Shown: positions 1 to 64,000 of the stretch, piece after piece | Layout of the letters: each line of letters starts with the position of its first letter | Numbering within the stretch: the first letter of the stretch is position 1 | Assembly: GCA_036788695.1 (NCBI GenBank) | Contig: DAIQMY010000001.1 | Location: 236,134 to 300,133 of the forward strand | Direction of reading: 5' to 3' | Length of the DNA stretch: 64,000 nt | DNA from: Candidatus Levyibacteriota bacterium | Lineage (GTDB): Bacteria; Patescibacteriota; Microgenomatia; Levybacterales; GWA1-39-11 | Made by a program: the position numbers and the translations under genes | Notes under the pieces: model-generated | What the model was told of the DNA's origin: nothing | The model's database searches: none | What the model saw: the letters and a program-made list of their open reading frames with translations, nothing else

Positions 1-618
1 TCCATCTGGCTTTACTCCTTCCTTGAAGATGTCATAATCCCATGGGACAGTAATTACTTGTACCCCTCTTTTTAGCAAGCTTCGAGCTATGTTTCTTTTT
101 GATCCACAATCAAATAGTACAATTTTTTCCTTTCCATTTCCTTGAGTATGTACGTTTTTTGTAGAACAAAGAGCAACTAAGTTTTCTTCATTCGGATCAT
201 ATAGCTCTATGTCTTTCGTAAATACTATTTTCCCAAGCATGGTACCGTTTGCTCTTAGTATTTGTGTAATATATCTTGTATCAGATATTTCAAGAGCAGG
301 AATTCCTTCTTCTTGTAGCCAGTCAGAAAGACTTCTTACGCTTGTCGCATGAGAAGGCGCTGCAATATAGTTGCATACAATAAGTCCTGTAATATGAATC
401 TTTGAAGATTCAAAAAATTTTCTATTAGATACTCCATAATTTCCAATGAGAGGATAGGTAAGTACCAAAATTTGCCCCTTATAGGACGGGTCAGTAATAC
501 TTTCTGGATAACCCACCATTCCGGTTGCAAATACAACTTCACCTGAAACGCTCACATCCTTTCCAAAGGATTTACCTGAAAACGTTGTGCCATCTGATAG
601 AATTAATTTCCCCTTCAT
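1..618 (-). CDS. carA: Carbamoyl-phosphate synthase small subunit (glutamine amidotransferase), N-terminal ~206 aa; 3' end runs off window start
   Basis: Hand translation of the minus strand (not in the ORF track because it has no stop in the window) gives MKGKLILSDGTTFSGKSFGKDVSVSGEVVFATGMVGYPESITDPSYKGQILVLTYPLIGNYGV...LEISDTRYITQILRANG...IVLFDCGSKRNIARSLLKRGVQVITVPWDYD. These are classic CarA motifs (TDPSY, LTYPLIGNYG, IDTR, DxGxKxN). The ATG overlaps the pyrB stop as ATGA. Track ORF 336..542(-) is an out-of-frame shadow. Confidence 0.8.
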   Translation of the reverse strand, partial: MKGKLILSDGTTFSGKSFGKDVSVSGEVVFATGMVGYPESITDPSYKGQILVLTYPLIGNYGVSNRKFFESSKIHITGLIVCNYIAAPSHATSVRSLSDWLQEEGIPALEISDTRYITQILRANGTMLGKIVFTKDIELYDPNEENLVALCSTKNVHTQGNGKEKIVLFDCGSKRNIARSLLKRGVQVITVPWDYDIFKEGVKPDG

Positions 619-1586
619 ACTTTTTTTCCCGTGACAAGCGCAAGTAATGCCATTCTTACATATACACCGTTTCGCATCTGTTTATGCATATATACAGCAC
701 GAGGATCATTATCTACCGAAACATCTATTTCGTCTACTCGTGGAAGTGGGTGCATGAATATTGTTTTTTTACCTGCATAGTTTTCTATGAGTCGAGGAGT
801 TAGAACTAAAGTATTTTTATGTTTTTTATACTCTTTTAGGTTTGTGAATCTCTCTTTTTGTACTCGTGTCCAATACCAAAAGTCAGCGTTTTTAGGTATC
901 TCTTCCTCAGTAGATATTTCAATTAGCTTTATTCCAGACGCACTGAGGGCATGAAGCTCACGACGAGCAATTCGCAATTTTTCGGAAGATAACAAATAAA
1001 CTGTGTTACCTTTAAATAAAGACAGTCCTTTTATGAGTGATTTTACTGTCCTTCCGTTTAGCATATCTCCCGCACAGACCCCTGTTAGATTTGTGAGCCT
1101 TCCTGTTTCCTCAAAAATGGTATACATATCTAAAAGTGTTTGTGTTGGATGTTCATTCGTCCCATCTCCGGCGTTTATAATTGGTATATCTGCGACAGCA
1201 GCCGCTTCATTGGCGCTTCCATTTTCTGGGTGTCTTAAAACAATAATATCGCTGAAGCATTCAAGTGTTAAAATGGTATCTTTTAATGATTCGCCTTTTA
1301 TTACAGAAGAACTACTAGCTGCGTTTTGAATTGGGATAATACCTGCGCCTAGTTGTTGAGCTGCGGAAGTGAAAGAAGAAAAGGTGCGGGTTGATGGTTC
1401 ATAGAACAAAAGCGAAATAATTTTTCCAGAAAGTATTTTTGATGGTTTTGCCAAGTCCCGTAAGGGCTTAAGCTTTTTTGCAGTATATAAAATTTCCTTT
1501 ATTTCTTCTGGTGAGAATTGATCAAGCGAAATAATATCTTTCCCTATTAAATTATGTGAGTTTTTTTCAATTATTTTTTTTGACAT
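615..1586 (-). CDS. pyrB: Aspartate carbamoyltransferase catalytic subunit
   Basis: Contains STRTFSSF (STRTR-like carbamoyl-phosphate site), HPTQTLLD and FMHPLPRVDEI motifs typical of ATCase. The likely start is the internal MSKKIIEK Met (about 1586) rather than the ORF-track start at 1658. Confidence 0.8.
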   Translation of the reverse strand: MSKKIIEKNSHNLIGKDIISLDQFSPEEIKEILYTAKKLKPLRDLAKPSKILSGKIISLLFYEPSTRTFSSFTSAAQQLGAGIIPIQNAASSSSVIKGESLKDTILTLECFSDIIVLRHPENGSANEAAAVADIPIINAGDGTNEHPTQTLLDMYTIFEETGRLTNLTGVCAGDMLNGRTVKSLIKGLSLFKGNTVYLLSSEKLRIARRELHALSASGIKLIEISTEEEIPKNADFWYWTRVQKERFTNLKEYKKHKNTLVLTPRLIENYAGKKTIFMHPLPRVDEIDVSVDNDPRAVYMHKQMRNGVYVRMALLALVTGKKV

Positions 1587-1666
1587 CAGGTAATCGAGCA
1601 GACATGAAAACAACTTTAACAAAAATATAGAACCTACGCAAGATTGAAAAGGGCGCAAAAAAGGGC

Positions 1667-1695
1667 TTGACAGAATTTAGCAGTCATGTTATATT
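1667..1695 (+). promoter_or_regulatory. Sigma70-like promoter TTGACA-N17-TATATT upstream of hrcA
   Basis: TTGACA at ~1667-1672, a 17-nt spacer, and TATATT at ~1690-1695, about 60 nt upstream of the hrcA ATG. Confidence 0.5.
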
Positions 1696-1703
1696 ATTGC
1701 TAA
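1677..1703 (+). promoter_or_regulatory. CIRCE-like inverted repeat (putative HrcA operator) overlapping the -10
   Basis: TTAGCAGTC-N9-TATTGCTAA, compared with the CIRCE consensus TTAGCACTC-N9-GAGTGCTAA. The outer TTAGCA / TGCTAA arms are conserved and the inner arms are degenerate. Confidence 0.5.
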
Positions 1704-1754
1704 TCTGCATAAAATATATGCATAATAAGTTTTTATATTCTAGATTTTAAATGT

Positions 1755-2474
1755 ATGTATGATCTAACACCACGGCAGGTTGATATTTTAAAGCTAATAG
1801 TAAGAGAGTATATTGATAACGCAGAGGCAGTAGGGTCAGAAACTCTTGAGAAAAAACACGATGTGGGGATATCCCCTGCAACTATTAGAAATGAAATGGC
1901 AGCTATGGTTAAGTTGGGATATTTATCAAAAGCTCACACATCAGCAGGAAGAATTCCAACTACGAAAGCTTTAAAGCTTTACATAAACGAGCTGATGCGT
2001 GAAAAAGAGCTGTCTGTTGCTGATGAGGTTCAGGCAAAGGAACATGTTTGGGACTTACGTTCTCAAGAAGAAAAGTTTTTAAGAGGCATAACGAGGGATT
2101 TGGCGCAAAAGACAAGAACGCTTGCAGTTACAACAACAGATGACGGAGATATCTACTATTCAGGGTATGCAAATATTCTTGAAACGCCAGAGTTTTATGA
2201 TATTGATATAGCAAAGAATTTATTATCAATTTTAGATAGCGCAGTATGTTTTGACTTGATTACAAAAAGAATTGAAAATGAATTAGGAGTTTTTTTAGGA
2301 GATGAACTTGGAAGTGATATGTATAGACCGTATAGTTTTGTTTTTTCAAGATTTCACACTAAAAATATTAATGGATCAATTGGGGTTGTAGGTCCTGCAA
2401 GAATTAGGTACGAGCTCGTAATCCCCACTGTACGATTTTTTGGCGGTCTTATTGGTGAGGTAGCTGAGTGGTAA
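1755..2474 (+). CDS. hrcA: Heat-inducible transcription repressor HrcA (short form, 239 aa)
   Basis: The N-terminal wHTH region (LTPRQVDILKLIVREYIDNAEAVGSETL...ISPATIRNEMAAMVKLGYL) matches HrcA. The gene sits immediately upstream of grpE-dnaK. Confidence 0.85.
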   Translation: MYDLTPRQVDILKLIVREYIDNAEAVGSETLEKKHDVGISPATIRNEMAAMVKLGYLSKAHTSAGRIPTTKALKLYINELMREKELSVADEVQAKEHVWDLRSQEEKFLRGITRDLAQKTRTLAVTTTDDGDIYYSGYANILETPEFYDIDIAKNLLSILDSAVCFDLITKRIENELGVFLGDELGSDMYRPYSFVFSRFHTKNINGSIGVVGPARIRYELVIPTVRFFGGLIGEVAEW

Positions 2475-2481
2475 TAAAAAG

Positions 2482-3018
2482 ATGGATGACAAAACACAAA
2501 AACCAAAAGTTGAAGAAAATCTGGATGAAATAGAAGAGCTAGACGATGAATTAGATGAAGAAGAGGAGAAGTTGGCATCCGAGCAAAGAGAGCAGGCGGG
2601 ACTGAAGGAGAGAATTACAAGCCTTGAAGACCAGTTGAAGCGGGCAGTTGCGGATTATAGAAATCTTGAAAATAGAGTTCGGGAGGAGCGTTTAGAATTT
2701 GTTAAGTACGCAAACAGATCACTTATAGAGCAGTTGCTCCCAGCATTTGACACGCTTCTACTTGCTGAGAAATACACAAAAGACGAGAATTTAAAAATTA
2801 CGGCTAAGCATATATTGGAGGTATTAAAAGTTGCGGGAATTGAGAAGGTTGAAACAATTGGTAAGAAGTATGATCCTATCACCATGGAGGCGGTAGAAGT
2901 AATAGAGGGAGATAAGGAGAAGGTGCTTGAAGAGACACAGCCTGGATTTACGATATATGGGAAAATTATAAGACCCGCAAGAGTTAAAGTTGGGGGAAAA
3001 GATACGGTAAAAGAGTAG
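2482..3018 (+). CDS. grpE: Nucleotide exchange factor GrpE
   Basis: An acidic N-terminus and coiled coil (LEDQLKRAVADYRNLENRVREER), followed by a GrpE C-terminal beta domain (KKYDPITMEAVEV...GFTIYGKIIRPARVKV). Confidence 0.85.
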   Translation: MDDKTQKPKVEENLDEIEELDDELDEEEEKLASEQREQAGLKERITSLEDQLKRAVADYRNLENRVREERLEFVKYANRSLIEQLLPAFDTLLLAEKYTKDENLKITAKHILEVLKVAGIEKVETIGKKYDPITMEAVEVIEGDKEKVLEETQPGFTIYGKIIRPARVKVGGKDTVKE

Positions 3019-3090
3019 GGGTAGATTGAGATACTTTATGATTCTTGAAATTTAAGAGAGAATGCATAATAATAAGAAGGAATAAAAAAT

Positions 3091-5022
3091 ATGTCTAAAA
3101 TAATTGGAATAGATTTAGGAACAACAAATTCATGCGTTGCAGTAATGGAGGGCGGCGCGCCAAAAGTAATATTTTCTGCGGAGGGTAGAAATGTAACCCC
3201 ATCTGTTGTGGATCCAGTAGATAGAGTGGTTGGTGATGTTGCGAAAAGGCAAATGGTTTTAAAGCCAAAGCGTATCATTTTTTCTATAAAACGTCTTATG
3301 GGTCGTCGTTTTAATGATCCAACCGTTCAAGAAGACATAAAGCTGCTTCCCTATACCGTAAAGGCAGGGAAGGATGGACTTGCTGTTGTAGAGGTAGACG
3401 GAAAAACATATACGCCTCAAGAAATTTCAGCGATGATTCTGCAGAAAATAAAGTCTGATGCTGAATCGTATTTAGGAGACAAAATTACCCAGGCAGTTAT
3501 CACAGTTCCTGCGTACTTTGATGACGCACAGCGTCAAGCTACAAAACAGGCGGGAGAAATAGCAGGGCTAGAAGTTTTGCGTATCGTAAATGAGCCAACG
3601 GCCGCCGCGCTTGCTTATGGATTGGATAAAAAACATGCACACACAATTGCTGTATATGATATGGGTGGTGGTACGTTTGACGTATCTATATTAGAGTTAG
3701 GCGAAGGTGTATATGAGGTAAAATCTACAAATGGTGATACGCATTTAGGTGGAGACGATTTTGATCAGAAAATTATTGATTATCTTGCGGACGAATTTAA
3801 GAAAGAAAACAGCATTGATTTAAGGCGCGATCCTCAGGCGCTTCAAAGACTAAAAGAAGCAGCTGAAAAAGCAAAGATTGAATTATCATCATCTTCAGAA
3901 GCTGAAATCAATCAACCATTTATTACCCAAGGACCTAATGGACCACTTCATCTAACCATGAAGTTGTCTCGTGCAAAACTTGAGAGTATTGTAGGTGATT
4001 TAATTACAAAATCATTTAAATCTGTTGAATCAGCGCTCAAAGATGCAGGACTAAAAGCATCTGATGTGAATGAGATTATTATGGTCGGGGGTATGACCAG
4101 AATGCCAAAGGTAGTTGAGGAGGTAACAAAATTCTTTGGAAAAGAACCCAATAAAAGTGTAAACCCGGATGAGGTAGTAGCAATTGGAGCAGCTGTTCAG
4201 GCAGGAGTATTAGGGGGAGACGTGAAAGATGTATTGCTTTTAGACGTAACTCCACTGACGCTTGGTATTGAAACATTGGGTGGGGTTGCAACACCACTTA
4301 TTAATAGAAATTCAACAATTCCGACAAAGAAATCTCAAGTATTCTCAACTGCAGCAGATAATCAGACTCAGGTAGAAATTCATGTTGTTCAGGGTGAGCG
4401 TCCTATGGCAGCGGATAATAAATCTCTGGGAAGATTTGTTCTGGATGGAATTCCACCTGCTCCTAGAGGTGTTCCTCAAGTTGAGGTTGCATTTGATATA
4501 GATGCCTCAGGAATTCTTTCTGTTTCAGCAAAAGATAATGCAACAGGTAAAACGCAAAGCATTAAGATTACTGGAGGTACAGGTCTTTCAAAAGATGAAG
4601 TTGAAAGAATGACAAAAGAAGCAGAGGCACATGCTGAAGAAGATGAGAAGAAAAAGGAGTTGATTGAAGTAAGAAATAGAGCGGATGGACTCATCTTTAC
4701 CGCAGAAAAATCATTAAAAGACTTGGGAGAAAAAGTTCCTGCAGATTTAAAATCAGACGTTGAGGGGAAGATTTCTGCTCTGAGGGAAGCATTAAAAGGT
4801 GAAGACAAGGCAGATATAGAAGCAAAGACACAAGAGTTATCTGACCATCTATCCAAAATTGGTGAGACTATGCAAAACCAAGCTGGACAGCCTGGTGGAC
4901 AGGCAAGTTCAGGAGATTCTGGCGGAGAACAGCCATCTCAGGAGACATCACAGGCGAATCAAGACGGATCTGAAGCATCCACGGATAAAGACGAAGCCGT
5001 TGAGGGAGAAGTAGTAAACTAA
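3091..5022 (+). CDS. dnaK: Chaperone DnaK (Hsp70)
   Basis: Carries [26 protein letters not shown] and [16 protein letters not shown] motifs, and is full length with an acidic/G-rich C-terminal tail. Confidence 0.95.
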
Positions 5023-5131
5023 TTTAGGCGTTTTCTTGTAAACGTTTCTTTACTTTTTATCATATTTCCACAAAATATTTATGATTTCATGCTTACCTAT
5101 ATGAGGTGGTAGAGTAAGTAGGTAAAAAAAG

Positions 5132-5821
5132 CTAGTCTGTGTATGCAATTTTTTTGGGGGTAAACACTTTTTTTATTGATTCAACAACCCCTTTATGAGC
5201 AAGCTTATTATATAGCTGACGTGCTTCTCTTTCTGACGCATGATAGTCAAAGATACGACTTGTTTTTTTTGTAACACCTAACCCCAGATCGCCCAGAATT
5301 ACGTTCGCATTTCCCTCAGAGTCGACAATAAAAAAATAGGTATCTTCGTATATATTAAAGCCTGCTCTATCTGCTTTTTGTGAAATTTCAATAAGCTGCT
5401 TCTTAACATTTTGTTTATTTTTAATAACCTCTTCAAAATCTACTTTTTTTTCAAATATCTCATTCATAGAAAATACTAATTTCTTATTTCCCTCTGTCAG
5501 ATCTGTTACGATTATGCTTCTTGTGCCCTCAATTTGCCTAACGGTTAGAGGAACAGGAAGGTCAGCTTGTTTCAATTCCAGATAATGTTTTACATAATCG
5601 TCTGAAACAAAAAACTCCCATGCTCGTGCATATTTAGGATCTCTTTCAGCAAATTTTCCCGCATTTCTTTCTCTCCCATTTTTTATGAGTACTAATTCTT
5701 GGATTATATATCTTGCTTCGTTGCCACTTCCTATATAAGTACCGTTTCCCCTAAGGAATACTTCTGACTTACGTCCAGTAAGTGGCGAGATGAGTGTTTT
5801 TCTTTCGTGATTTTCTGGCAT
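5132..5821 (-). CDS. Hypothetical protein with a minimal protein-kinase-like motif order (Bud32/RIO/KdkA-like?)
   Basis: In kinase order it has a Gly-rich IGSGNEARY, then VLIK (VAIK-like Lys), then IVDSEGNANVIL (catalytic-loop-like D...N), then GDLGLG (DFG-like), at ~229 aa. There is no confident family assignment. Confidence 0.3.
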   Translation of the reverse strand: MPENHERKTLISPLTGRKSEVFLRGNGTYIGSGNEARYIIQELVLIKNGRERNAGKFAERDPKYARAWEFFVSDDYVKHYLELKQADLPVPLTVRQIEGTRSIIVTDLTEGNKKLVFSMNEIFEKKVDFEEVIKNKQNVKKQLIEISQKADRAGFNIYEDTYFFIVDSEGNANVILGDLGLGVTKKTSRIFDYHASEREARQLYNKLAHKGVVESIKKVFTPKKIAYTD

Positions 5822-5861
5822 GAGTAGTATTATAGCAATAATTGTGCATCCGTTATAGGAT

Positions 5862-6173
5862 ATGCTAGTATTAATACATATGGCTTGTGCAGTAAATGAA
5901 GTAGCAACAGAATTAGGTTGTCTTCCTGATGATCCAGTAGGTTTTGTTCAAAAGTTTTATGGTTGGGGACTTTCTCTTATTGGAATGGTTGGGATTTTGT
6001 TTCTTATTTATGGAGGTTATCACATTCTAACATCCGGTGGGAATCCAGAAAGATTACAAAAAGGTAAGGAATATATATATTATGCAATTGCAGGAATTTT
6101 ACTCGCTGTTTTTGGGTATGTATTTGTAGAATTTATTGCAGGGTCAATACTTAGAATTCCCGGATTTTCATAA
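5862..6173 (+). CDS. Small two-TM protein resembling a TrbC/VirB2-type pilin core
   Basis: About 100 aa with two hydrophobic helices (GWGLSLIGMVGILFLIYGGYHIL and IYYAIAGILLAVFGYVFVEFIAGS) separated by a short polar loop (NPERLQKGKEY). There is no obvious cleavable leader. Confidence 0.3.
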   Translation: MLVLIHMACAVNEVATELGCLPDDPVGFVQKFYGWGLSLIGMVGILFLIYGGYHILTSGGNPERLQKGKEYIYYAIAGILLAVFGYVFVEFIAGSILRIPGFS

Positions 6174-6181
6174 TTTTTATT

Positions 6182-8344
6182 ATGTTAAAACAACTGCCCA
6201 TATTGTTTTTTTCAATACTGCTTTTATTGGTGTTTTCCTCTCGTGTGAGCTTTGCACAGTCAACATCAACAGTGAATACTTCCAAAAATCCTTTGGGAAC
6301 AGTAAATATTAAAATAGCAGATAATTCTGATTCTGTTCAGATTGATGATTCAGTGACTCCTGCAGTTGGGGATTGGATACCTGATTCAACGGTTACATTT
6401 GTGGGAAAAACAGCGAATAGGGCTGGAGATTTTCTTGATTGGACTATTCGGAATTATGACTGGACATGTGTAAAAACGAACACTGGATCATGTACGAGCG
6501 CGGGAAATCCATTAGTGGGCTTCTGGGCGCTTATCAGGAACATTGTATATGCGCTTCTTCTTATTGTAGTGTTGATTGCAGCTTTTGTGATGATAATAAC
6601 ACGCGGTAAAAGCCTGACAATAACACGTTTTATTCCACGATTTATATTTATTATTATATTAGTAACCTTATCATATGCACTTATACAACTTGCCTATCAG
6701 GTGACGGATATTGTCCAGGGATTTTTTCTTAGAACGGATGGAAAGCTTATCTCAACAAAAGACTTAATATTTATTGGATTTGATTATAAGAATTTTGAGG
6801 GAGCAAGGCGATATGGTTCACAGTATGATGAATCAGCTTTTATCACTCTCTTATTAGTACGGCTTACGGCTCTAACGTACTACGTTATGACAGGGGTGTT
6901 GTTAGTAAGAAAGATTATTTTATGGTTTTTTATTATCTTATCGCCTGTTTTTCCGCTTTTGCTCTTTTTTAAGCCCGTAAGAAATACAGGTAAAATATGG
7001 GTAGGTGAGTTTTTTAGATGGTTATTATACGCACCTCTTTTTGCAATATTTTTACAAGGATTAGTTGTACTGTGGAAGAGCAAAGGAGGTATACCTCTAG
7101 CATTTGATTTTACAAATGTGGGAAATGTTATCTACCCTACCGCAGTAAATATTTTAATAGGAGGACCTGGACAAAAGATATTTTTTGATACAGAAACAAG
7201 TTCTAACAGTGTTAACTTACAGGATACATTTGCGCTTTACATTGTAGCCTTGTTGATGTTATGGGTGGTAATTATATTGCCATTCTTGCTTCTTAAAATT
7301 TTCTTAGATTACTTAGGTGGGATATCACTTCAAGATAATGTGACAATGAAAAGGCTTCTTAATCGTGGATCTGAATTTTTACCAATTAATCGTCCTCCAA
7401 CTTCTCCTCCACCTGCTTCACTTCCGCCATCTCAAGGTGCGGGTAGAGCTATGCAAATACCATTTAATGCGTCTGCTTCCCGAAATATATCTGATACAAG
7501 AGCAATGAGTTCAGCACAGGCAAATCGTTCTATTGCGTCTATTCCGGTTAATGCACAGATATTGCAACTCGCTAATTTATCAGTACCAAAAATGCGAGAT
7601 ATTGCTCGTTTTGAAACATCTATGGTAACTCATAATTCGTCTAAAATGCAGGATGTCTCAAGACTAAAAACATCACTTACGAGAATTTCAAATCCTACTA
7701 CTATCACTGCTCCATTAGAGCGAGAAAGATATACGCAAGTAAAACAACAATTAATGTCAGAGAAACAAAAAGGTAATGTTCTGGCATCCTCAATTTTGAC
7801 TGCAGCAAACACAACAGCCGCTCCTTATCAGAAAGGAATGGTTTCATCCCAACAGGTTCATTTGCCGCAAGCAAATAAAGTTCAACAAGTAAGCATAGAA
7901 GACTACGAAGAAGTAAGAAAAATGTGGCAAGATACGTACCAAAATTCGACACCTCCAACTGATCTTTCAGGAAAGAAGGATTCAAGAGAAGAGTGGATTA
8001 AAGGAGATATAGATAAAATCAATCAAGCTATAACACTTTTAAATTCCGTTGATCCGGTAAGAACTCAGGAGGGAATGGATATGGTTTCAAATATACTTCC
8101 GTTCCTTATGATTGGTGGTTTCTCGAAAACTGAAGTTGTTGCCTATCTCAAGGCGAAGTTAGAGGCTGCCAAGGATGTTCTTTCATCAAGTTCCAAGAAA
8201 AATGAAGAAGACGATACTATGATTGATCGTAAAACAAAAACTGCAACTGCGGAAAATCATATGAGCACTCATGCAGAGGCAGAAGTTCCAACAGTAGATG
8301 ATGGCACAAAAAAACTTGAAGAATTAAGAAAACAAGGGCTATAA
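6182..8344 (+). CDS. Signal-peptide-bearing polytopic membrane protein, VirB6/TrbL-like topology, with a long S/T/Q-rich C-terminal region
   Basis: Has an N-terminal signal (LLLLVFSSRVSFAQS), a ~70-aa ectodomain, at least five TM helices, and a ~350-aa polar tail. It starts 9 nt after the small two-TM gene. Confidence 0.3.
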   Translation: MLKQLPILFFSILLLLVFSSRVSFAQSTSTVNTSKNPLGTVNIKIADNSDSVQIDDSVTPAVGDWIPDSTVTFVGKTANRAGDFLDWTIRNYDWTCVKTNTGSCTSAGNPLVGFWALIRNIVYALLLIVVLIAAFVMIITRGKSLTITRFIPRFIFIIILVTLSYALIQLAYQVTDIVQGFFLRTDGKLISTKDLIFIGFDYKNFEGARRYGSQYDESAFITLLLVRLTALTYYVMTGVLLVRKIILWFFIILSPVFPLLLFFKPVRNTGKIWVGEFFRWLLYAPLFAIFLQGLVVLWKSKGGIPLAFDFTNVGNVIYPTAVNILIGGPGQKIFFDTETSSNSVNLQDTFALYIVALLMLWVVIILPFLLLKIFLDYLGGISLQDNVTMKRLLNRGSEFLPINRPPTSPPPASLPPSQGAGRAMQIPFNASASRNISDTRAMSSAQANRSIASIPVNAQILQLANLSVPKMRDIARFETSMVTHNSSKMQDVSRLKTSLTRISNPTTITAPLERERYTQVKQQLMSEKQKGNVLASSILTAANTTAAPYQKGMVSSQQVHLPQANKVQQVSIEDYEEVRKMWQDTYQNSTPPTDLSGKKDSREEWIKGDIDKINQAITLLNSVDPVRTQEGMDMVSNILPFLMIGGFSKTEVVAYLKAKLEAAKDVLSSSSKKNEEDDTMIDRKTKTATAENHMSTHAEAEVPTVDDGTKKLEELRKQGL

Positions 8345-8394
8345 GGTATACTTGCAAAATAAGTATAAAATCCACATAATAGAATACACTGCCT

Positions 8395-11055
8395 ATGTTC
8401 GGAAATTTATTTAATTCAGGAAAACAGAACGACCAGATTGTAAGTCATGACACTCGGGTAAATATTGGAGATCCTGCACTTGGGGGAACAAGTATTTCCA
8501 TTAATTCGTCAGATAACCCAAATCAGATACAGCCCCCTCCTGTTTCTCAAAGCGCTGTCGGAATGGATCCACAAAAAAGGGAAAATATGTTTGCCTTGTC
8601 GCGTCTTGATCCTCGAGCACTCCAAGTTCTTCATCATGCTCAGGAAGAAACTAAGCGCTTGTCTCAAGAATTTATTAATCCTGAGCAGCTTTTGCTAGGG
8701 CTTTTTTATGATGGGGATGTATTTCGCATATTAGAGCAATTCAGTGTAGATGTAGCTAAGTTAACACATGAGATTCAAGCAAAAGAAAAGCCGGGCGCTT
8801 TTTCTGGACAACCCACTATGGGTCCAAGCGTTGTTAAAATTTTTGATGAGGCATATTCGAATGCAAAAAAAAGAGGAGCCTCATTTGTTTCCCCTGAGGA
8901 TATAATGGTTGCACTTTTTTCGGAAACATCAACTTCTGAGTTTTTAAAAACATTTGGGGTACAACGTGATAAATTAGAGGAAAAATTATCTAAATCTACC
9001 GGATATGCTTCATCTTCAAGAAAAAGTGTGCTTGAGAGATATGGGATTGATCTGACTCAAGAAGCAAAGGACGGAAAGTTAGATCCTATTGCGGGTCGTG
9101 AGCGGGAAACAGAACGTTTAATACACATTTTATTAAGAAGAACCAAGAATAACCCAATCATAATTGGTGAGGCAGGTGTAGGAAAGACAGCAATTGTCGA
9201 ATCGCTTGCACTTAAAATTGCAGAAGGATCAGTTCCTCATGATCTTCTCAATAAGCGAATTATTCAGCTAGAGCTCGCATCACTTGTTGCGGGAGCTTCA
9301 CATAGAGGTGAATTTGAGGAGAGGTTACAGGATGTAATTAAAGAGACACAGGCATCAAATGGTCAAGTAATATTATTTATTGATGAGATACACACGCTTA
9401 TAGGGACTGGGGATACACAGGGAGCTATGGATGCTTCCAATATTATAAAACCATATTTGGCAAGAGGGCAGTTGCAGCTTATTGGAACTACGACTACTGC
9501 TGAGTATCGTAAATATTTTGAAAAAGATAAAGCATTTGAAAGGCGCTTTCAGGCAGTGTTAGTAGATGAACCTACTGAAGATGTTGCAGAACAAATGCTT
9601 GAAGTTTTAAAGCCAAAATATGAAAAATTTCACTCTGTTGAGATTACCCCAGAGGCAATTCAAGCCGCGGTTCATCTTTCAAAAAAATATATAGGAGAAA
9701 GATATTTACCTGATAAGGCGGTAGATTTACTAGATGAAGCAGCAGCTGAGGTAAAACTACAACATACAGAAGGAAAAAGACAGGATAACAAGGTTGTAAA
9801 ATCAGACATAGAGAAAGTTGTATCTGCCTGGACTGGAATTCCCATAACTCGTCTAACTGAAGATGAATCTCAGAAGTTAATTCATTTGGAAGATATTATT
9901 CATAAAAGACTCATTGATCAAGAAGAGGCTGTTGCGGCAGTATCTGAAGCAGTCAGGCGTGGAAGGATTGGTCTTGCGAGTGCAAACAGACCAATCGCAT
10001 CATTTATTTTCTTGGGTCCAACTGGAGTTGGGAAAACGGAACTAGCAAAAACTCTCGCGGAAATTCTCTTTGGGCGGGACGATCTTATGATAAGACTAGA
10101 CATGTCAGAGTACATGGAAAAACATGAGGTTGCAAAACTTATAGGTGCCCCTCCTGGTTATGTGGGGTACGAAGAAGGTGGGCAGTTGACGGAAGCAGTG
10201 CGCGCAAAGCCTTACTCAATAGTACTTTTAGATGAAATAGAAAAAGCCCATCCAGACGTATTCAATATTTTACTCCAGTTGCTAGAGGATGGAAGACTTA
10301 CTGATAATAAAGGGAATACTATATCTTTTAAGAATACAATTATTATAGCAACATCAAATATTGGGTCTTCCCTTATTCAACAAACTCTTTTAACGCAAAG
10401 TTCAAACGCAACTCAAGTAGTTTCTCCTGCAGAGGAAGCAAAAAGATTCTCATCTTTATCAAAAACATTGATGGATGAATTAAGGAAGTTTTTTAAACCA
10501 GAATTATTAAATCGTTTTGATGAGATAGTAATGTTTAAGCCACTGCGCCAACAGGACATGATGCAGATCGCAAGAATAGGGATATCCAAAACACAAAAAT
10601 TATTAGCAGAACAGGATATAGACCTAACTATAACTGAAAAAGCTCTTGGTGTATTGTCAAAAGAAGGTTACGATCCGGTTTATGGAGCACGTCCGCTCAG
10701 AAGACTTATACAATCATCCATAGAAAATCCAATCGCAATACTTCTTATTAACAAAACGTTTGTGGCGCATGATACAGTTCAAATTGATTATGATGATACA
10801 AAAGCACAGTTTACTTTTACAAAACTGGTACAAGCTGTGGATAAAAAAGAACAACCACCTACTGCAACACCTTCAACACAAGCAGCAACTGAACCAACCA
10901 ACACAACAACAGTTAAGTCTACTGAGACAGCAAACGGGAATGGGATCTTGTCTGATATTGCAAAAGAGCACTCGGCTGTTACGCCTCCGCCTACACAAAC
11001 AACTCCTCCAACGCCATCAGTTGACGCAAGTGGCACTATGATGCAACCCGCCTAA
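8395..11055 (+). CDS. Class-I Hsp100/Clp AAA+ ATPase (ClpA/ClpC-like, two AAA modules, no M-domain)
   Basis: Has Clp_N repeats. D1 carries GEAGVGKTAIVE and ILFIDEIHTLIG (intact Walker A/B) plus an ERRFQ arginine finger. D2 carries FLGPTGVGKTELAK, LLDEIEKAHPDV, GARPLRR and LLNRFDEIVMF. Only ~28 aa separate D1 and D2, so there is no ClpB-type coiled-coil M-domain. It has low-complexity N-terminal (~70 aa) and T/P-rich C-terminal tails, and no IGF/L ClpP loop is apparent. Confidence 0.8.
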   Translation: MFGNLFNSGKQNDQIVSHDTRVNIGDPALGGTSISINSSDNPNQIQPPPVSQSAVGMDPQKRENMFALSRLDPRALQVLHHAQEETKRLSQEFINPEQLLLGLFYDGDVFRILEQFSVDVAKLTHEIQAKEKPGAFSGQPTMGPSVVKIFDEAYSNAKKRGASFVSPEDIMVALFSETSTSEFLKTFGVQRDKLEEKLSKSTGYASSSRKSVLERYGIDLTQEAKDGKLDPIAGRERETERLIHILLRRTKNNPIIIGEAGVGKTAIVESLALKIAEGSVPHDLLNKRIIQLELASLVAGASHRGEFEERLQDVIKETQASNGQVILFIDEIHTLIGTGDTQGAMDASNIIKPYLARGQLQLIGTTTTAEYRKYFEKDKAFERRFQAVLVDEPTEDVAEQMLEVLKPKYEKFHSVEITPEAIQAAVHLSKKYIGERYLPDKAVDLLDEAAAEVKLQHTEGKRQDNKVVKSDIEKVVSAWTGIPITRLTEDESQKLIHLEDIIHKRLIDQEEAVAAVSEAVRRGRIGLASANRPIASFIFLGPTGVGKTELAKTLAEILFGRDDLMIRLDMSEYMEKHEVAKLIGAPPGYVGYEEGGQLTEAVRAKPYSIVLLDEIEKAHPDVFNILLQLLEDGRLTDNKGNTISFKNTIIIATSNIGSSLIQQTLLTQSSNATQVVSPAEEAKRFSSLSKTLMDELRKFFKPELLNRFDEIVMFKPLRQQDMMQIARIGISKTQKLLAEQDIDLTITEKALGVLSKEGYDPVYGARPLRRLIQSSIENPIAILLINKTFVAHDTVQIDYDDTKAQFTFTKLVQAVDKKEQPPTATPSTQAATEPTNTTTVKSTETANGNGILSDIAKEHSAVTPPPTQTTPPTPSVDASGTMMQPA

Positions 11056-11079
11056 CTTCTTCTTGGTATAATAAAATAT

Positions 11080-12834
11080 ATGCAAAGCATACTTCATGTG
11101 TTAAGGCGTATTGATACTCGTTTTTTTCTGTTGCCATTTTTATTATTTGCATTTGGAGCAATTGGATACGTAGCTGTCCAGGGGATATTTTTTCAAAATG
11201 ATAAAATATTTCCTCAAGGCGTACGGTATATTCCTGATCAAATAATAGTTAAATATAAAATTGGTCAATCTCCAGATGAACTTCAAAACGCGGGTAAGAT
11301 AGAAAATAGAAAAGTTCTCTTATCAGCATTATCAAATGTGGGTGTTGTCTCACAAAAGAGGCTATATGTTTCAGAAAATTCTTTGCTTGAAAATTATTAT
11401 GTATTAACGCTCAAGCCTGGTTTTACTGTTCCAGACGCATATAATAAGATCACAAAGATACCCGAAATAGAAAATGCTGCACCTGACTATATATTAAAAA
11501 TACAAGAGATGCCTAATGATCCATACTACCCATCTATGTGGAATCTTTCTAAGATTAAAGCAGAATTAGCGTGGGATTCTGTGCATGTAGGCGGGAGAGT
11601 CACAATTGCAGTTATTGATACGGGAGTTGATTATCAGCATGAGGATTTAAAAGATATCGTTATAAAAGGAAAGAATTTTATTTTAAATGATAATAATCCA
11701 ATGGATGACCAGGGGCATGGAACGCATGTTGCAGGAATAGCTGCCGCAGTTACAAATAATGGTATTGGGATAAGTGGTGCTACATGGGGAGCTAAAATAT
11801 TGGCTATTAAAGCCTGTGATAAAAATGGGGATTGTAGTACGGCAAATGTTTCAAGAGCTATTCAGTACGCTGTAGATAATAATGCAAAAATTATAAATGT
11901 CAGTATTGCTGGGAGCGGTTCGTGTAATGGAACATATACAGATGTATTAAGATATGCGGCAAGAAAAGGCGCGATAGTAGTTGTTGCTGCAGGAAATGGA
12001 AATAATGGGGATGGAATAGGTGTAAATGTAGAATCCCAAATACCCGCATCGTGTGAAGGTTCTATTGCGGTAGGTTCAATAACAGCAGATGGTAAAAGGT
12101 CAGGTTTTTCTAATTTTGGATCCAAAGTTGAAGTTTCAGCTCCGGGTGGTGTTGGTCCTTGTACTATGGAGAGTTGTATTATTTCAACCAGTATTAATAA
12201 TTCGTACTCACTTCGTTCTGGAACATCTATGGCAGCCCCTCAGGTGAGTGCTGTCGCCGCTCTCCTTTTAGCTTCTGATAAAAATTTGTCTATGTCAAAA
12301 ATTAAATCCTGTATTTTAAGTGGAGGAGATAACATTCAAACAGATAAAAGTATCGGTCTTCTTCTGAACGCCCAAAATTCCCTAAAGATTTGTACTAAAA
12401 TTGAGGCAACTCCTACTCCAAAAATGAGTAAAAATAATTCGTCTATTGCGGGTACTGTATTTATTGACGAAAATAAGAATAAAAAGCTTGACTCAATAGA
12501 AAAAACATTATCGTCTGCCCAGATAATCTTGTCCGGCTTAAGTAATGATAGTGTTCTTAGTAACTCAAAAGGTAAATATTTATTTTTGGGGTTACCGGGT
12601 GGTTTATACACAATATCTGCAACCCTAAATGGGCAAAGCGTAATTGTACCTATAGACGTATCTGTTGCATCAGATAATTCGGTTCAACTTAATATACCTA
12701 TATCTTCGGAGATGGTGATTATTACGCCAACACCTTCATTCGCAAAGCAAAAAACTGCGTCTTATTGTTTCATAGACCCCGAGTGTTTAAAGAGTAGGAA
12801 CTCAGTTCAAATATGTTCGTTTCGGTGTGAGTAA
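11080..12834 (+). CDS. Subtilisin-like serine protease (peptidase S8), N-terminal TM/signal anchor
   Basis: Catalytic triad contexts VTIAVIDTGVD (Asp), HGTHVAGIAAA (His) and GTSMAAPQVSAVAALL (Ser), with a hydrophobic N-terminus and a C-terminal beta-rich extension. Confidence 0.8.
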   Translation: MQSILHVLRRIDTRFFLLPFLLFAFGAIGYVAVQGIFFQNDKIFPQGVRYIPDQIIVKYKIGQSPDELQNAGKIENRKVLLSALSNVGVVSQKRLYVSENSLLENYYVLTLKPGFTVPDAYNKITKIPEIENAAPDYILKIQEMPNDPYYPSMWNLSKIKAELAWDSVHVGGRVTIAVIDTGVDYQHEDLKDIVIKGKNFILNDNNPMDDQGHGTHVAGIAAAVTNNGIGISGATWGAKILAIKACDKNGDCSTANVSRAIQYAVDNNAKIINVSIAGSGSCNGTYTDVLRYAARKGAIVVVAAGNGNNGDGIGVNVESQIPASCEGSIAVGSITADGKRSGFSNFGSKVEVSAPGGVGPCTMESCIISTSINNSYSLRSGTSMAAPQVSAVAALLLASDKNLSMSKIKSCILSGGDNIQTDKSIGLLLNAQNSLKICTKIEATPTPKMSKNNSSIAGTVFIDENKNKKLDSIEKTLSSAQIILSGLSNDSVLSNSKGKYLFLGLPGGLYTISATLNGQSVIVPIDVSVASDNSVQLNIPISSEMVIITPTPSFAKQKTASYCFIDPECLKSRNSVQICSFRCE

Positions 12835-12876
12835 AACTTAGAAAAATGACCTTATATCTGGTAGAATAGGTAACAC

Positions 12877-13746
12877 ATGAAAAAGGATTATTACGAGATA
12901 CTCGGCGTATCAAAGAGTGCGACTCCTGACGAATTAAAAAGGGCATATAGAAAATTGGCCCTGCAGTATCATCCAGATAAAAATAAAACCCACGAAGGTG
13001 AGGAAAAATTTAAGGAAATAAACCATGCATATGAAGTGCTTTCAGATCCTGGAAAGCGTGCGACGTATGATCAGGTCGGTCCGTCTGGATTTGATGGAGG
13101 CGCAGGCGCTGCGGGTGCAGGAGGACCATTTGGTGGGCAGAGGGGTGGTCAATACGGACCGTTTACCTACACATATGGGAATGGTGCGGAGGGAGCAAAT
13201 TATGATTTTGGCGGGTTTTCTGACCCGTTTGAGATCTTTGAGCAATTTTTTGGGGGTGGATACGCAAAGCGTAAACCAAGATACAGTATAACGATAGACT
13301 TTTTAGAGGCAGTTCATGGTACTTCAAAGAAGGTTTCAATAGATGGGAAAGCTCAAACAATTAAAATTCCTGCAGGAGTAGATAACGGATCAAGAATTCA
13401 ATTTCCAAACTATGAAGTCATTGTAGGAGTGAGAGGAAGTAGCAAATTTCACAGAGAAGGAAATGATATTATAACTGAGAGTGTAGTCCCGCTATCTATT
13501 GCCATTCTTGGTGGAACCATAGAAATAGAAACTGTGCATGGTCAGGTAACACTTAAAATTCCTGCAGGAACTCAACCGGACACCCTTATGAGAATAAAAG
13601 GAAAGGGTGTGCCTCGTGTTAGGGGTGGAGGAAGCGGTGATCATTTTGTTCGAATTAAAATTCTCATTCCAACAAGGATAAACTCACGACAAAAAGAATT
13701 ACTTCATGAGTTTGATGAAGAAAGCCGTAAGAAGAAGTGGTTTTAA
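12877..13746 (+). CDS. DnaJ-family co-chaperone (J domain, G/F region, C-terminal substrate-binding domains), no zinc finger
   Basis: [35 protein letters not shown] is a J domain with HPD, followed by a G/F-rich region. There are no CxxCxGxG repeats, so it is CbpA/class-B-like. Confidence 0.75.
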
Positions 13747-14153
13747 TAAGAGTCAGAGAATTAGATTCCCAAGCTATTGCTTTCCCTCGTTATAAACATC
13801 TAATATGTATACATATGGGTATTCTGTCCTATCCTCTTTTGGTGGTTTTGTTTTGGTATAAAGAAGGTATATTTTATATCTTGTTGTATTTCCGTTCGTT
13901 TGACGACTACTGCATACGACTACTCTCATTGCATGGATTATTCTCAAGCTATTTTAAGCCGCTTAAAAACGAGTACAGAAAGAATCTTATTTTGTTTTCA
14001 ATACTTTTTGGGGTGATTGTCAAAACATGTTTAATTGCCATATCTCTCCTTCTATTGTTTTTCATTTTACTTTTTGAGGGACTATTGCTCCTCCTCTATA
14101 TTCTTTTTCCAATTCTGCCTTTATTTATTCTATTTTTATCTAAATATATATGA
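13737..14153 (+). CDS. Hypothetical small hydrophobic protein; may be spurious AT-rich translation
   Basis: A 138-aa ORF in an otherwise ~400-bp gap that overlaps the downstream Hsp100 paralog start as ATGA. Its composition is dominated by F/I/L from AT-rich DNA. Confidence 0.2.
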
Positions 14154-16528
14154 GTCTTATGAAAAATCTTGATCTGTTTAGCTTGTATGTTTTTTATAAT
14201 AATATATTCGTAAAAACCTTTCGTTTTTTAATACTTTTTTTATTAACGATTGCCTTGTTCTACGTAATAAGTGATTTATATTTGTTTAGAATAATTCTTA
14301 GTTTTTATATTGTATTTCTTGTAAATGAAATTTTTATTCATTTTAAGATTAATAAATCCCATCCTTTCAACACAGTAATGATAAGTAGCGACTTGCCTGA
14401 GAAGGCAGTACTGCTGAACGTAAGATATTTGATTTGGTCAAAAAGTAATAATGCTTTTCTTGAGAAATTAATAAAGCAGAAAGATGTTCTATTCTTTATT
14501 ACAAAAATCGACGGATTTAAGGTGTCTTCTGTTGAATTCAATATGACTGGGTTACTTAACAAAGCATCTTCGCTTGCGCAAGCCTGCAAGGGGACATACA
14601 TAACTGCCGCTGATATTTTTGCAGCATATCTTCTTATAACTGAAAACGAAAGCCATCTTTTGGATCAAAAAGAGTTAACAGAGAACGATATTTTGGAAAT
14701 ACTTTTATGGAGTAGGGAAAAATATAATTTTGATAAGGTAAAAGATTTTACGATGCATTTTACAGGAGCGGGTGTTTTTGATTTTTTTATCTACGGTTGG
14801 AATACTCAATTAAAAGAATACTCACTTGATTTAACGTATAGCGTACTTGGGAAAAATATGGCACCTGTTGTAGGGAGAGAAAAAGAGTTTTCTCAAATGG
14901 TGGGAATATTATCAAAAAATTCAATCAATAACATATTAATAATAGGAGAACCTGGTGTTGGAAAATCTTCTCTTGTATCACTTCTGGCATTAGAAGCATA
15001 CCGAAATACGAGATTTATTTTACATAGCACTGTTGTGTATGAGCTTCTTGTTGATAGGCTGCTTGCTGGCGTTTCAGATGCGGGAGAGTTGGAAACGCGC
15101 CTAGGCTTACTACTTTCCGAAATCGAACATATTGGAAATGCTGTACTCTTTATTCAAAACATGGAAAATATCTTTGGAGCTGGAGGGTTTGGTTTTGATA
15201 TGTCGGGAATATTATTTTCCTATTTAAAAAATGGAAAGGTACAGATAATAGGTACAACTACACCGTCATTTTATAAAACTATAATTGAAAAGAAATCAAG
15301 TATTATGAGCTTGTTCGAATTATTAAGGCTAGAGGAACCTGACCGTGATGTCTCACTGCAAATGATTGTGGCCCATGTTGATACTATTGAAAGAGAATAT
15401 CATGTGACCATTTCATATAAAGCAATACATGAGGCATTGGAATTGGCCTCATCATTTCTTCCCGAAACATTTCTTCCTGGGAAAGCAATTATTCTTCTCT
15501 ATGATATTTCGTCGAGGGTTAGGCTTGCGGGTGGAGGTCAAGTTGAGAAGGAGGATGTGGTGAAGTTTATTCAAGAAAAGACAAATATTTTACTTGAAAG
15601 GCCAGATGTAGACGAGAAAAAAGTTTTATTATCTCTAGAGCAAGAATTGCACAAGAGAATAATAGGGCAAGATGAGGCGGTGACTGCAATTTCAAAAGCA
15701 ATAAGAAGGCTCAGGAGTGGTTTTTCTCAGAGTAAACGTCCAATTTCAACTTTTCTCTTTTTAGGTCCTACGGGAGTCGGAAAAACGGAAACAGCAAAGG
15801 CACTATCTCAAATATACTTTGGGGATGAGGCAAATATGATCAGACTTGACATGAGTGAGTATCAGACACAAAATGAGGTGGAAAGATTGTTAGGCGGTGT
15901 TCCTGGAGGGATAGAAATAGAAAACTCATTACCTGAGCAGGTTAGGCTTCATCCTTTTTCACTAATACTATTAGACGAATTTGAAAAGGCACATCCGCAT
16001 ATATTAGATATTTTTCTACAGGTTTTTGAAGATGGTCGACTTACGGATAATAGTGGTAAAACGGTTTCATTTAAAAATACTATTATTATCGCAACAAGCA
16101 ACGCGGGCTCAGAGTCAATTCGTGAGATGATGCATGAAGGGAAAGACCCATTTCTTGCGAAAGACGTTTTAGTAGAGGGATTACTTAGGGAAGGAGTTTT
16201 TAAGCCAGAACTTTTAAATAGGTTTGATGATGTGATTATTTTTACCCCACTTTCTGTTTTTGAAGCGACTGAAATCGCGAAGTTGATCTTGGCATTATCT
16301 TTGAAGTCATTAGAGGATGAACAGATTTTTATAGGATTTGACGACAAGGTTGTAAGTAAAATAGTGCACGATTCATTTGATGAAGAGGCTGGTGCTAGAA
16401 ATATGAGAAGATATGTAGGGTCGACTATTGAGGACTATATATCAAAGCTTATACTGGAAGACAAGTTGCAAAAAGGAGCACATGTAACTTTAACTGTCGA
16501 CGAGACCAACAATTTTATATTACAATAA
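14150..16528 (+). CDS. Membrane-anchored Hsp100/Clp paralog with inactivated D1 (pseudo-ATPase) and intact D2
   Basis: The N-terminal ~70 aa are hydrophobic (2 TM), followed by a Clp_N-like domain. D1 keeps a Walker A (GEPGVGKSS), but its Walker B is VLFIQNMENIF versus ILFIDEIHTLIG in the upstream paralog, so DE has become QN, and its arginine finger ERRFQ has become MSLFE. D2 is intact (FLGPTGVGKTETAK, LILLDEFEKAHPHI, GARNMRR, LLNRFDDVIIF). An alternative start lies at Met77 (~14378). Confidence 0.7.
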   Translation: MSLMKNLDLFSLYVFYNNIFVKTFRFLILFLLTIALFYVISDLYLFRIILSFYIVFLVNEIFIHFKINKSHPFNTVMISSDLPEKAVLLNVRYLIWSKSNNAFLEKLIKQKDVLFFITKIDGFKVSSVEFNMTGLLNKASSLAQACKGTYITAADIFAAYLLITENESHLLDQKELTENDILEILLWSREKYNFDKVKDFTMHFTGAGVFDFFIYGWNTQLKEYSLDLTYSVLGKNMAPVVGREKEFSQMVGILSKNSINNILIIGEPGVGKSSLVSLLALEAYRNTRFILHSTVVYELLVDRLLAGVSDAGELETRLGLLLSEIEHIGNAVLFIQNMENIFGAGGFGFDMSGILFSYLKNGKVQIIGTTTPSFYKTIIEKKSSIMSLFELLRLEEPDRDVSLQMIVAHVDTIEREYHVTISYKAIHEALELASSFLPETFLPGKAIILLYDISSRVRLAGGGQVEKEDVVKFIQEKTNILLERPDVDEKKVLLSLEQELHKRIIGQDEAVTAISKAIRRLRSGFSQSKRPISTFLFLGPTGVGKTETAKALSQIYFGDEANMIRLDMSEYQTQNEVERLLGGVPGGIEIENSLPEQVRLHPFSLILLDEFEKAHPHILDIFLQVFEDGRLTDNSGKTVSFKNTIIIATSNAGSESIREMMHEGKDPFLAKDVLVEGLLREGVFKPELLNRFDDVIIFTPLSVFEATEIAKLILALSLKSLEDEQIFIGFDDKVVSKIVHDSFDEEAGARNMRRYVGSTIEDYISKLILEDKLQKGAHVTLTVDETNNFILQ

Positions 16529-16535
16529 TATTACT

Positions 16536-17537
16536 ATGAAAATATCAATCTTTGAAGTTGAAAAATGGGAGGAAGACTTTTTAAAAAAATCTTTGCGTAG
16601 TTCTGATGAGTTATCGTTCTTTAATCATCCCCTTACTCTTTCAGACATAGATTCTATAAGAGACACAGATGCTATAATCATTTTTATCTATTCTTCTATA
16701 ACAAAAGAAATTCTTGATGCCTTACCTAATCTCAAATTTATCGCGACTATGTCAACAGGTTTTGATCACATTGATCTTTCAGTTTGCAAAGAAAAGAATA
16801 TACTTGTTAGTAATGTTTCAGGATATGGTGAAATTACCGTGGCGGAACATACCTTTAGCCTTCTCTTAGCTCTTTCTCACAGGCTTATAGAATCATACGA
16901 ACGAGTAAAAGAGGGATACTTCTCACCTGAGGGGCTAACCGGATTTGATTTATCTGGTAAAACGCTAGGTGTTGTTGGGGTGGGTAGTATTGGGACTCAC
17001 GTTATAGAAATAGCTCATGGATTCAACATGAATGTCTTAGGATATAAAAGAAGTCCTGATCCTGAACTTGAAAAAAGGTTTAATTTTAAAATTGTTGATC
17101 TTCCGACTCTTTATGCAAAGTCTGATATCATCTCACTTCATGTCCCATACACAAAAGAAACGCATCACATGATAAATGATGATGCACTTTCTCAGATGAA
17201 AGATAAAGTTGTTTTAATAAATACTGCAAGGGGCCCACTCATTGACACAACTGCAGTTCTTAAATATTTGGATAATGGCAAGTTAAGAGGAGTAGGTTTG
17301 GACGTGTGCGAAAACGAGCCAATGCTACGAGAAGAGAAGCAAATATTATCAAAGGAATTTAATAAAGAGGATCTCCTATGTATGCTTGAGGAAAAAATGC
17401 TTTTAAACTATAAAAATGTGATAATAACTCCACACAATGCATTTAATAGTAAGGAGGCATTAGAATTAATACTGCAAACAACCGTGGACAATATCTCAGG
17501 GTTTATCAATAATACTCCCAAGAATACGGTTTCCTAG
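16536..17537 (+). CDS. D-isomer-specific 2-hydroxyacid dehydrogenase (D-lactate dehydrogenase family)
   Basis: A Rossmann GxGxxG (GVVGVGSIGTHV), a catalytic His context (VIITPHNAFNS) and a family-typical length of 333 aa. Confidence 0.75.
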   Translation: MKISIFEVEKWEEDFLKKSLRSSDELSFFNHPLTLSDIDSIRDTDAIIIFIYSSITKEILDALPNLKFIATMSTGFDHIDLSVCKEKNILVSNVSGYGEITVAEHTFSLLLALSHRLIESYERVKEGYFSPEGLTGFDLSGKTLGVVGVGSIGTHVIEIAHGFNMNVLGYKRSPDPELEKRFNFKIVDLPTLYAKSDIISLHVPYTKETHHMINDDALSQMKDKVVLINTARGPLIDTTAVLKYLDNGKLRGVGLDVCENEPMLREEKQILSKEFNKEDLLCMLEEKMLLNYKNVIITPHNAFNSKEALELILQTTVDNISGFINNTPKNTVS

Positions 17538-17540
17538 TTT

Positions 17541-19613
17541 TTATAATAAGAAAGACTTTAATAGTCGTAGTCTGGTATAGAATGGTAGAGCTTTTATAAA
17601 AATGGCTCTCACAAGAGCCCTTCGTTTAGTAGCTCTTATTCCAATAAATATAGCTAGGAAAGTCATTATTAGATAATATACCCATAAATCATTTCTATAG
17701 TTATCCCCTTTTTCCATATATGCTCCAGCAATTTTAATTTCTTTCTTGCTACCCGTCTTGTTTCCGGTTTTTGTAGTTGCAGCCAATACTTTTCCATTTC
17801 CCTTAGAAGATACCATAAAATAACTTTCCGCCGTGGCTTCAACTACTGTATCTTTCCCTGTAGTGCCAGTTACATAGGAGAGCGCAGTATAATGTCCCGC
17901 AGGTGCATTATTTGTAAGAACTAACCCGGTTGTTAAGCGTTTTGTTTTTTGAGCTTCGATATCTTCAAGATCAAATGATGGTCCCCCCATAAATTCTCCA
18001 TCTTTGTAGAGCCCTATTAACAATTTTGCTCCATATATTTTTCCTGTTCCGTTATTTTTTGTGTCTACAAAAAATGTTACAGTATCTCCAGGATTTACAA
18101 ACTCTCCCACATTATTTTTATTTGTAACCGTAAGTTTTCCTCCGGATTCTGGATCCTTTATTTTTTCTTGACTATCACCATTTGATATTTGTTCTAATGA
18201 ATGTTCTTCTTGTGTTACTTCTGTAATAAATTTACTTGCGCCACCGATACTTCCTGACCAGTTTCCAAAAACGTTAATAAAAGCAAAAAAACCATTTGTT
18301 TTGAAAAAATTTGAGTTGATAAAGTTAATCAGTGAAACTGCAGAGTATGCATTTCCGGTTTGTATAAGTCCATCATTTCCATGAATAATGTTGGTCCCGG
18401 TATCTGCCTTTGTTTTAACGGTGTTTTTTACAATAGCTGTGTTCTCAGTTATAAGAGCAGTATCACAATCACAGTCATTATTATTATTTGAGAGGCTTAA
18501 GGTGTCTCCTCCATTTTGAGGTTCAAAACTATCCCACCCCAAAAAATTACCAGTCCATTTTCCTAGAACGTTTATAAATAGCTTTTGGAATAGTGCTCCG
18601 ACAGCATTTGTATTTACCATATCTACAATGTTTATAATGCTGTGTGAGGTGCCGGTCTTGATCATTGAAGAAGAGCTAGCTATATCTATGCTGTTGTTCC
18701 CGGTATTCGTATCAGCTGTTACATCATTTTCTATAAGTGCAATATTTTTCATGGTTGCAGATGAACCACAGGATGCACATTCTGTTTCTTCATGAAAGTC
18801 AGGAAGAATTATATTGCCTGAAAAGTCTCCAAATATATTAATGGTGACTATATGGATAACAGAGTCGACAACAGTGAAATTTGCTTTATTTACGAGTGAG
18901 ACTACAGAGTATGCATCCCCTGTTTTGATAAGGGCGTTTTCTCCTTCAGCTATTTCATTTCTTCCTGTAGACGCGGTGGCAAATACATCATTGTCAAGAT
19001 ACACATAGTTTTTTGCATCAGTTACAGAAACGTTAACAATCGGGTTTGTATTTTTATCCTGAGAGATGATCGTGTAGGCAAGATTAAATGGTGTAGACAA
19101 ATCTATACTTTCTGCATCGTCTACAAAGATATTAATAGTTTGATTTATCACCTGTGAATTAATTGAATTTGTGTTTACTGTGTTGTCTACAGACACGAGC
19201 GTTGTAGAATCGCCCGTTGTAATAGAAGAGCTTGAGTTCTGCTGTGCAGGTGAGGAGCTCTGAGGAGTTTCGTGAGAGTTACTTGAAGGTAAGTTAGATG
19301 AAGCCTCTTCAGCGTCCGGAGGAGTAAGCTCAGCAGAGGTGGTTGAAATATTTTCTCCTGTGTTAGATGCTCCCGCAGTTGTATCATGCGCTTCAGTTGT
19401 ATTTGCTTGTGTTGTGTTTTCTGCGGCTTCACTTGGAGATGGAGTGGGGGTAGTAGTTTGGGTTGGTGTTGGATCAGCTTGCTCTATTACAGTAGGCGTA
19501 GGGGTATCAGTTGGTGTTTCATCAAGCGCGTAGACTGTGAATGGCGAGATAGAATTGACTCCAATAACAAGAAATATAATAAAAAGTGCGAAATATCTTT
19601 TGAATCCTGCCAT
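17541..19613 (-). CDS. Cell-surface protein: signal peptide, T/P-rich linker, three internal ~65-aa repeats each preceded by a C-x-C motif, C-terminal TM anchor
   Basis: Has a signal (FALFIIFLVIGVNSISPFTVYA) and a PT-rich linker. The repeats centre on IKTGDAYSVVSLVNKAN / IKTGTSHSIINIVDMVN / IQTGNAYSAVSLINFIN, and each ends in INxFGxWSGN. CASCGSS and DCDCDT precede repeats 2 and 3. The C-terminus has a TM (LWVYYLIMTFLAIFIGI) and a basic tail. Confidence 0.5.
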   Translation of the reverse strand: MAGFKRYFALFIIFLVIGVNSISPFTVYALDETPTDTPTPTVIEQADPTPTQTTTPTPSPSEAAENTTQANTTEAHDTTAGASNTGENISTTSAELTPPDAEEASSNLPSSNSHETPQSSSPAQQNSSSSITTGDSTTLVSVDNTVNTNSINSQVINQTINIFVDDAESIDLSTPFNLAYTIISQDKNTNPIVNVSVTDAKNYVYLDNDVFATASTGRNEIAEGENALIKTGDAYSVVSLVNKANFTVVDSVIHIVTINIFGDFSGNIILPDFHEETECASCGSSATMKNIALIENDVTADTNTGNNSIDIASSSSMIKTGTSHSIINIVDMVNTNAVGALFQKLFINVLGKWTGNFLGWDSFEPQNGGDTLSLSNNNNDCDCDTALITENTAIVKNTVKTKADTGTNIIHGNDGLIQTGNAYSAVSLINFINSNFFKTNGFFAFINVFGNWSGSIGGASKFITEVTQEEHSLEQISNGDSQEKIKDPESGGKLTVTNKNNVGEFVNPGDTVTFFVDTKNNGTGKIYGAKLLIGLYKDGEFMGGPSFDLEDIEAQKTKRLTTGLVLTNNAPAGHYTALSYVTGTTGKDTVVEATAESYFMVSSKGNGKVLAATTKTGNKTGSKKEIKIAGAYMEKGDNYRNDLWVYYLIMTFLAIFIGIRATKRRALVRAIFIKALPFYTRLRLLKSFLL

Positions 19614-19657
19614 ATATTTTTTTATGTATAAAACGATTTGCCGCTATAAATCAGATC

Positions 19658-19687
19658 CTGAGGAGGAGAGTTTCCTCCCCTCCTCAG
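19658..19687 (-). promoter_or_regulatory. GC-rich stem-loop between the small and large repeat-protein genes (partial terminator or attenuator)
   Basis: CTGAGGAGG, a 12-nt loop, then CCTCCTCAG. The stem is a perfect 9 bp, with no clean U-tract after it on the minus strand. Confidence 0.4.
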
Positions 19688-19703
19688 AGAACTTACCAAA
19701 AAA

Positions 19704-20183
19704 CTATTCAACAACGTTTGTGTTAACAACGTTATTTACTGCTACTCCTGTTGAGGATGCACCTGTCATTGAAAGTTGTGCACCAAGAAGCGCAACGTTT
19801 GCGTTCTTTCCTGAGTTAGAAGTGCCTTTAACGTTTGTTACAACAAAAGCAGAATTTGCTTGTGTTGTATTTCCGTTTGCTACTCCAACGTTCAATTTAG
19901 GGCTAACACATCCACAACTTGTTTTGTTGTAGTTTACCTGTTGAGCTACACCTACGCTTGTAGTTGCTGCTCCGGTTGATGACCCTTGGATTCCTACTGC
20001 TGCTGCGTTAAGATTTTTCCCAGTGTTTGAGACTCCCTTAACGTTTGTAACAACAACTGCATTATTTGTTTGTGTTGTGTTTCCATTTAACGCACCAATA
20101 TTTACTGCAGCAAATGTTGGGGTTGCAGCGCCTAGCATTACTGCTCCAGCTGCTGCTGATACGACTAATTTTTTAAAATTCAT
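19704..20183 (-). CDS. Small secreted protein made of two tandem ~65-aa N/T/V-rich repeats (same module as the downstream large surface protein)
   Basis: Taking the real start as MNFKKLVV, it has a perfect SD (AAGGAGGTG) 9 nt upstream. The signal peptide ends ...TPTFA|A. The repeats are NIGALNGNTTQTNNAVVVTNVKGVSNTGKNLNAA and NVGVANGNTTQANSAFVVTNVKGTSNSGKNANVA, separated by SCGCVSP. Confidence 0.5.
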   Translation of the reverse strand: MNFKKLVVSAAAGAVMLGAATPTFAAVNIGALNGNTTQTNNAVVVTNVKGVSNTGKNLNAAAVGIQGSSTGAATTSVGVAQQVNYNKTSCGCVSPKLNVGVANGNTTQANSAFVVTNVKGTSNSGKNANVALLGAQLSMTGASSTGVAVNNVVNTNVVE

Positions 20184-20217
20184 ATATTTATTCACCTCCT
20201 TTTTTTTAATATTACGA

Positions 20218-20260
20218 AAAAAAATCGGCTGTGTTCCCATGGGAAGTAAAACCGATTTTA
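20218..20260 (-). terminator. Rho-independent-terminator-like hairpin + T8 tract (minus strand), lying in front of the repeat-protein SD
   Basis: On the minus strand it reads AAAATCGG-TTTTACTTCCCATGGGAACACAG-CCGATTTTTTTT. The loop contains a CCCATGGG palindrome. It lies downstream of the DUF2292 gene and 15 nt upstream of the SD of the next gene. Confidence 0.4.
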
Positions 20261-20412
20261 AGTAAGTAGGAAAGAATATTATTCATATTTTAAAAAAGGA
20301 TAAAAACCTACAAAAAAAAGACACTTCACCCGATAAAATCGGGATCAGTGCCTCCGTTAACGGCCAGCATTTCCTTGTTAAGGTAATTTATAAACTAATA
20401 TTAAGTTAATTG

Positions 20413-20613
20413 TCAATGCTCTGTTTGCATATCATACATGTTTTTTCCTGCGGCAACTAAGGGTTTCTTAATATTTTTTTCTGTAATTTGTGTTACTAAA
20501 AAATCCTGTACGCAAATCTCAACAGTGCCCCATCCACGGATATTCTGCAAAGAAGAAACAAGCTCATTGACTAGATCAGGAGTAATTTTTTTCGTAGAGT
20601 ATTTGTCTGCCAT
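20413..20613 (-). CDS. DUF2292 (YezD-like) small protein
   Basis: From the MADKY start (~66 aa) it reads ITPDLVNELVSSLQNIRGWGTVEICVQDFLVTQITEK. This matches the YezD/DUF2292 pattern (..L..i.yGsveivvqdgkvvqiek). Confidence 0.45.
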   Translation of the reverse strand: MADKYSTKKITPDLVNELVSSLQNIRGWGTVEICVQDFLVTQITEKNIKKPLVAAGKNMYDMQTEH

Positions 20614-20684
20614 GATGATATTGAAGGGCAGACATATCATCTAAAAATATAGCCTTTTGTCTGGTGGTTGTCAACTGGTAAATC

Positions 20685-21089
20685 TTATTTAAAAAATGAT
20701 TTAAGCATAATCTCAATATTTAACATGAATTGTTCTATGCCAGTTTTTTTTTCGTGTTTATTTTTTTTATTTTTATGAGTTGCCGTTGGTTTTTTTACTG
20801 TTTGAGTGCTTGTAATACTTGGAGGCTGAATAGTATTTCTGATTTGAGAAGATGTAGTAGATGAGTCTATCTTAATTTCTACCTTGCCATCCTTAAAGCT
20901 ATCTATAACCTTTTTTCCCCCGTTTGCCTCTATTGATATATGCGTTTCAGCTTTCCCCCCTGAAGTGTTGGTTTCAACGTATACAGATGTATTTGCGTCA
21001 CCTGTTGTGAAAGACTCAGCATAAGTATTTGAGAAAGAAAGAGAAAGAAGGACAAGGGGAAGTAGAAATAATATTTGTTTTTTATTCAT
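20685..21089 (-). CDS. Small secreted hypothetical protein (signal peptide, basic C-terminus)
   Basis: Starts with the signal peptide MNKKQILFLLPLVLLSLSFSNTYA|ESF. No domain is recognised. Confidence 0.4.
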   Translation of the reverse strand: MNKKQILFLLPLVLLSLSFSNTYAESFTTGDANTSVYVETNTSGGKAETHISIEANGGKKVIDSFKDGKVEIKIDSSTTSSQIRNTIQPPSITSTQTVKKPTATHKNKKNKHEKKTGIEQFMLNIEIMLKSFFK

Positions 21090-21165
21090 TTTTAGAAACA
21101 GTATGAATTATTTTATACTTCTTTCTTTTCTATTTTGTCAAGAAAGTTAAGGTTTTCAAGTTATA

Positions 21166-22206
21166 TTATCGTATGAACATTCCATCTCCAAACGAAAAAA
21201 ATCGAAATGTTTTCTCTTGTGCAACTTTATACAATCTCAATAATTGTTTCCTTCCGGTAAATGCTGCAACTAGCATAAGAAGGCTTGATTTTGGCACGTG
21301 AAAATTTGTGATGACTTGATCTGTGCATTTTAATTTTGTTTTTGCAGTTATAAATAGATTTGTTTTTCCACTCAGTTTTTGAACAATTCCATGAGAATCG
21401 GAGGAAGATTCGAGTGCCCTTACTACAGTTGTACCTATTGCGACTATGCTCCTTCCTTCTTTTCTTGCATTATTTAGAAGTTTTGCTGTAGCGGTATCAA
21501 TTTCATAAAATTCTTCATGTAATTTTTGTAGTTTATATTGCTCTTCACGTAAGGGAGCAAATGTTCCTAGGTTTACATGTAAAGTAATAAAGCATATTAA
21601 GTGCCCTTGTTTTTGTAGTTTTTTCATAAGGTGTCTTGTGAAGTGGAGGGATGCGGTAGGAGCAGCTACTGATCCTTCGTTTTTTGCAAAAACAGTCTGG
21701 TATTCTTCTCTTAATTTTTTCCCCTTTATAGTTGTATGTTTTATATATGGAGGCAGGGGTGTTATTCCAATTTCTTCAAACACTCGCAAGTAACTATTTA
21801 CAGGAAAGGATGGTTTTAGGGAATATTCTTTGTCCTGCTTTAATATAACTTTGAAGAAATATTCCCCTGCAGTTATTATTAATCCTTTTTCTAATTTTTT
21901 ATTTGCCCAGAAAATTAATTTTTCACCCTCTTTTCGTATGAATAGTAGGTCTACCTTCCCTCCCGTTGGTTTTTGTCCAATTACACGAGCAGGGATGACT
22001 TTTGTATTATTAAAAACTAAAACTGAATTAGGAGATAAGTAGTTGCCTAAATTTTTAAAAGTATCAACTGAAATATTTTTTGATTTTCTATCATAAACTA
22101 ACAGTTTTGCGCTGTCTCGTGGGTGTACCGGATTTTGGGCTATAAAAGATTCAGGTAATTTGTAATCATACTCTAATAGGATTTTTTCAAAATCAGATTT
22201 TACCAT
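21166..22206 (-). CDS. queA: S-adenosylmethionine:tRNA ribosyltransferase-isomerase
   Basis: The N-terminus (DFEKILLEYDYKLPESFIAQNPVHPRDSAKLLVY) and the overall 346-aa architecture match QueA. It overlaps tgt by 14 nt. Confidence 0.85.
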   Translation of the reverse strand: MVKSDFEKILLEYDYKLPESFIAQNPVHPRDSAKLLVYDRKSKNISVDTFKNLGNYLSPNSVLVFNNTKVIPARVIGQKPTGGKVDLLFIRKEGEKLIFWANKKLEKGLIITAGEYFFKVILKQDKEYSLKPSFPVNSYLRVFEEIGITPLPPYIKHTTIKGKKLREEYQTVFAKNEGSVAAPTASLHFTRHLMKKLQKQGHLICFITLHVNLGTFAPLREEQYKLQKLHEEFYEIDTATAKLLNNARKEGRSIVAIGTTVVRALESSSDSHGIVQKLSGKTNLFITAKTKLKCTDQVITNFHVPKSSLLMLVAAFTGRKQLLRLYKVAQEKTFRFFSFGDGMFIR

Positions 22207-23329
22207 TTTTTATTTCCTCTCTGATTTTTATTATTTGAGATTGGAAAAAATATAAATTGTGATACGAAAAGAGAGTAAGTGGAGTTATCTCATGTGCCTT
22301 TAGTAGATGCGCCAAATAAGAGCGTTTATATTGCTGACATACAAAACAAGGACAGGTTTTATCAAGCGGTTCATTATCTTTCAACATCTCACTTTTCCTC
22401 ATATTAATTCTTCCAGTTGATGTAAATATTATTCCACGTCTTGCGTAATGAGTTGGTGCTATGCAGTCAAAGGTGTCAATTCCTGCTTTTATAATAGGAA
22501 TAAAATCATCGGGATGCCCTATTCCTAGTAGATGTCTTGGTTTTTCATCTGGAATATTGGGAATTACCCATGATAACATTTCTGAAAGGGTATCTTTGTT
22601 ATCTCCAAATTCTCCTCCTATAGCTATCCCATTAAAGTCCATTTTCCCAATGGTTAGCGCACTATCTATTCGTAAATCCTTAAATTTTCCACCTTGAACA
22701 ATACCATACATGGCTTGATTTGATTTTTTAATATCTAGACAAATCTTTGCCCATCTGTGGGTTTTTTCCATAGACTTTTTTGTATATTCATAATTTGCGA
22801 TAGGACTTGTGCACTCATCAAATGCGTTTATTATGTCAGCCCCTAAATCCTCCTGAATCTTAACCGATTCGTTCGGTCCTATAAATATTTTTTTTCCGTC
22901 AATTGGAGATCGGAATTCAACTCCATCTTCCGTAATTTTTACTTTTTGTGGTTGTTGACCCTCAGAAATTGAGAGTGAAGACTTTTCTTTTAAAATTTTG
23001 CCTACCCCATGATCCATCCCGAATCCGAGCGAGAATACCTGAAAACCACCAGAATCAGTCATGATAGGGCGATCCCAGTTAGAAAATGTGTGTAATCCTC
23101 CTGCTTTCTTAATTATTTTTTCTCCGGGTTTAAGGTGTAGGTGAAATGTATTTTCAATTAACACTTGTGTCCTAGTTTCCTTTACCTGATCCCATGTTAA
23201 GGCTTTCATCGTTGCCTGAGTTGCAACGCCAACGAGCGTTGGTGTCTCAATTTCTCCATGGGGAGTTTTAAGTATTCCTGCTCGGGCATGGGAACTACTT
23301 GATTTTTTCACAATATCAAAAGAAATCAT
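22193..23329 (-). CDS. tgt: Queuine tRNA-ribosyltransferase
   Basis: HARAGILKTPHGEIETPTLVGV, DSGGFQVFSL and the zinc site CPCFVCQQY...H match Tgt. Confidence 0.9.
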   Translation of the reverse strand: MISFDIVKKSSSSHARAGILKTPHGEIETPTLVGVATQATMKALTWDQVKETRTQVLIENTFHLHLKPGEKIIKKAGGLHTFSNWDRPIMTDSGGFQVFSLGFGMDHGVGKILKEKSSLSISEGQQPQKVKITEDGVEFRSPIDGKKIFIGPNESVKIQEDLGADIINAFDECTSPIANYEYTKKSMEKTHRWAKICLDIKKSNQAMYGIVQGGKFKDLRIDSALTIGKMDFNGIAIGGEFGDNKDTLSEMLSWVIPNIPDEKPRHLLGIGHPDDFIPIIKAGIDTFDCIAPTHYARRGIIFTSTGRINMRKSEMLKDNEPLDKTCPCFVCQQYKRSYLAHLLKAHEITPLTLFSYHNLYFFQSQIIKIREEIKNGKI

Positions 23330-23336
23330 GAAGCAA

Positions 23337-23438
23337 TTATACTCGAGCTACGTCGAGAGTACAAACCAGTTTATACTCGAGCTACGTCGAGAGTACAAAC
23401 CAGTTTATACGTAAGCTACGTCGAGAGTACAAACCTGA
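23337..23438. repeat. 34-bp tandem direct repeat x3 (two perfect copies + one variant), directly upstream of tgt start
   Basis: The unit TTATACTCGAGCTACGTCGAGAGTACAAACCAGT occurs at 23337-23370 and 23371-23404. The third copy, TTATACGTAAGCTACGTCGAGAGTACAAACCTGA, is at 23405-23438. There are no spacers between units. Confidence 0.85.
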
Positions 23439-23467
23439 TATATAAGCATCAGCTACCGAACAGAAGT

Positions 23468-24265
23468 TTATAGTTCTAGTGTATTTTGTGCATGGGTGGA
23501 TGGTTCTTTTTTGCTTTTCTTTGTTTGATTACGAACAAAGTCGCAATAATCACATCCGAATGTAAAATCAGGAGTTGTGTCAGAAGTAAGCACTATTCGA
23601 ATTTTTTGAAGAGCTGAAGATATCCATGAAGTGTCCCCTGTATACGAAATAATAGATAAATCAAATTCTAATTTTCCGTCAAACCTTGCTCTATTCCGTC
23701 TTGCATTTGCGAATACAAAATATCCTGTATGTGATACTTTATATCCTGAGTTTCTAAATATCCATTGATAAATTTCCATTTGGCGCTTGTAACTTTCTTT
23801 ATATTCATCATTCAGGTTGATGGTTCGATCTGTGCTTGTTGCTTTATAGTCAACAATGAGTAATTCTTCTTTTTTGTTTTGCCATACATCATCAATTGCT
23901 CCAGCCACAATGAAATTAGTATCACGTTCGTGATAGCTTTTCCCCTTAAAATTTTCTCGCCATCTATCAATTTCAGGATGCTTAAATGGAACTGCGTCTA
24001 TTTTATATTTTTTCATAAGTTCGTGTGTTTCGCTGTTTGCCCGAAGAAGGTCAAACTCTTTTTTTAAAAGCGTGTCAACAGTATTGTTTAACGTAAAAGT
24101 AGGCATGCTAGGTCGTGCTATCCCCAACCTTCTGTCTAGGTAAAAACATCGGGGGCATTGCATAAATAAGTCAATTTTAGATCGAGAGATCTTATATGGT
24201 TCAGTAGACTTGGGATTAAAAAGTGGACTAAATCTATACTCATAAGAAGAAAGAGTTTTATACAT
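23468..24265 (-). CDS. PD-(D/E)XK nuclease, Cas4/RecB-like with four Cys (likely Fe-S)
   Basis: Has D...IVDYK (D/ExK) and QMEIYQW (QxxxY) motifs. Cys pairs are CPRC near the N-terminus and CDYC near the C-terminus. Length is 265 aa. Confidence 0.55.
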   Translation of the reverse strand: MYKTLSSYEYRFSPLFNPKSTEPYKISRSKIDLFMQCPRCFYLDRRLGIARPSMPTFTLNNTVDTLLKKEFDLLRANSETHELMKKYKIDAVPFKHPEIDRWRENFKGKSYHERDTNFIVAGAIDDVWQNKKEELLIVDYKATSTDRTINLNDEYKESYKRQMEIYQWIFRNSGYKVSHTGYFVFANARRNRARFDGKLEFDLSIISYTGDTSWISSALQKIRIVLTSDTTPDFTFGCDYCDFVRNQTKKSKKEPSTHAQNTLEL

Positions 24266-24318
24266 AAGGAATTATTATAGTGTTATCAGGTTAAAACATT
24301 CAAGCATGTCAGAGTGGT

Positions 24319-24555
24319 TCAGATTTTTGGTTTTTCTCCGGTGAAGTAGCAAATAAATGATAAAATTACAGTCGTAATTAAAAACTCAGGAGTAAATGCT
24401 ATAAGCGTATCTGAAATTGAATTGGATGAGGAATCAATTCTTAAAAAATCCCATATTAAGAAACCAACATATAAAGTAACTATTCCCCATCCTTGCCATG
24501 TTGCAGGTCTCCAACCTATTCCATGACGCAAGGAAGCAAACCACCGTTTTTTCAT
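24319..24555 (-). CDS. Small 2-TM membrane protein, hypothetical
   Basis: 78 aa with two hydrophobic helices, divergent from the AlkA-like gene. Confidence 0.3.
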   Translation of the reverse strand: MKKRWFASLRHGIGWRPATWQGWGIVTLYVGFLIWDFLRIDSSSNSISDTLIAFTPEFLITTVILSFICYFTGEKPKI

Positions 24556-24578
24556 ATCTGTTAAAATAGTACCAGTAT

Positions 24579-25193
24579 ATGTCCCATTCTGTCAAAAAAG
24601 CTCTTGACCATTTTAAAAAGACAGATCCTATTCTATATAAAATAGCGATTACACTTGATATTCCAGAGTTAGTACCTCGTGGAGATCATTTCTACTCTCT
24701 TGTAAGGGCAATAACAAATCAGCAATTGTCGGGGAAGGCAGCGGATACAATTTATTCAAGAGTCTTAAAATTATTGCCTGATGAGAAATTGAATGCTTCT
24801 GAAATACTAAAAATTGATGACAGCGCGCTACGAAGCGCAGGGTTGTCATGGAATAAGGTTTCTTATCTAAAGGATTTGGCTTATAAAACAGTCCATGAGC
24901 AGATACCTTTTGAAAGCCTTGATAAAATGAAGGAGGAGGATATAGTCGCGGAACTAACTAAAATAAAGGGGATTGGGAAATGGAGCGCTGAGATGTTTTT
25001 GATGTTTCATCTATGTCGTCCAGACATATTTTCATATGGGGACTTGGGTTTAAGAAATGCCATCCAAAAGATATATGTCTTAGATAAGCATCCGACAGTA
25101 AAAGAAGCGGAGGAGGTATCTATTAAATGGAGCCCATATAGGACATATGCAAGTAGGATTTTATGGATAAGTTTAGACAAGAAAGAGGTATAA
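24579..25193 (+). CDS. HhH-GPD DNA glycosylase, AlkA/3-methyladenine glycosylase II-like (short form)
   Basis: LTKIKGIGKWSAEMFLMFHLCRPDIFSYGDLGLRNAIQ contains an HhH with the catalytic Asp context typical of AlkA. Confidence 0.6.
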   Translation: MSHSVKKALDHFKKTDPILYKIAITLDIPELVPRGDHFYSLVRAITNQQLSGKAADTIYSRVLKLLPDEKLNASEILKIDDSALRSAGLSWNKVSYLKDLAYKTVHEQIPFESLDKMKEEDIVAELTKIKGIGKWSAEMFLMFHLCRPDIFSYGDLGLRNAIQKIYVLDKHPTVKEAEEVSIKWSPYRTYASRILWISLDKKEV

Positions 25194-25217
25194 ATGAAGG
25201 TACTTTTACATCAGTAT

Positions 25218-26342
25218 CTAATTATCGCTTAATTTTCCTTCATCAAGCATTTCTACGCCTTTTATATCGGGTAGCGCATTTCCCATAATTCCCTTTAAGT
25301 CTCCCTGCATTCCAAACGTGTTATCGATTACCTGCCGAATATTCTTTTCATCTCGAGACCATTTATTTGCAAAGTATCTTTTTTCTTTTTCAATTTCCGT
25401 TTGCATATTTGTAAAGGCTTCTATTATTGCTTCAACTCGATGTTTAAACTCTGTGCCCGAAAGATAGGTATATAGTATATCCATTTTTTCTTGTTTCCCT
25501 TCGTTGGCTCGTTTTGCCATAGCAATTTGAACCAATGATAGGCGTAATGAATATGCAAGCCCCATAACAAATGCATGTTTTACAATCCATACACCTTTGT
25601 GAAATTTTGCACTTTCAACGTTGCTAGGCACCGCTTCTGATATGAGGACTGCATACTCAGCAGTAATAGATCGTTGATCTGATTTTAATTTATCTATCCA
25701 TGGCTCACTCCATGCTTTTGTATTTTTAAGTTCCCATAATATTTTACCGCATATATTCCCGTTTCTATCTGTTACCTCCTGAATAATATCTCCTCCGCGT
25801 GTGCCTTTTGCAACTTCAGATATGGTGTCATTGGGGAATTCATGTTTAAGTTTTTCTTCGAATTCTAGTTCAAATGCCTCTCCTTGTGTTTGCTGAGACC
25901 CTTGTTGAAGTTTACGCCTGGCATCTTCGAGCTCTTTTAATGTGTCAGATAACTGTTTATCTTTTTCTAGAATTTTAAGCCTTTGTTCTTCTTCTGCCTT
26001 TTTAGTTGCTTCAAATTTAATTTTTTCCGTGTCAGATGCCAATTTTTTCTCCATCTCAAGTTCCCTTTCTTCATCCCGTGTTTTAAGGTCTCGTATTGAT
26101 TTATTTAGCTCGAGCAAGTTTTCTTGGAGTTTCTTGTTTTGTTCGCGTAGTTCTGATTTTTCATTTTCTGAATCTTTGAGCATTAGTTCTTGTTCAGATT
26201 GAAGTTTTTTTCGTACTTTTTCTTCTGTCTCAGTTTTTGCTTTTTCTATATCTTTTTCAAAATCTTCCTGAAACTCATGCTTTAGGGCTTCAGTTAACTC
26301 GATCTCTTTTTTACAGTGGGGACAAAGAAATGTATTTTGCAT
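25218..26342 (-). CDS. DUF2130-family protein (N-terminal CxxC zinc ribbon, long coiled coil, conserved C-terminal domain)
   Basis: Begins with CPHCKKEI, followed by ~150 aa of E/K-rich coiled coil. The C-terminal block ILWELKNTKAWSEPWIDKLKSDQRSITAEYAVLISEAVP matches the DUF2130 signature. Confidence 0.5.
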   Translation of the reverse strand: MQNTFLCPHCKKEIELTEALKHEFQEDFEKDIEKAKTETEEKVRKKLQSEQELMLKDSENEKSELREQNKKLQENLLELNKSIRDLKTRDEERELEMEKKLASDTEKIKFEATKKAEEEQRLKILEKDKQLSDTLKELEDARRKLQQGSQQTQGEAFELEFEEKLKHEFPNDTISEVAKGTRGGDIIQEVTDRNGNICGKILWELKNTKAWSEPWIDKLKSDQRSITAEYAVLISEAVPSNVESAKFHKGVWIVKHAFVMGLAYSLRLSLVQIAMAKRANEGKQEKMDILYTYLSGTEFKHRVEAIIEAFTNMQTEIEKEKRYFANKWSRDEKNIRQVIDNTFGMQGDLKGIMGNALPDIKGVEMLDEGKLSDN

Positions 26343-26406
26343 GGTGGAGAGTTACTTTATCATATGAGCATGTATTGTTTCAATTGCATTTTGTTTACAA
26401 ACTCAT

Positions 26407-27729
26407 TTATTGAGAGTCAACTAGTTTATATCCGCGCGTTTTAACAGTTATTATTTCTTCTTTTGCGTTTTGGGATTTAAGTTTATTTCGCAGTCTTGCA
26501 ACCAATCTATCTATAGCCCAGTCAGATACGCCAAAGGTTTCTGCCTCCGGCCAAACACGTTCTATTATTTTTTCTCTCTCACACACCTCATTCATGTTCT
26601 GTTTTAGAAATGTGAGTAGGAGATGTTCCTTTTTACTTAGCTCAAGAATTTGCCCATCTTTTTTATTTGATTGTATCTTTTCATGTAAAAAACGTTCAAA
26701 CAGCGGACTAAAAACAGTCGTATCATGTATGATAAGACCGGTTTTAAACAAATACTCACCCTTAAGCGGCATCTGCTTATTTCCCTTTACTATATCTTTT
26801 AGAACTTGTCTTTCCTCGTCGCTAAGGCTTTCCCAAAGCTCTTCGGATTGCAAGGCTATTCTTTCGTCTTGAAAAAGAAAATCAAAAAGTGTATCTGTTC
26901 TTACGCTCTCTTTTTCCTCATGTAGTGCAATAAGGGCATATTGGAGATATTGGTTATACCCATCAACCAGTCGTAAAAGTTCGGGTTCTAGGTTCACAGA
27001 CCCTTTTAGTGGGTATTGTTCTATAGTTTTCTCAAAAATAATTTTAACGTCTGATGCCTTTGCTGGTTTTACATAGAGCGTGTCAGCAAATACAGAAAGC
27101 GCTTGCTTTGTAAATACACTTGATGAGTGGGCATCTAGCGGTCGTACGCTTGTAAATACAAACGACAGCTTGTTTTGAGTCGCATCTATAAGTCCTTGAA
27201 AATTTGCGAAGAACGAGTGAGTTGCTACATCAATTATCCTATCAAAACGGATAAAAAATATTGTGGGATTGAACCCTGCTTCACATAGATAAAGAAGGCT
27301 TTTTCTTACACCATCTATTGTTAGAAATAAATCTTGGGTTTGGATGCTATCTAAAAATAGTTGTGATATTTTCTTTTTAACATCTGGGTTGGAAACATTT
27401 TCTTCTACAAAATCCGCAATCCTTTTAAAGGTTAAAATCCAAAACGGGAATATCTCGCGTTCTACTAAATTGTTTAAATCTACGGGGATAAAAATATGCG
27501 TTTCGTCTCCTATGTATTTTTTTTTAATATCTTTGTGGTTTAAGAAAAAACGTAAGAAATTACTGATTCCAACACGCTTCATTCCTACAAGTACAACCGA
27601 TCGCCTATTCTTAAGAAGTAGTCCAAGTTTTTCTGAGTCAGACGACCTAAATTCAATCGGGTAAGATTTTTCAATAATGAAGGTTTTCATGTTGGTATTG
27701 TACAGCTTTAAGGTAATCTTATCAAACAT
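26407..27729 (-). CDS. Transcriptional regulator: N-terminal degenerate P-loop NTPase-like domain + C-terminal OmpR/PhoB-type winged helix
   Basis: The C-terminus (ERVWPEAETFGVSDWAIDRLVARLRNKL...ITVKTRGYKLV) is a trans_reg_C wHTH. The N-terminal VVLVGMKRVGISNFL is Walker-A-like with Lys replaced by Ile, and FFIRFDRIID is a Walker-B-like hhhhD. Confidence 0.5.
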   Translation of the reverse strand: MFDKITLKLYNTNMKTFIIEKSYPIEFRSSDSEKLGLLLKNRRSVVLVGMKRVGISNFLRFFLNHKDIKKKYIGDETHIFIPVDLNNLVEREIFPFWILTFKRIADFVEENVSNPDVKKKISQLFLDSIQTQDLFLTIDGVRKSLLYLCEAGFNPTIFFIRFDRIIDVATHSFFANFQGLIDATQNKLSFVFTSVRPLDAHSSSVFTKQALSVFADTLYVKPAKASDVKIIFEKTIEQYPLKGSVNLEPELLRLVDGYNQYLQYALIALHEEKESVRTDTLFDFLFQDERIALQSEELWESLSDEERQVLKDIVKGNKQMPLKGEYLFKTGLIIHDTTVFSPLFERFLHEKIQSNKKDGQILELSKKEHLLLTFLKQNMNEVCEREKIIERVWPEAETFGVSDWAIDRLVARLRNKLKSQNAKEEIITVKTRGYKLVDSQ

Positions 27730-27806
27730 ATTTGTGTCAGGTTTGTGTCTGGAAAATAGTATTATAGAGTCAAGCTAAAGTAGAAGGCATACTGTAATAT
27801 GCAAAT

Positions 27807-27965
27807 ATGGCAAATGTGGAAACTAGTAGAAAGACATTACCGGTGTATGATGCCAGGAAATTTTCTCCCGACAAGGATCAAATAGTGGCAAGACTTGTGG
27901 GTCCTGAGTCAGAAGTTTTTGGCAAGCAGCCTGTGGTTATATATAAAAGAGAGGAGGTAAGAAAA
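27807..27965 (+). CDS. Small ORF (52 aa), hypothetical
   Basis: MANVETSRKTLPVYDARKFSPDKDQIVARLVGPESEVFGKQPVVIYKREEVRK. It is too short to appear in the ORF track (<60 aa), and its end contains the SD of the next small ORF. Confidence 0.15.
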
Positions 27966-27969
27966 TAAT

Positions 27970-28152
27970 ATGGCAAGACTTATCGAAGGACAACCCATGA
28001 AAGGTAGAGTAGTTGGGGAGCCTAAGGGGATTAGTCAAAGAGCAAGTTTAAAGCGTTCTGAGGAGAATCAGCAGGGTAGTTTATGTACTCCAATTTTCCC
28101 TGATCAGACGGTTGCACGACGTCAATGGCCAAGACCTTCAAAAACAAAATAA
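27970..28152 (+). CDS. Small ORF (60 aa), hypothetical
   Basis: Has an AGGAGGT SD upstream. It overlaps the 3' end of the convergent CAP-domain gene by ~30 nt. Confidence 0.2.
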   Translation: MARLIEGQPMKGRVVGEPKGISQRASLKRSEENQQGSLCTPIFPDQTVARRQWPRPSKTK

Positions 28153-28775
28153 TTTCCTGATATTCCAATGCATGCGAACTGGGTATTTTTTCTCATATTT
28201 TCAGCATGCATTGCTGAGTTAATCCATTGTGGTATTACCTCCATAGGGTTTGAATTAAAGGCAATATTTTCGGTGACAATGCTATAAGTAGTATAAGGAA
28301 GGGTGTGATTTGCTATCCTATTTGTGAATCCTTCATGAGTAAAATTTGTAGTAATTTCGCCTGCACGAATTTGGGCAAATGAACATGTCTCAGGAGTTGA
28401 AGATACCACAAAAAGCCCATTTGCCTTTCTGTAGTCATTCACTTGTTCAAGTAAATATTCAGACATTGATTGCTGTTGAGGAGCTTCTTTTACAGGAGTT
28501 ACCACAACAGTGAGAACTTGAATTTTTACAGGTGTTTGTGTAGGTGGACTTATAATAGGTGCTGAAATAGGAGTAGGTGTATCAGTTTTTGTCGGAGTAC
28601 TGGTACTCATTTTTGCCGCGACAGCCGGTGCAGCCTCTACGGGTAATGAATTTAGATAAAAGACAGTAGTGTAAATGCTAAAGGAGAGTACAATAAAAAA
28701 AGTCAAAATGAACAGAAAAATTCTTGCCCTGTGCATGAGATGTACACTGTACGAAATATAGAATTTAATTGTCAA
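28122..28775 (-). CDS. CAP/SCP (YkwD-like) domain protein with N-terminal TM anchor and P/T-rich linker
   Basis: Has a TM (IFLFILTFFIVLSFSIY) and a PT-rich linker. The CAP-like blocks are LLEQVNDYRKANGL and WINSAMHAENM...ACIG. The likely start is the MHRARIF Met (~28736). Confidence 0.5.
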   Translation of the reverse strand: MTIKFYISYSVHLMHRARIFLFILTFFIVLSFSIYTTVFYLNSLPVEAAPAVAAKMSTSTPTKTDTPTPISAPIISPPTQTPVKIQVLTVVVTPVKEAPQQQSMSEYLLEQVNDYRKANGLFVVSSTPETCSFAQIRAGEITTNFTHEGFTNRIANHTLPYTTYSIVTENIAFNSNPMEVIPQWINSAMHAENMRKNTQFACIGISGNYFVFEGLGH

Positions 28776-28837
28776 ATATTTACTTAGCTTTCATATTATG
28801 TGTTTATGCTTATAATTCAACAATAGTTAACACTTAT

Positions 28838-29107
28838 TTATTCTAATGTTCTTAGGAATTTAAGAATAGATTTCCCTCGTTGAGTTAAAGAGTGTCTAAC
28901 GCTCGTTTTATGAGCCTGCTTCTTTATAAGACCTGATATGGTTAGTTTCCTTACGTGTTCGCTCGTTGTTTTGTAGTTAACTTTTATTTTAAAAGAAATT
29001 TCTTCCAGTGAGATATATGGAAAGGCTTCCAAAATTTCTAGAATTTCAATTCTTGTGTGATTGGAAAAGCCTTTAATGATAGCTTCTGCAGTATACGAAG
29101 AAAGCAT
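28838..29107 (-). CDS. ArsR/SmtB-family winged-HTH transcriptional regulator
   Basis: HTRIEILEIL...ISLEEISFKIKVNYKTTSEHVRKLTISGLI is an ArsR-type HTH pattern, at 89 aa. Confidence 0.55.
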   Translation of the reverse strand: MLSSYTAEAIIKGFSNHTRIEILEILEAFPYISLEEISFKIKVNYKTTSEHVRKLTISGLIKKQAHKTSVRHSLTQRGKSILKFLRTLE

Positions 29108-29138
29108 ATTCTATTATTCTCAAGAATAAGCATCTGAG

Positions 29139-30065
29139 TCAAGGCGTAAGTTTTACCATCGAGTTTTTAATGATGATAAACCCTTCTTCTTCAAGCTGTG
29201 TTATGGCCATCTTGAAGTATTCGGAATTGGTAAATTGCCTCTCAAGTTCTTGCAATGGAACAACGTTAGTCGCAAGAAGAATTTTTATGATTGCGCCTCG
29301 TATTTGACGCCTTGAACCCTCAAATACAGTTTGTTTTAAGTAGTGCTTACTTTTATGATTAGGATTAATGGTAACTTTTCTTAGGTATACTCCGTAATCC
29401 ATTAACGCATAGTACCATTCTCTCGGGTTATTGTAGTCAAGTGTTCTCTTGATAACTGTAAGGATATCTTCATCAGGAATTTTTTCTTGTTCCATAAAAA
29501 ATGTATGGATAAAAACACGTCTTATATTTGTTTCTATAAAAACAAATGGCTTATTCGTTGAAAAAACATATATCGCTCCTGCGGTATTAACACCGATACC
29601 AGAGAATGTTTTTAGAACTTTGGGATCAAGAGGTAGCTTTCCTAGATAGCTATGATTTGTAATTTCCGCTATTTTCTTAAGGTATAGCGCACGTCTGTTA
29701 TACCCAAGTCCGCTCCAGACCCTCAACACATTCTCGTAAGTAGCATGTTCAAGGTCAGAAAGAGTAGGAAATTTATCAAGAAATTCTTTATATTTCGGTA
29801 ACACTCTTTCTGTTTGAGTTTGCTGTAGCATAACCTCGGATACAAGAATATGGTAAGGATTTATTGTTTTTCTCCAGGGAAATACCCTTTTATGCTTAGC
29901 GTAGAAATGCCAAATCTGTTTTTTAAAAATTGATTCTTTCACGCGGATAGTATACGAAAGGTTATTTTTGTGTGGTTTTTTCTTTATAAAACCATTGGTA
30001 ATATACCACTGGAATAAAGAATAGCATGATTGTTCCAGAGAAAACGAGACCTGCAATAATAGCAC
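29139..30065 (-). CDS. mutY: MutY-family adenine DNA glycosylase lacking the Fe-S cluster cysteines
   Basis: VFPWRKTINPYHILVSEVMLQQTQ and VWSGLGYNRRA are MutY signatures within an HhH-GPD domain. There are no Cys anywhere after the catalytic domain. The ATG start overlaps the upstream RND gene by ~100 nt, and an in-frame GTG about 41 codons later (~29942) is an alternative start. Confidence 0.7.
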   Translation of the reverse strand: MLLLQVSFSLEQSCYSLFQWYITNGFIKKKPHKNNLSYTIRVKESIFKKQIWHFYAKHKRVFPWRKTINPYHILVSEVMLQQTQTERVLPKYKEFLDKFPTLSDLEHATYENVLRVWSGLGYNRRALYLKKIAEITNHSYLGKLPLDPKVLKTFSGIGVNTAGAIYVFSTNKPFVFIETNIRRVFIHTFFMEQEKIPDEDILTVIKRTLDYNNPREWYYALMDYGVYLRKVTINPNHKSKHYLKQTVFEGSRRQIRGAIIKILLATNVVPLQELERQFTNSEYFKMAITQLEEEGFIIIKNSMVKLTP

Positions 30066-33000
30066 CCCCTAGGCCCCTCCACAATGGGTCAGAAAGGGTT
30101 ATTGGAATAAGACCCATAATGGTCGCAAACGTTGTTAGCGTAATCGGTTCAAGCCTGCTTCCTGTGGCATCAGCGATACTTTTGATGAAGGGCATATTGT
30201 GTTTTTCATTGGCGGTTATCTTGTCAACTATAAGTATAGAGTTTTTTACGACAATTCCAAATAAAGCCAGCACCCCAATGAGTGCAGGGAATGAGAGTGG
30301 GGTAGAAGAAACTGCAAAGAGAATAAATACACCTGAAATTGAAAGGGGAATAACTAACATAACAATTACCGCCTTCCTAAAGGATGAGAATTGAATAACC
30401 ATTGTTGCGAGAATAAGCGTAAAGGAAAGTAGCATGGCGCTAAGAATTGAATTGATTGAGTTTTGATTTTCTTCATTTACTCCGCCTGTTTTCCAGGTAT
30501 ATCCAGATGGAAGATTAAGCTTTGAATTGGCAAATTTCTCAAGTTTTGCGTTTATTTCAGAGCTTGTTGCCCCCCCGCGCACACCGGCACTTATAGAAAT
30601 AGTTCGTTCACCGTCTTCACGTGTAATTTGAGTTGGATTTGGTTTCAACTCTAGTATTCCAAGTGAGGTTAGAGGTACATTCCCTTTTTGAGTTGGAATA
30701 GTAAGATTATAAATGTCTTCTATTCGTTGCTCACCCGTTCCAAGTCTTAGTGTAATATCAGTTTCTTCAGAAAAGTCTCCTGTTATTTTTGCACTATCCA
30801 ACTTTAATCCTGACGCGAATGTTCTAAGCCATCCAGCTATTGTTTCAGCCCCAATATTATGTGTAGTCATAATTTCCTTTTGCGGCGTGAATACAATTTT
30901 TGAGGTGCCTTCCTTAATGGATTTTTTTGGCTCTACTATTCCATTTTGATTTTTAAGGTATGAAATTACTTGATCAGCATAACGGTCAAGTACGGACAGG
31001 TCTTCACCAAGAAGTTTTATTTGAATATCTGCTCCTGCTGGGGGTCCACCACTTACTTCAGTTACCGTTATTACTCCCTTTGAATAGTTCTTAAGATCTT
31101 GTCTTAGATTTTCTGCAAGTTGTATTGAATCACGACTTCTTTCTGAACGTTCTGGTAGTGTTATTGAGAATAAGACATTATTTGTTCCAGTACTGGTAGC
31201 GCCTCCCATGTCTGAAAATCCCTGACCTATATCTGATGTTATATAGAGTATATCAGGGGTGGTTCTTAATCTATTGAGAATAGAAATTGCTTCTTTTTCA
31301 GTAACTTGAATGTTTGTTCCGACTGGAAGCTCAAGAGATACATATACATTTTTTTGATCGCTTGGTGGAAAAAATTCATTTTTTACAAATCCGAGCGGAA
31401 GCAATAAATAGGAAAACAGTGAAAAAATGACAACCATTATAATAACATTTCGCCTGTTGCTCTTACTCGATAAAATACGTTCTAGAATTCGCTCATATTG
31501 AACTCCTATTCTCTCAAAACTAATAAATCCATTATCTATATAAGAAGGAATACGTGCCAAAAGCGGATTCTTACGATTTGCTGTCTTTAGATATATTTTT
31601 GTTTTCGTGAAGAGTATACGCCATACAATGATTGTGATAAATAGTGTTACTATGAGAGCAAGGACAGAAAAGATTAAAAATATGCCTTTTGGAGCAACAA
31701 AAAAGAACAGAATTAATAGTCCGATAAGTAAAAGTATTTGAAGTAGTATGGATACTCTGCGAGGAATTTGGGGTTTGAGTAGAATTACCATAAATGGTAA
31801 TGTCATAAACATCGCGACAAAAAAGGAGGCAATGAGCGTGCTTGAAACTACAATTGGTATAGATTTAATAAATTCTCCAATAATGCCTGATGCCAGAAGG
31901 AGAGGGACAAATGCCCAGACTGTCGTAAGCGTTGTGGTTAAGATTGCGACAATAAAATCTTTCCAAACAAGAATTCCAGTCTCAAGTGCTGTAAATTTCC
32001 CCGATCTAAAGTAGGAACTCATCGCAGAGATAACAACGATTGCGTCATCAACTAAAAGACCTAGAGACAGCAATAATGAGAACATGGATAAAAAATTTAA
32101 AGAAATTCCTGTAACACGCATTACGGTAAAGGTTATAAGAAAAGTGAGCGGAACAGCAAAAAATGAAACTATTGCAGGTCGTGCACCTAAAAAGATAAAT
32201 AGTACAGCAAAAACTAAAACAATCGTTAGCGTAAAATCACGAACAAGGTGGCTAAATTGTTCATCAATTTGTTCGCCAGTATTTTGAATACTCCTTACAT
32301 AGAAGGCATTTTTATGTGGCTCAATGCTTGTTTCCACCAATTTTTCTGCATCGAAAACAGCTTTATCTATATTTGAGCCGGAGGTTTTATATACATCAAA
32401 TACAATTGCTTTTGTTGCAGTTTGTGTGCGAGAGGCAAAGTATGTAGAGGGAGAATTTGGTTTTGAGCGTTCTGAAATGGATGCAATTGATGACAAGGGT
32501 ACAATCTCTCCATTAATATTAAGCGTCAAATTTCTGACATCTTCGATGGTAGAAATAGAAGGATCAATTGCGAGACTAAAGGAAGAATTTTCTGTTCTGA
32601 TTGTCCCTGAAGGAAATGCCGAAAGCGAATTTTTAACAAGCTGAGACAGCGAGAAAGGATTCAGCTGGTATGCATTCGCGGCATTTACATCCATGATAAT
32701 ACTTATTTCTTGTGTCTCAAGACCCCCAGTTCTTACGTGGTCAATTGATGGTAATTCCTCAAGTTTATCCTTAATCGTTTTTGAGAACCTTGCAATACTT
32801 GCATAGTCCCCGCTTCCAATAAGCGCGAATGTCCATACTGGTTGATTTTCAAAATCTACCTTTTGAATCTGAGGTTCAAATGCGTCTTCTGGAAGTGTGA
32901 CTGTATCAACTACCCCTTGTATATCAGTTTTTGCCTTTTCTGGGTCAACTGATGAATTAAATTCTATTTGAATAACGGAAGAGTTATCCTGAGATGTTGA

Positions 33001-33297
33001 GGTGACTGTGGTAACCTTTTCAATTGATCTGACGGCATTTTCAAGAGGAATAGTAATGAGAGATTCTACATCTTCTGGTCCTGCACCAGGGAGAACTGTT
33101 GCAACTATCACTAATGGAATTTTTACCTCTGGATTAAGGCGTCTTGGAAGACTTAAGTATGAAACTGCCCCAATTCCAACTACTATAAGGAGAATAAGTA
33201 TGGACAGTCTTGGATTCCCAAGATATTTTGCAAACCAACTTTGCTTGAGTTTTGGGTCAAATTGTAATTTGTGAAGATAGGATACTGTTTTTTTCAT
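29962..33297 (-). CDS. RND-superfamily efflux transporter (AcrB/AcrD/AcrF-like)
   Basis: 1111 aa. The N-terminus (FAKYLGNPRLSILILLIVVGIGAVSYLSLPRRLNPEVKIPLVIVATVLPGAGPEDVESLITIPLENA) follows the RND pattern, with 12 predicted TMs and two large loops. Confidence 0.75.
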   Translation of the reverse strand: MKKTVSYLHKLQFDPKLKQSWFAKYLGNPRLSILILLIVVGIGAVSYLSLPRRLNPEVKIPLVIVATVLPGAGPEDVESLITIPLENAVRSIEKVTTVTSTSQDNSSVIQIEFNSSVDPEKAKTDIQGVVDTVTLPEDAFEPQIQKVDFENQPVWTFALIGSGDYASIARFSKTIKDKLEELPSIDHVRTGGLETQEISIIMDVNAANAYQLNPFSLSQLVKNSLSAFPSGTIRTENSSFSLAIDPSISTIEDVRNLTLNINGEIVPLSSIASISERSKPNSPSTYFASRTQTATKAIVFDVYKTSGSNIDKAVFDAEKLVETSIEPHKNAFYVRSIQNTGEQIDEQFSHLVRDFTLTIVLVFAVLFIFLGARPAIVSFFAVPLTFLITFTVMRVTGISLNFLSMFSLLLSLGLLVDDAIVVISAMSSYFRSGKFTALETGILVWKDFIVAILTTTLTTVWAFVPLLLASGIIGEFIKSIPIVVSSTLIASFFVAMFMTLPFMVILLKPQIPRRVSILLQILLLIGLLILFFFVAPKGIFLIFSVLALIVTLFITIIVWRILFTKTKIYLKTANRKNPLLARIPSYIDNGFISFERIGVQYERILERILSSKSNRRNVIIMVVIFSLFSYLLLPLGFVKNEFFPPSDQKNVYVSLELPVGTNIQVTEKEAISILNRLRTTPDILYITSDIGQGFSDMGGATSTGTNNVLFSITLPERSERSRDSIQLAENLRQDLKNYSKGVITVTEVSGGPPAGADIQIKLLGEDLSVLDRYADQVISYLKNQNGIVEPKKSIKEGTSKIVFTPQKEIMTTHNIGAETIAGWLRTFASGLKLDSAKITGDFSEETDITLRLGTGEQRIEDIYNLTIPTQKGNVPLTSLGILELKPNPTQITREDGERTISISAGVRGGATSSEINAKLEKFANSKLNLPSGYTWKTGGVNEENQNSINSILSAMLLSFTLILATMVIQFSSFRKAVIVMLVIPLSISGVFILFAVSSTPLSFPALIGVLALFGIVVKNSILIVDKITANEKHNMPFIKSIADATGSRLEPITLTTFATIMGLIPITLSDPLWRGLGGAIIAGLVFSGTIMLFFIPVVYYQWFYKEKTTQK

Positions 33298-33308
33298 TAC
33301 ACATATAA

Positions 33309-34826
33309 TTACTTGTCTATTTCTATTTTTTCTCCTGAGACTACGTTTCGATTGAGAATTATTTTGTCCCCCTCTTGAATTCCTGATGATACTTCAACAT
33401 AGCTTCCGTATACAGCACCTAGTTTTATCGTTTTTGAGATCACCTTATTATTCTTCTCAACAAAAACATATGATGAATTTTGTGACTGAAAAACTGAATC
33501 TATTGGTATAAAAGGGACTGATGCTAGAGTGTCTGCGTACCCAATAGGTACCTCAACGGTAACATAGCTTTTATTTATTACTTTTGAGATATATTCAGGA
33601 GGTAAAGTGTAGAGAACACTATAAAGCAACGATTTTGTCGGTACGCCTGAGATATAAGAAGGTGTAAGCAGTACTTTTTTCCCATTTATGTGAATTGTGC
33701 TTGGTGTTGCTCTTGAAATATTTTCAGCAATTTCTTGAGGTACTAAAAGGCTTAATGTAGCCTTGGGATTATCGCTTGAAATTAACGCAATAACTGTTCC
33801 TGTGCTGACCGATTCTCCCGGGGAAACCATAATTCTTTCAACAGTTCCTTCAAATGGTGTTGCGGGGTGCATGAGCGCTGCAGTTACTAAGGCAATATTG
33901 TACTGTATTCTGGATGTTTCCTTTGAAAGCAGGAGAGCCTTTTCTTGTAAGTCAAGCTGTTTATACGAGATATCTTTTTGTATATTTACAAGTTGTGTAG
34001 GGGGGTTAGTCGTGTTTGTTGTATATTCAAGATTTTTAAGTGTACTTCTTAGCTGATTTACTCCTGCTTGGGCTTGAGCTTTTGCTTGTTGTGCGCCGAG
34101 TAACTGTTCCGGTGTTGCGCCACTTTGTTCAAGCGTTTCAAGTTGATCTGTTAACGTATTAAGGATTGTTTCATTTTGATCTAATAGCCCTTTTGTATTT
34201 GTTTTGGAGTCATCAGAAATTTTTCTAAGCTCTTCAGCATTATTATTTGTTTTTTCAGTAAGCTCTCTTTGCTTTCCAATGAGGTCTTTTTGTGTATCAA
34301 AGGTATCCTGAATGTTTTTATACTGCGCATTCGCTAATTGAGCTTGAAGGTTGGGTGTGCTACCTCCTTGATAGTTGGTTGAGAGAGATACGAGTGTTTG
34401 TCCGCTACTGAGATGTTGACCATCTGATACATAAACTTCTTGAACAATCCCTGGCATTTGAGCAACTATTTCTATAACACCCTCTTGTTTAACTTGTGCT
34501 TGAAGGGAAATTCTGGGGGATTCTCCAATGGAGTAAACCTCAACTTTTTTAACCAATTCCTTTACGTGCTCTGATTTCATCCCAAGTTTAGAGCTTATAT
34601 TCCCCAATATGATTATGAGTAGTAATACTCCAAGTGCTATAAAAAAACTAAGGAATGGGTGTTTTTGTGCACGGATTGAGAAATTTTTATATCCAGGTTT
34701 TGCCCTTTTCCTCACAGAAAAAAACATATCTTCTATTTTTTTTGATAGGATACCAAACAATCTCAAGCGGTTGATCGGGGCAGATCTTTTGGTGTTTGGC
34801 ATTTTTGCTAAATGCCTTTTTGCCAT
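33309..34826 (-). CDS. Efflux periplasmic adaptor (HlyD/MFP family) with long coiled coil
   Basis: An N-terminal TM, a ~150-aa Q/L-rich coiled coil, then beta-barrel-like segments. It sits immediately upstream of the RND gene. Confidence 0.65.
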   Translation of the reverse strand: MAKRHLAKMPNTKRSAPINRLRLFGILSKKIEDMFFSVRKRAKPGYKNFSIRAQKHPFLSFFIALGVLLLIIILGNISSKLGMKSEHVKELVKKVEVYSIGESPRISLQAQVKQEGVIEIVAQMPGIVQEVYVSDGQHLSSGQTLVSLSTNYQGGSTPNLQAQLANAQYKNIQDTFDTQKDLIGKQRELTEKTNNNAEELRKISDDSKTNTKGLLDQNETILNTLTDQLETLEQSGATPEQLLGAQQAKAQAQAGVNQLRSTLKNLEYTTNTTNPPTQLVNIQKDISYKQLDLQEKALLLSKETSRIQYNIALVTAALMHPATPFEGTVERIMVSPGESVSTGTVIALISSDNPKATLSLLVPQEIAENISRATPSTIHINGKKVLLTPSYISGVPTKSLLYSVLYTLPPEYISKVINKSYVTVEVPIGYADTLASVPFIPIDSVFQSQNSSYVFVEKNNKVISKTIKLGAVYGSYVEVSSGIQEGDKIILNRNVVSGEKIEIDK

Positions 34827-34909
34827 ATGTGCACGGTGAAGGATTGATTCTAGCAGAAAATGAGGTGCAAGCGCAAGAGTATATGTATTAGTATTTTTTT
34901 TGAGATGAT

Positions 34910-36121
34910 TTACTCGTAACGAAGAGCATCAATAGGAGATAGTTTTGCTGCTCGTCTTGCTGGGTATAATCCAAAAACTACCCCAACAAGAGTTGATACT
35001 CCAACAGCAATGAGTATAGCAGGTAGGCTTACAATAAATGGAATATGAAAAACTAAAGATGCAAGGAATGCTCCAGAAATACCCAAAATGATTCCAATTA
35101 AGCCACCTATAAGAGTCATTACGATTGCTTCAACTAGGAATTGTGTTAGTATATCCTTTTCTTTCGCGCCTATTGCCTTAAGAAGTCCTATTTCTTTTGT
35201 GCGTTCTGTTACTGATACAAGCATTATATTCATCACCCCTACTCCTCCAACAATGAGTGAAATACCAGATATACCGGAAATCATAAGCGCAAGTAAGCCA
35301 GTTATGGTTTGAACAGTATCTAGAATATCTTGTGCGCTTGCTATCCTAAAGTCATTTTCATCATTTTCATCCAGATTATGCCTATCACGCAGAAGTTGTT
35401 CAACATCATCTATTGTTTGATTAATGCTACTTTGATCATAAACGCTCACATCAATTTCTTGAATTTGTTCACGTCCCAAAATATCTTTGGTAACAAAGTC
35501 AATTGGAATAAAAAGTGAATTATTGATAAACCCTCCGGCAAGCGCGCTTGAAGATTCCATAACGCCTACAACACGAAAAGACTTATTTTTTATTTTAATT
35601 ATTTCACCTACTGGAGACGTGTCTTTGCCAAAAAATGTTTCTGCTGCATCAATGCCTATAACTGCGACTCTATCAGATGACGACACCTCATCAGGAGTGA
35701 TAAATTCTCCATCAGTTATATCAGGGCGTAATATGTTTTGGGATTCAGAAGTACTTCCATAAACTAATAGCTCTTTTTCTTCCCCATTTGCTGATATTGC
35801 AACGGAAGCCATAGCGATTGGTACAACCTCTTTTACATTTGTTAAAGAAGTATCTTCTCGGATTGCATCAACATCTTCCATGCTTAGCGCGTCTGATCCG
35901 GCAAAGGTGCTTACTTGACTTGATCCCGGATTGATTTGAAAATAATCAGTTCCAAATGACGCAAGTTCATTAGTTATGAAAGCGACTGCCCCTTGCCCAA
36001 CTGAATAGATAAGAATAACTGCAGTAATTCCTATTATTATCCCAAGCATGGTAAGAGAAGTTCTTAGTACGTTTCTTCGTAGTGATTGAAGTGCTGATTT
36101 TATTATTTCCTTGTATTCCAT
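34910..36121 (-). CDS. ABC transporter permease, MacB/FtsX family
   Basis: Has an N-terminal TM, a large extracytoplasmic domain and a C-terminal FtsX-like 3-TM bundle. The block LRRNVLRTSLTMLGIIIGITAVI is typical of the family. Confidence 0.75.
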   Translation of the reverse strand: MEYKEIIKSALQSLRRNVLRTSLTMLGIIIGITAVILIYSVGQGAVAFITNELASFGTDYFQINPGSSQVSTFAGSDALSMEDVDAIREDTSLTNVKEVVPIAMASVAISANGEEKELLVYGSTSESQNILRPDITDGEFITPDEVSSSDRVAVIGIDAAETFFGKDTSPVGEIIKIKNKSFRVVGVMESSSALAGGFINNSLFIPIDFVTKDILGREQIQEIDVSVYDQSSINQTIDDVEQLLRDRHNLDENDENDFRIASAQDILDTVQTITGLLALMISGISGISLIVGGVGVMNIMLVSVTERTKEIGLLKAIGAKEKDILTQFLVEAIVMTLIGGLIGIILGISGAFLASLVFHIPFIVSLPAILIAVGVSTLVGVVFGLYPARRAAKLSPIDALRYE

Positions 36122-36123
36122 AC

Positions 36124-36819
36124 CTAATTTTTCTTATCAGATATAATTAATCCATCTTTTAATCTAATAATACGCTTTGCATATTCTGCTATATCATCTT
36201 CATGAGTTATTAATATTATGGTATGTCCTTTTTTATTGAGATTCGCAAGGAAATCCATAATTTCATGTGCGGTTTTGCTGTCCAAGTTTCCCGTAGGTTC
36301 ATCTGCAAGTATAATTGAAGGGTTCATGACTATTGCACGTGCAATAGCAACCCGTTGAATTTGACCTCCAGAGATTTGGTTTGTGAGATTTTCTGCTTTG
36401 TCTGCAATCTTGACTTGCGTTAAGGCATCAATTGCTCGTTTGGTACGTTCTTTTTGATGTATCCCACCATACATCATGGGACGTTCAACATTTTTAAGAA
36501 CAGTAGTTCTTGGGAGAAGATTAAAGCTTTGAAAGACAAACCCGATTTCTTTATTTCTAATCTCAGCAAGTTGATCATCTGTATAGGATGATATGTTTTT
36601 CCCGTTTAGGGTGTATTTCCCGCTACTAGGTGTATCTAAAGCGCCTAAAATATGCATGGTTGTAGATTTTCCAGAGCCTGATGGTCCCATGATTGCTACA
36701 AATTCACCTTTGTTTATAGTGAGACTGATCCCGTTTAACGCCTGATAATAGTTCCCATCTCCAAGGGGATATTTTTTTGTAATTTTATCTAAAAAAATAA
36801 GTGGTGTGTTTTGTGGCAT
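36124..36819 (-). CDS. ABC transporter ATP-binding protein (MacB/LolD-like)
   Basis: GPSGSGKST (Walker A), LSGGQIQRVAIARA (signature), ILADEPTGNLD (Walker B) and an H-loop. Confidence 0.85.
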   Translation of the reverse strand: MPQNTPLIFLDKITKKYPLGDGNYYQALNGISLTINKGEFVAIMGPSGSGKSTTMHILGALDTPSSGKYTLNGKNISSYTDDQLAEIRNKEIGFVFQSFNLLPRTTVLKNVERPMMYGGIHQKERTKRAIDALTQVKIADKAENLTNQISGGQIQRVAIARAIVMNPSIILADEPTGNLDSKTAHEIMDFLANLNKKGHTIILITHEDDIAEYAKRIIRLKDGLIISDKKN

Positions 36820-36833
36820 GACATTGTTATTTT

Positions 36834-38069
36834 TTAAAATAGCCCTTGTCTTTTGAGAGCTTCATTAGACAAGGAAACTATGACAGTATCTCCTTCTTGA
36901 ATACCGCTTAATATTTCTGTTTTAGATTCTCCTCGAATTCCAATTTTCACGGGTTTATAGAGTATATCTTTTTTATTTTTTCCAGGGATGCGTACGGCTC
37001 TTCCACCTTTATAGAGCTTAATTGCGCTATTTGGGGCAGAGAGTACGTTTACGAGAGTTTTTGAGGTTATGGTAACATCTGCGTCCATTCCTGATCTTAA
37101 GTTTTCATCTGGATTCAAAATTTGTACGTACGTATTATATTTGATTACACCAAGGTTATTCGTTCCTACAGAATCAACCCGGGAGACAATTCCATTATAT
37201 TTCTTTTTATTTGTGGCAGAGATGCTGATTTCCGCTTTTTGTCCTTCCTTTAGCTTTGAGATATCACTTTCTCCTGTTTGAATTACAACCTCAGGATTTA
37301 TAAAATTTGCAAGAGTCAGTACTGGTTGCGTTTGTTGTGTCGGGGTATATGCAGAGACCGTTTTGCCGGGAGCAACTGAAAGATTTGATACCGTTCCGTC
37401 TGCGGGGGATCGAACAGTTGCGTTTTGTGTTGCACTATAAGCAAGATTTGCATTTCCCAAAGCAGCCTTCGCCTGGCTTACCACTGCTTGTTGATTTTTA
37501 TACTGTGCTTCTGCTGCGAGCCAATCATTTTGCGTGGTAGTGAACTCAGGCAGGACACGCTCAGATGTTTTAGGGCTGCCATCCGAGTTTTGATATTTTG
37601 AATTTGTAGCAAGTTCATAGTAAGTATCCCAAGCTGCGTCCTTTGCTGATTGAAGAGAATACATTGCAGCATTGGCTGTGCCTAATGCGCTTTGTGCCTG
37701 AAGAAGCGTAGCAAGTGCGCTTGCTTTTTCTTGTTCTGAAGCACTACTTTTAACGGTGAACAGTTCGTCATTTTCTTTTATATTTTCACCATTTTTAACA
37801 AAAATATTTTCAATCGTACCGTTTGTGGGAGAATACACATCAACTCTTCCGGATACCTCTATCTGTCCGGTTTCTGTCACCTGTTCGCTTATTGTACTTC
37901 TTGTGATTTTTGCAGTCGTATAGTCCGGCTTTCGGGTTAGAGCAGATATGGTGCTTGAGGCTACTAGTACGCCTATAATGATAACTGTGATTATTAAAAG
38001 CTTCTTTTTGAAAGATAAGTGCGAAAACCAGTTTTTAAACTTAATAAATGGCTTTTTTATTGTGTTCAT
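36834..38069 (-). CDS. Efflux periplasmic adaptor (MacA/HlyD family)
   Basis: An N-terminal TM, a coiled-coil hairpin, then lipoyl/beta-barrel-like regions. It is the first gene of the minus-strand efflux cluster. Confidence 0.65.
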   Translation of the reverse strand: MNTIKKPFIKFKNWFSHLSFKKKLLIITVIIIGVLVASSTISALTRKPDYTTAKITRSTISEQVTETGQIEVSGRVDVYSPTNGTIENIFVKNGENIKENDELFTVKSSASEQEKASALATLLQAQSALGTANAAMYSLQSAKDAAWDTYYELATNSKYQNSDGSPKTSERVLPEFTTTQNDWLAAEAQYKNQQAVVSQAKAALGNANLAYSATQNATVRSPADGTVSNLSVAPGKTVSAYTPTQQTQPVLTLANFINPEVVIQTGESDISKLKEGQKAEISISATNKKKYNGIVSRVDSVGTNNLGVIKYNTYVQILNPDENLRSGMDADVTITSKTLVNVLSAPNSAIKLYKGGRAVRIPGKNKKDILYKPVKIGIRGESKTEILSGIQEGDTVIVSLSNEALKRQGLF

Positions 38070-38230
38070 AGGTCGTATGCTGTGTGTCTAGTATATATGA
38101 TTCGCAGTATAAACTCTACCAAAAAAAGCGAATAAGTCAGTGACGCATATCAAATGCATCTTATTTTTTGGGCTTGGGGTTGTTAAATAAGGGAAATGGT
38201 GTATAATAATAAGGATAAATAAGCAAAAGA

Positions 38231-38253
38231 GGTGGGAAGTTCCCACCTTTTTT
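38231..38253 (+). terminator. Intrinsic-terminator-like hairpin + T6 in the nusA 5' leader (putative attenuator)
   Basis: GGTGGGAAGTTCCCACC followed by TTTTTT, 14 nt upstream of the nusA ATG. A TTGTTA-N16-TATAAT promoter lies at ~38180-38207. Confidence 0.45.
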
Positions 38254-38266
38254 AAAATAAAAATAT

Positions 38267-39367
38267 ATGGCAGTATTACAGAGATCAGAATTTGCACTAG
38301 CCTTAAACCAAATAGCTTCTGAAAGAGGAGTTGACGCATCTGTGATTTTAGAGACAATGCGCTCCGCAATACTTGCTGCGTATCGCAAGGATAATCCTTC
38401 TGAAGAAGAAGATATCGCATATACCATAGATTTGAATGAGAATACTGGTGAAACACGTATTTTAAAGGATGGAAAAGACATAACTCCTCCGGGTTTTGGG
38501 CGAATCGCAGCTCAAACCGCAAAACAGGTATTACTTCAAAAAATAAGAGAGCGTGAGAAAGACGCGATAATTGACGAATACTCAAAGCGTATAGGCACTG
38601 TTGTGAATGGTATGATCCTTCGTTTTGCAGGACCAAATATTATTGTGGATATTGGTAAGGCTGAGGCTATTTTGCCCGCGAATCAAAGAATTTCAAATGA
38701 GCAATACTTCCTAAATAAAAAAATGCCGGTATATATTATGGAGATTTCTGAGGAGAAAGGGAGAGAAGTATTGGTTTCAAGAGCTCACAATGGACTCATT
38801 GAAGGACTTTTAAAAAGAGAAGTTCCTGAGGTTGCAGCAGGAAGTGTCGTAATAGATAAAATAGTAAGAGAGCCTGGATCTCGAGCAAAAATAGCTGTCT
38901 CATCTAAACAATCAGGGGTGGATCCTGTGGGTTCATGTGTTGGTCAGAAGGGAGTACGTATACAGTCTGTTATAGATGCATTAGATGGACTAGAAAAAAT
39001 AGATGTTATCCAGGGCAGTTCTGATCCTGCAAAATTTATTGCAAACGCTTTATCTCCCGCGAAGGAGCTTACTGTTGAAGTGAATGAAAAGGAAAAAATT
39101 GCATACGTTTCTGCTCCAAAAGAAGAACTACCTCTTATAATTGGTCGTGACGGGCAAAATGTACGACTTGCATCAAAGCTTGCAGGATATAACATAGAGG
39201 TGAAAGATGTTTCACCAGTAGTAGAGGATGTAGCTACACAGGAGGATCTACCTCAAGGGGAGACACAGGCGGAAAAACTGCCTCAAGCTGCAGAAAAATC
39301 AGAATCTGAAGAAAATTCTTCAACCATTGCTACCTCACAGGAAGAAAAAACAGAAGAAACTGCGTAG
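38267..39367 (+). CDS. nusA: Transcription termination/antitermination factor NusA
   Basis: The N-terminal domain, S1 and two KH regions (GVDPVGSCVGQKGVRIQ) match NusA. It has an acidic C-terminal tail and no AR domains. Confidence 0.85.
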   Translation: MAVLQRSEFALALNQIASERGVDASVILETMRSAILAAYRKDNPSEEEDIAYTIDLNENTGETRILKDGKDITPPGFGRIAAQTAKQVLLQKIREREKDAIIDEYSKRIGTVVNGMILRFAGPNIIVDIGKAEAILPANQRISNEQYFLNKKMPVYIMEISEEKGREVLVSRAHNGLIEGLLKREVPEVAAGSVVIDKIVREPGSRAKIAVSSKQSGVDPVGSCVGQKGVRIQSVIDALDGLEKIDVIQGSSDPAKFIANALSPAKELTVEVNEKEKIAYVSAPKEELPLIIGRDGQNVRLASKLAGYNIEVKDVSPVVEDVATQEDLPQGETQAEKLPQAAEKSESEENSSTIATSQEEKTEETA

Positions 39368-39453
39368 CTGTATATCTTCAATTTTAATTTACAATACTCA
39401 TATAATGTGCGCATTGAAAATTCAATGAAAATGAAAGATTGTAAATTGAAAAT

Positions 39454-40956
39454 TTGCAAGAAACAAAATACATTATGGATATAAAAAAAACAAATTCAAA
39501 TAGTGTTTCTGTTCACTTTCCTCCCGTTGTTTCAGTTTTGGGACATGTTGATCATGGAAAGACCTCACTTTTAGATGCAATAAGAAAATCAGACATAGCA
39601 TCTCGTGAACATGGAGGAATAACTCAGAGAATAGGAACCTCTGAAATAGAAATAGACCATGAAGGGAAAAAGAGAGCAATAACCTTTATTGACACGCCTG
39701 GTCATGAGGCATTTTTTACTATGCGTGCTCAAGGGGTAAACGCTTCTGATATTGCACTTCTTGTGGTGGCAGCAGATGATGGGATAAAACCACAAACCAA
39801 AGAATCAATTGAAAAAATTCTTGAGGCAAAAATCCCATTTATTGTAGTTATCACAAAGATAGATCTTGAAACTGCTCAGATTGAAAGAACGAAGCAAATG
39901 ATATTAGGAGAAGGAATCTTGCTTGAGGGATTGGGCGGTGAAACTCCCTATATAGGCGTATCCTCAAAAACCGGTGAACATATGAAGGATCTTTTAGATC
40001 TGATACTACTTGTGTATGATCTTTCGCATACTGAAAAAAAGGAAAATGCTCCATTCATGGGAGTTGTTATAGACTCAAAGTTAGATAAAAAAAGAGGAGC
40101 TGTTTCAACGATAATCGTAAAACAAGGAACGCTTAATTCTTCTTCAAAAATATTTGCAAGCGGAAAGGAATTTGGAAAAGTACGAGCACTATTTGCTTCA
40201 GATGGGAAAATGGTAAGAGAAGCATTCCCTGGTCATGGAGTTGAAATATTAGGGCTTACAACCGTTATTCAAACCGGCACCTTATTATTTGATATGCCTC
40301 AACAGGGAAAATCAGAGAATAAAAGTTCAGAATCAAAATCTCAGTTTTCATCGCAAGACTTGAGAAGTTTCTTTGACGAGCAAGATAAGGAGACAATCTC
40401 TATTATTTTGAAAGCTGATACAACCGGTGAGATGGACGCTATTAAAAGTTCATTGCCGGATGATGTTGCTATAGTAGCAGAAGGTCAGGGAGAGATTACT
40501 ATTGCAGATATTTTACTTGCCAAAGATTTAAAAGCTATAGTTATAGGATTTAATGTAGGAATTACGAAAGAAGCAAAAAGCCTGGCAGATTCTGAAGGGG
40601 TATTTTATAAAGAATACACAATTATATACAAGCTATTAGATGAGTTAGTTGACTTAGCGCATGGATTGGGTCAAGAGGAAGAGGTTAAGATTAGAGGCAA
40701 GGCTGACATACTTGCTTCATTTCCTACACAAGAAGGAAGAATTTTAGGGGTAAAGGTAGTAGAGGGAAGACTTGCCCTGCAGGATCCTATTATTGTTACG
40801 AGAAAAGATATAGAGGTAGGTCGCGCCAAGATTGTTCTTTTGAAGCGAGGCAAAGCTGAGGTCAAAGAGGTTGCAAGAGGTCTTGAATGTGGTGTAACTA
40901 TAAGTCCTTTTGTTGACTTTGAAGTAGGGGATGTGCTATTATCCCATAGCAAATAA
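39454..40956 (+). CDS. infB: Translation initiation factor IF-2 (short form, G-domain onward)
   Basis: VSVLGHVDHGKTSLLD, DTPGHEAF and NKID-like TKID are GTPase motifs, with IF-2 domains II to IV following. At 500 aa it has no long N-terminal region. Confidence 0.85.
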   Translation: MQETKYIMDIKKTNSNSVSVHFPPVVSVLGHVDHGKTSLLDAIRKSDIASREHGGITQRIGTSEIEIDHEGKKRAITFIDTPGHEAFFTMRAQGVNASDIALLVVAADDGIKPQTKESIEKILEAKIPFIVVITKIDLETAQIERTKQMILGEGILLEGLGGETPYIGVSSKTGEHMKDLLDLILLVYDLSHTEKKENAPFMGVVIDSKLDKKRGAVSTIIVKQGTLNSSSKIFASGKEFGKVRALFASDGKMVREAFPGHGVEILGLTTVIQTGTLLFDMPQQGKSENKSSESKSQFSSQDLRSFFDEQDKETISIILKADTTGEMDAIKSSLPDDVAIVAEGQGEITIADILLAKDLKAIVIGFNVGITKEAKSLADSEGVFYKEYTIIYKLLDELVDLAHGLGQEEEVKIRGKADILASFPTQEGRILGVKVVEGRLALQDPIIVTRKDIEVGRAKIVLLKRGKAEVKEVARGLECGVTISPFVDFEVGDVLLSHSK

Positions 40957-40998
40957 GGCTCTTCATAAATGAGCCTAAAAAAGGCAAGATAGGCAGAT

Positions 40999-42087
40999 AT
41001 GGATAATTTTAATAAAGTAAAAAGTGAATTAGTGCAGCTCATTTCAGAAAACACAGGTATTGGTATTGTAGTGTCAAGCAATCAGACTTTAGATGTGCTT
41101 GCAGCCGCAATATCACTACACCTTATGCTTCAGGACTCAGGAAAAAACTCTCAGGTAGCATCTCAAAAAAACCCAACTGTTGAGCACTCATTTCTAGTCG
41201 GAATAGATCAGCTAAAAAATAGTTTTTCTGGTTTGACACGCACACTTACTGTTTCTTTTCCATATCATGATGGGGATATAGAAAAGGTGTCATATAACAT
41301 AGAAGGTGATAGGCTTAACGTGAACTTATTCGCGGAAGAACAAGGGATAGGGTTTACTGAAAAAGATATAAAATACATAAGACAAGGGTCATCACCTAAT
41401 TTAATAATTACAATAGGTGTGCTTCAGGCTTCAGAGATAGATGGTTTGGTGGGACAGGAAACAAAAATTATCAATATTGATAATTCGGTACATAATTCGA
41501 TGTTTGGACAGGTGAATATAGTTGATGCGTCTTACTCCTCACTTTCTGAATTAGTAGCAAAAATAGCAAGTGAATTACAATTTGTCATTGAATTTGATGT
41601 AGCCCAAAACTTATTAGACGGTATAGCTTCCGCAACAAATAATTTCATGTCTCCTAAAACGTCTCCATTGGCATTTGAAATGGCTGGATTTTTAATGCAA
41701 AAAGGGGCAATCCGAAAAGACATGAAAGAGTCGCGAATACAAAGAGACGAATCCCTTGAGCTGTTGGGTAAAAAAACAGATAATATAACTCGACAGATTC
41801 CAAGAGATGGAGGATTTAATAAAACAATCAGCTCAGCACCCCAAGATAGGCAAATTGACGGGATGCAGAATATGGCTCAGGAAGAATTTGGAAATGAAGA
41901 AGTATCAAGTCAAATAAATGCGCCAAAGAGACAATCAGTGCAATCTTCAAGTCATCCAAGTGTTCCGCAGCCAGAACCATTTACCCTAGAGGAAAACACA
42001 TCAGTATTAGACAATATACCTTCAGAAGATGAAGCTCCATCTGATTGGTTTACACCCAAGGTATTTAAATCAACGAAGGGAAATTAA
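40999..42087 (+). CDS. DHH-family (NrnA-like) protein with catalytic motifs substituted (likely pseudo-enzyme)
   Basis: Motif I IVVSSNQTLDVLAAAISL compares with the consensus VxHHNPDGDAxGS. Motif III INIDNSVHNSMFG compares with VIDHH...FG. It has a DHHA1-like C-terminus and a Q/S-rich tail, and sits where nrnA sits in nusA-infB operons. Confidence 0.4.
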   Translation: MDNFNKVKSELVQLISENTGIGIVVSSNQTLDVLAAAISLHLMLQDSGKNSQVASQKNPTVEHSFLVGIDQLKNSFSGLTRTLTVSFPYHDGDIEKVSYNIEGDRLNVNLFAEEQGIGFTEKDIKYIRQGSSPNLIITIGVLQASEIDGLVGQETKIINIDNSVHNSMFGQVNIVDASYSSLSELVAKIASELQFVIEFDVAQNLLDGIASATNNFMSPKTSPLAFEMAGFLMQKGAIRKDMKESRIQRDESLELLGKKTDNITRQIPRDGGFNKTISSAPQDRQIDGMQNMAQEEFGNEEVSSQINAPKRQSVQSSSHPSVPQPEPFTLEENTSVLDNIPSEDEAPSDWFTPKVFKSTKGN

Positions 42088-42164
42088 AATTTAGCTGTAT
42101 AATTTACCTACAAAGTACTAATACTAAAATAGAGAGGACACACAAACTGATAAAAAGATAATTA

Positions 42165-42193
42165 TTGAATTAAGAGCGAGTACCTGGTATAAT
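42165..42193 (+). promoter_or_regulatory. Sigma70-like promoter TTGAAT-N17-TATAAT (TG-extended) for rpsO-pnp
   Basis: TTGAAT at ~42165-42170, spacer TAAGAGCGAGTACCTGG, and TATAAT at ~42188-42193, about 75 nt upstream of rpsO. Confidence 0.5.
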
Positions 42194-42266
42194 ACTTTAT
42201 ATATTCATAAAAGAAAGAAGATTCTAGGCAAATAACTCCTAAATTGGCCTCGAATTATTAAGAACA

Positions 42267-42533
42267 ATGGCATTATCAACTGACGAAAAGAAAAAAATTA
42301 TTGGTGACCACGCAGTGGTTGACGGAGATACTGGAAGCCCTGAGGTTCAAATTGCGCTTCTTTCACATAAGATAGAGAAACTTGCCGAGCATTTAAAAAT
42401 TCACCAAAAAGATTCTCATAGTAGACGGGGACTTTTGAATATGCTTTCTAAAAGACGCAGACTGTTTAACTTTTTAACTAAAATGGATAAAGAGAGATCA
42501 ACAGGTATTGGTCAAAAATTTGGTCTTTCATAA
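42267..42533 (+). CDS. rpsO: 30S ribosomal protein S15
   Basis: LAEHLKIHQKDSHSRRGLLNMLSKRRRLFNFL is the S15 signature, at 88 aa. Confidence 0.85.
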   Translation: MALSTDEKKKIIGDHAVVDGDTGSPEVQIALLSHKIEKLAEHLKIHQKDSHSRRGLLNMLSKRRRLFNFLTKMDKERSTGIGQKFGLS

Positions 42534-42567
42534 TTACCTCAAGAGTAATAATATAAACCACGATTAA

Positions 42568-44925
42568 TTGACGACAAAAAAAATGAAAAAATTTAAAAAA
42601 TCTTTCGATATAAATGGTAGAACCATTACCTTAGAAACTGGACTTCTTGCAGAGCAGACGACAGCAGCTGTTTTGGGGCGCATGGGTGACACTATGGTTT
42701 TAACCACTGTTGTTATGGGTGCAAATGATACTACGCTAGACTATTTTCCATTAAGTGTTGAATATGTTGAAAGACTTTACGCGGGGGGTCGTATAAAAGG
42801 AAGCCGTTGGGTGAAGCGTGAAGGTCGTCCTTCTGATGATGCGATTCTTACTGCACGTCTTATTGACCGTTCAATTCGTCCCTTATTTCCTAAAGAACTA
42901 AAGAAAGACGTTCAAGTGGTAATAACAGTTTTGTCAGTTGATGGTGAACATGATCCTGATGTTCTTTCAGCAATTACTACTTCGGCAGCTCTTTCTGTTT
43001 CAAAGATTCCCTGGAATGGTCCTATTGGTACATCTCGAGTAGGCTTGATTCGTCAAAATGGAAATGAAGAGCTAGTAATAAACCCACATGTTACAGAATA
43101 TCCATTTGCAGATATGGATTTGATTGTTTCATCTCTCAATAACCGTTCTATTATGATAGAGGCTGGTGCAAAACAGGTTGAGGAGAAATACTTTATTGAC
43201 GGTATTAAGAAAGCAAAAGAAGCAAATGCAAAAATAATAGACTTTATAAATGAAATGGTTACGGAAATAGGTGAAAAGAAAGTACAACTCTCAAAAGATG
43301 AAAAATTGGAAGAAGTGAAGCTACTCGTTGAAAAATCATACAAAGATAAAATGCATAAGCTCATTGCAGATGGAGTTACGCGTGAAGTAGGAGGAGAATT
43401 AGGAAAAATAGCTGAAGAGATTTACGAAGCTGAGAAAGCGAAGGCTGACAGGGATGGAGAGGCGATGGATCTTGATAAGAAAAAGATTGCAACAGGCGTA
43501 GACTATGTATTTAAAAAAACGGTTCGTGAGATGATAGTTCGTGAAGGAAAACGCCCAGATGGACGTGGTCTCAAAGAGATCAGAAAAATTTCAGCAGAGG
43601 TTGGTATCTTGCCAAGAACCCATGGTTCAGCAGTCTTTACCAGAGGAGAAACCCAAGTTTTGTCTGTTGCAACATTAGGATCGTCATCTATGGAACAATT
43701 ACTTGAAGGTCCTGAAGGTGAAGAAAAAAAGAGCTATATGCATCACTACTCTTTTCCTCCATACTCTGTAGGAGAAACAGGACGTATGGGGAGTCCCAAT
43801 AGACGCGAGATAGGACACGGAGCCCTTGCGGAACGAGCTTTAGAGGCAGTTTTGCCTGAATCAACCGTATTTCCTTATGCAATTCGTGTCGTATCAGAAG
43901 TTATGAGTTCAAACGGTTCTACTTCTCAAGCTTCTGTATGTGGCTCTACCTTAGCGCTTATGGATGCAGGGGTACCTTTGCTTGCACCAGTTGGAGGAAT
44001 TGCAATTGGGTTAATGACGTTGGATGATAAGTCCATAGTTTTAACAGACATTATAGGTCTTGAGGATTTTGCAGGAGATATGGATTTTAAAGTTGCTGGA
44101 ACTACAAAGGGAATTACTGCAATTCAAATGGATACAAAAATTGCTGGTCTTACAGATGAGGTAGTTGAGGAGACACTTGAAGACGCGAAAAATGCAAGAA
44201 CTTCCGTGCTTGAATCAATGATGAGCGTAATGCCTGAAGCAAGAAAAGATGTTTCTAAGTATGCACCAAAGATTAAGACTATTAAAATTAATCCGGAAAA
44301 AATCGGAGAAGTTATAGGTTCAGGAGGAAAAACTATACGAAATATTTCAGCATCAACAGGTGCGACTGTAGACGTTGAGGAGGATGGGACAGTATCAGTT
44401 GCGGCAGTAGATGAGGAAGCAGTTGAGAAAGCAGCGCATTGGATTGATCTTATAACTCGGGAGCTTACCCCGGGGGAAATTTTTGACGGAAAGGTAAAGA
44501 GAGTGGTTGGATTTGGTGCTTTTGTAGAAATTGTTCCAGGGAAAGAAGGTCTTGTACATGTTTCTGAAATGTCTCCTGAATATGTTGCAGATCCAAATGA
44601 TGTAGTAAAGCTTGGACAGGAAGTGAAGGTAAGAGTGAAAGAAGTTGATGAACATGGAAGAATTAACCTATCAATGCTCTTTGGAGAAGACGCTGAAAAA
44701 GCGAAAGAAGCGGGTAAAAAAGATGATGGACGCGGAGGAGACAGAGGTTCACGAGATGATAAGCCTAGATTCGAGAGTCGTGAACGACGTAGCTTTGGAC
44801 ATGGTGGGGCAGGAAGACGCCCAAGCAGCAGTAGGGGTCAACGCCCTGATGCGGGTTCACAAGGTGGAGGAATCAGAAATGAATTTGGAAGCACATACTC
44901 TGGTGCGCGTCGTCCACGAAGATAA
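42568..44925 (+). CDS. pnp: Polynucleotide phosphorylase (PNPase) with R/G-rich C-terminal tail
   Basis: Two RNase PH domains, a KH domain (IGEVIGSGGKTIR), an S1 domain, and an N-terminal FDINGRTITLETGLLAEQ. It sits immediately after rpsO. Confidence 0.9.
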   Translation: MTTKKMKKFKKSFDINGRTITLETGLLAEQTTAAVLGRMGDTMVLTTVVMGANDTTLDYFPLSVEYVERLYAGGRIKGSRWVKREGRPSDDAILTARLIDRSIRPLFPKELKKDVQVVITVLSVDGEHDPDVLSAITTSAALSVSKIPWNGPIGTSRVGLIRQNGNEELVINPHVTEYPFADMDLIVSSLNNRSIMIEAGAKQVEEKYFIDGIKKAKEANAKIIDFINEMVTEIGEKKVQLSKDEKLEEVKLLVEKSYKDKMHKLIADGVTREVGGELGKIAEEIYEAEKAKADRDGEAMDLDKKKIATGVDYVFKKTVREMIVREGKRPDGRGLKEIRKISAEVGILPRTHGSAVFTRGETQVLSVATLGSSSMEQLLEGPEGEEKKSYMHHYSFPPYSVGETGRMGSPNRREIGHGALAERALEAVLPESTVFPYAIRVVSEVMSSNGSTSQASVCGSTLALMDAGVPLLAPVGGIAIGLMTLDDKSIVLTDIIGLEDFAGDMDFKVAGTTKGITAIQMDTKIAGLTDEVVEETLEDAKNARTSVLESMMSVMPEARKDVSKYAPKIKTIKINPEKIGEVIGSGGKTIRNISASTGATVDVEEDGTVSVAAVDEEAVEKAAHWIDLITRELTPGEIFDGKVKRVVGFGAFVEIVPGKEGLVHVSEMSPEYVADPNDVVKLGQEVKVRVKEVDEHGRINLSMLFGEDAEKAKEAGKKDDGRGGDRGSRDDKPRFESRERRSFGHGGAGRRPSSSRGQRPDAGSQGGGIRNEFGSTYSGARRPRR

Positions 44926-45066
44926 GGCACTATCTTCATATTTATTATTCTAGGGAATCTGAAACATTCACTCAATCGGACTTTTTAGAGGTAATCAATA
45001 CGGTTAAACTCCAATCAGATTTTTATTTTTCATGATAATATTTTCTATTCTTGCTATACTAATTCT

Positions 45067-46233
45067 ATGATTGATAAAGGGTATCCCCTTAACTTAAGTG
45101 GATTAAATACGAATAACTCAAATAGTTCCAATTCAGCACAGGATTCAATTCCATCACAAAATAATCCCGGTTCATTGGATAGCTTTCCTCAAATAACAAA
45201 ACTTGAGCAATTGGTTTTAAAAGCTTCTCTTCCTGTGGATTTGCATGAAAAATCTATGGGAATGATTCAGCGTTTAAAACTTATTAAGCATGAGTCGAGT
45301 TTCTTTATGGAACTTGATCAGATTGGACGATACATAGAATGGATAACTGCTCTTCCTTGGAATTTCGAAACAAAAGATATCCTTGACTTGAATCATGCAA
45401 GACAGGTCTTGGAAAAGAATCATTATGGTTTGCTTCAGGTGAAAGAACAGATTCTCCAATATCTATCCGTAATGATTATTAAAGCTTCTCAGGGAAGCTC
45501 AAAGGACCATTTTTCAAGAGCGCCAATTATTTCTCTTGTTGGACTTGCGGGAGTAGGAAAAACAACAATTGCGTACTCTATAGCCGAAGCACTAGGAAGA
45601 CGCATTGAGCGTATCCCATTTGGAGGGATGGGGGGTGCAGCTACTCTAAGAGGTCAGTCTCGATCTTCACCGGATGCTGAACCAGGAGCAGTAATGAAGG
45701 CGTTACGTCGTTCAGGGACAAACAATCCTGTTATTTTACTGGATGAGATAGACAGAGTATCTGAGGCAGCAAGAGGAGATATAATGGGGGTGTTGGTTGA
45801 ATTATTAGATCCAGAGCAAAATAGAGCATTTACTGATCACTACATAGATTACCCCTTTAATTTAGGTAACGTTTTATTTGTTGCAACGAGTAATAATACA
45901 AAAGATATCTCTACTGCAGTTTTGGATAGACTTGAAGTGATTCAAATGCCTTCTTATGCGGACGCAGAAAAAATTACGATTGCGAAGAACTATTTACTGC
46001 CTAAAATTCTTGCTGAATCAGGATTTACAGCAAATTCGGTGATAGTAACTGACGCGGTTTGGGCAGAAATTGTGCGACCCCTCGGATATGATCCGGGAAT
46101 TCGTTCTCTTGCTCGTGCGGTTCAGGATATGGTAAGAAAAGTTGCACTGTTTCAATTAGATGGAAAGCTGCCTAAAGGGCAACCGTTTAATTTAACAGAT
46201 CAGAATCTACGTCAATTTATCCCTCAATGGTAG
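45067..46233 (+). CDS. Lon-like AAA+ ATPase module without LAN or peptidase domains
   Basis: Aligns with the Lon pre-AAA helix and AAA+ module, including ALPWNF...HYGLLQVKEQILQYLSV, GLAGVGKTTIAYSIAEALGRRIERIPFGGMGGAATLRGQSRS, VILLDEIDRVSEAARGDIMGVLVELLDPEQNRAFTDHY and LFVATSNN. The ORF ends right after the AAA+ lid, and the next gene is RNase J. Confidence 0.65.
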   Translation: MIDKGYPLNLSGLNTNNSNSSNSAQDSIPSQNNPGSLDSFPQITKLEQLVLKASLPVDLHEKSMGMIQRLKLIKHESSFFMELDQIGRYIEWITALPWNFETKDILDLNHARQVLEKNHYGLLQVKEQILQYLSVMIIKASQGSSKDHFSRAPIISLVGLAGVGKTTIAYSIAEALGRRIERIPFGGMGGAATLRGQSRSSPDAEPGAVMKALRRSGTNNPVILLDEIDRVSEAARGDIMGVLVELLDPEQNRAFTDHYIDYPFNLGNVLFVATSNNTKDISTAVLDRLEVIQMPSYADAEKITIAKNYLLPKILAESGFTANSVIVTDAVWAEIVRPLGYDPGIRSLARAVQDMVRKVALFQLDGKLPKGQPFNLTDQNLRQFIPQW

Positions 46234-46351
46234 GGAGTATGTGAAAAATATTTATTTTAACAGGCTTGACGATACTAAAATTTTATAATGCTTTAGAAGT
46301 CAACGTGAGTATTGAACGATTTCTTGATAGAATAGACTATTACAATTAAAA

Positions 46352-48010
46352 ATGAATGAAATAACATTTATCTCAATCGGTGGAATTGGTGATGTCACAA
46401 AAAATATGTACGCATATATATATGGGGACGAGATTTTACTGGTGGATTGTGGAATCGGATTTGCAGATAGTAATCTTCCCGGAGTTGATCTTTTAATCCC
46501 TGATATCTCTTATCTTAAGGAAGCCATTAAAAATGGGAAAAAAATTGTAGGACTTCTCTTATCTCATGGACACGAAGACCATATTGGGGCTCTTCCTTTT
46601 ATTTTGCCTCAACTTCCACAATTCCCTGTATATGGGTCAACCCTGACGGCTGCACTCGCAAACGATAAACTTTCAGAATTTGGGGTTGATAGAAGGGTTA
46701 CAGAAATACAGTTTTCTGATCCAGCGTTAAAACTTGGTGTTTTTTCAGCATCTTTTATACGAATGACGCATTCAATAATTGATGCGTCCAATATTTTAAT
46801 AGGTACACCTATTGGTAATTTTTATCACGGTTCTGATTTTAAATTTGATTTTACGCCAGTTGATGGAAAGTTATCAGAAGTGAATAAGATCGCGGCAGCT
46901 GGAGATTCAGGTATTTTATGTCTTATGTCAGACTGTCTAGGGGCAGAAAAGCATGGACATTCTCGATCTGAACAGAAGATAAAAGATTCATTTGAGCTCG
47001 CATTTAGAGAAACGAAAGGAAAAGTTTTTGTGACCACATACTCCTCTAATATCTCCCGTCTCAACCAGGCTATCGAAGTAGCTATTTCTCAGGGAAGAAA
47101 GGTTTGCTTTATGGGGAGATCACTCCTGAAAACTCGTGATGTTGGTAGGACACTTAATTATATGAAGTTTCCAAAAAAATTTGAAATACGTCCCCACGAA
47201 GTAGCAAAATATAAGCCATCAGAAGTAATGATTCTGGTAGCAGGCTCTCAGGCTCAGGAAAGTTCTGCGTTATCGAGGATTACAAATAATGACGATAGAG
47301 ATTTACGCATAGAAAAAGGAGATACCGTTATATTTTCAGCAGATCCAATTCCTGGCAACGAAGAGAACATTTATGCTTTAGTAGATAATCTCTCACGACG
47401 CGGAGCGCGTGTAATTTATTCTGAAATAACAGATGAATTTCATGTATCGGGACATGGATCTGAAAATGACTTAAAACTTTTAATTTCTCTTACAAATCCA
47501 CAATATTTTGTCCCGATTGGTGGCACATTTCGACAAATGGCAGCTTACAGGGAAATTGTAAGAGCGATGGGATACAAGGATAACAGTGCTTTTTTAATTG
47601 ACGCAGGTCAGGAGTTACATTTTTCAAAAGATGGAGTACGATTAGGACGAAAAGTATCAAACGCAACTATTTTTGTGGATCAAATGACAGGAGAGGAAGT
47701 AGAAAATTACATAGTAATAGATAGGGTAAGAATTGCCAAGGAAGGAATAATTATAATAATGGTTGAATTGGAAGCTTCAACTGGACAAATTACTGCAAAC
47801 CCGGAAATTTTAACAAAGGGTTTTGTTTACGAAAAGAAAGAAGAATTTGCTAAAGTATTGGGAGACAGTCTGAATCGCAGATTTGCAAATAAAAAAGACC
47901 CCGTCTCCTCAGTTGGCTATTATAAAAAAGCTATTGAAAAAGCTGCTGAAGAGATACTCTATAGAGAAGGACGCTCACCATTGGTTGTCCCCGTGATCAT
48001 AGAGGTGTAA
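46352..48010 (+). CDS. rnj: Ribonuclease J (metallo-beta-lactamase/beta-CASP)
   Basis: LLSHGHEDHIGALP (HxHxDH) and beta-CASP motifs, at 552 aa. Confidence 0.85.
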   Translation: MNEITFISIGGIGDVTKNMYAYIYGDEILLVDCGIGFADSNLPGVDLLIPDISYLKEAIKNGKKIVGLLLSHGHEDHIGALPFILPQLPQFPVYGSTLTAALANDKLSEFGVDRRVTEIQFSDPALKLGVFSASFIRMTHSIIDASNILIGTPIGNFYHGSDFKFDFTPVDGKLSEVNKIAAAGDSGILCLMSDCLGAEKHGHSRSEQKIKDSFELAFRETKGKVFVTTYSSNISRLNQAIEVAISQGRKVCFMGRSLLKTRDVGRTLNYMKFPKKFEIRPHEVAKYKPSEVMILVAGSQAQESSALSRITNNDDRDLRIEKGDTVIFSADPIPGNEENIYALVDNLSRRGARVIYSEITDEFHVSGHGSENDLKLLISLTNPQYFVPIGGTFRQMAAYREIVRAMGYKDNSAFLIDAGQELHFSKDGVRLGRKVSNATIFVDQMTGEEVENYIVIDRVRIAKEGIIIIMVELEASTGQITANPEILTKGFVYEKKEEFAKVLGDSLNRRFANKKDPVSSVGYYKKAIEKAAEEILYREGRSPLVVPVIIEV

Positions 48011-48113
48011 CTAACCATTCTCAGAACGCTTACAAAATAAGCTTATAGTATTGACAACTATATATATTTTGTGTTACATTGAATATGTCACATAAGAAAG
48101 GGTATACTGGTTA

Positions 48114-50273
48114 TTGCTTATGGCAAGAAAGAGAAAATATAGCAAAAGAAGAAGAGGAAGTAGGTCAAGAAAAGGTGGCCTTCATGCTAGTACAATATAT
48201 CTTCTATTTGCACTCTCATTAGCTGCTCTTTCAGGCGTATTATTTTTCTCCTTTATAGATAATTCAGGGATTTTTGCGGATGTTAATAGATACCTAATAG
48301 GTTACTTTGGATTGTTTTCGCTTCTTATTCCCATAAATCTTTTACTCATTGCTGGCGTTTTCAGTGGGATAAAAGCAATTTCAAAACTAAATATAGCAGC
48401 TGGTTTTTTTCTTTTTACAGTATGTCTTATCGCAGTTTTGCAAAGTGGGCTTGTAGGTCAGGAACTATTTTTACAATTAGCAATGCTTTTAGGAAGCGCT
48501 TTTGCGTACACTGTTTTTATTACAGGGGTGCTTATTGGAATTATAGTATTGTTTAATCTTTCCATATCTCAACTACTCCAAATAATTCTTACTGTAGTAA
48601 ATAGTGGGGCGCATACTATTTCTGAAAAAATAATTCCATTATTAAAGACAAAGAGAAATGTAGACAGCATGAAGGCTATTAAGATTCAAGGCATGAAGGA
48701 CGTGCCACAACCTACTTCAGTTCCCGCTCCTGTGACTGGAGTGAAGCAGCCTGCAGCCTCAAAGAAAGAGGGGGAAGCAGTTGATGAATTAGTTCTTAAT
48801 AAGCCTCTGGAGTTAGGTATGTGGGAGTATCCTCCACTATCATTACTTTCTGATCACCACAGTAAGGCTGAGCGTGGAGATGTAAAAAAAATAGCTGCTA
48901 CCATAGAAAGAACTCTTCAGAGTTTTGGAATTCAGTCAAAAATTGTTGAGATAAATGTGGGCCCATCAGTCACTCAATATGCTATTGAAATCGCGTCCGG
49001 AACAAAGCTTTCAAAGATTACAGGTCTTGCAAACGATTTAGCACTTGCGACCGAAGCGCCAACTGGGCAAGTCAGAATAGAAGCTCCCATTCCTGGTAGA
49101 AGTCTGGTTGGTATAGAGGTTCCAAACAGATCATTAGAGCTTGTTGGTCTCAAAGCTATACTGTCATCTCAAGTTATGCAGAAGGCTAAGTCAAAGCTAT
49201 CAGTTCCTTTAGGGCTAGACGTTTCTGGTACTCCAATTATTGCGGATATTGCCAAGATGCCTCACGTACTTATCGCAGGAACTACTGGTTCGGGAAAATC
49301 AGTGCTTATTAACGCATGGGTTTCATCATTATTATTTAGAGCAAGCCCATCTGAAGTAAAATTTATAATGATTGACCCTAAAAGAGTAGAATTAACCGGA
49401 TATAATAATATTCCTCATCTTTTAGTTCCTGTAGTCGTTGAAGCCGCCCAATCAGTTTCAGCTCTCAAGTGGGCACTAAAAGAAATGGATAGAAGATATA
49501 TAAAATTTGCAGAAAGCGGGGTAAAAAATATTGATTCATATAACGAGTTAGCAGGATTTCAGGCATTGCCTTACATTGTAATATTTATTGATGAATTAGC
49601 AGATCTTATGGCGCTTGCCCCTGTAGAGGTGGAAGATTCTATTGCAAGACTAGCACAAATGGCGAGAGCTACGGGAATTCATCTTATCTTGTCTACGCAG
49701 AGACCATCAGTTGATGTACTTACCGGGTTAATTAAGGCAAATGTGCCGTCACGTATTTCATTTTCAGTATCCTCAATGATAGATTCAAAAGTTATTATTG
49801 ATACTCCTGGAGCAGAGAAATTATTGGGGCGCGGAGATATGTTATATATTCCTCCAGATCAGGCTAAGCCTACTCGTATTCAGGGTGCATTTCTTTCTGA
49901 ACAGGATGTGAAGCGTCTTACGAATTTCATTAAATCCAGAGGTGTTCCAGTTGAGTACACAACAGAAGTTGTAGAGCAGCAAGTACATATTAAGGGTAGG
50001 GCAGGGATAAGTGGATCGCAGAATACAGAATCTGCGGGAGATGGGAAAGATGACCTTTTTGAACAGGCAGTAAGAATTGTTTGTCAGTATGATCGCGCAT
50101 CCTCATCTCTATTGCAAAGAAAACTTCAGGTCGGATTTAATAGAGCTGCACGCATTTTAGAACAGTTGGAGGAGGCGGGCGTGGTTGGACCAGGAGATGG
50201 CAGTAAACCACGAGAGGTACTAGTTACAGACCCTGATACATTTCTTGCGAATGCCTCGGGACCACAGCAGTAA
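48114..50273 (+). CDS. ftsK: DNA translocase FtsK/SpoIIIE
   Basis: Has N-terminal TMs, the motor motif HVLIAGTTGSGKSVLINA, and a gamma wHTH domain (LFEQAVRIVCQYDRASSSLLQRKLQVGFNRAARILEQLEEAGVVGP). Confidence 0.85.
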   Translation: MLMARKRKYSKRRRGSRSRKGGLHASTIYLLFALSLAALSGVLFFSFIDNSGIFADVNRYLIGYFGLFSLLIPINLLLIAGVFSGIKAISKLNIAAGFFLFTVCLIAVLQSGLVGQELFLQLAMLLGSAFAYTVFITGVLIGIIVLFNLSISQLLQIILTVVNSGAHTISEKIIPLLKTKRNVDSMKAIKIQGMKDVPQPTSVPAPVTGVKQPAASKKEGEAVDELVLNKPLELGMWEYPPLSLLSDHHSKAERGDVKKIAATIERTLQSFGIQSKIVEINVGPSVTQYAIEIASGTKLSKITGLANDLALATEAPTGQVRIEAPIPGRSLVGIEVPNRSLELVGLKAILSSQVMQKAKSKLSVPLGLDVSGTPIIADIAKMPHVLIAGTTGSGKSVLINAWVSSLLFRASPSEVKFIMIDPKRVELTGYNNIPHLLVPVVVEAAQSVSALKWALKEMDRRYIKFAESGVKNIDSYNELAGFQALPYIVIFIDELADLMALAPVEVEDSIARLAQMARATGIHLILSTQRPSVDVLTGLIKANVPSRISFSVSSMIDSKVIIDTPGAEKLLGRGDMLYIPPDQAKPTRIQGAFLSEQDVKRLTNFIKSRGVPVEYTTEVVEQQVHIKGRAGISGSQNTESAGDGKDDLFEQAVRIVCQYDRASSSLLQRKLQVGFNRAARILEQLEEAGVVGPGDGSKPREVLVTDPDTFLANASGPQQ

Positions 50274-50293
50274 TCTATTTTATAACTTCTATA

Positions 50294-50920
50294 ATGAGAA
50301 ATATTAGTGATATTTTAAAAGAGGAAAGAGAGAGGAAGGGTTTATCAATTGATGATGTCGTTAGCGCTACAAAGATTAGAAAGAGTTTTATCAACGCAAT
50401 TGAGAAAGGAGAATTTCAACAACTTCCTTCAGAAACGTACGCTCTTGGTTTTGTAAAAAACTATGCACATTTCTTGGGTTTATCAGAAAGTCGTGCGGCT
50501 GCGCTATATAGACGTGAGCACGAGGCGAAATATATAGAGATTATGCCTAAATTCAGGAAAGGGAATGTCTCCTCAGGTAGAAGAATAATACTGCGTTCGC
50601 CAAAGGGATATTTAATCATGGCGATAGCAATAGTTGTTATTACCTATATTATTTATCAATTTAGTTTTCTTTTCTTAGGACCAAAATTACGTGTTATAAC
50701 TCCAAAAAATAATCAAAGCGTTGTAAATGTCATTTCTGTTTCGGGTAAAACTGATCCATACGCTACAGTTCTTGTGAATAACGAAGAGGTATACGTTGAT
50801 TTATCTGGCAGTTTTAAGAAAAATATATATGTATATTCTGGGGATGACAAAATTATTGTTATAGCAAAAAATAGGTATGGTAAGGAAACAAAAAAAGAAA
50901 TCCCTATAAGGGTGAATTAG
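50294..50920 (+). CDS. RodZ-like protein (XRE-type HTH, TM, C-terminal beta domain)
   Basis: An N-terminal HTH (LSIDDVVSATKIRKSFINAIEKGEF), a single TM (LIMAIAIVVITYIIYQF) and a C-terminal DUF4115-like domain. Confidence 0.45.
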   Translation: MRNISDILKEERERKGLSIDDVVSATKIRKSFINAIEKGEFQQLPSETYALGFVKNYAHFLGLSESRAAALYRREHEAKYIEIMPKFRKGNVSSGRRIILRSPKGYLIMAIAIVVITYIIYQFSFLFLGPKLRVITPKNNQSVVNVISVSGKTDPYATVLVNNEEVYVDLSGSFKKNIYVYSGDDKIIVIAKNRYGKETKKEIPIRVN

Positions 50921-51039
50921 TATGTACAAAACAGAAGATATTAGGTGTGATTGTATGTAGGTAAATCAGGATTTGATTAGTTTGAGCTATTTTAGCGTAT
51001 TGATTTTGTAATTTTCACATGATACTCTGAATCACTGCC

Positions 51040-51303
51040 ATGATTGACACTGTCCAGCTTGTTTTATTATTTGTTATCGTATTACTAGCAGTTTTGTTTG
51101 TAATACTCGGGATTCAGGTTTTCCTTATTCTTCGTGAATTAAGAACCACGCTTATTAAGACAAATAAAATTTTAGATGAGGTAGATTCACTCACAGAAAG
51201 CGTGTCAGAGCCTCTATCATTTATTTCTGGTCTTCTCTTTTCATCAAAAACATTTGCCACAATTGCAAGCTTCTTGAGGCGGAGTAAAGAAAAACATGAA
51301 TAA
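51040..51303 (+). CDS. Small membrane protein, DUF948/YtxG-like
   Basis: An N-terminal TM followed by an amphipathic helix. It pairs with the downstream YtxH-like gene. Confidence 0.3.
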   Translation: MIDTVQLVLLFVIVLLAVLFVILGIQVFLILRELRTTLIKTNKILDEVDSLTESVSEPLSFISGLLFSSKTFATIASFLRRSKEKHE

Positions 51304-51631
51304 CTCACATCACGAAAAAAAAGGCGGGAACTTCTTTAATGGTTTTTTTTGGGGAGCTGTTTTAGGTGGGGGGTTTGCTTATCTTTTGTCCACAAAAAGA
51401 GGAAGAGACCTTCTAAAAGATCTTATTTCTGATGGGGTAGATATGCTTGATGGATTAACGCAAGAGCCTGAGACTGCAGAGGAAGAGCAATATGCAGCGA
51501 CACAAGAACCATTTGTTAGTGAAGAACAAGAAGATGTAAATGTGCCTTCTGCCGCAACAAAGCAACACATACAGAAGGAGACTCCTTCTCCCCTCGTTAA
51601 GAAAAGATTTTTTAAAGCATCAAAAAAATGA
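51296..51631 (+). CDS. YtxH-like protein
   Basis: GFFWGAVLGGGFAYLLSTKRGRDLLKDL matches the YtxH GxxxG...K(R)G(K)ETR motif, with an acidic C-terminus. Confidence 0.4.
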   Translation: MNNSHHEKKGGNFFNGFFWGAVLGGGFAYLLSTKRGRDLLKDLISDGVDMLDGLTQEPETAEEEQYAATQEPFVSEEQEDVNVPSAATKQHIQKETPSPLVKKRFFKASKK

Positions 51632-51711
51632 TATCAATTTGTATATTCGCCAATGATATACTATAATACTAATTCTTCTGTGGGATATACTCAGAGGAAT
51701 ATATAAAAATC

Positions 51712-52665
51712 ATGGCTAAAAACGTTGTTGTTATCGGAGGCGGAACAGGTATCTTCTCAGTTCTTACAGGTCTTAAAAAATACGGTTATAACCTTTCTGC
51801 AATTGTATCAATGGCAGATGACGGTGGATCAACAGGTATACTTCGAGAAGAATTCGGAACTCTTCCTCCAGGCGACATTCGCCGCGCATTAGTAGCTTTA
51901 TCTGCAACTGATAACAAGATAGTCTCAGAGCTTTTTAACTATAGATTCTCAGGAAAAGGATCCCTTGGTGGGCACAGCCTTGGTAATCTCCTATTAACTG
52001 CGTTAGAGAAGATAACTGGTTCATTTGACCAGGCGGTAAAAGAAGCTGTTAAAATTTTAAACGTTGAAGGTGGAGTTATTCCGGTAACGCTTCTTTCAAC
52101 TTCACTTGTCGCGGAACTTGCAGATGGGACTGTGATTAAAGGAGAAACAAATATTGATATCCCAAAGCATGATGGAAGTGTTCCTGTAAAGCGCGTATAT
52201 CTTAATCCTGAAGTGTTGGCAAATCCTGAAGCTGTTGCTGCAATAAAAAATGCAGATGTTGTAATCCTGGGTCCTGGAGATTTATACACGTCTATTTTGC
52301 CAAACTTAGTTGTAAAAGATATAGCTCAAGCTCTTCACGAAACTCATGCTAAAATTGTCTATATTGTAAATATTATGACAAAATTTGGTGAAACATATGG
52401 GTTTAAGGCATCAGATTTTGTACGCGTTGTGCAGGAACACTTAGGGGGTAAGATTATTGATTATTGCCTTATTAATACCGAATTAGGAACTGGAGCATTA
52501 TTAAAACGATATCAGGAAGATAGAGAGGAGCCTGTTGCATACGACAACAGTAATTTTAAGAATGGGGTAAAAGTAATAGCTGGGGATTTTCTAAGAAAAG
52601 GAAAATATCTTCGCCACGATCCTAAAAAAATTGCGAAGGCACTTACTGAAATAATTAATGGATAA
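51712..52665 (+). CDS. YvcK/CofD-family protein (UPF0052, gluconeogenesis factor)
   Basis: VVVIGGGTGIFSVLTGLKKY...IVSMADDGGSTGILR is the family signature. Confidence 0.75.
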   Translation: MAKNVVVIGGGTGIFSVLTGLKKYGYNLSAIVSMADDGGSTGILREEFGTLPPGDIRRALVALSATDNKIVSELFNYRFSGKGSLGGHSLGNLLLTALEKITGSFDQAVKEAVKILNVEGGVIPVTLLSTSLVAELADGTVIKGETNIDIPKHDGSVPVKRVYLNPEVLANPEAVAAIKNADVVILGPGDLYTSILPNLVVKDIAQALHETHAKIVYIVNIMTKFGETYGFKASDFVRVVQEHLGGKIIDYCLINTELGTGALLKRYQEDREEPVAYDNSNFKNGVKVIAGDFLRKGKYLRHDPKKIAKALTEIING

Positions 52666-53278
52666 AAAAGAAAAAGGAAACGTTATAGCCTCAAAACTTC
52701 AGGAATTATATCCTCATCCCAAAACTCCCTTATTGTATACTAGCCCATGGGAGCTGTATGTGGCAGTTGCTCTTTCTGCACAGCAAACAGATGTTGGAGT
52801 TAATAAGTTGACTCCGCACCTTTTTAAAAAGTATAAAACTGTTGGTGACTACAGAAATGTATCATTGGAAGAATTTGAAAAAGATATTAAGACAATCAAT
52901 TTTTATAAAGGAAAGGCAAAGGCAATTAAAGAGGCAGCAAAAATAGTAGAGACGGAATATGATGGGAATCTACCTGAGACCATGGAGCAGCTTTTAGACC
53001 TGCCTTTCATAGGGAGAAAAACTGCTAACGTAATTCTTCAGGAAGCATTTGGGAAAACTGAGGGTGTTGTTGTGGACACACATGTTAAAAGACTGGCAAA
53101 TCTTTTTGGGTTAACAGAATCTCAAGACCCAATAAAAATAGAAAAAGATTTAATGGAGTTATTGCCAAAAGAAAAATGGCACGACTTTGCTTTGGGACTA
53201 ATCTATTATGGTAGAGAATATTGCAAGTCTTCATGTAAACATACCCAATGCCCTCTTAGAAGCTATATAAAATCGTAG
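52658..53278 (+). CDS. nth: Endonuclease III-like HhH-GPD glycosylase
   Basis: LDLPFIGRKTANVIL contains an HhH and the catalytic Lys context. The C-terminal Cys cluster CKSSCKHTQCP shows only 3 Cys. Confidence 0.7.
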   Translation: MDKKEKGNVIASKLQELYPHPKTPLLYTSPWELYVAVALSAQQTDVGVNKLTPHLFKKYKTVGDYRNVSLEEFEKDIKTINFYKGKAKAIKEAAKIVETEYDGNLPETMEQLLDLPFIGRKTANVILQEAFGKTEGVVVDTHVKRLANLFGLTESQDPIKIEKDLMELLPKEKWHDFALGLIYYGREYCKSSCKHTQCPLRSYIKS

Positions 53279-53493
53279 TATTTGATTCAAAAGTGGAAAT
53301 GAATACTAGTTTGCTTTTTGCGTTAATCTCAATTCTCAAAAAATTGCGTATACAATTTAAGCTAGACACGCGCTAAGTTCTAGTTTTTACTACACATTCG
53401 ATAATTATAGTTAACTGATACTAAAATAATGTTAGGTTGGTGTTAGGTTCTTATCAAGCGTGAATAAGCCACAAGAAGTATACTGCCTTTATT

Positions 53494-55077
53494 ATGAGAT
53501 CGGGAACAGTAGGGACAGTAGGAGCAGTAGGGGTGGGGGGACGCGCCTCTTTTGGCTTACAAGCATCTTCAAAGAGCCCTGGGATATCGTTTTCGCCTGA
53601 AGCTCGTACAGGAGGATCTGCAAGCTCATTTTCTTCAAGAAATCTTTCCCTTTTTAATCGTGAGGCAATTTCTCCTAAGTCATATTCTATTTTTAATATA
53701 AACCATGGGAAAGAAAGATCGCCAAAATTTGCTACAGCACCATCGCTACGTTTACAGAAAGATACAAAGGGTGTTTCTGTTGGGACTGTAAAAGAAAGAA
53801 GTGTCTCAGGTATAGCAGATGCTAAAAAAAACGGTAACCACACGAAGCCATTTTCCTTTTCCATGAATCATCAAAATGCTTATGAGAGTAAACCTAAGAC
53901 AGTAAACTCTCACTTACCTCAAAAAGAAAAATCAATAGTAAAGACAAGAAAAAATACTTTTACTGTTTTTGAGAATGGCTATTTTGGTGTGGCTCATAGG
54001 AAGGTGGATTTGAGCGTAGGCGTTACGAACAAAATAGATCGAGCGAAAGGAGTTAGGTGTCCAGGTAATGAAGTAGTATTATGGCAGAAGTCCCAGGATA
54101 AACGGGTAGTTTATAAATCTTTTGATGTGCGACACATCCATAAAGTTGCTCGTAAACCCCTTGAGCGGAATAATGTAAAAGCATATGAGAATTTTGTTAA
54201 AGAAAAACAAAGGCAAAATACAAATACAAAAAATAAGGATGTGGTTAGGACGAAAAACGCAGAAGTAGATTATGACGTTCATATTCAAAAGCAAAAAACA
54301 TTGAAAAGGAGGAAATTGTCACAAATGATTAGTATTCATCCATCTATTAGACCAGATGTTGCGGCTTTAATACGAAGAGATATTAAAGACGCAAAAAACA
54401 TGGTCCCACTCATAACCACTGCTAGAAAAGTTTCCTATGAGACAGCACAAAAAGAAGCACTTTCTTTATTGTTAAAAAAACACGAAGGAAGACTTATAAT
54501 TCATAAAGAGAAGCATCAAATTCAGGAAAAAGGAAAAGAAAAAAAGGATCGTGAATTCTCTCGTACTCCCATAATGAAATCAGAAGATAAAATATATTTT
54601 GAAAGAGATGAAGGAGCAAACAGTGCGAGAGAGGATAGGGTAGTTGAAGCATTTGATCATCTTTTAAAAAATAGAGGAGAAGATAAGGTTATTCCAAAGG
54701 GGTCTGAAGTTGCAGGCATGATCGGGCAATTAGACCAAGAGGTGAAAAGTGAAATAAAGATGGGCACATCTGGGGACGGTTCGTTTAAGGCGTTTGTTTT
54801 TGAGATCGCAAGTCTCGGGGAGTTGAAAGATGCGCGTGCGTTAAGAGAGATTACAAGACAAATTATCACAAAAATTACGGCAGTTAAGTTAACCTCAAAA
54901 ATATCCTATCTAAGCGCTTCATATGATGACGCGCGTAGAGTATATGAGACTGCTCTTCAGGGTGTAAAGGGTTTCTTTAAGGAAAAAGATTTTCTATTGG
55001 GTGAATTTAAGACGAGGGTTGATGGAGTGATACTATATGAAGCACGTGAGAAGGGCATAGCATCCGAAGTAGGATAG
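53494..55077 (+). CDS. Lysine-rich hypothetical protein (527 aa), no recognised domain
   Basis: A long ORF in a low-GC genome. It is basic with a K/E-rich middle and a more globular C-terminal third. The true start is uncertain (internal Mets). The antisense ORF 53454..53864 is judged a shadow. Confidence 0.4.
   Translation: MRSGTVGTVGAVGVGGRASFGLQASSKSPGISFSPEARTGGSASSFSSRNLSLFNREAISPKSYSIFNINHGKERSPKFATAPSLRLQKDTKGVSVGTVKERSVSGIADAKKNGNHTKPFSFSMNHQNAYESKPKTVNSHLPQKEKSIVKTRKNTFTVFENGYFGVAHRKVDLSVGVTNKIDRAKGVRCPGNEVVLWQKSQDKRVVYKSFDVRHIHKVARKPLERNNVKAYENFVKEKQRQNTNTKNKDVVRTKNAEVDYDVHIQKQKTLKRRKLSQMISIHPSIRPDVAALIRRDIKDAKNMVPLITTARKVSYETAQKEALSLLLKKHEGRLIIHKEKHQIQEKGKEKKDREFSRTPIMKSEDKIYFERDEGANSAREDRVVEAFDHLLKNRGEDKVIPKGSEVAGMIGQLDQEVKSEIKMGTSGDGSFKAFVFEIASLGELKDARALREITRQIITKITAVKLTSKISYLSASYDDARRVYETALQGVKGFFKEKDFLLGEFKTRVDGVILYEAREKGIASEVG
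53505..53540. repeat. 9-bp tandem microrepeat (ACAGTAGG-like x3-4) at the 5' end of the 527-aa ORF
   Basis: aacagtagg gacagtagg agcagtagg ggtgggggg, encoding TVGTVGAVGVGG. Confidence 0.6.
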
Positions 55078-55108
55078 GTTTTGTATGTGGTTATTTTTAT
55101 GATACAAT

Positions 55109-56965
55109 TTGAGCACAGTGCAAGCACATCAAATTGTCGAAAGATATATTACGTTTTTTGAAAAAAAAGGACACAGACGAATAGAAAATTCTTCTCTTGT
55201 TCCCCTTAACGACCCCACTACTCTGTTTACATCTTCGGGCATGCAACCTCTTGTGCCCTATTTGCTCGGAGAGATACACCCAGCAGGGAAAAGATTAGTA
55301 AATGTTCAAAATTCCTTTAGGGCGCAAGATATTGATGAAATTGGTGATAACAGACACACGACATTTTTTAGAATGCTTGGAAACTGGTCATTAGGAGATT
55401 ACTTTAAAGAGGATCAAATCCCATGGTTTTTTGAGTTTTTGATAAGAGATTTACGGCTTGATCCAAAGAGATTATATGTAACAGTTTTTGAGGGTTCTGA
55501 GGCTATTCCTGAAGATAAGGATGCAATACGCATTTGGAAAGAGGAATTTAAAAAAGTAGGAATTGACGCTGAAGTTGGAAGTCGAATATTTACATATGGA
55601 GTTTTGAAGAATTGGTGGAGCAGATCAGGCTCGCCAGATAAGATGCCGGTAGGAGAACCGGGAGGACCGGATACAGAAGTATTTTATGATTTTGGAACTG
55701 AACATGACACGAGTTTTGGCGAGAAATGTCATGTGAATTGTGATTGCGGACGGTATTTGGAGATAGGAAATTCTGTTTTTATGCAATACATAAAGGTTAT
55801 TGATGGATTTCAGGAGTTGCCTCAAAAAAACGTAGATTTTGGTGGAGGTTTGGAGAGGCTAGTTGCGGTAACGGAAGGAAAAACTGATATATTTGAAACT
55901 TCTCTTTTTACTCCAATAATAGGCGCAATAGAAAAAGTATCTGGTAAAAATTATGAAACAAACAAGCGCGAGATGAGGATAGTTGCTGATCATATAACTG
56001 CTGCAATTTTTATCTCCTCAAATAACGTAACTCCGTCTAATAAGGAACAGGGTTATGTGCTGCGTCGGTTGATTAGACGTGCTGTTGATAGTTTGCATCT
56101 TTTAGGAACTCAAGATGTTGAGCCAATTATTCATGCAATTGTTGCTTCTTATAAAGATACAGACCCGCAATTAGTAGAAAAATATGAGCTTGTTAAAAAC
56201 TCAATACTTCAGGAAATAGGGTCCTACAAAAAGGCGCTAGATGGCGGAAAGAGGATGATAGAAAAAGAGCTATCAAGTGGGGAAAAGGTAGGGGATGAGT
56301 TATTTGGAGAAATTGAGATTTCAGCGGAGGTGGCATTTAAGGCAATTACTTCTTTTGGTTTGGGGCCTACACAGTTAAGAGGTTTAGGGTATACATTTGA
56401 TGCTCAGAAGCTAGCAGATCAAATAAAGGCACACCAGAACCTTTCGCGTAAGGGTTCTTCTCAAAAATTTTCGGGAGGACTGGCTGATAATTCGGAAAAG
56501 ACAATTATGGGGCACACTGCAACTCACCTAATGCATCAAGCTTTGAGAGATATGTTTGGTATGGAGCTTCACCAAACTGGGAGTAACATAACAAGCGAAA
56601 GGGTAAGATTTGATTTTAATTTTGACCGCAAGTTAACAGTAGATGAGATAAAAAGTCTTGAAGACACGGTTAATCAAAAGATAGAAGAGAACTTGCCAGT
56701 TCACTTTGAATTAATGCCGGTATCCTACGCGAAAGCATTAGGTGCAATAGGATTATTTGATGAAAAATATGCAAGCAATGTAAAAGTATATTTTATCGGA
56801 GGAGAAGAGAAAAATCTTGAGAGTCAACGTTTAAAGGATTGGTATTCGGCAGAGTTCTGCGGTGGTCCTCATGTAAATTTTACAGGAGAGGTGAAAAGGT
56901 TTAGAATAATAAAGCAAGAATCTTTAGGACGTGATCAGCAAAGATTATACTCTGTTGTTGGATAA
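55109..56965 (+). CDS. alaS: Alanine--tRNA ligase, truncated form (catalytic + editing domains, no C-Ala domain)
   Basis: The N-terminus (FFEKKGHRRIENSSLVPLNDPTTLFTSSGMQ) and FRMLGNWSLGDYFK match AlaRS. The editing motifs HTATHLMHQAL and CGGPHV are present. It is 618 aa against a typical ~870. Confidence 0.9.
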   Translation: MSTVQAHQIVERYITFFEKKGHRRIENSSLVPLNDPTTLFTSSGMQPLVPYLLGEIHPAGKRLVNVQNSFRAQDIDEIGDNRHTTFFRMLGNWSLGDYFKEDQIPWFFEFLIRDLRLDPKRLYVTVFEGSEAIPEDKDAIRIWKEEFKKVGIDAEVGSRIFTYGVLKNWWSRSGSPDKMPVGEPGGPDTEVFYDFGTEHDTSFGEKCHVNCDCGRYLEIGNSVFMQYIKVIDGFQELPQKNVDFGGGLERLVAVTEGKTDIFETSLFTPIIGAIEKVSGKNYETNKREMRIVADHITAAIFISSNNVTPSNKEQGYVLRRLIRRAVDSLHLLGTQDVEPIIHAIVASYKDTDPQLVEKYELVKNSILQEIGSYKKALDGGKRMIEKELSSGEKVGDELFGEIEISAEVAFKAITSFGLGPTQLRGLGYTFDAQKLADQIKAHQNLSRKGSSQKFSGGLADNSEKTIMGHTATHLMHQALRDMFGMELHQTGSNITSERVRFDFNFDRKLTVDEIKSLEDTVNQKIEENLPVHFELMPVSYAKALGAIGLFDEKYASNVKVYFIGGEEKNLESQRLKDWYSAEFCGGPHVNFTGEVKRFRIIKQESLGRDQQRLYSVVG

Positions 56966-59243
56966 ATTTATGAAGCTGCCCTTCTTAAGTAAAAAAAAAG
57001 AAGATAAAGAATACTTTTTAGCCTTACTGCTTTCCTCAAATGAAGTAAGAAGTATTCTATTTGAGAAAACAGGTGAGAATCTTTCTGTTTTAGGATCTCA
57101 CAGTGAAGATTTTGCTGAACAGCTAGACACTCTTTCAAAGGATCGTTTAATAGAGCTTTCAGACATGGTGATTTCCGAGGCAGAACGTAAATTACCTGAG
57201 GGATCAAGTCTTCAAAAAACAATCTTTGCGGTTCCAGATAGATGGGTTGTAAACGGAAAGATTATTCAGGAACATCTCCCAAAGTTAAAAGAACTATGCG
57301 ATGCCTTGCAGCTTAAGGCTGTTGGGTTTATTGTTTCTATGGAAGCAATAATTGCCTATCTTCATAAAAAAGAAGGAGTTGCTGTCACCGCGATTTTTAT
57401 AGAAGTAGGTAAAAAACATGTGACCTTGAGTCTTGTAAAAAACGGGAACATATTAAGCGTATCGGAGGAGGAGATAGAAAATGATACAACTGTTCCTGTT
57501 GAAAGAATATTGTCTACACAGGAAGAGCTTGAAGTATTACCTGCAAAAATAATAATACTTCCCTTTGAGCATGCTAAAAAGATCCAACAGGAATTTCTTT
57601 CTCATTCATGGAGTAAGGGTATTCAATTTTTACATATTCCACAAGTTGAAGTCCTTCCATCAGAGGCAGAGGCGCAGGCAGTTATTTCAGGAGTTGCAGC
57701 ACAGATGGGTTTCAGCACGCTTCCCCAAGTTAGTCTCCAAAAGCTTGAAAAATCACCTGAAGAGGTAGTAGTTGCTGTCCATGAGCAGGAAGAAAAAAAA
57801 ACGATTGAAAAAAAAGAAATAGAAGACGGACAGAGTGAATCGGATAAAGAATCTATGGCGGAAGAAAAGGGGAGCACGGTAGATGCTGAATCTGTTGGAT
57901 TTTTTAAAGATGTAGATGTAGCAAAAAAACAGAATGAGCAACATGAGGTGGAAAATATTCAACCTGTTTCAGCAACTGACGAAAAAAATACAAAAATGGA
58001 AGATTCTAGTAGTGTGAATCATCCGACCCATGCATTAGCTATTGATAATTTACCATCATTACCTCACGTTTCATTCCCAGGTGTAAAATTTAAAATTCCA
58101 AGCTTTTCCTTGCGGGGAAAGTCGTTGGTTTGGTACCCTGTTCTGGGAGTATTTTTATTTATTCTTTTTATAATTTCCTACTATTTTTTCTTTGAAAAAG
58201 CACAAGTTATTTTGGTTCTCAGTAAGAAAGATATAAGTAAGAATGTATCAGTGACCTTCTCGCAGGAAAAACAAACATCTGCGCAGGATTCGGTGGTGCA
58301 TATAGAAGAGCTTGCGGTGCAAGTAGATGGAAAAGAAGAGCAAAGTGCTACCGGTAAAAAAGAAACTGGAGATAAAGCCAAGGGAGAGGTAACGCTTTAC
58401 AATAAGACTGAAGGATCAAAGACATTTGAGAAGGGAGTAGTTGTTATAGGATCAAACAATCTGGAATTTAGTTTATTGGAAGATGTTAAAATTGCATCAA
58501 CCAGTTCTTTCTCGACTACTTTCAGCAATGCCAAAGGAAAGGTTGAGGCAGTAAAGTTTGGTAAAGAATATAACCTTCCCTCAGGAACAAATTTTCAAAT
58601 AAAAGGACAATCGACATCTGATTTTTTTGGCAAAAATGATTCTGCCTTTTCTGGGGGAACAAAGAAAGAAATTACTGTTGTATCAGAGGATGATATTTCC
58701 TCGCTTCAATCAAAAATTGTATCAACTCTTGCAAAAAAGGCACAGAATGATATATCTTCAAAAATAGGATCAGATTCGCAAATCCTGGCAACACCGCTTG
58801 ATTTCTCATTTGATGAGAAATCATTTTCAAAAAAAGCAGGCGATGCCGCAGAAGCGGTAAGTATTACAGCAACTATAACCTACAAGATAGGATCTTATAA
58901 AAAATCCGATCTTGTTACACTTGCAAAAGATATCACAGGGAAGGATGCTCCTGCAAGCTATATATATTCAGGAAAGGACTCCGAAATTAAGGTAGAGGAT
59001 ATTGTGAATGATGAATCTGAGTTTACTGGAAAAATTGTTTTTTCATCTGTTTTTTTGCCGCAAGTAAATGAGGATGGAATTGGGAAGAAAGTATCCGGGA
59101 AAAGTGAGCAGAAGGCACAGGAATTAATTGAATCTGATGGAGTTTCAGATAGTACGATTGTTTTTACAAGAAGTCTTCCGTTTTTCCCCCATATTCTTCC
59201 ATTTAATAAAAAAAATATAGAGGTAATCACTCAAACACAATGA
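56931..59243 (+). CDS. Bitopic protein: N-terminal degenerate PilM/FtsA-like actin-fold domain, one TM, ~380-aa S/T/K-rich extracytoplasmic domain
   Basis: KTIFAVPDRWV, LQLKAVGFIVSMEAIIAYL and VTAIFIEVGKKHVTLSLVKNGNILSV align with PilM blocks (VVLALPG / LEPVAVDVEAFALYRAL / VAVVDIGAETTELVLL), but the phosphate-binding DxG and DIGxxTT residues are replaced. A TM follows at VWYPVLGVFLFILFIISYYFFF. Confidence 0.4.
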   Translation: MISKDYTLLLDKFMKLPFLSKKKEDKEYFLALLLSSNEVRSILFEKTGENLSVLGSHSEDFAEQLDTLSKDRLIELSDMVISEAERKLPEGSSLQKTIFAVPDRWVVNGKIIQEHLPKLKELCDALQLKAVGFIVSMEAIIAYLHKKEGVAVTAIFIEVGKKHVTLSLVKNGNILSVSEEEIENDTTVPVERILSTQEELEVLPAKIIILPFEHAKKIQQEFLSHSWSKGIQFLHIPQVEVLPSEAEAQAVISGVAAQMGFSTLPQVSLQKLEKSPEEVVVAVHEQEEKKTIEKKEIEDGQSESDKESMAEEKGSTVDAESVGFFKDVDVAKKQNEQHEVENIQPVSATDEKNTKMEDSSSVNHPTHALAIDNLPSLPHVSFPGVKFKIPSFSLRGKSLVWYPVLGVFLFILFIISYYFFFEKAQVILVLSKKDISKNVSVTFSQEKQTSAQDSVVHIEELAVQVDGKEEQSATGKKETGDKAKGEVTLYNKTEGSKTFEKGVVVIGSNNLEFSLLEDVKIASTSSFSTTFSNAKGKVEAVKFGKEYNLPSGTNFQIKGQSTSDFFGKNDSAFSGGTKKEITVVSEDDISSLQSKIVSTLAKKAQNDISSKIGSDSQILATPLDFSFDEKSFSKKAGDAAEAVSITATITYKIGSYKKSDLVTLAKDITGKDAPASYIYSGKDSEIKVEDIVNDESEFTGKIVFSSVFLPQVNEDGIGKKVSGKSEQKAQELIESDGVSDSTIVFTRSLPFFPHILPFNKKNIEVITQTQ

Positions 59244-60013
59244 GGTCATATAGATTTATAAAACAAGAACCGAGATCAGGAATAAAAAAAAGAAAGATAT
59301 TAGGTGTGGGAATTATTTTATGTGGTATTTTCCTGCTTTTATACTTTTTCTTTCCTGTTTTTTCAATTAAATCTTTTTATTCTTCATCCGATGCTATTAT
59401 TGTGCCAGTTCCTAAATATGCTATGGTAAGAGGTGGAATAGGAGATGTAATAAAGCAGGGAATTGATAGTTTAACGCATGACTACAATGATGCAAGGAAT
59501 TGGTATCCACAGATAAGTGCAGGGAAAAAAAATTCTATACCTACCTACTCTCTTTCCATACCAAAATTAAAAATTATTGATGCAAAAGTATCAACCGTTG
59601 ACTATGATTTGACAAATCATTTGGTTCAGTACATAGGAACTGCAATACCGGGCGAAAATGGAACAGCAGTCATATTTGGTCACTCAACACTTCCACACCT
59701 TTTCAATCCAAAAAATTACAAATCTATCTTTGCAACCTTACACACAATAAAAGTTGGAGATGAGATTATTACAAATGTAAAAAACGTGACATACACCTAT
59801 AAAATTTTCTCAGTTACGGTGACAACTCCAGAAGATACTGATATATTTTCTCAATCTTTTGATCATTCATATTTAACAATTGTAACGTGTACCCCACCCG
59901 GAACAGTTTGGAAGAGATTAATAGTGAGAGCTCTTTTGGAGGATGTAGATAAAAATGCGAAAGGAAGAACGGTGAAGGGGGAAGTTTTGGCAGGAGGATT
60001 TATTCAGAAATAG
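59240..60013 (+). CDS. Sortase-family transpeptidase
   Basis: Has an N-terminal TM, a catalytic His context (AVIFGHSTLP) and TLxTC-like LTIVTCTPPGTVWKRLIVRA (Cys + Arg). Confidence 0.75.
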   Translation: MRSYRFIKQEPRSGIKKRKILGVGIILCGIFLLLYFFFPVFSIKSFYSSSDAIIVPVPKYAMVRGGIGDVIKQGIDSLTHDYNDARNWYPQISAGKKNSIPTYSLSIPKLKIIDAKVSTVDYDLTNHLVQYIGTAIPGENGTAVIFGHSTLPHLFNPKNYKSIFATLHTIKVGDEIITNVKNVTYTYKIFSVTVTTPEDTDIFSQSFDHSYLTIVTCTPPGTVWKRLIVRALLEDVDKNAKGRTVKGEVLAGGFIQK

Positions 60014-60014
60014 T

Positions 60015-60254
60015 ATGGAAGACACAAATCCAAATTTAAATCCTTCACCTCTTTTTCAGGATAAGAAAGAACAGGTTGTTCGACCTGAAGGAACAGCATC
60101 AGTATTTTCTAATCTCTTCCACTCTTTTGGTTATTATCTAAGACAAATTTGGCCATATATCTATCGTTTGATTAACTTTCTTGTCTATGAAACAATTAAG
60201 GTTATAAAGGGTACAGTAAAGCTTGCGATAGAACAGGTGGGAATGTTTAAGTAA
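60015..60254 (+). CDS. Small hypothetical protein (79 aa)
   Basis: An ORF tightly packed after the sortase. No domain is recognised. Confidence 0.25.
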   Translation: MEDTNPNLNPSPLFQDKKEQVVRPEGTASVFSNLFHSFGYYLRQIWPYIYRLINFLVYETIKVIKGTVKLAIEQVGMFK

Positions 60255-60326
60255 GTCCTTATGCACAAAAAGGCAAAAAGATTTTTGCAATCTTAAGCAG
60301 CAAACTGTCAGAGTTTAATTTACCAC

Positions 60327-61583
60327 ATGGATGAAAAAAATCTAGCACTCACTGCGATACAAAAAAAATTGCTCGGGAAAAAACTTTCCTATAGGGAGAT
60401 CTATGCGATTATGGATCAAATTGCGCATGATAAGTTGGGGGATATTTTAACGACTTATTTTGCAGCATCGGGTTATTCAAAGGGTTTTTCAAATGAAGAA
60501 ATTTACTTTTTAACTCGTGCCATGGTTGAAACTGGTGAGACCTTGGAGTTTAAAGGAATAACCGCGGACAAACATTCTATTGGCGGTACGCCAGGAACAA
60601 GGGCGACCATGATTATAGTGCCTATTATAGCTGCAGCAGGATATACCATCCCAAAGAGCTCATCCAGGGCGATAACTACTCCTGCAGGGACAGCAGATTG
60701 TATGGAAGTGTTGTGCAAAGTATCATTTACAAAAAAACAAATATATAAAATTGTTGAGAAGACAAATGGGTGCATAGTATGGGGTGGTAGTTTTAATATT
60801 GCGCCCGCAGATGACGTATTAATTGATGTTGAAGAGCCATTGGCTTTTGAGAGTTTTGACAAGGTTTTAGTATCAGTGATGGCCAAAAAAATAGCGTTCG
60901 GTTCAAAAAATGTAATAATAGATATTCCTTATGGCAGGACTGTAAAGGTGCATAGGGATGAGGATGCTATTGTATTAAGCCGTAAGTTTGAATTTTTAGC
61001 AAAAAAATTTGATATAAAACTTGACGTATTTATTCACAAATCAGATGAACCAGCAGGATACGGAATAGGTCCAGTGCTTGAAGCTCGTGATGCGTTAAAA
61101 GTACTAGAGCAAACTCGCGATAGACCAATTGCTTTGGAGATTCGCGCTTTGGATCTTTCTGAGCGTTTATTGCGTTTATGTCTTGATAAAAAAGCTCCTC
61201 CTGCTCCCTTTAAAAACACAAGAGATTGGGCAGAGCATATTCTTTTTTCAGGTATAGCACATGAGAAAATGATGGAAATAATTCAGGCACAGGGAGGGGA
61301 TCCTTTTGTATCTTCGGAAGACCTACATCCAGCAAAAAAGTATGGTTTCGTTCGAGCTGAGAAAAAAGGAAAGATCACTTTAGTAGATAATAAAAATATC
61401 TCAACTGTCGCAAAAATATTAGGTGCACCTCAAGATAAAGATTCAGGAATATTGCTAAAAAAACGTCTAGGTGAGTCTGTTGAGAAAGGTGATGAATTAG
61501 CAGTTTTATATGCTGACACTGATTATCGAGTTTCTGAGGCAAAAGATTCACTTTCGCTATTTCCTCTTTACGATATTGCCTAA
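60327..61583 (+). CDS. Thymidine/AMP phosphorylase family (glycosyltransferase family 3)
   Basis: ADKHSIGGTPGTRATMIIVPIIAAAG (compare DKHSTGGVGD) and SSRAITTPAGTADCMEVL (compare SGRGLGHTGGTLDKLE), at 418 aa. Confidence 0.65.
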   Translation: MDEKNLALTAIQKKLLGKKLSYREIYAIMDQIAHDKLGDILTTYFAASGYSKGFSNEEIYFLTRAMVETGETLEFKGITADKHSIGGTPGTRATMIIVPIIAAAGYTIPKSSSRAITTPAGTADCMEVLCKVSFTKKQIYKIVEKTNGCIVWGGSFNIAPADDVLIDVEEPLAFESFDKVLVSVMAKKIAFGSKNVIIDIPYGRTVKVHRDEDAIVLSRKFEFLAKKFDIKLDVFIHKSDEPAGYGIGPVLEARDALKVLEQTRDRPIALEIRALDLSERLLRLCLDKKAPPAPFKNTRDWAEHILFSGIAHEKMMEIIQAQGGDPFVSSEDLHPAKKYGFVRAEKKGKITLVDNKNISTVAKILGAPQDKDSGILLKKRLGESVEKGDELAVLYADTDYRVSEAKDSLSLFPLYDIA

Positions 61584-61607
61584 GAATAAATGTGAGAGAG
61601 GAATTCC

Positions 61608-63101
61608 ATGAAATATAAATTACTCTTGCTTTTCCCACTTTTCTATTTTCTTATATTATTGCTGCAGCCCACAATAGAAATGGCTGAAGATTTAGGGCGT
61701 CAGATTAAGATGGGCGAAGTTATATTAAAGTGTCAGTGCATCCCACAGGAAAATCATTTTTCATACACAAATACACACTTCCCCGCTGTTAACTACTATT
61801 GGTTATCTTCAGTTATTTTTTATGCTTTCTCAAGCATTTTTGGAATTAAGAGCTTATTCTTTTTGAAAATAGTAATTTATCAGGCAATATTTATTGTTTT
61901 GTTTTTGTCTCTCAGTAAAAAAATCAGCGTGTTTTGGTTTGCCGTTTTTATGATTGTTGTAGTAAATATATTTTCAAATCGCCTGGTACTGCGTCCTGAG
62001 ATTTTCAGCTTCTTATTTCTTAGTTTATTCATTTTAATAATCGAAAAATTTAAACAAAATAGAAATTATAAGCTTATATATTTTCTTCCACTCATACAAT
62101 TGCTATGGGTGAATACTCATGTATTCTTCTTTATTGGACCCCTGGTATATCTCTTTTTCTTAATAGAACAATTTATAATAAGTCGTGCGCTTATAAATGT
62201 TAAGGTGATAAGTGTCTTTTTCTTTATCATTTTAGCGTGTGTACTAAATCCACAATTTTTAATAGGTGCCGTCTATCCATTTCTTGTTTTTAACAGTTAC
62301 GGACCGCAGATAAATGAAAACTTCAGTCCATTTTCAAGCAATTCTTTATTTCTTGCTGACTATTCATATTATATTTGGTTTTTTGAATTGACAATTGCAC
62401 TATTTATTGTAGGAATTTTATCAAATATTAAAAAAATTCCAATATTTTTGTGTCTTAACACACTATTTTTTATGTTTTTATCTTTTGTAATGGTTAGAGC
62501 ATTTCCCCTATTTGCTTTTGCGTCAATAGTACCGTTATCTATTATGTTCAGCTATATTGAACTCAAAATAATATCAAAAGATAGACAAACTGCTTTTCTG
62601 ATAAAGACGCTAATAATAATAGGACTTTCCATAATAGTCACATATAACTTAAGTGCTTTTTTTATGCAAAAAAAGATATCCCCACACTTCATAGTAGATA
62701 AATTAAATGGAATAGATTTTGTAGAGAAAAATGGAATAAAAGGTCCACTCTTTAATAGCCTAGGAATAGGAGGATATGTTATATATAAATTATATCCTGC
62801 AGAAAAAGTTTATATAGATGCGCGACCGGACGCATATCCACTAAATTTTATGAGCAGTTATCAGGAGCATTTTACAAATCCAATGTTTTTTCAGCAACAG
62901 TTAGTTAAGCATAAATTTAACACCTTGATAATAGCAAAAGATGAAAATTATTACTGGACACATAATCTTATTGCGTACCTAATAAAGAGAAGGGAGTGGG
63001 TGGTCGTGTACGAGGATAACTTTACTTCGGTATTAGTGAAGGATAATAGTGTAAATAAGCATATTATTGAAAGATTCAGGAAGACAAAGAAGAATGAATA
63101 A
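61608..63101 (+). CDS. Polytopic membrane protein (>=10 TM), possibly GT-C-type glycosyltransferase; hypothetical
   Basis: 497 aa and dominated by hydrophobic helices. No soluble catalytic motif is recognised. Confidence 0.35.
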   Translation: MKYKLLLLFPLFYFLILLLQPTIEMAEDLGRQIKMGEVILKCQCIPQENHFSYTNTHFPAVNYYWLSSVIFYAFSSIFGIKSLFFLKIVIYQAIFIVLFLSLSKKISVFWFAVFMIVVVNIFSNRLVLRPEIFSFLFLSLFILIIEKFKQNRNYKLIYFLPLIQLLWVNTHVFFFIGPLVYLFFLIEQFIISRALINVKVISVFFFIILACVLNPQFLIGAVYPFLVFNSYGPQINENFSPFSSNSLFLADYSYYIWFFELTIALFIVGILSNIKKIPIFLCLNTLFFMFLSFVMVRAFPLFAFASIVPLSIMFSYIELKIISKDRQTAFLIKTLIIIGLSIIVTYNLSAFFMQKKISPHFIVDKLNGIDFVEKNGIKGPLFNSLGIGGYVIYKLYPAEKVYIDARPDAYPLNFMSSYQEHFTNPMFFQQQLVKHKFNTLIIAKDENYYWTHNLIAYLIKRREWVVVYEDNFTSVLVKDNSVNKHIIERFRKTKKNE

Positions 63102-63639
63102 AAAACGACTAATAATATTTTCCTTGTTTCAGCTCATTACTTTTGTTTTAGGAACACTTGTATTTATAATTTTGTTCAGACTCAATTTATTATTTCCTAT
63201 TGATACAATTTTTTACAGAGGAATAGTGCTCCTTATATGTACCTGTTTTTTGTTATCGTTCATGCTTCTTTTATTTAAGAAAAGTAGATATGGAGGAATT
63301 ATTGATTACAAGGACATATTGATTAGTATTGTAATAGTTTTTTCATTTAATCTTGTTATTTTTACACTTTTGCCAGTGACTACAGACAGGTCGATTTCAG
63401 TGATGATATTAAAGCATATGGATACTCACAAAAATCTAAGCAACACTTCTTATCAGGTAGAGAACGCATTGGATGTTACCCTTAAAAAGGAGCATGCATT
63501 AGAAAAACGTTTGCACGAGCAGGTTATTTCCGGGAATATAAAAAAAACACGTGAGGGATATAGAATAACTACTCAGGGAAGTCATCTTGTAAACCTTTTT
63601 TTTGTAGTAGACATGATATTTGGTACTAAGAAGGAGTAG
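63067..63639 (+). CDS. Membrane protein (4 TM + C-terminal soluble region), hypothetical
   Basis: The likely start is MNKKRL (~63094). There are four hydrophobic helices, then a polar ~70-aa tail. Confidence 0.3.
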   Translation: MKDSGRQRRMNKKRLIIFSLFQLITFVLGTLVFIILFRLNLLFPIDTIFYRGIVLLICTCFLLSFMLLLFKKSRYGGIIDYKDILISIVIVFSFNLVIFTLLPVTTDRSISVMILKHMDTHKNLSNTSYQVENALDVTLKKEHALEKRLHEQVISGNIKKTREGYRITTQGSHLVNLFFVVDMIFGTKKE

Positions 63640-63737
63640 TTCCAAACGTTTCAAATAGAAAAAGAGAGTGATATGTTTGCAAAGTCTTAAATTCCTTTTG
63701 CAAGAATTTTAAATATTTTTCTGCTACAATAGTGAGC

Positions 63738-64000
63738 ATGCGGAAACTGATCGTTTTAGCTACGCTTCTTGCAATTTTCACAGTTGGGTTTTTTATTTGG
63801 TGGAAGAATGGAACTTCCGCGGTGAATATAAAGGATAAGTCTGAAAAGGTTTTTGTTGTGCAAAGAGGTGCAGGAATTCGCGCAATAGGAAATAACTTGA
63901 AGAAAGAAGGTCTCATAAAAGATCCAATTGTATTTTTCCTCTTTCTTAAGAAAAATGCCAGAGATACCGCAATACAGGCAGGAGATTATAAGCTTTCACC
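63738..64000 (+). CDS. mltG: Endolytic murein transglycosylase MltG (YceG-like), N-terminal 87 aa; runs off window end
   Basis: My own translation gives MRKLIVLATLLAIFTVGFFIWWKNGTSAVNIKDKSEKVFVVQRGAGIRAIGNNLKKEGLIKDPIVFFLFLKKNARDTAIQAGDYKLS. This shows an N-terminal TM plus the YceG pattern (v.IpeGas...ia..L...gvI.....F). Confidence 0.55.
   Translation, partial: MRKLIVLATLLAIFTVGFFIWWKNGTSAVNIKDKSEKVFVVQRGAGIRAIGNNLKKEGLIKDPIVFFLFLKKNARDTAIQAGDYKLS

Follow-up and report, generated by a model that had tools for sequence, protein, structure and literature searches.

A conserved Levybacteria gene cluster with a putative type IV secretion-like pilin/VirB6 module and two atypical Hsp100 genes beside hrcA-grpE-dnaK

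In the DNA studied here the dnaK and dnaJ genes are separated by 7854 bp (dnaK stop to dnaJ start), in agreement with the roughly 7.8 kb of the initial annotation, and genes for a pilin, a VirB6-like protein, an Hsp100 and a subtilase are found in between. The locus raises the question whether these genes form one co-regulated module for envelope proteostasis together with the chaperones, as was first suggested, or a composite of adjacent units. The window, i.e. the whole stretch of 64,000 nucleotides that was analysed, belongs to a genome of Levybacteria (Microgenomatia, Patescibacteria), which are ultra-small bacteria of groundwater, and the homologues of its VirB6-like protein are named Levybacteria or Levyibacteriota. 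Using Pfam and NCBIfam, every gene listed earlier was recovered at its position, and the descriptions of the individual proteins were essentially right.

Genes of the cluster and features of their proteins

The gene cluster and its protein features were observed directly. It begins with hrcA (1755..2474, plus strand; 239 aa; PF01628 with E 1.4e-18, and PF03444), grpE (2482..3018, plus strand; 178 aa; PF01025, E 3e-27) and dnaK (3091..5022, plus strand; 643 aa; PF00012, E 6e-259), the last having a median identity of 76% over 62 loci. The distant dnaJ gene (12877..13746, plus strand) encodes a protein of 289 aa with matches to PF00226 and PF01556 and a score under the TIGR02349 cut-off. Its J-domain, in which HPD is at residue 32, is accompanied by a G/F-rich region and a C-terminal domain. 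The protein is a class-B J-protein, as it has neither a zinc finger nor a single cysteine. All genes but one had been described as co-directional, and the sole opposite-strand gene is indeed the one at 5132..5821 (minus strand), between dnaK and the pilin gene. Its 229 aa product has no match in Pfam, NCBIfam, PADLOC or PHROGs, and apart from the window's own contig (L001) the gene is present only in the two closest relatives, L002 and L003; it is a lineage-specific insertion outside the conserved module.

The VirB2-like pilin (5880..6173, plus strand; 97 aa) has two hydrophobic helices and matches PF18895 T4SS_pilin with 34.1 bits (cut-off 26.6), and it also fits the NCBIfam Mbov_0395 pilin-like family, below the cut-off. 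The reading frame is callable from 5862 too, and the ATG at 5880 is probably the start. The next gene (6182..8344, plus strand) encodes a divergent VirB6/TrbL-like polytopic protein of 720 aa, for which PF04610 gave 21.5 bits (E 2e-4; cut-off 25.9); this family was matched at E <= 0.01 by 17 of 28 VirB6-like homologues, and one homologue carries the NCBI name 'type IV secretion system protein'. Recognizable in the protein are a signal peptide, an ectodomain containing a Cys96/Cys104 pair, six hydrophobic segments, a proline-rich linker and, at the C-terminus, a conserved helical domain of about 340 aa. If all six segments cross the membrane after the signal peptide, this domain would lie outside, beyond the reach of the first Hsp100 (Hsp100a). 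The AF2 model of the protein, with a pLDDT of 60.8, found no structural match in the PDB.

Hsp100a (8395..11055, plus strand; 886 aa) carries a Clp_N domain and two intact AAA+ modules, with a median identity of 64%. Its best PDB relatives are ClpC (E 2e-207) and ClpB (E 2e-201), and it falls under the NCBIfam cut-offs for ClpB and ClpA. PDB sequences of ClpC and ClpB aligned with it in two stretches, skipping their M-domains, and ClpA aligned in one stretch; moreover, 60 of 64 orthologues have an inter-ring junction of 60-63 aa, whereas that of ClpC is about 115 aa long and that of ClpB about 175 aa. Both results bear out the earlier description of the protein as M-domain-less. The ClpP-docking tripeptide (I/L/V)-G-(F/L) was found in none of the 64 orthologues, in which a first pore loop of SHR instead of KYR, with loss of the pore-loop tyrosine, is conserved together with an intact second pore loop (GYVGY) and intact Walker motifs. 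The tails and one D2 loop of Hsp100a are of low complexity. The S8 subtilase encoded next (11080..12834, plus strand; 584 aa; PF00082, E 5e-53) possesses an N-terminal membrane anchor, a prodomain, an intact D180/H213/S383 triad and a C-terminal beta-sandwich domain, and its best NCBIfam match is mycosin TIGR03921 (164.6 bits, under the cut-off of 278.75). Its gene occurs in 25 of the 31 loci with enough downstream sequence, at identities of 29-89%, and is a variable accessory gene of the cluster.

The anchored Hsp100 annotated after dnaJ is present, but a membrane protein gene lying between the two had gone unlisted (13815..14153, plus strand; 112 aa; a GTG at 13737 is an alternative start). 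This small protein has no family match in Pfam, NCBIfam, PADLOC or PHROGs, and its homologues, found in 36 loci, are always encoded directly 5' of the second Hsp100. The latter (Hsp100b; 14150..16528, plus strand; 792 aa) is a two-ring Hsp100 with N-terminal transmembrane helices; it shares 39% identity with Hsp100a over 598 colinear residues, and the M-domain is present in neither. Ring 1 is degenerate, with QN instead of DE in Walker B and loss of the pore loop and the arginine finger, and judging from these motifs the first ATPase ring is dead. Ring 2 keeps Walker A and B, with an acidic pore loop that has no aromatic residue. This degeneracy is conserved in 37 orthologues, and about 46 orthologues were recognized before the scores fall steeply to generic ClpC/ClpB. 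The pair of small membrane gene and Hsp100b is missing downstream in 11 of 31 loci, and other Patescibacteria loci have similar pairs with neither dnaK nor VirB6 nearby, so that Hsp100b may be an independent unit. A D-2-hydroxyacid dehydrogenase gene (16536..17537, plus strand; PF02826, PF00389) starts 7 bp after Hsp100b and is found at this position in 7 loci, all from near relatives.

Gene order in related genomes

The gene order was compared over 80 species-level loci. The pilin gene lies immediately 5' of the VirB6-like gene in 77 of them (median gap 3 bp), and Hsp100a is the next annotated gene past the VirB6-like gene in 69 (median gap 50 bp). The median gaps are 7 bp between Hsp100a and the S8 gene and 1 bp between the small membrane gene and Hsp100b. 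A dnaK gene on the same strand was found within 7 kb upstream of pilin/VirB6-like/Hsp100a in 49 of the 55 loci with enough sequence, whereas the outer flanking genes are retained in just 6-7 of the 80. This synteny, the check proposed with the initial annotation, strongly favours a selected cluster linked to dnaK/dnaJ, and the arrangement beside dnaK is not due to chance.

The sole mobile member is dnaJ, whose position could be classified in 56 genomes and which stays inside the cluster in all loci. In 23 of the 56 it lies past the protease as in the window (layout A), and in the other 33 it directly follows dnaK, ahead of the pilin module (layout B). The proposal that the module sits between dnaK and dnaJ thus holds here and fails for the 33 genomes in which it follows dnaK-dnaJ.

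Hsp100a-family neighbourhoods in other Microgenomatia were inspected by eight look-ups anchored on family representatives. A pilin, VirB6-like or PrgI gene was located within about 1.5 kb of the Hsp100a-family gene in six, and no type IV secretion-like neighbour in two. For five of the six, the stretch returned contained no hrcA, grpE or dnaK; the sixth (L093) is a full dnaK-linked cluster of layout B. Daviesbacteria-like loci combine Hsp100a with pilins, a VirB6-like protein and a SpoIID-domain protein, without the dnaK link. The recurrence of Hsp100a beside pilin, VirB6-like or PrgI genes with no dnaK nearby therefore indicates a tie to the type IV secretion-like apparatus and not to heat shock as such. 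Envelope proteostasis is still one possible label for the locus.

Predicted transcription signals

All promoter and terminator assignments are pattern matches. A sigma-70-like promoter (TTGACA-17-TATATT, the second hexamer preceded by TG; 1667..1695, plus strand) lies upstream of hrcA, agrees at 11 of 12 positions and is the top promoter-like match within 1500-17800. Its -10 box is overlapped by a CIRCE-like inverted repeat, TTAGCAGTC-N9-TATTGCTAA (1677..1703), which has 3 mismatches to the consensus and is the single match in the 64 kb window, with 0.01 expected by chance. This repeat is presumed to be the HrcA operator, and 51 related loci have a CIRCE-like element no more than 200 nt ahead of hrcA. 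Such an element also precedes the relocated dnaJ in 10 layout-A loci, unlike the window, where no palindrome of this kind lies ahead of dnaJ; in none of the loci searched does one precede the pilin gene.

The pilin gene has a predicted promoter of its own (TTGTGC-18-TAGTAT, extended -10 with TGC; 5842..5871, plus strand). As this match ends 8 nt before the ATG at 5880, the pilin mRNA is probably leaderless or nearly so. An extended -10 pattern, defined as TGnTAnnWT located 4-10 nt ahead of an in-frame start codon, was found at 51 of 85 pilin genes and at 18 of 58 dnaJ genes (31%), and at 0-8% of the starts of the other cluster genes. In the window, a promoter-like site (TAGAAA-17-TAGAAT, with TG; 12839..12867, plus strand) lies 9 nt before the dnaJ start. 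Past dnaK, 20 of 25 layout-B loci have a hairpin with a T-run, as against 1 of 56 gaps between the VirB6-like and Hsp100a genes. The hairpin GGCTCTCACAAGAGCC (17604..17619), located between convergent genes, is a possible 3' end of the cluster, being the first such hairpin past it; its minus-strand tail, ATTTTTATAA, is T-rich, and its plus-strand tail, CTTCGTTTAG, is not.

Possible role of the cluster and comparison with known systems

The explanation we favour, with about even confidence, is that the region is a conserved composite Levybacteria cluster of three adjacent units, in which the chaperone operon adjoins a type IV secretion-like module of pilin and VirB6 genes, served by atypical Hsp100s of its own; physical and functional coupling is inferred from the repeated gene neighbourhood. 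The first unit would be hrcA-grpE-dnaK, with its promoter overlapped by the CIRCE-like operator. The second, under its own leaderless-type promoter, would comprise the VirB2-like pilin, the VirB6-like protein, Hsp100a and usually the membrane-anchored S8 protease, and the third the class-B dnaJ with the pair of small membrane protein and membrane-anchored Hsp100b. Hsp100a may be an ATP-driven unfoldase, having no ClpP docking and no M-domain coupling to DnaK or MecA, which would act at the cytoplasmic face of the pilin/VirB6 apparatus, either in extraction and recycling of pilin subunits or in unfolding of proteins for export. Clients could be held or delivered by DnaK, DnaJ and GrpE, and exported material could be processed outside the cell by the S8 protease. 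Hsp100b and its small partner would then form a membrane-tethered regulator or adaptor, hydrolysing ATP in ring 2 only, and not a threading motor.

If instead everything from hrcA to the second Hsp100 were one co-transcribed HrcA/CIRCE stress operon for envelope-protein quality control, the pilin-like and VirB6-like proteins would be membrane clients or a membrane platform. The shared direction of all genes but one, the short gaps and the constant presence of dnaJ in the cluster agree with this, as do the terminator predictions: the intergenic gaps of 5022-16528 in the window are free of plus-strand terminator-like sites with a T-rich tail, and just 2 of 17 dnaK-pilin gaps of layout-A relatives contain a terminator-like site. 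However, the pilin gene is without a CIRCE-like element in every locus and has a conserved promoter element of its own, most layout-B loci (20 of 25) show the hairpin and T-run past dnaK, and in the window a gene on the opposite strand parts dnaK from the pilin. The CIRCE-like palindrome of the relocated dnaJ in 10 loci would also be needless if read-through from hrcA sufficed, and the link of Hsp100a to pilin/VirB6 persists without dnaK. The co-regulation with dnaK that had been suggested is thus doubtful, a single HrcA-controlled operon is not supported by these predicted signals, and we regard this explanation as unlikely.

A similarly low probability is given to the view that Hsp100a is the general disaggregase or unfoldase of the lineage, a streamlined ClpB/ClpC of a reduced genome placed near dnaK for its general role, the pilin and VirB6-like genes having no mechanistic tie to it and merely sharing, for example, a highly expressed region. 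Hsp100a is well conserved and most like ClpC and ClpB, clpB is a heat-shock regulon member in many bacteria, and the two look-ups without a type IV secretion-like neighbour fit this view. Against it, Hsp100a is repeatedly found adjacent to pilin, VirB6-like or PrgI genes in varying arrangements and lineages, including, among the eight look-ups, five in which no dnaK operon was seen, and the gaps are very short. Since the known DnaK-coupling site of ClpB is its M-domain, one would not expect a protein that has lost this domain to form a classical DnaK-ClpB bi-chaperone. We also considered that the inserted genes might be left over from a mobile element (e.g. an integrative conjugative element) or might constitute a defence island (e.g. 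an IetAS-like pair of AAA+ ATPase and S8 protease), since conjugative elements typically carry pilin and VirB6 families and weak PADLOC matches to IetS, IetA, DolB and PDC-M37B were obtained. These matches are confined to the generic AAA and S8 cores, however, and the PHROGs search was negative; no relaxase, VirB4, VirD4 (coupling protein) or integrase was found in the 64 kb window, the GC content of the cluster (0.30-0.41) equals that of its flanks, and the chromosomal position is identical in dozens of species, all of which makes such an origin highly improbable.

The composite cluster was also compared with known systems. Closest by sequence to Hsp100a are the ClpB-DnaK and ClpC-MecA-ClpP systems, which it resembles in Clp_N, in two active rings and in its place beside dnaK/dnaJ/grpE, but it has neither the M-domain, the site of control by DnaK or MecA, nor the ClpP loop. 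ClpV (TssH) is an Hsp100 dedicated to type VI secretion, not to general proteostasis, and like Hsp100a is a two-ring protein with an N-domain and without a ClpP-docking loop, encoded in a secretion cluster. Hsp100a, however, scores 696.9 against the ClpV model cut-off of 884.95 and has neither an M-domain nor the tyrosine of the first pore loop; type VI secretion genes are absent from the window. In Plasmodium PTEX, an Hsp100 unfoldase (HSP101) feeds a membrane pore (EXP2); HSP101 is among the PDB relatives of Hsp100a (6e10, E 8e-152), and the likeness would concern the proposed mechanism only, PTEX being eukaryotic with an unrelated membrane partner. Type VII secretion likewise has, among its accessories, an S8 protease anchored in the membrane (the mycosin MycP) and an AAA+ ATPase (EccA) whose genes accompany those of the secretion apparatus, but the S8 anchor here is N-terminal rather than C-terminal, the mycosin score is below its cut-off and other type VII secretion genes are absent. 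ClpI, an Hsp100 class of Actinomycetota found by bioinformatics, has sub-classes without the LGF ClpP-docking motif (PMC10149685). Hsp100a would be comparable as a third, lineage-specific class of Clp unfoldases with two rings, whereas ClpI belongs to another phylum and retains intact translocation motifs and an M-domain as long as that of ClpC (PMC10149685), unlike Hsp100a with its lost M-domain and first pore-loop tyrosine.

In a survey of type IV secretion in Patescibacteria, VirB6 was called 'scarce' in Microgenomatia, PrgI was mostly apart from virB4, pilin arrays were abundant and a link to Hsp100/dnaK was not mentioned (PMC12102498). The present locus resembles these systems (VirB4, PrgI/VirB3, VirB6 and VirB2-like pilins) in its chromosomal PF18895 pilin and VirB6-like protein without a relaxase, and relatives of Hsp100a adjoin PrgI and pilin arrays. 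It differs from them in the absence of VirB4 and the coupling protein from the 64 kb window and in the VirB6-like protein, which is under the Pfam cut-off and has the extra C-terminal domain of about 340 aa. If the composite reading is true, it suggests that both ATPases of these Levybacteria serve a secretion or pilus apparatus and not general protein repair.

Gene order in the window and in related genomes

The gene map of the window was built from an ORF listing together with Pfam and NCBIfam scans. An ornithine/aspartate carbamoyltransferase gene on the minus strand (615-1658) is followed on the plus strand by hrcA (1755-2474), grpE (2482-3018) and dnaK (3091-5022). A minus-strand ORF of 229 aa (5132-5821), with no match in Pfam, NCBIfam, PADLOC or PHROGs, separates dnaK from a run of plus-strand genes. 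These encode a VirB2-like pilin assigned by Pfam to PF18895, T4SS_pilin (5862-6173), a polytopic protein of 720 aa with a weak TrbL/VirB6 match, here called VirB6-like (6182-8344), a two-ring Hsp100, Hsp100a (8395-11055), an S8 subtilase (11080-12834), DnaJ (12877-13746), a small membrane protein found in the ORF listing (13737/13815-14153), a second Hsp100 with hydrophobic helices at its N-terminus, Hsp100b (14150-16528), and a 2-hydroxyacid dehydrogenase (16536-17537). The gene content described in the initial annotation was thus recovered in full, including the separation of dnaK and dnaJ, which amounts to 7854 bp.

The DnaJ protein has no cysteine and no zinc finger and scores 234.9 bits against TIGR02349 (cut-off 377.2). 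It retains the J-domain (HPD at 32) and the C-terminal domain, and it is assigned to class B because these two domains are present and the cysteine-rich domain is absent. The subtilase matches PF00082 (E 5e-53) and carries the triad D180/H213/S383 in canonical motifs; its score of 164.6 bits against the mycosin model lies below the cut-off of 278.75, so it is not assigned to that family.

Elsewhere, the window has the usual housekeeping genes (queA, tgt, nusA, infB, pnp, RNase J, ftsK, alaS, efflux pumps and a sortase). No VirB4, VirD4, relaxase or integrase was found in the 64 kb, nor any type VI secretion gene, and the tRNA and Rfam scans of the window returned no tRNA gene and no Rfam family. 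The GC content stays between 0.30 and 0.41 without a compositional break, with its minima at the hydrophobic small ORF and the N-terminus of Hsp100b. Three other features of the window deserve mention. An AcrB-type RND pump (1111 aa), two HlyD-like adaptors and a MacB/FtsX ABC pair are grouped on the minus strand at 29962-38069, and such tripartite-type efflux parts are noteworthy for a presumed single-membrane Patescibacteria cell. An AAA+ protein of 388 aa (45067-46233) has a Lon-type lid domain, and a protease domain was not detected in it. A 770-aa protein with no Pfam match (56931-60013) overlaps the start of the sortase gene by 4 bp and may be a sortase substrate or surface protein.

For the synteny analysis, an alignment of the VirB6-like family was scanned against one genome per species, which gave 80 loci, and their ORFs were assigned to the window proteins by BLASTP. 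This set is biased towards Levybacteria, since it consists of the best matches to a VirB6-family query. The VirB6-like homologues carry the names Candidatus Levybacteria or Levyibacteriota (Microgenomatia, Patescibacteria/CPR). The contig of the window also occurs in a public assembly of run SRR2107210. Many of the related genomes are titled 'uncultured Gammaproteobacteria bacterium', and these titles are unreliable because gene content and similarity place the genomes in Levybacteria/Microgenomatia.

The pilin gene lies immediately upstream of the VirB6-like gene in 77 of the 80 loci (median gap 3 bp), and Hsp100a is the next annotated gene after it in 69 (median gap 50 bp). The median gap is 7 bp from Hsp100a to the subtilase and 1 bp from the small membrane gene to Hsp100b. 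Where at least 7 kb of upstream sequence is available, a same-strand dnaK is found within 7 kb upstream in 49 of 55 loci. The pair of small membrane gene and Hsp100b is present in 20 of the 31 loci with enough downstream sequence. The outer flanking genes are kept in only 6-7 loci of the 80, and the 229-aa minus-strand ORF occurs only in the two closest relatives, L002 and L003. Two layouts were observed. Layout A (23 loci, including the window) reads hrcA-grpE-dnaK-pilin-VirB6-Hsp100a-S8-dnaJ-(small membrane gene-Hsp100b), and layout B (33 loci) reads hrcA-grpE-dnaK-dnaJ-pilin-VirB6-Hsp100a-(S8)-small membrane gene-Hsp100b; dnaJ is therefore the sole mover, and it always stays inside the cluster. 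The initial annotation had argued against a chance insertion between dnaK and dnaJ, and the synteny of these species-level loci bears this out, as the order is kept and the outer flanks are not. The gene linkage has clearly been selected.

A further protein of about 500 aa, without a Pfam or PHROGs match, recurs inside or beside the pilin/VirB6/Hsp100a cluster of five related loci: L029 (6059-7582), L043 (7259-8722, minus strand), L048 (7043-8548, minus strand), L057 (6620-8146, minus strand) and L074 (3779-5323). Its copies match each other down to E 1e-164, and it may explain the gaps of up to 1.7 kb between the VirB6-like and Hsp100a genes in some Levybacteria loci.

Features of the encoded proteins

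The VirB6-like protein carries a signal peptide and six hydrophobic segments, a cysteine pair in its ectodomain, a linker rich in proline and a C-terminal domain of about 340 aa that is helical and conserved, and to which the loop charge counts assigned no membrane side. Its score against PF04610 (VirB6/TrbL) is 21.5 bits (E 2e-4), below the gathering cut-off of 25.9, and 17 of 28 homologues match this family at E <= 0.01, the best at 2.2e-5. The family profile had no match among PDB sequences, the comparison with PDB folds gave nothing significant, and the only match of a tblastn search against plasmids was insignificant (E 0.5), to an entry under 'type IV secretion system protein'. The context is that of VirB6/TrbL, namely a polytopic inner-membrane protein beside a VirB2-type pilin. 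The pilin itself is VirB2-like, with 34.1 bits against PF18895 (cut-off 26.6) and hydrophobic segments at 31-57 and 70-99. A survey of the Patescibacteria type IV secretion system (T4SS) described VirB6 as 'scarce' in Microgenomatia and put this down to extreme divergence (PMC12102498). According to the same survey, PrgI is mostly apart from virB4 in Microgenomatia, virB4 lies near dnaA and VirB2 (PF18895) arrays are abundant; neither DnaK nor Clp is mentioned in it (PMC12102498). The VirB6-like proteins are good candidates for the VirB6 that went unnoticed in Microgenomatia.

Hsp100a has 886 residues, and among solved structures it comes closest to ClpC (E 2e-207) and ClpB (E 2e-201). These two align to it in two pieces with their M-domains skipped, leaving gaps at about residues 425-515 of ClpB and 412-470 of S. 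aureus ClpC, and ClpA aligns in one piece. The UVR motif (PF02151) of the short ClpC M-domain has no match in Hsp100a, and the ring-to-ring junction is 60-63 aa long in 60 of 64 orthologues, against about 115 aa in ClpC-like and about 175 aa in ClpB-like representatives as classed by length and ClpP-loop motif. Hsp100a also scores below the curated cut-offs of ClpB (TIGR03346, 896.2 against 1232.1 bits), ClpV/TssH (TIGR03345, 696.9 against 884.95 bits), ClpA, ClpK and ClpG. As in class-1 Hsp100 proteins, the Walker A and B motifs are intact in both rings (GVGKT and IDE in ring 1, GVGKT and LDE in ring 2), and they are conserved in the 64 orthologues, as is the second pore loop GYVGY. The first pore loop is SHR, not KYR; it reads exactly AGASHRGEFEERL in 53 of the 64, and the others are tyrosine-less variants. 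The ClpP-docking tripeptide (I/L/V/M)-G-(F/L) occurs in the ring-2 loop of none of the 64 orthologues; this loop is variable and of low complexity in Hsp100a and reads LGF, IGF or VGF in many generic ClpC-like representatives. An exhaustive search of 1.84 billion representative proteins found nearest clusters, one of them from Gottesmanbacteria, in which the first pore loop is likewise non-aromatic (SHR, SRR, SKR or KHR) and the IGF loop is missing, and generic ClpC/ClpB proteins started at about 690 bits. We infer that Hsp100a is a ClpP-independent unfoldase which is not under M-domain control.

Hsp100b (792 aa) shares 39% identity with Hsp100a along 598 colinear residues and is also devoid of an M-domain. 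Its first ring is degenerate in 37 orthologues, with QN, PS or PE in place of DE in Walker B, a lost pore loop and the arginine-finger ERRF changed to SLF, and it does not have the intact Walker A/B pairs in both rings that mark class 1. The second ring keeps Walker A, Walker B and the GAR sensor, and its pore loop is acidic; neither pore loop has an aromatic residue. About 46 orthologues were found before the scores fell sharply to generic Clp proteins. The closest relatives outside this group come from other Patescibacteria; they carry a zinc ribbon at the N-terminus as well as transmembrane helices, and Walker B of their first ring is degenerate. Each of them is preceded, at 2 bp or with an overlap, by the gene of a membrane protein of 122-124 aa, and they do not lie near dnaK/VirB6. 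The 122-124-aa proteins are weakly similar to the 112-aa small membrane ORF (HMM E 4e-4 and 0.065, above 200 shuffled controls). Two loci provide examples, L082 (9624-12754) and L084 (9640-12754), in which the 122-124-aa membrane protein is paired with a 917-aa Hsp100 with an N-terminal zinc ribbon (CxxC...CxxC), transmembrane helices, Clp_N and a degenerate ring-1 Walker B. These sequences may represent a broader family of Hsp100 pairs that are anchored in the membrane and related to the pair of small membrane gene and Hsp100b. As similar pairs occur elsewhere without dnaK/VirB6, the small membrane gene and Hsp100b seem to form an independent unit of two genes, which was added to the cluster in Levybacteria.

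Predicted transcription signals along the cluster

The promoters, operators and terminators described here are pattern matches. The top sigma-70-like promoter of the region (TTGACA-17-TATATT with TG, 1667-1695) lies ahead of hrcA and is overlapped by the sole CIRCE-like inverted repeat of the window (1677-1703). A CIRCE-like element is present upstream of hrcA in 51 loci, and a palindrome related to CIRCE precedes dnaJ in 10 layout-A loci and is absent from this position in the window. In nine loci (L012, L014-L017, L020, L022, L024 and L036) a second CIRCE-like site, TTAGCACTC-N9-..ACTGATAA, was seen 2.4-4.7 kb upstream of hrcA, and the gene behind it is possibly groES/groEL.

An extended -10 element (TGCTACTAT, TGCTACGAT or TGCTAGTAT), which ends 4-10 nt before the start codon, is common to the pilin upstream regions. 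It was found at 51 of 85 pilin genes and 18 of 58 dnaJ genes, and at 0-8% of hrcA, grpE, dnaK, VirB6-like, Hsp100a, small-membrane and Hsp100b genes, on a background rate of 0.09 per 100 nt. In the window, the putative pilin promoter is TTGTGC-18-TAGTAT (5842-5871), and the true pilin start is therefore probably ATG 5880; with this start the pilin mRNA is probably leaderless or nearly so. The window regions 5842-5880 and 12839-12879, together with the related loci, have the extended -10 just 4-10 nt ahead of the pilin and dnaJ starts, which suggests that leaderless or near-leaderless mRNAs are used for these genes in these organisms.

In layout B, 20 of 25 dnaK-dnaJ gaps contain a GC-rich hairpin with a T-run and TATAAT behind it. 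Terminator-like sites were found in 2 of 17 dnaK-pilin gaps, 1 of 26 dnaJ-pilin gaps and 1 of 56 gaps between VirB6-like and Hsp100a genes. The hairpin is kept in L027, L028, L030, L044, L050, L069, L073 and other loci, for example as AGCGCGGTAAACGCGCT, with TTTTATAATATAATA directly 3' of it and the dnaJ start 6-10 nt further. It could be a terminator fused to a leaderless-type promoter, or a protein-binding palindrome at the -35 position. The most economical reading of these patterns is that of three adjacent units, namely a CIRCE-controlled hrcA-grpE-dnaK unit, a unit headed by the pilin gene and dnaJ under a promoter of its own, in which the dnaJ unit would lead the pilin unit in layout B and the small-membrane-gene/Hsp100b pair in layout A.

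Possible function of the cluster

The genes had been interpreted as a single co-regulated envelope-proteostasis module. The conserved cluster is real, and it is probably not one dnaK-driven operon; a T4SS-like function is favoured over generic envelope proteostasis. That one HrcA-controlled operon for envelope proteostasis spans the cluster is, in our estimate, unlikely. Read-through from dnaK is possible in layout A, and in the window, which has this layout, an opposite-strand gene sits between dnaK and the pilin gene. The HrcA/CIRCE arrangement is found at hrcA-grpE-dnaK, and no locus has a CIRCE-like element before the pilin, VirB6-like or Hsp100a genes. An origin as the remnant of a mobile or defence element is very improbable, as no mobility gene was found in the window, the base composition shows no shift and the cluster keeps its place on the chromosome; for a defence system of the IetAS/Dodola type, PADLOC gave only partial matches to generic AAA and S8 cores and PHROGs gave nothing.

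Hsp100a may also be a general chaperone with accidental neighbours, an explanation to which we assign a low probability. The neighbourhood of Hsp100a was also considered at loci outside the dnaK context. The Daviesbacteria-like loci L043, L047, L048, L057 and L074 have no dnaK within 10 kb; in them Hsp100a is followed by a PF18895 pilin, more pilins, a VirB6-like gene and the gene of a SpoIID-domain protein, and the order in L074 is pilin-VirB6-Hsp100a-pilin. In a small set of eight neighbourhoods, centred on representatives of the Hsp100a family and not of VirB6, a T4SS-like gene was present within about 1.5 kb in six, and no such neighbour was found in the other two (L088 and L090). The neighbours were PrgI (L086, Gottesmanbacteria), pilins (L087 and L089) and VirB6-like genes (L091 and L092). 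The sixth locus, L093, is a full layout-B cluster; it alone shows the dnaK operon in the stretch covered and is therefore no test of independence from dnaK. A functional tie between Hsp100a and T4SS-like genes is suggested mainly by the way this neighbourhood recurs in varying arrangements, and we regard the chances of a real functional coupling of Hsp100a with the pilin/VirB6 apparatus as even. On this reading, Hsp100a would work at the VirB6-like membrane complex, with the pilin or exported proteins as its clients and with the assistance of DnaK, DnaJ and GrpE, and the subtilase, variably present and with an intact triad, would process exported material. Hsp100b would be a membrane-tethered regulator or adaptor in which ring 2 alone is active, and not a threading motor. 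In L091, an IS200-type Y1 transposase gene (10426-11073, minus strand) lies between the Hsp100a-like gene and a convergent VirB6-like gene, which suggests that their adjacency was recently disrupted in this genome.

A more specific proposal, which we put forward only tentatively and consider rather improbable in its full form, is that Hsp100a is the cytoplasmic motor of a T4SS-derived pilin/VirB6 machine for pilus assembly or protein export in Microgenomatia, fed by DnaK/DnaJ and tethered or gated by Hsp100b as a membrane-anchored pseudo-ATPase. In concept, such a machine would resemble the use of ClpV in type VI secretion or of HSP101 in PTEX. The cluster is a variant of two known kinds of system, the secretion-dedicated Hsp100s and the Patescibacteria T4SS-like system. 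Literature searches on an Hsp100-T4SS link in Patescibacteria, and on M-domain-less Hsp100s and the Clp content of Microgenomates, returned nothing relevant beyond the T4SS survey (PMC12102498) and the ClpI paper (PMC10149685).

Should the coupling be no more than regulatory or accidental, the cluster would still be a well-documented lineage-specific one, of limited general importance. If the motor proposal is true, it would be a new way to power a T4SS-like system and could explain why canonical VirB6 is seemingly 'missing' in Microgenomatia. Patescibacteria depend on other cells. Few systems have been shown to be essential for this way of life in a cultivated relative, and T4SS-like genes are one of them, according to work cited in the T4SS survey (PMC12102498). 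A conserved genomic link of pilin/VirB6-like genes with a dedicated, stripped-down Hsp100 and its membrane-anchored, half-dead paralogue would offer a definite candidate for the 'missing' VirB6, set apart two new Hsp100 subtypes by clear signatures in their sequences and suggest a testable mechanism for the assembly or use of a surface apparatus in these cells.

Follow-up and report, generated by a model that had tools for sequence, protein, structure and literature searches.

A VirB2-like pilin and a divergent VirB6-like protein encoded beside an atypical ClpB-type Hsp100 in Levybacteria

VirB4 is regarded as the universal, defining ATPase of T4SSs, and extraction of VirB2 is credited to it. 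What, then, might a VirB2-like and a VirB6-like protein do when encoded side by side in a neighborhood where no VirB4 is found? This question is raised by a 64,000-nucleotide stretch of DNA from a Candidatus Levyibacteriota bacterium (hereafter, the window, to which all coordinates refer), in which a sequence-only reading had identified such a pair as an orphan. The two ORFs were found where that reading had placed them, at 5862-6173 (103 aa) and 6182-8344 (720 aa), both on the forward strand, although the spacing between them is 8 nt instead of the 9 nt that had been given. Database searches returned 75 homologs for the small protein and 605 for the larger one, and across at least 80 species both genes are intact, with 39-93% identity. 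The conserved co-occurrence of the pair was evident in related loci, with the pilin gene adjoining the VirB6-like gene in 75 of 80 species-representative loci (median gap, 3 nt). Both ORFs are real conserved genes, and together they make up a module carried on the chromosome of Levybacteria and of related Microgenomatia (CPR/Patescibacteria).

The small gene encodes a VirB2-like pilin of the T4SS_pilin family. PF18895 matched the protein at 34.1 bits (cutoff 26.6; E 3e-8) over 64 of 71 profile positions, and a precomputed match to the same family was present for 64 of its 75 homologs. The VirB2-like identity proposed from the letters alone is borne out by this profile, but not by PF04956 (TrbC), for which Pfam gave no match to the window protein; pilin paralogs from one related locus (L046) reached up to 26.8 bits against PF04956, with a cutoff of 27.9. 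The second-best family match was to the Mbov_0395 pilin-like family NF045849, at 28 bits and under the cutoff of 40. Because most homologs are 96-99 aa in length and begin with M-x-C, translation probably begins at Met7 (nt 5880), which would yield a protein of 97 aa. An upstream leader peptide is excluded by a TAG stop at 5856-5858, immediately 5' of the ORF, and this stop together with the M-x-C starts of the homologs rules out a long cleaved N-terminal leader; a hydrophobic leader, stopping just before the first Cys, was observed in 2 of the 27 homologs in the pilin alignment (A3). The layout of the protein comprises an N-terminal C-x10-C beta-hairpin, a helix, a basic loop (TSGGNPERLQKGK in the AF2 model), a second helix, and an invariant C-terminal (I)LRIPGF motif, with C9, C20, and the terminal PGF invariant in A3. 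Both Kyte-Doolittle windows and the AF2 model (helices 25-56 and 62-95; pLDDT 82.9, helices >90) confirmed the two hydrophobic helices described earlier. Based on this model, the N-terminal hairpin is likely exposed and stabilized by a disulfide, and the protein is predicted to polymerize into an extracellular pilus. No representative has been cultured. A fold search with the model gave no useful information, as one would expect of so simple a hairpin.

The VirB6-like identity of the larger protein is supported by four independent lines of evidence, each weak to moderate. PF04610 (TrbL) matched the window protein below threshold (21.5 bits, cutoff 25.9; E 2.2e-4) at aa 130-291, covering 170 of 215 profile positions, matched 15 of 25 diverse relatives at E <=0.01, and exceeded the cutoff in four of the relatives (P0267, 34.2; P0248, 31.3; P0246, 26.8; P0223, 26.0); precomputed matches to TrbL_3 (PF19590) were also present on some relatives. 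In a Foldseek search of the PDB, the best matches were exclusively TrwI/VirB6 (8rt9_F, 7o3v, 8rtd; prob 1.00), with a target TM-score of 0.42-0.51, an E-value of 8e-3, and sequence identity of ~15%, and the next unrelated matches had a prob of <=0.16. Weak tblastn matches to MPF_T plasmids were located at the position of VirB6, with 8 of 9 in T4SS-annotated genes, and hhalign comparison of the core to one such plasmid VirB6 produced an E-value of 6.9e-4. The fold and profile statistics are singly marginal, given the Foldseek E-value and a Pfam score under the cutoff for the window protein. The earlier assignment to VirB6 is supported by these lines taken together, with the TrbL score of the window protein itself under the cutoff and those of some relatives above it. 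The 720-aa protein is most likely a divergent "extended" VirB6.

The architecture of this protein is in agreement with its earlier description as a polytopic protein bearing a signal peptide and a polar C-terminal tail. A signal peptide (aa 1-25; 6182-6256) contains a hydrophobic helix at aa 4-19 and ends in SFA just before a Q, and this A-x-A/Q end is kept in the VirB6-like alignment (A1). It is followed by an extracytoplasmic N-domain (aa 60-112; 6359-6517) that is conserved in A1, with invariant positions including D68, G75, K76, R80, Y92, and W94. The N-domain contains two cysteines, and a disulfide is suggested because both are either co-present or co-absent across homologs. The hydrophobic helical core (aa 113-380; 6518-7321; pLDDT ~90), homologous to TrbL/VirB6, is the most conserved segment (motif RKIILWFF..SP.FP..RNT.KIW.GEFFRWLLYAPLFA), aligns with both Pfam TrbL and plasmid VirB6, and includes five hydrophobic helices (aa 110-139, 147-183, 213-262, 264-299, and 349-380). 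The polar tail, of ~340 aa, carries one copy of a ~50-aa repeat, "IANP...QKGN.LA.SIL" (aa 495-544; 7664-7813), as well as a terminal helical domain (aa 562-670; 7865-8191; pLDDT 85-95) with invariant columns from P562 to K659 and the motif LP.VN.VQ.VS.EDYEEVRKMW ... ILPFL..GGFS..E..AYLKAK. The repeat HMM match (E 2.3e-21) is that of the equivalent gene in locus L001, used as a proxy for the window protein. Neither the repeat nor the terminal domain matched any Pfam or PDB entry. In alignment homologs of 1100-1250 aa, the entire tail module is duplicated. The tail is most likely cytoplasmic, with some uncertainty in this topology because in R388 no more than two helices of VirB6 span the membrane.

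Pfam searches, extended to other ORFs of >=110 aa not nested in longer ORFs, detected no VirB4, VirB11, or VirD4 in the window, and there was no CagE_TrbE_VirB, AAA_10, T4SS-DNA_transf, or TrwB match. This is consistent with the absence reported by the sequence-only reading, and it extends to ±10 kb in 86 related loci, where the unannotated Walker-A proteins were IF2, chromosomal FtsK, and an ABC ATPase. An FtsK/SpoIIIE-family ATPase at 48114-50273, the only such ATPase in the window, carries the alpha, beta, and gamma domains that mark chromosomal FtsK. The term "orphan" applies, as shown here, to the neighborhood. In a published survey, VirB4 was detected in 20 of the 44 Levybacteria genomes listed and undetected in 24, and in the same study MAGs of other classes almost all had VirB4. 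Three of the surveyed genomes could be matched to our loci, one with VirB4 (L049) and two without (L033 and L047). T4SS genes are scattered in Patescibacteria, with VirB2-like genes located away from virB4 in ~40% of assemblies, and in Microgenomatia virB4 lies near dnaA/dnaN. VirB6 is reported to be scarce in Microgenomatia, "suggesting extreme sequence divergence" (PMC12102498).

The pair resides among chaperone genes. Upstream, on the same strand, are hrcA (1755-2474; Pfam HrcA on the equivalent L001 gene and a TIGR00331 match), grpE (2482-3018; Pfam GrpE on the equivalent L001 gene), and dnaK (3091-5022; Pfam HSP70 on the equivalent L001 gene), and the order of these three genes is the same in most of the 80 loci. 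A CIRCE-like operator, TTAGCAGTC-N9-ATTGCTAA (1677-1703, forward strand), is located upstream of hrcA and overlaps a promoter-like site, TTGACA-17-TATATT (1667-1695, forward strand). The operator has 3 mismatches to TTAGCACTC-N9-GAGTGCTAA, with 0.01 matches expected by chance, and is the sole match in the window at <=3 mismatches. Of 55 related loci, 48 had an equivalent element in the 200 nt preceding hrcA, and no other position showed enrichment. Transcription of the module together with hrcA-grpE-dnaK, under control of a CIRCE-like operator, is probable for most lineages. Co-transcription is uncertain in the window because a 229-aa gene on the opposite strand (5132-5821), with no Pfam, NCBIfam, or PADLOC match, separates dnaK from the pair; this gene interrupts the operon in the closest relatives only (L001-L004, L007, and L008) and is outside the conserved module. 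Further downstream on the forward strand is a gene for a membrane-anchored or secreted S8 subtilisin-type protease of 584 aa (11080-12834), with a hydrophobic N-terminal segment spanning aa 11-39; the equivalent gene is matched by Pfam Peptidase_S8, and in some lineages an M4 plus M28 metalloprotease takes its position. It is followed by dnaJ (12877-13746; Pfam DnaJ and DnaJ_C for the equivalent gene), whose place varies with the lineage, after the protease gene in some and before the pilin gene in others.

Between the VirB6-like gene and the protease gene lies a gene encoding a ClpB-like Hsp100 of 886 aa with two AAA+ rings (8395-11055, forward strand). The protein matched TIGR03346 at 896 bits, compared to 697 bits for the ClpV family (cutoff 885), and the TIGR03346 match comes in two stretches, with profile positions from about 415 to 524 left out. 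Of 61 orthologs, 53 have a D1-D2 linker (..DEA to WTGIP) of 29 aa, while ~150 aa lie between D1 and D2 in E. coli ClpB. Judging from its sequence, this Hsp100 is without the DnaK-coupling M-domain. The D1 pore loop, GAKYRGEFE in canonical ClpB, is GASHRGEFE in 61 of 67 orthologs, with SH for KY and His in place of Tyr. Both Walker A motifs and Walker B-like motifs are present, the D2 loop PPGYVG is intact, and a ClpP-docking loop was not found in the protein. With a TIGR03346 score below the equivalog cutoff of 1232 and no M-domain, identification as a canonical ClpB disaggregase was rejected.

The ClpB-like gene is closely linked to the VirB6-like gene. In the 80 species loci, it occupies position +1 relative to the VirB6-like gene in 58 and +2 in 9 (67 of 80 in all), and position -6 in 3, and the remaining 10 loci, those without a ClpB-like gene, all end at contig ends. 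Three arrangements were observed. In the first, the pair lies inside the hrcA-dnaK operon, with dnaJ before or after it; in the second, seen in L087, glycolysis genes flank the pair together with the ClpB-like gene; and in the third (L046, L091, and L092), both belong to large arrays of pilin genes that also include SpoIID and have neither hrcA/dnaK nor CIRCE. These variant loci carry 3 to 10 divergent pilin paralogs, including longer ones of 124-167 aa, along with a SpoIID-type cell-wall hydrolase, and in the variant clade lacking hrcA/dnaK the ClpB-like gene is six genes upstream. Wherever they were checked across these arrangements, the ClpB-like proteins shared the same unusual features. 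In two Daviesbacteria-type loci (L088 and L089), groES-groEL, not ClpB, adjoins the VirB6-like gene. Inherited synteny contributes to these counts, because most of the loci belong to one order-level clade.

A second connection between the two proteins is provided by the tail repeat. The ~50-aa repeat is present in 1-15 copies in 85 VirB6-like ORFs of the 86 loci, and in five genomes (L005/6/83, L059, L068, L075, and L078) the adjacent ClpB-like protein has 3-6 copies of it in an extension at its C-terminus, while every other ORF of the 86 loci is free of it. Comparison by blastp of the VirB6-like tail with the ClpB-like C-terminus from the same genome produced E-values of 1e-12, composition-corrected, up to 5e-36. 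The repeat would appear to work in the cytoplasm, because the repeat-bearing ClpB-like proteins are without a membrane segment. A partnership with the neighboring AAA+ unfoldases, raised by the sequence-only reading, is the part of that reading most strengthened by our data, with adjacency in three arrangements as well as the shared repeat, and functional coupling is what these data suggest.

Based on these results, we give about even credence to the pair being a VirB2/VirB6 surface-filament or conduit module that is served by the Hsp100. By analogy with R388, the VirB6-like protein would oligomerize in the membrane, and the resulting platform would capture the two-helix pilin embedded in the lipid bilayer and build a surface filament or conduit from it. 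The VirB6-like tail may dock or co-localize the Hsp100 at the platform, as proposed because the tail repeat is also on the Hsp100 C-terminus in some lineages, and the Hsp100 could there either extract and recycle pilin, a job done elsewhere by VirB4 and VirB11, or unfold cargo for export. The ATPase gene linked to the pair encodes a specialized ClpB-type Hsp100, not VirB4, and such a partner would be the point of difference from known T4SSs. The stronger version, that of a VirB4-independent T4SS descendant whose filament or export conduit is powered by the M-domain-less Hsp100 docked through the VirB6-like tail, we regard as somewhat doubtful. Gene order and one shared repeat are the basis for linking the Hsp100 to the pair, and it is from these that we infer physical contact; the repeat, however, is shared in five genomes only and could be explained by local duplication between adjacent genes. 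Moreover, the groES-groEL neighbor in L088 and L089 fits a looser pattern of residence "among chaperone genes," and the ClpB-like protein may be the cell's sole working Hsp100 and therefore a general chaperone.

It is a serious possibility, albeit short of probable, that the pair instead represents the divergent VirB2 and "missing" VirB6 of an ordinary Patescibacteria T4SS whose VirB4, VirB3, VirB8, and TrsD are encoded elsewhere (near dnaA); in this case the chaperone location would tell only of ancestral gene order or of hitchhiking in an operon that is strongly expressed. Because ~45% of Levybacteria have VirB4 elsewhere and VirB6 is reported to be scarce, the 720-aa protein may simply be the Microgenomatia VirB6. 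The scattering of T4SS genes and frequent separation of VirB2-like genes from virB4 fit this explanation, as do the 20 VirB4-positive Levybacteria and the presence of both the pair and VirB4 in L049, and the groESL neighbor in two loci follows the same logic of a "highly expressed chaperone operon." Against it, two pair-carrying genomes are among the 24 without detectable VirB4, the ClpB linkage survives the absence of hrcA, dnaK, and CIRCE, the repeat common to the tail and the ClpB-like protein is left unexplained, and the ClpB-like protein is itself atypical.

The consistent place of the pair among dnaK/dnaJ, ClpB-like, and groESL genes and proteases (S8 or M4/M28), the CIRCE-like operator upstream of the operon, and the presence in the cluster of a second, membrane-anchored Hsp100 (14150-16528) would also be in line with a T4SS-derived complex repurposed for proteostasis, in which the VirB6-like protein serves as a membrane anchor or adaptor whose cytoplasmic tail brings Hsp100, DnaK, or GroEL to the membrane, where they carry out quality control or help insert envelope proteins, and the small hairpin protein is a subunit or client. 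We consider this unlikely, given that 3 to 10 pilin paralogs with a SpoIID hydrolase in the variant loci are the signature of a surface filament and that the pilin is modeled with an exposed, disulfide-stabilized N-terminal hairpin. Least probable, to the point of being very improbable, is a remnant of competence or conjugation, a decaying integrated element, or an anti-phage defense system. VirB2 and VirB6 are ancestrally conjugation genes, and an AAA+ protein plus an S8 protease superficially resembles Iet, but this resemblance is via weak generic PADLOC matches only, with IetS/IteS scores far under the cutoff and no PADLOC match for either protein of the pair. The surroundings contain no gene for a relaxase, coupling protein, integrase, or competence factor, and the competence role also entertained in the sequence-only reading found no backing; the uniform base composition, housekeeping context, and intact state of both genes across species further argue against these readings.

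Of known systems, the T4SS of Patescibacteria ("Ca. Southlakia epibionticum" ML1 and Nanosynbacter lyticus TM7x) is likewise chromosomal, relaxase-free, and found in monoderm CPR, and likewise has PF18895 VirB2-like pilins, single or arrayed, and a VirB6 homolog (Quinonero-Coronel et al. 2025, PMC12102498). VirB4, however, is the defining component of that system, and its gene forms the center of a cluster with VirB3/PrgI, TrsD, and VirB8, whereas the Levybacteria pair is linked to an Hsp100 and located in the hrcA-dnaK operon instead of the dnaA region; neither ClpB nor DnaK is mentioned in PMC12102498. In R388, a pentamer of TrwI/VirB6, the best structural match for our hydrophobic core, recruits membrane TrwL/VirB2 and forms the base for pilus growth (7O3V, 8RT9, 8RTD; Mace et al. 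2022, PMC9259494). R388 VirB6 is ~340 aa, has no signal peptide or extra domains, and needs VirB4 and VirB11 for extraction and VirB5 at the tip, none of which were found near the window pair, while the window protein additionally has a signal peptide, an N-terminal ecto-domain, and the repeat-bearing tail of 340 aa. Extended VirB6 proteins include TcpH of C. perfringens pCW3, other MPF_FA homologs of 700-900 aa, and rickettsial RvhB6. In this class, the hydrophobic core is followed by a large hydrophilic C-proximal domain whose role is unexplained (PMC12857230). Unlike the window protein, these are encoded within VirB4-containing transfer loci, and their tails show no sequence relationship to the repeat and terminal domain described here. 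The repeat, as a candidate interaction module, would offer a first functional lead for the hydrophilic tails of extended VirB6 proteins.

In Mycoplasma ICEs, the NF045849 family (Mbov_0395/MMCAP2_0565) is likewise a small, two-helix, conjugal pilin-like family of wall-less or monoderm hosts; these ICEs are mobile and carry VirB4 (TraE) and VirD4 (TraG). HSP101 is the Hsp100 of the malaria PTEX translocon. ClpV/TssH and Francisella ClpB, the latter serving the T6SS independently of DnaK (PMC5481754, PMC7182274), offer a proposed analogy as two-ring Hsp100s without ClpP coupling that were co-opted by a secretion apparatus; in their case the substrate is the contractile T6SS sheath, which they disassemble. 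In the literature searched, we found no Hsp100 tied to VirB2/VirB6 modules. The embedding of the pair in an hrcA-grpE-dnaK operon, its linkage to an Hsp100, and the repeat common to tail and Hsp100 are new, and place VirB2-like and VirB6-like proteins beside an atypical Hsp100 in a CPR lineage in which about half of the sequenced genomes show no VirB4. The larger protein is also a candidate to be the VirB6 described as scarce among Microgenomatia. If the module is in fact VirB4-independent, it would represent a new T4SS-type motor, parallel to ClpV/ClpB in T6SS and HSP101 in PTEX, the minimal needs of T4SS-type pilus assembly would have to be revised, and Hsp100 would join the envelope motors. 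Epibiotic CPR cells could in this way export unfolded proteins or extend attachment pili, a pointer to how ultra-small, host-dependent bacteria may connect with their partners.

The second Hsp100 of the cluster, of 792 aa, is partly degenerate: it has hydrophobic segments within aa 18-67, is missing the D1 Walker B and both pore-loop tyrosines, and has ClpB/ClpA as its best family match (446 bits). Its gene is preceded on the forward strand by that for a small membrane protein (13737-14153; probable start 13815), and the two are always paired in type A and type B loci.

The two open reading frames of the pair were recovered exactly where the sequence-only reading had placed them, at 5862-6173 (+, 103 aa) and 6182-8344 (+, 720 aa), with a spacing of 8 nt. 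The window is chromosomal, low in GC (about 37%) and uniform in composition, and is crowded with housekeeping genes, including hrcA, grpE, dnaK, dnaJ, tgt, queA, nusA, infB, pnp, RNase J, ftsK, and alaS. The top database matches of the pair were MAGs of Candidatus Levybacteria (Microgenomatia, CPR/Patescibacteria), and the related locus L001, on a 592-kb contig (GCA_964419005.1), displays a gene order identical to that of the window. Both families are conserved, with database searches returning 605 homologs for the larger protein and 75 for the smaller.

The small protein scored 34.1 bits against the T4SS_pilin family (PF18895), above the Pfam gathering threshold of 26.6, confirming its earlier designation as VirB2-like, and weakly matched NF045849, a Mycoplasma ICE pilin-like family. 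In its AlphaFold model (pLDDT 82.9), a short N-terminal beta-hairpin precedes two long helices separated by a basic loop; together with the alignment, the model places an invariant C-x10-C pair on the hairpin, and the alignment reveals an invariant RIPGF motif at the C-terminus, after the second helix. A fold search with this model returned nothing significant, and was uninformative because such a simple hairpin is not discriminating. Given that homologs are mostly 96-99 aa and start M-x-C, and that a TAG stop lies immediately upstream of nt 5862, the true start is probably Met7 (nt 5880), with no leader peptide. The T4SS_pilin domain also occurs in large proteins (267-548 aa) encoded just upstream of hrcA or within pilin arrays at other loci (L005 4122-5285 (-); L091 2034-3680 (-); L092 14231-15694 (-); L059, L062, L078, and L083), and these are pilin-domain fusions.

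The large protein (VirB6L) is composed, in order, of a signal peptide, an ecto-domain, a hydrophobic helical core, a proline-rich linker, and a polar tail of ~270 aa. The ecto-domain is conserved, its two cysteines being either both present or both absent, and the hydrophobic, helical core (aa ~113-380) is very conserved (pLDDT ~90). VirB6L scored 21.5 bits against the TrbL/VirB6 Pfam family, under the threshold of 25.9 (E 2.2e-4); TrbL was nonetheless the sole family matched recurrently among its relatives (15/25), exceeding the threshold in four, and NCBI labels one relative a 'type IV secretion system protein'. When the PDB was searched by fold, chains of TrwI, the VirB6 of the solved plasmid R388 T4SS, took ranks 1-7, 9, and 10 (probability 0.91-1.00; target TM-score up to 0.51), and every other match had a probability of at most 0.16, so that TrwI/VirB6 is the only credible PDB match for the predicted fold. 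A sequence profile of the VirB6L family run against all PDB chains yielded only coiled-coil noise from the tail. Nine weak matches were obtained by tblastn against 72,556 plasmids, eight of them inside genes annotated as T4SS proteins; the one plasmid match examined lies in an MPF_T operon, at the position of VirB6, and hhalign aligned the core motif of VirB6L to this plasmid VirB6 (E 6.9e-4). An exhaustive profile search of 1.84 billion proteins recovered 633 family representatives at E <=1e-3, some reaching 2790 aa; the family is thus small and stands well apart from mainstream VirB6. The TrbL matches in relatives, the TrwI fold matches, and the tblastn and hhalign results all support the initial VirB6-like call, and we conclude that the pair consists of a VirB2-like pilin and an extended VirB6.

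Scanning one genome per GTDB species produced 80 loci, annotated with the window's own proteins, all from Levybacteria or related Microgenomatia. Many of the GTDB representative MAGs (loci L008-L086) whose genes clearly mark them as Levybacteria are mislabelled 'uncultured Gammaproteobacteria bacterium' in public records, which could mislead taxonomy-based searches. The pilin gene lies immediately 5' of the VirB6L gene in 75/80 species loci (median gap 3 nt), and the pairing proposed by the sequence-only reading is thus conserved in related genomes. The ClpB-like gene (8395-11055 (+) in the window) directly follows VirB6L in 58 loci, is separated from it by one gene in 9, and lies six genes upstream of it in 3; in each of the 10 loci that lack the gene, the contig breaks off on the side in question. 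A median of 47 nt separates VirB6L from the ClpB-like gene. The usual order takes two forms, hrcA-grpE-dnaK-pilin-VirB6L-ClpB-protease-dnaJ-membrane protein-second Hsp100, with dnaJ after the protease, and hrcA-grpE-dnaK-dnaJ-pilin-VirB6L-ClpB-(protease)-membrane protein-second Hsp100, with dnaJ just 5' of the pilin gene. Beyond the block from hrcA to the second Hsp100, gene content differs among loci. A CIRCE-like operator upstream of hrcA, which in the window (1677-1703) overlaps a strong promoter-like site, is kept in 48/55 loci.

Several lineage-specific features were observed within this block. Between dnaK and the pair lies a 229-aa gene (5132-5821 (-)) that is present only in the closest relatives (L001-L004, L007, and L008) and whose product matched no Pfam, NCBIfam, or PADLOC family. 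Its position implies that the pair needs its own promoter in the source genome; a weak candidate lies at 5815-5842. In one sublineage (L019, L024, L025, L027, and L056), two extra genes separate dnaK from the pilin gene (e.g., L024 6400-8505). The product of one is ~159 aa long; that of the other is ~700 aa, is anchored in the membrane at its N-terminus, and matched nothing in Pfam. Both could be additional extracellular components of the module. The gene 3' of the ClpB-like gene (11080-12834 (+) in the window) encodes a membrane-anchored or secreted protease whose family differs by lineage, being an S8 subtilisin in most loci and a fused M4 thermolysin and M28 peptidase in L019 (15476-18739) and L024. 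That non-orthologous proteases replace one another at the same position suggests that 'a secreted protease' belongs to the module, whether as cargo or as a pilin-processing enzyme.

The link to ClpB is independent of the heat-shock operon. A variant clade (L046, L052, L062, L091, and L092) lacks hrcA, dnaK, and CIRCE, and there the ClpB-like gene sits inside arrays of 3-10 pilin paralogs, together with VirB6L and a SpoIID-type cell-wall hydrolase, and at locus L087 the order pilin-pilin-VirB6L-ClpB-pilin is found between glycolysis genes. Regulation by HrcA as the sole cause of the linkage was therefore rejected. The exception is a pair of Daviesbacteria-type loci in which groES-groEL, not ClpB, follows VirB6L (L088 8650-11165; L089 2359-4501). 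In L088, groES and groEL are separated by two small ORFs (88 and 93 aa), and L089 has a CIRCE-like site in the stretch from VirB6L to groES.

The initial report of no VirB4, VirB11, or VirD4 in the 64-kb window held when unannotated window ORFs were included, and across 86 loci none of the three was detected in the 10 kb on either side of the pair. The flanks of the variant loci encode no ATPase; they contain SpoIID, SmpB, further pilins, and PEGA/SH3 proteins. In addition, all unannotated ORFs of 250 aa or more in the 80 loci (274 in total) were clustered and the Walker-A clusters run against Pfam, which identified IF2, chromosomal FtsK, an ABC ATPase, MetRS, NusA, and proteases, but no VirB4. 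A published survey of Patescibacteria T4SS situates Microgenomatia virB4 near dnaA/dnaN, describes VirB6 as 'scarce' in Microgenomatia, 'suggesting extreme sequence divergence', and makes no mention of ClpB or DnaK (PMC12102498). Among 44 Levybacteria genomes listed in its Table S1, VirB4 was detected in 20 and not in 24; MAGs of other classes in that study are almost always positive. Three of these Levybacteria genomes are represented among our loci, all with the pair, and VirB4 is recorded for L049 but not for L033 or L047 (PMC12102498).

The ClpB-like protein is itself atypical. It scored 896 bits against the NCBI ClpB profile, well under the cutoff of 1232, and matched in two pieces. Its D1-D2 linker is 29 aa in 53/61 orthologs, indicating that it lacks the M-domain, the part of ClpB that couples it to DnaK. 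In 61/67 orthologs the D1 pore loop is GA-SH-RGEFE, with SH where KY is usual; the D2 pore loop is canonical, and the ClpP-docking loop is absent. This unusual Hsp100 type recurs in the ClpB-like proteins checked from each arrangement, the variant clade included. In four independent genomes (L066, L071, L077, and L081) the gene is split into two ORFs (~530-615 aa each), which may reflect a genuine separation of D1 from D2 or else a recurring frameshift. The second Hsp100 (14150-16528; 792 aa) is conserved across most type A and B loci. It carries 2-3 transmembrane helices at its N-terminus, a degenerate D1 Walker B (FIQNME), and no pore-loop tyrosine in either ring, and looks like a membrane-anchored, probably non-threading AAA+ protein. 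A ~108-aa membrane protein gene always lies 5' of it, its stop overlapping the Hsp100 start (region 13737-16528 (+)).

VirB6L and the ClpB-like protein have a repeat in common in some genomes. The VirB6L tail is modular, with, in order, an 'MRDIAKYE' segment, 1-15 copies of a ~50-aa helical repeat (consensus LKEVLEKIANPSSVTSPTEREKYTKLKEKLVKEKQKGNPLATSILSAANT; one copy in the window, aa 495-544), and a conserved terminal domain. In five genomes (L005/6/83, L059, L068, L075, and L078), the ClpB-like protein has a long C-terminal extension with 3-6 copies of this repeat. The tail and the ClpB-like protein of the same genome match by blastp at E 1e-12 with SEG and composition correction, and across genomes at up to 5e-36; a repeat HMM found no match outside these two proteins among the ORFs of 86 loci. 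Low-complexity noise was rejected on these grounds as the source of the similarity. The repeat-bearing ClpB-like proteins have no hydrophobic segment, so the repeat functions in the cytoplasm, supporting a cytoplasmic VirB6L tail, which is also favored by the positive-inside pattern of a five-pass model. Because just two VirB6 helices cross the membrane in R388, we can only infer this topology, in which the tail would be cytoplasmic.

These comparisons demonstrate the identity of the pair, its lineage-wide adjacency, its persistent link to an atypical Hsp100 and not to VirB4, and the repeat that VirB6L has in common with this Hsp100. In R388, the pilus grows from a VirB6 pentamer to which membrane-embedded VirB2 is recruited, and VirB4 and VirB11 are required to extract the pilin (PMC9259494). 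By analogy, the module may build a pilin-based surface structure or conduit, with the VirB6L tail holding the Hsp100 at the platform and the Hsp100 performing the cytoplasmic work, either extracting and recycling pilin or unfolding cargo. Some secretion machines are already known to have an Hsp100 of their own, as with ClpV and with Francisella ClpB, whose action is DnaK-independent (PMC5481754, PMC7182274).

The chief alternative, possible if somewhat doubtful, is that the known Patescibacteria T4SS has the pair as its own divergent VirB2 and VirB6, that its VirB4 is encoded at another site, and that the pair has come to sit in strongly expressed chaperone operons. The loci with groESL next to VirB6L are in keeping with this reading, but the CIRCE-free ClpB-pilin arrays, the repeat common to the VirB6L tail and the ClpB-like protein, and the VirB4-negative genomes speak against it. 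A role for the pair in proteostasis is less likely, as is an origin from a mobile element or defence system: a prophage or other mobile element was rejected given the uniform composition and housekeeping neighbours, and a defence system because PADLOC yielded only generic AAA and subtilase matches. VirB2-like pilins and VirB6 homologs are already known in CPR bacteria. In the literature searched, we did not find described the fixed place of the pair in the hrcA-dnaK operon, its consistent linkage to an M-domain-less Hsp100 instead of VirB4, or the repeat common to the VirB6L tail and that Hsp100. These findings call into question the presumption that VirB4 is universal, and they lend themselves readily to testing.

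Elsewhere in the window, an AcrB-type RND transporter (1111 aa), two HlyD-type adaptors, and a MacB-type ABC pump (FtsX permease and ATPase) are clustered at 29962-38069 (-); adaptors of tripartite pumps would not be expected in a bacterium believed to be single-membraned. In the region 56931-60013 (+), the gene for a 770-aa protein, whose sole match is a faint one to Baseplate_J (E 0.007), is overlapped at its end by a sortase gene (59240-60013; Pfam Sortase, E 1e-21), and the two may be a surface-protein/sortase pair. Finally, three HhH-GPD base-excision glycosylase paralogs (24579-25193, 29139-30065, and 52658-53278) occur within 30 kb of this very small genome.

Follow-up and report, generated by a model that had tools for sequence, protein, structure and literature searches.

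In bacteria, the textbook Clp/Hsp100 protein is a soluble motor that threads its substrates by means of tyrosine paddles. In a stretch of 64,000 nucleotides from a Candidatus Levyibacteriota bacterium (hereafter the window), one Clp/Hsp100 paralog begins with hydrophobic helices and has altered motifs in its first AAA+ ring, raising the question of what kind of Clp protein this is and what it might do at a membrane. The product, which we call TM-Clp, is a member of a distinct Clp/Hsp100 subfamily of Levybacteria, which are uncultured ultra-small bacteria, and related Microgenomates (Patescibacteria/CPR). From the N- to the C-terminus it comprises a membrane hairpin of two helices, a Clp_N-fold domain, D1 and D2 (Table 1). 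Its motif states are shared by 38 database homologs and 70 species-level genomes, with D1 motifs intact in none of these orthologs, which disposes of the strain or sequencing artefact that the initial annotation had considered. About 70 species-level genomes carry the ORF at full length, with 37–88% identity, and the N-terminal architecture is exclusive to the family (112 representative clusters among 1.84 billion); among the matches, the complete proteins are all 778–876 aa. All marks that we propose for the subfamily are present in TM-Clp: a TM hairpin with E60/F62/P72, a G-x-G...G-W linker, a D1 predicted to be dead, a D2 predicted to be live and a gene for a membrane protein of ~110 aa directly upstream; the two-gene module is found in the most distant clades as well.

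Table 1 Features of the two-gene module and its context in the window.
Feature	Residues	Position	Strand	Support or remark
Canonical soluble Clp paralog		8395..11055	+	Comparator; Clp_N, D1 with DE and RR, D2 with GYVG
dnaJ		12877..13746	+	Directly upstream of module; context only
Small polytopic membrane partner gene	112 aa	13815..14153	+	Most likely start ATG 13815
TM-Clp, TM-anchored Clp/Hsp100 paralog, whole gene	792 aa	14150..16528	+
N-terminal transmembrane helical hairpin	19-67	14204..14350	+	Hydropathy across 38 homologs; AlphaFold
Clp_N-fold N-domain	83-192	14396..14725	+	Structure-based test; sequence very divergent
Family-specific conserved N-to-D1 linker motif HFTGAGVFDFFIYGW	203-217	14756..14800	+
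D1 AAA+ module, predicted conserved pseudo-ATPase	223-462	14816..15535	+	Aligns to ClpC D1; AAA_lid_9
D1 Walker A GEPGVGKS	266-273	14945..14968	+	Canonical here, degenerate in half of family
D1 pore loop 1 AGVSDAGE	306-313	15065..15088	+
D1 degenerate Walker B, QN replacing D-E	336-337	15155..15160	+
D1 site of lost double arginine finger, SIMSLFE	384-390	15299..15319	+
D2 AAA+ module, large subdomain, catalytic apparatus intact	501-700	15650..16249	+	PF07724 AAA_2 5.9e-49
D2 pore loop 1 region, GGVPGGIEIENSL in place of GAPPGYVGYEEGGQL	582-594	15893..15931	+
D2 small domain (ClpB_D2-small)	701-792	16250..16525	+	PF10431 6.2e-14

The tandem AAA+ arrangement of TM-Clp is that of a Clp protein. 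Its closest solved relative is B. subtilis ClpC (phmmer 4e-116), to which it gives a two-domain alignment, with D1 matching ClpC D1 (domain i-Evalue 3e-37) and carrying AAA_lid_9 (PF17871, 2.5e-8), and D2 consisting of AAA_2 and ClpB_D2-small; to the soluble paralog upstream it is 39% identical over residues 221–784 (BLASTP). At the same time, the scores fall far below the curated NCBIfam cut-offs of the known families: 446.5 bits vs 1232 for ClpB (TIGR03346/PRK10865), where the match consists of two stretches that skip the M-domain, 426 vs 993 for ClpA (TIGR02639), 386 vs 885 for ClpV/TssH, and 378 and 373 vs 1900 for ClpG and ClpK. No T6SS genes were found in the neighbourhood of TM-Clp. Members appear in databases only as 'ATP-dependent Clp protease ATP-binding subunit' or 'AAA family ATPase', and our search of the searchable literature returned no publication that describes a comparable TM-anchored Hsp100, as the initial annotation had supposed.

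Two hydrophobic helices form the N-terminus (Kyte-Doolittle 19-residue peaks of 2.3 and 2.1), and AlphaFold places them at residues 19–38 and 43–67 with a pLDDT of about 90 and an inter-helix loop of only about four residues. The hairpin (dN/dS 0.11–0.16) carries conserved R25, E60 (60/70) and F62 (66/70) together with a NEIFIHFK motif, and is followed by an invariant proline (P72, 70/70). A true start at Met77, which had been raised as a way of losing the membrane region, was rejected because residues 1–76, including these four positions, are conserved and the hairpin is found family-wide. A structure-based test identifies the next domain as the Clp_N-type domain of class I Clp/Hsp100 proteins. 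Its sequence is very divergent; hhalign of the N-region against the N-domain of the paralog gives a probability of 8%, and hmmsearch against the PDB returns spurious Pumilio matches only. The linker between this domain and D1 contains invariant G206, G208 and W217 and has a dN/dS of 0.03; its motif region has low pLDDT in the AlphaFold model.

In D1, BLASTP aligns VLFIQNMENIFG of TM-Clp with ILFIDEIHTLIG of the upstream paralog at Walker B, and SIMSLFE with AFERRFQ at the arginine fingers; B. subtilis ClpC has LFIDELHTLIGAGG and ALERRFQ in the same columns. The changes of DE to QN and of ERRFQ to MSLFE noted in the initial annotation thus stand, as does its canonical Walker A. Its question whether orthologs share QN has a divided answer: none of the 70 members has the Walker B Asp (first position P 56, Q 9, E 2, S 2, K 1), but QN is a variant of one subclade and the family norm is P-[N/E/D]. 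The double arginine finger, which is S-L here, is lost in all members, and TM-Clp hence has neither part of the catalytic D1 that marks class I unfoldases (Walker B D-E and the ERRFQ Arg pair). With neither the Walker B Asp nor the trans-acting Arg pair retained anywhere in the family, D1 is predicted to be incapable of canonical ATP hydrolysis, in agreement with the hydrolysis-dead D1 first proposed. The accompanying suggestion that D1 binds nucleotide is plausible for the protein in the window but is not a family property, because Walker A retains both K and S/T in only 35/70 members (K 63/70; S/T 37/70). Purifying selection on the D1 large subdomain (dN/dS about 0.03–0.06) is as strong as on D2, and D1 therefore appears to be a structural pseudo-ATPase ring.

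D2 is different. Walker A (GPTGVGKT, residues 539–546), Walker B (D609-E610), sensor 1 (N651), the Arg finger (R691, 69/70) and the sensor-2 GAR motif in the adjoining small domain (R750) are each conserved in 69–70/70 members, and dN/dS is 0.02–0.035. Since every catalytic element is kept, including the trans Arg finger, ring or spiral assembly and ATP hydrolysis are both expected of D2. The claim that all of D2 is canonical holds for these elements but fails at the pore loop, where PGGIEIENSL replaces canonical PGYVGYEEGGQL and leaves the canonical position without Tyr; in the family this loop is hypervariable or deleted, being 2–10 residues shorter in 29/70 members, and it is acidic in this clade. 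The D1 pore loop has likewise lost the Tyr of canonical K-Y-R, which is Asp here, Asn in most relatives and Tyr in 1/70, although the surrounding AG-x-x-N-[R/Q]-G-[E/D] is moderately conserved. Thus TM-Clp has the aromatic pore loop 1 in neither ring (K-Y-R in D1; G-Y-V-G in D2). Moreover, none of the 38 members scanned has the ClpP-docking [I/V/L]-G-[F/L] tripeptide in the stretch from sensor 1 to the Arg finger, the family lacks an M-domain, and TM-Clp has a short D1–D2 linker and no UVR/M motif. The initial annotation had mentioned none of these four losses (two pore-loop tyrosines, ClpP loop, M-domain), which together undermine the picture of an ordinary class I unfoldase.

TM-Clp does not come alone. 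The initial annotation had offered two TM helices or a separately encoded hydrophobic ORF as alternatives; both exist, and the ORF (13737..14153), in ATGA start/stop overlap with TM-Clp, is a partner gene. Its length of 138 aa is more likely 112 aa, because homologs are 108–112 aa, as in the loci L001, L003 and L005 where they lie directly upstream of TM-Clp; ATG 13815 is most likely the start, and the listed GTG at 13737, which overlaps the dnaJ stop, is probably spurious. The partner has 1,109 database homologs, none with a Pfam match, and carries a conserved FKP(L/I)KNEYR motif, an invariant K70 and a near-invariant E88 in its hydrophobic part. It lies directly upstream of TM-Clp in 78/78 testable loci, with a spacing from partner stop to Clp start of −4 in 23/69 and of 0 to 10 nt in 32 more, and in two independent lineages (L045 and P0347) it is fused to the Clp protein, the last helix of the partner taking the place of the first TM helix of Clp. 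From these fusions the basic FKPxKNEYR loop would lie outside the cytoplasm, at odds with the positive-inside rule. Membrane-embedded charges of the hairpin and the partner are nearly invariant; in the co-variation analysis of the two, the top mutual-information pairs have z below 4 and are not separable from phylogeny. Read from its sequence, 13815..16528 is a conserved, translationally coupled two-gene membrane module. A frameshifted single gene was rejected: the two genes are separate and of constant size in about 70 genomes, only L045 and P0347 are fused, and the two fusion junctions each differ from simple read-through.

In the window, hrcA-grpE-dnaK is found beside the module, and among about 80 loci dnaJ lies upstream in 35. 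This company suggests a role in membrane proteostasis under stress; the link could be plain synteny, because dnaJ is present in under half of the loci and nusA-infB, downstream, is as frequent a neighbour. The only match to the CIRCE/HrcA operator is a site with three mismatches at 1677–1703, upstream of hrcA and away from the module. Between 8000 and 17800, promoter-like sites are fewer than in shuffles and no informative terminator lies between genes; operon structure is therefore inferred from spacing alone.

How might such a module work? With belief and doubt about equally balanced, we favor a model whereby it is a D2-driven, non-threading membrane remodeller that acts with its partner, rather than a ClpA/B/C-type unfoldase or disaggregase, because it lacks the elements that processive threading, delivery to ClpP and coupling to DnaK each require. 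In this model, TM-Clp and the partner would form one membrane complex, as their strict adjacency, start/stop overlap and two independent fusions suggest. The hairpin would hold the Clp_N domains and the dead D1 ring close against the membrane, with the live D2 ring distal, and D2 would use ATP either to bind and release membrane-associated clients or a partner oligomer, or to assemble and disassemble them, with the remodelling acting through the Clp_N domains and the conserved linker. That the job at the membrane differs from ordinary Clp unfolding is probable, because one engine and the substrate-gripping loops have been lost. This function is deduced from losses. We also note that non-aromatic pore loops do not strictly exclude translocation, and the D1 loop could still contact substrate.

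It is tempting to speculate, as a tentative analogy only, that the module is a bacterial non-threading Hsp100 that works like the Torsin–cofactor system. The membrane ring might then consist of the 12 hairpin helices and the helices of six small partners, with the D2 ATP cycle driving its assembly, gating or disassembly and the pseudo-ATPase D1 ring as a rigid coupling platform. Torsins are Clp/Hsp100-related and membrane-associated, and in them a non-threading, dynamic-assembly model accompanies the loss of aromatic pore loops (PMC5425593), which speaks for the remodeller favored above.

An alternative, which we consider unlikely, is a membrane-tethered unfoldase or extractase similar to FtsH, Msp1 or PEX1/PEX6, in which D2 pulls proteins in or near the membrane through the central channel and the dead D1 is only a scaffold. 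The FtsH-like two-helix anchor, the Clp_N domain for substrates or adaptors, the fully competent D2 and the heat-shock gene neighbourhood would fit this idea, and there is a precedent in PEX1/PEX6, where an arrangement of dead D1 and live D2 works. However, across the family both rings lack the canonical pore-loop Tyr, the hypervariable, often shortened and, in this clade, acidic D2 loop is unlike a conserved substrate-gripping element, and the ring facing the membrane would be the dead one. We are more doubtful that TM-Clp is a membrane anchor or regulatory subunit of the soluble paralog a few kb upstream, tethering or throttling that threading motor in mixed hexamers or stacked rings: in most loci the paralog is missing from the 6-kb flank while the partner is always there, the two Clp proteins are only about 39% identical, and the trans D2 Arg finger of TM-Clp itself suffices for homomeric catalysis. 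That the module belongs to a mobile anti-phage defence or toxin system made of a TM protein and an AAA+ ATPase is very improbable; defence systems commonly pair an ATPase with a small membrane protein, and the PADLOC models DolB and PDC-M37B match the D2 region, but we rejected this reading because the matches show generic AAA_2 similarity only (core at residues 467–660), and the partner matches nothing, the housekeeping context of dnaJ upstream and nusA-infB downstream is stable across many genomes, no compositional anomaly was found at the module, and the patchy strain-level presence and absence of defence islands is not seen. Finally, a decaying ClpC/ClpA duplicate under relaxed selection and with no specific function, as the joint loss of several canonical motifs and the variable D1 Walker A might indicate, is effectively refuted by dN/dS (0.07–0.08 overall, lower in D1), and is also at odds with the full-length ORFs, the invariant D2 catalytic residues, the family-specific motifs (G206/G208/W217, E60, P72) and the obligate partner gene.

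The unit of a tiny membrane protein and a membrane-anchored Clp/Hsp100 relative thus represents a conserved, lineage-specific Clp branch, membrane-integrated and left with a single engine, that has given up its substrate-gripping loops and its interfaces to ClpP and DnaK and is always accompanied by a dedicated partner. Re-annotation as one system would be possible for about 100 Clp-labelled protein clusters and >1,000 small proteins now called 'hypothetical'. If the module is active as we propose, the Hsp100 scaffold can be repurposed in bacteria for a non-threading membrane task, so far discussed mainly for the eukaryotic Torsins; if the Torsin analogy is true, it would represent a previously unknown mode of Clp/Hsp100 action in bacteria, the remodelling of membranes or membrane proteins rather than polypeptide translocation. 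The family also offers a natural experiment on the contribution of a dead D1 ring, on D2 working alone and on membrane proteostasis in reduced-genome CPR bacteria.

Compared with known systems, TM-Clp is a true homolog of ClpC, ClpA and ClpB, with which it shares the Clp_N fold, tandem D1 and D2, the D2-small domain and a fully conserved D2 catalytic site; it differs from them in the TM hairpin, the loss of the D1 Walker B Asp and RR finger and of both pore-loop tyrosines, the obligate small membrane partner and scores far below curated cut-offs, from ClpA and ClpC in lacking the ClpP-docking loop, and from ClpB and ClpC in lacking the M-domain. FtsH has two N-terminal TM helices that hold its AAA+ ring at the cytoplasmic face and, as we propose for TM-Clp, works with membrane partner proteins; unlike TM-Clp, it has a single AAA module of another clade, aromatic pore loops, a periplasmic domain between the TM helices and an M41 protease, and Pfam finds no Peptidase_M41 in TM-Clp, which places it outside FtsH. 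PEX1/PEX6, with a dead D1 and a live D2, is held at the membrane by the small membrane protein Pex15/PEX26. Similarly to the type-II AAA+ proteins PEX1/PEX6 and NSF, TM-Clp has tandem AAA+ rings of which one is predicted to be a conserved, non-hydrolysing scaffold and the other the motor, whereas PEX1/PEX6 belongs to another AAA+ clade, keeps aromatic D2 pore loops, threads its substrate and has a separate tail-anchored protein as anchor in place of an integral hairpin. The plant Clp-like co-repressors SMAX1/D53 are soluble and nuclear, lack a membrane anchor and show no evidence of an intact D2 motor such as TM-Clp has kept. Torsins with LAP1/LULL1 are Clp/Hsp100 D2-related, with an N-terminal hydrophobic segment, transmembrane cofactors and a pair of active and degenerate AAA+-like units (PMC5425593). 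Membrane association, the absence of aromatic pore loops and the combination of an active and a degenerate AAA+ unit are common to Torsins and TM-Clp. Yet Torsins are eukaryotic, ER-lumenal proteins with a single D2-type module and no Arg finger of their own, the arginine being supplied by the cofactor, while TM-Clp has its own D2 Arg finger (R691), its degenerate module D1 fused in cis and a small partner without an AAA+ fold.

Our alignments and structural model show the anchored Clp (TM-Clp; TM hairpin, Clp_N-fold domain, D1 and D2) and its partner, the small membrane protein encoded directly upstream, as a predicted integral-membrane two-component Hsp100 derivative, with a D1 that would serve as scaffold and a D2 that appears catalytically complete. 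We favor, with middling confidence, a model whereby the pair uses ATP to remodel membrane-associated clients or the partner assembly without threading them. In this model, the dead D1 face and the Clp_N domains of the ring would abut the membrane and the helices of the partner, and D2 would power it.

BLASTP aligns residues 221-784 of the anchored Clp with the canonical paralog, a soluble Clp of 886 aa, at 39% identity, placing VLFIQNMENIFG opposite ILFIDEIHTLIG in the D1 Walker B region and SIMSLFE opposite AFERRFQ in the D1 arginine-finger region. Both D1 substitutions are seen again against the best solved relative among all PDB chains, B. subtilis ClpC (phmmer, 4e-116), which has LFIDELHTLIGAGG and ALERRFQ there. 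Pfam assigns AAA_2, ClpB_D2-small and AAA_lid_9 and has no match for Clp_N, and NCBIfam scores are far under every curated Clp cut-off (ClpB 446 against 1232, ClpA 426 against 993, ClpV 386 against 885). Because of these BLASTP, phmmer, Pfam and NCBIfam comparisons, the changed Walker B and arginine finger of D1 described in the initial annotation are upheld. G+C is ~37% in the window, with no compositional break near the anchored Clp.

Features of the module and its surroundings in the window
Feature	Position	Strand	Remarks
CIRCE-like inverted repeat	1677..1703	+	TTAGCAGTC-N9-TATTGCTAA; 3 mismatches to consensus
hrcA	1755..2474		
T4SS_pilin-like protein, then 720-aa protein	5862..8344	+	pilin-like protein 103 aa
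Canonical Clp paralog	8395..11055	+	
Subtilase (Peptidase_S8)	11080..12834	+	
Upstream ORF	13737..14153	+	TGA stop overlaps next ATG as ATGA
Partner gene	13815..14153	+	
Anchored Clp ORF	14150..16528	+	792 aa
Linker motif	14756..14800	+	HFTGAGVFDFFIYGW; aa 203-217 of anchored Clp
Protein of probable cell surface	17541..19613	-	690 aa
Terminator-like hairpin	17604..17619		

Searching 5.8 billion proteins delineated a tight family (P0001-P0046), mostly of 770-798 aa and 40-97% identical to the anchored Clp, which comes from Levybacteria wherever an organism is named and is set apart from ordinary ClpC/ClpB by a sharp drop in score from 507 to 405 bits. Orthologs with intact D1 motifs, looked for as a sign of artefact, did not appear in the 38-member alignment: the D1 Walker B reads QN, PN, EN, PE, SN or QD and DE in 0/38, and the RR finger is missing from all 38, while all D2 catalytic motifs are kept. 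The anchored Clp is a member of a distinct family and not an artefact. At the D1 Walker B Asp position, a separate set of 70 members, drawn independently from species-representative genomes, has P in 56, Q in 9, E in 2, S in 2 and K in 1, and the QN of the window protein is a subclade variant. The D1 Walker A Lys is found in 63 of these 70, the next S/T in 37 and both together in 35; in D2, Walker A K and T, Walker B D and E, the sensor 1 N, the arginine finger and the sensor 2 R are each present in 69-70. In 25/25 cases, the canonical paralog from the same genome retains DE, RR and GYVG, and the degeneration is therefore specific to the anchored family.

The alignment with ClpC also reveals pore-loop changes that the initial annotation had overlooked, from AGTKYRGEFEDRL in ClpC to AGVSDAGELETRL in D1 and from PGYVGYDEGGQLTE to PGGIEIENSLPE in D2. 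The D1 pore-loop Tyr position is occupied by N in 41, by D in 11 and by Y in only 1 of the 70 proteins, among which the D2 pore loop takes 63 distinct sequences; the latter is acidic within the clade of the window protein and 2-10 residues shorter than there in 29 members. None of the 38 aligned members has a ClpP-docking [I/V/L]-G-[F/L] loop between sensor 1 and the arginine finger, and the D1-D2 linker of the anchored Clp is of insufficient length for an M-domain. These comparisons show a protein that would be without the determinants of threading, ClpP delivery and DnaK coupling. A genuine extractase using non-aromatic loops is conceivable, although we consider it unlikely.

Almost every one of the 38 homologs has two hydrophobic segments, at ~22-42 and ~45-65 (19-residue Kyte-Doolittle maxima in the window protein, 2.3 and 2.1), as part of an N-terminal region with the conserved motif NEIFIHFK; E60 is kept in 60, F62 in 66 and P72 in all of the 70-member sample. 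In the AlphaFold model (38-sequence alignment as input, mean pLDDT 82), helices 19-38 and 43-67 (pLDDT ~90) precede a helical domain and two AAA+ modules. Hydropathy and model thus bear out the N-terminal TM helices proposed initially. A start at Met77 was rejected, the region of residues 1-76 being conserved by all these features and by the profile of residues 1-222. In an exhaustive search of 1.84 billion representative proteins, this profile retrieved only 112 clusters; because the complete proteins among them are all 778-876 aa, with shorter hits fitting contig fragments, the N-terminus is confined to one architecture. The aromatic, glycine-flanked linker motif, in which G206, G208 and W217 are invariant, ranks among the most conserved family-specific features, has low AlphaFold confidence and may be an element for interaction or at the membrane interface.

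A gene of ~109 aa lies directly 5' of the anchored Clp in three distant contigs whose surroundings differ. The partner proteins can be aligned from end to end; the stretch F-K-P-x-K-N-E-Y-R is invariant, as are K70 and E88, and the alignment therefore sets the start of the window partner at ATG 13815; the separate upstream ORF noted initially is a real gene, though of 112 aa and not 138. Nearly all of the 1,109 database members of the partner family are 100-112 aa, and none has a Pfam domain or informative name. Scanning 185,579 species genomes with this family gave 146 confirmed loci, of which 80 were fetched; these are from Levyibacteriota, one Gottesmanbacteria, other genomes named Microgenomates and MAGs whose titles are placeholders. 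The anchored Clp begins right behind the partner in 78/78 loci with sufficient downstream sequence, the spacing between stop and start being -4 (ATGA) in 23 of 69 and 0 to 10 nt in 32 more; the upstream ORF is the partner gene of the anchored Clp. One locus, L045, encodes both as a single in-frame fusion of 872 aa. In a far more remote clade, a separate 136-aa partner abuts the anchored Clp P0349 and matches residues 11-86 of P0347 (876 aa, 38% identical to P0349; E 2e-9), which beyond this part is Clp from the second TM helix onward. That fusion is seen twice independently, and at equivalent junctions, argues that partner and anchored Clp form a physical complex and that the partner's last helix is oriented like the first helix of the anchored Clp. 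At locus L064 (6313..8849), the anchored Clp match is split into aa 12-629 and aa 620-791, ~130 nt apart, which could be a frameshift, insertion or assembly error in one genome. MAGs titled 'uncultured Gammaproteobacteria bacterium' (binchicken co-assemblies; L008-L013, L017, L018 and many others) carry a Levybacteria-type module; judging by gene content and by identities of 40-90% to Levybacteria proteins, these titles are placeholders or mislabels.

In the window, co-directional genes run from a CIRCE-like site through hrcA, grpE and dnaK to the canonical paralog, an S8 protease and dnaJ, followed by the partner gene, the anchored Clp and a 2-hydroxyacid dehydrogenase. That the anchored Clp tethers or regulates the canonical paralog seems to us rather doubtful. 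The commonest neighbors across ~80 loci are nusA (38), dnaJ (35), infB (30), the dehydrogenase (20), dnaK (17), S8 protease (16) and grpE (13); these are housekeeping surroundings, in which a connection to the Hsp70 system recurs without being universal. A role in defence is very improbable, the PADLOC similarity being to generic AAA_2 only. The CIRCE-like repeat (0.01 expected by chance) lies directly 5' of hrcA-grpE-dnaK, and no second copy was found near dnaJ or the Clp genes. The canonical paralog itself lacks an M-domain, has a ClpA-like short D1-D2 linker, no obvious ClpP-docking [IVL]G[FL] loop and long low-complexity P/T/Q-rich N- and C-terminal extensions; in its D1 pore loop, AGASHRGEFE, His replaces Tyr, as in 24/25 related genomes. 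The subtilase between it and dnaJ combines a hydrophobic segment at the N-terminus with a fervidolysin-like prodomain and a CarboxypepD_reg domain, and this arrangement recurs in 16 related loci, pointing to an exported protease inside the chaperone cluster. Between dnaK and the canonical paralog lie the genes for the pilin-like protein and the 720-aa protein, the latter without a Pfam match. Convergent with the module operon is a gene for a protein without a Pfam match that, from its N-terminal hydrophobic segment, T/P/S-rich low-complexity region and C-terminal hydrophobic/basic tail, looks like a cell-surface protein.

Comparison with L007 and L008, the two closest orthologs, gives dN/dS values of 0.030 and 0.064, respectively, for the D1 large subdomain, 0.035 and 0.023 for the D2 large subdomain, 0.03 and 0.03 for the linker motif (aa 201-222), 0.16 and 0.11 for the TM hairpin, and 0.12 and 0.23 for the N-domain. 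The low D1 values make the dead D1 a maintained structural element, and decay of the anchored Clp is accordingly hardly credible. A distant clade (L087/P0339 and relatives) keeps the D1 Walker B D-E (ILFIDEVQNV), but its RR finger is gone, as is the tyrosine of each pore loop; P0339 has a 109-aa partner upstream. This distribution suggests that anchor, partner and pore-loop changes came early and the Walker B change afterwards.

We found no description of the anchored-Clp family in the open-access literature, an absence that is not proof, and database labels for its members are generic. Torsins, like the anchored Clp, are Clp/Hsp100-related, membrane-associated and without aromatic pore loops (PMC5425593). 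They work with TM cofactors and are paired with a degenerate AAA-like unit (PMC5425593). By sequence, the anchored Clp is a true Clp/Hsp100 homolog that appears to lack the functional features by which ClpA, ClpB, ClpC and ClpV are defined. A second analogy for the remodeller that we propose is offered by NSF and PEX1/PEX6, type-II AAA+ proteins that likewise have one inactive ring.
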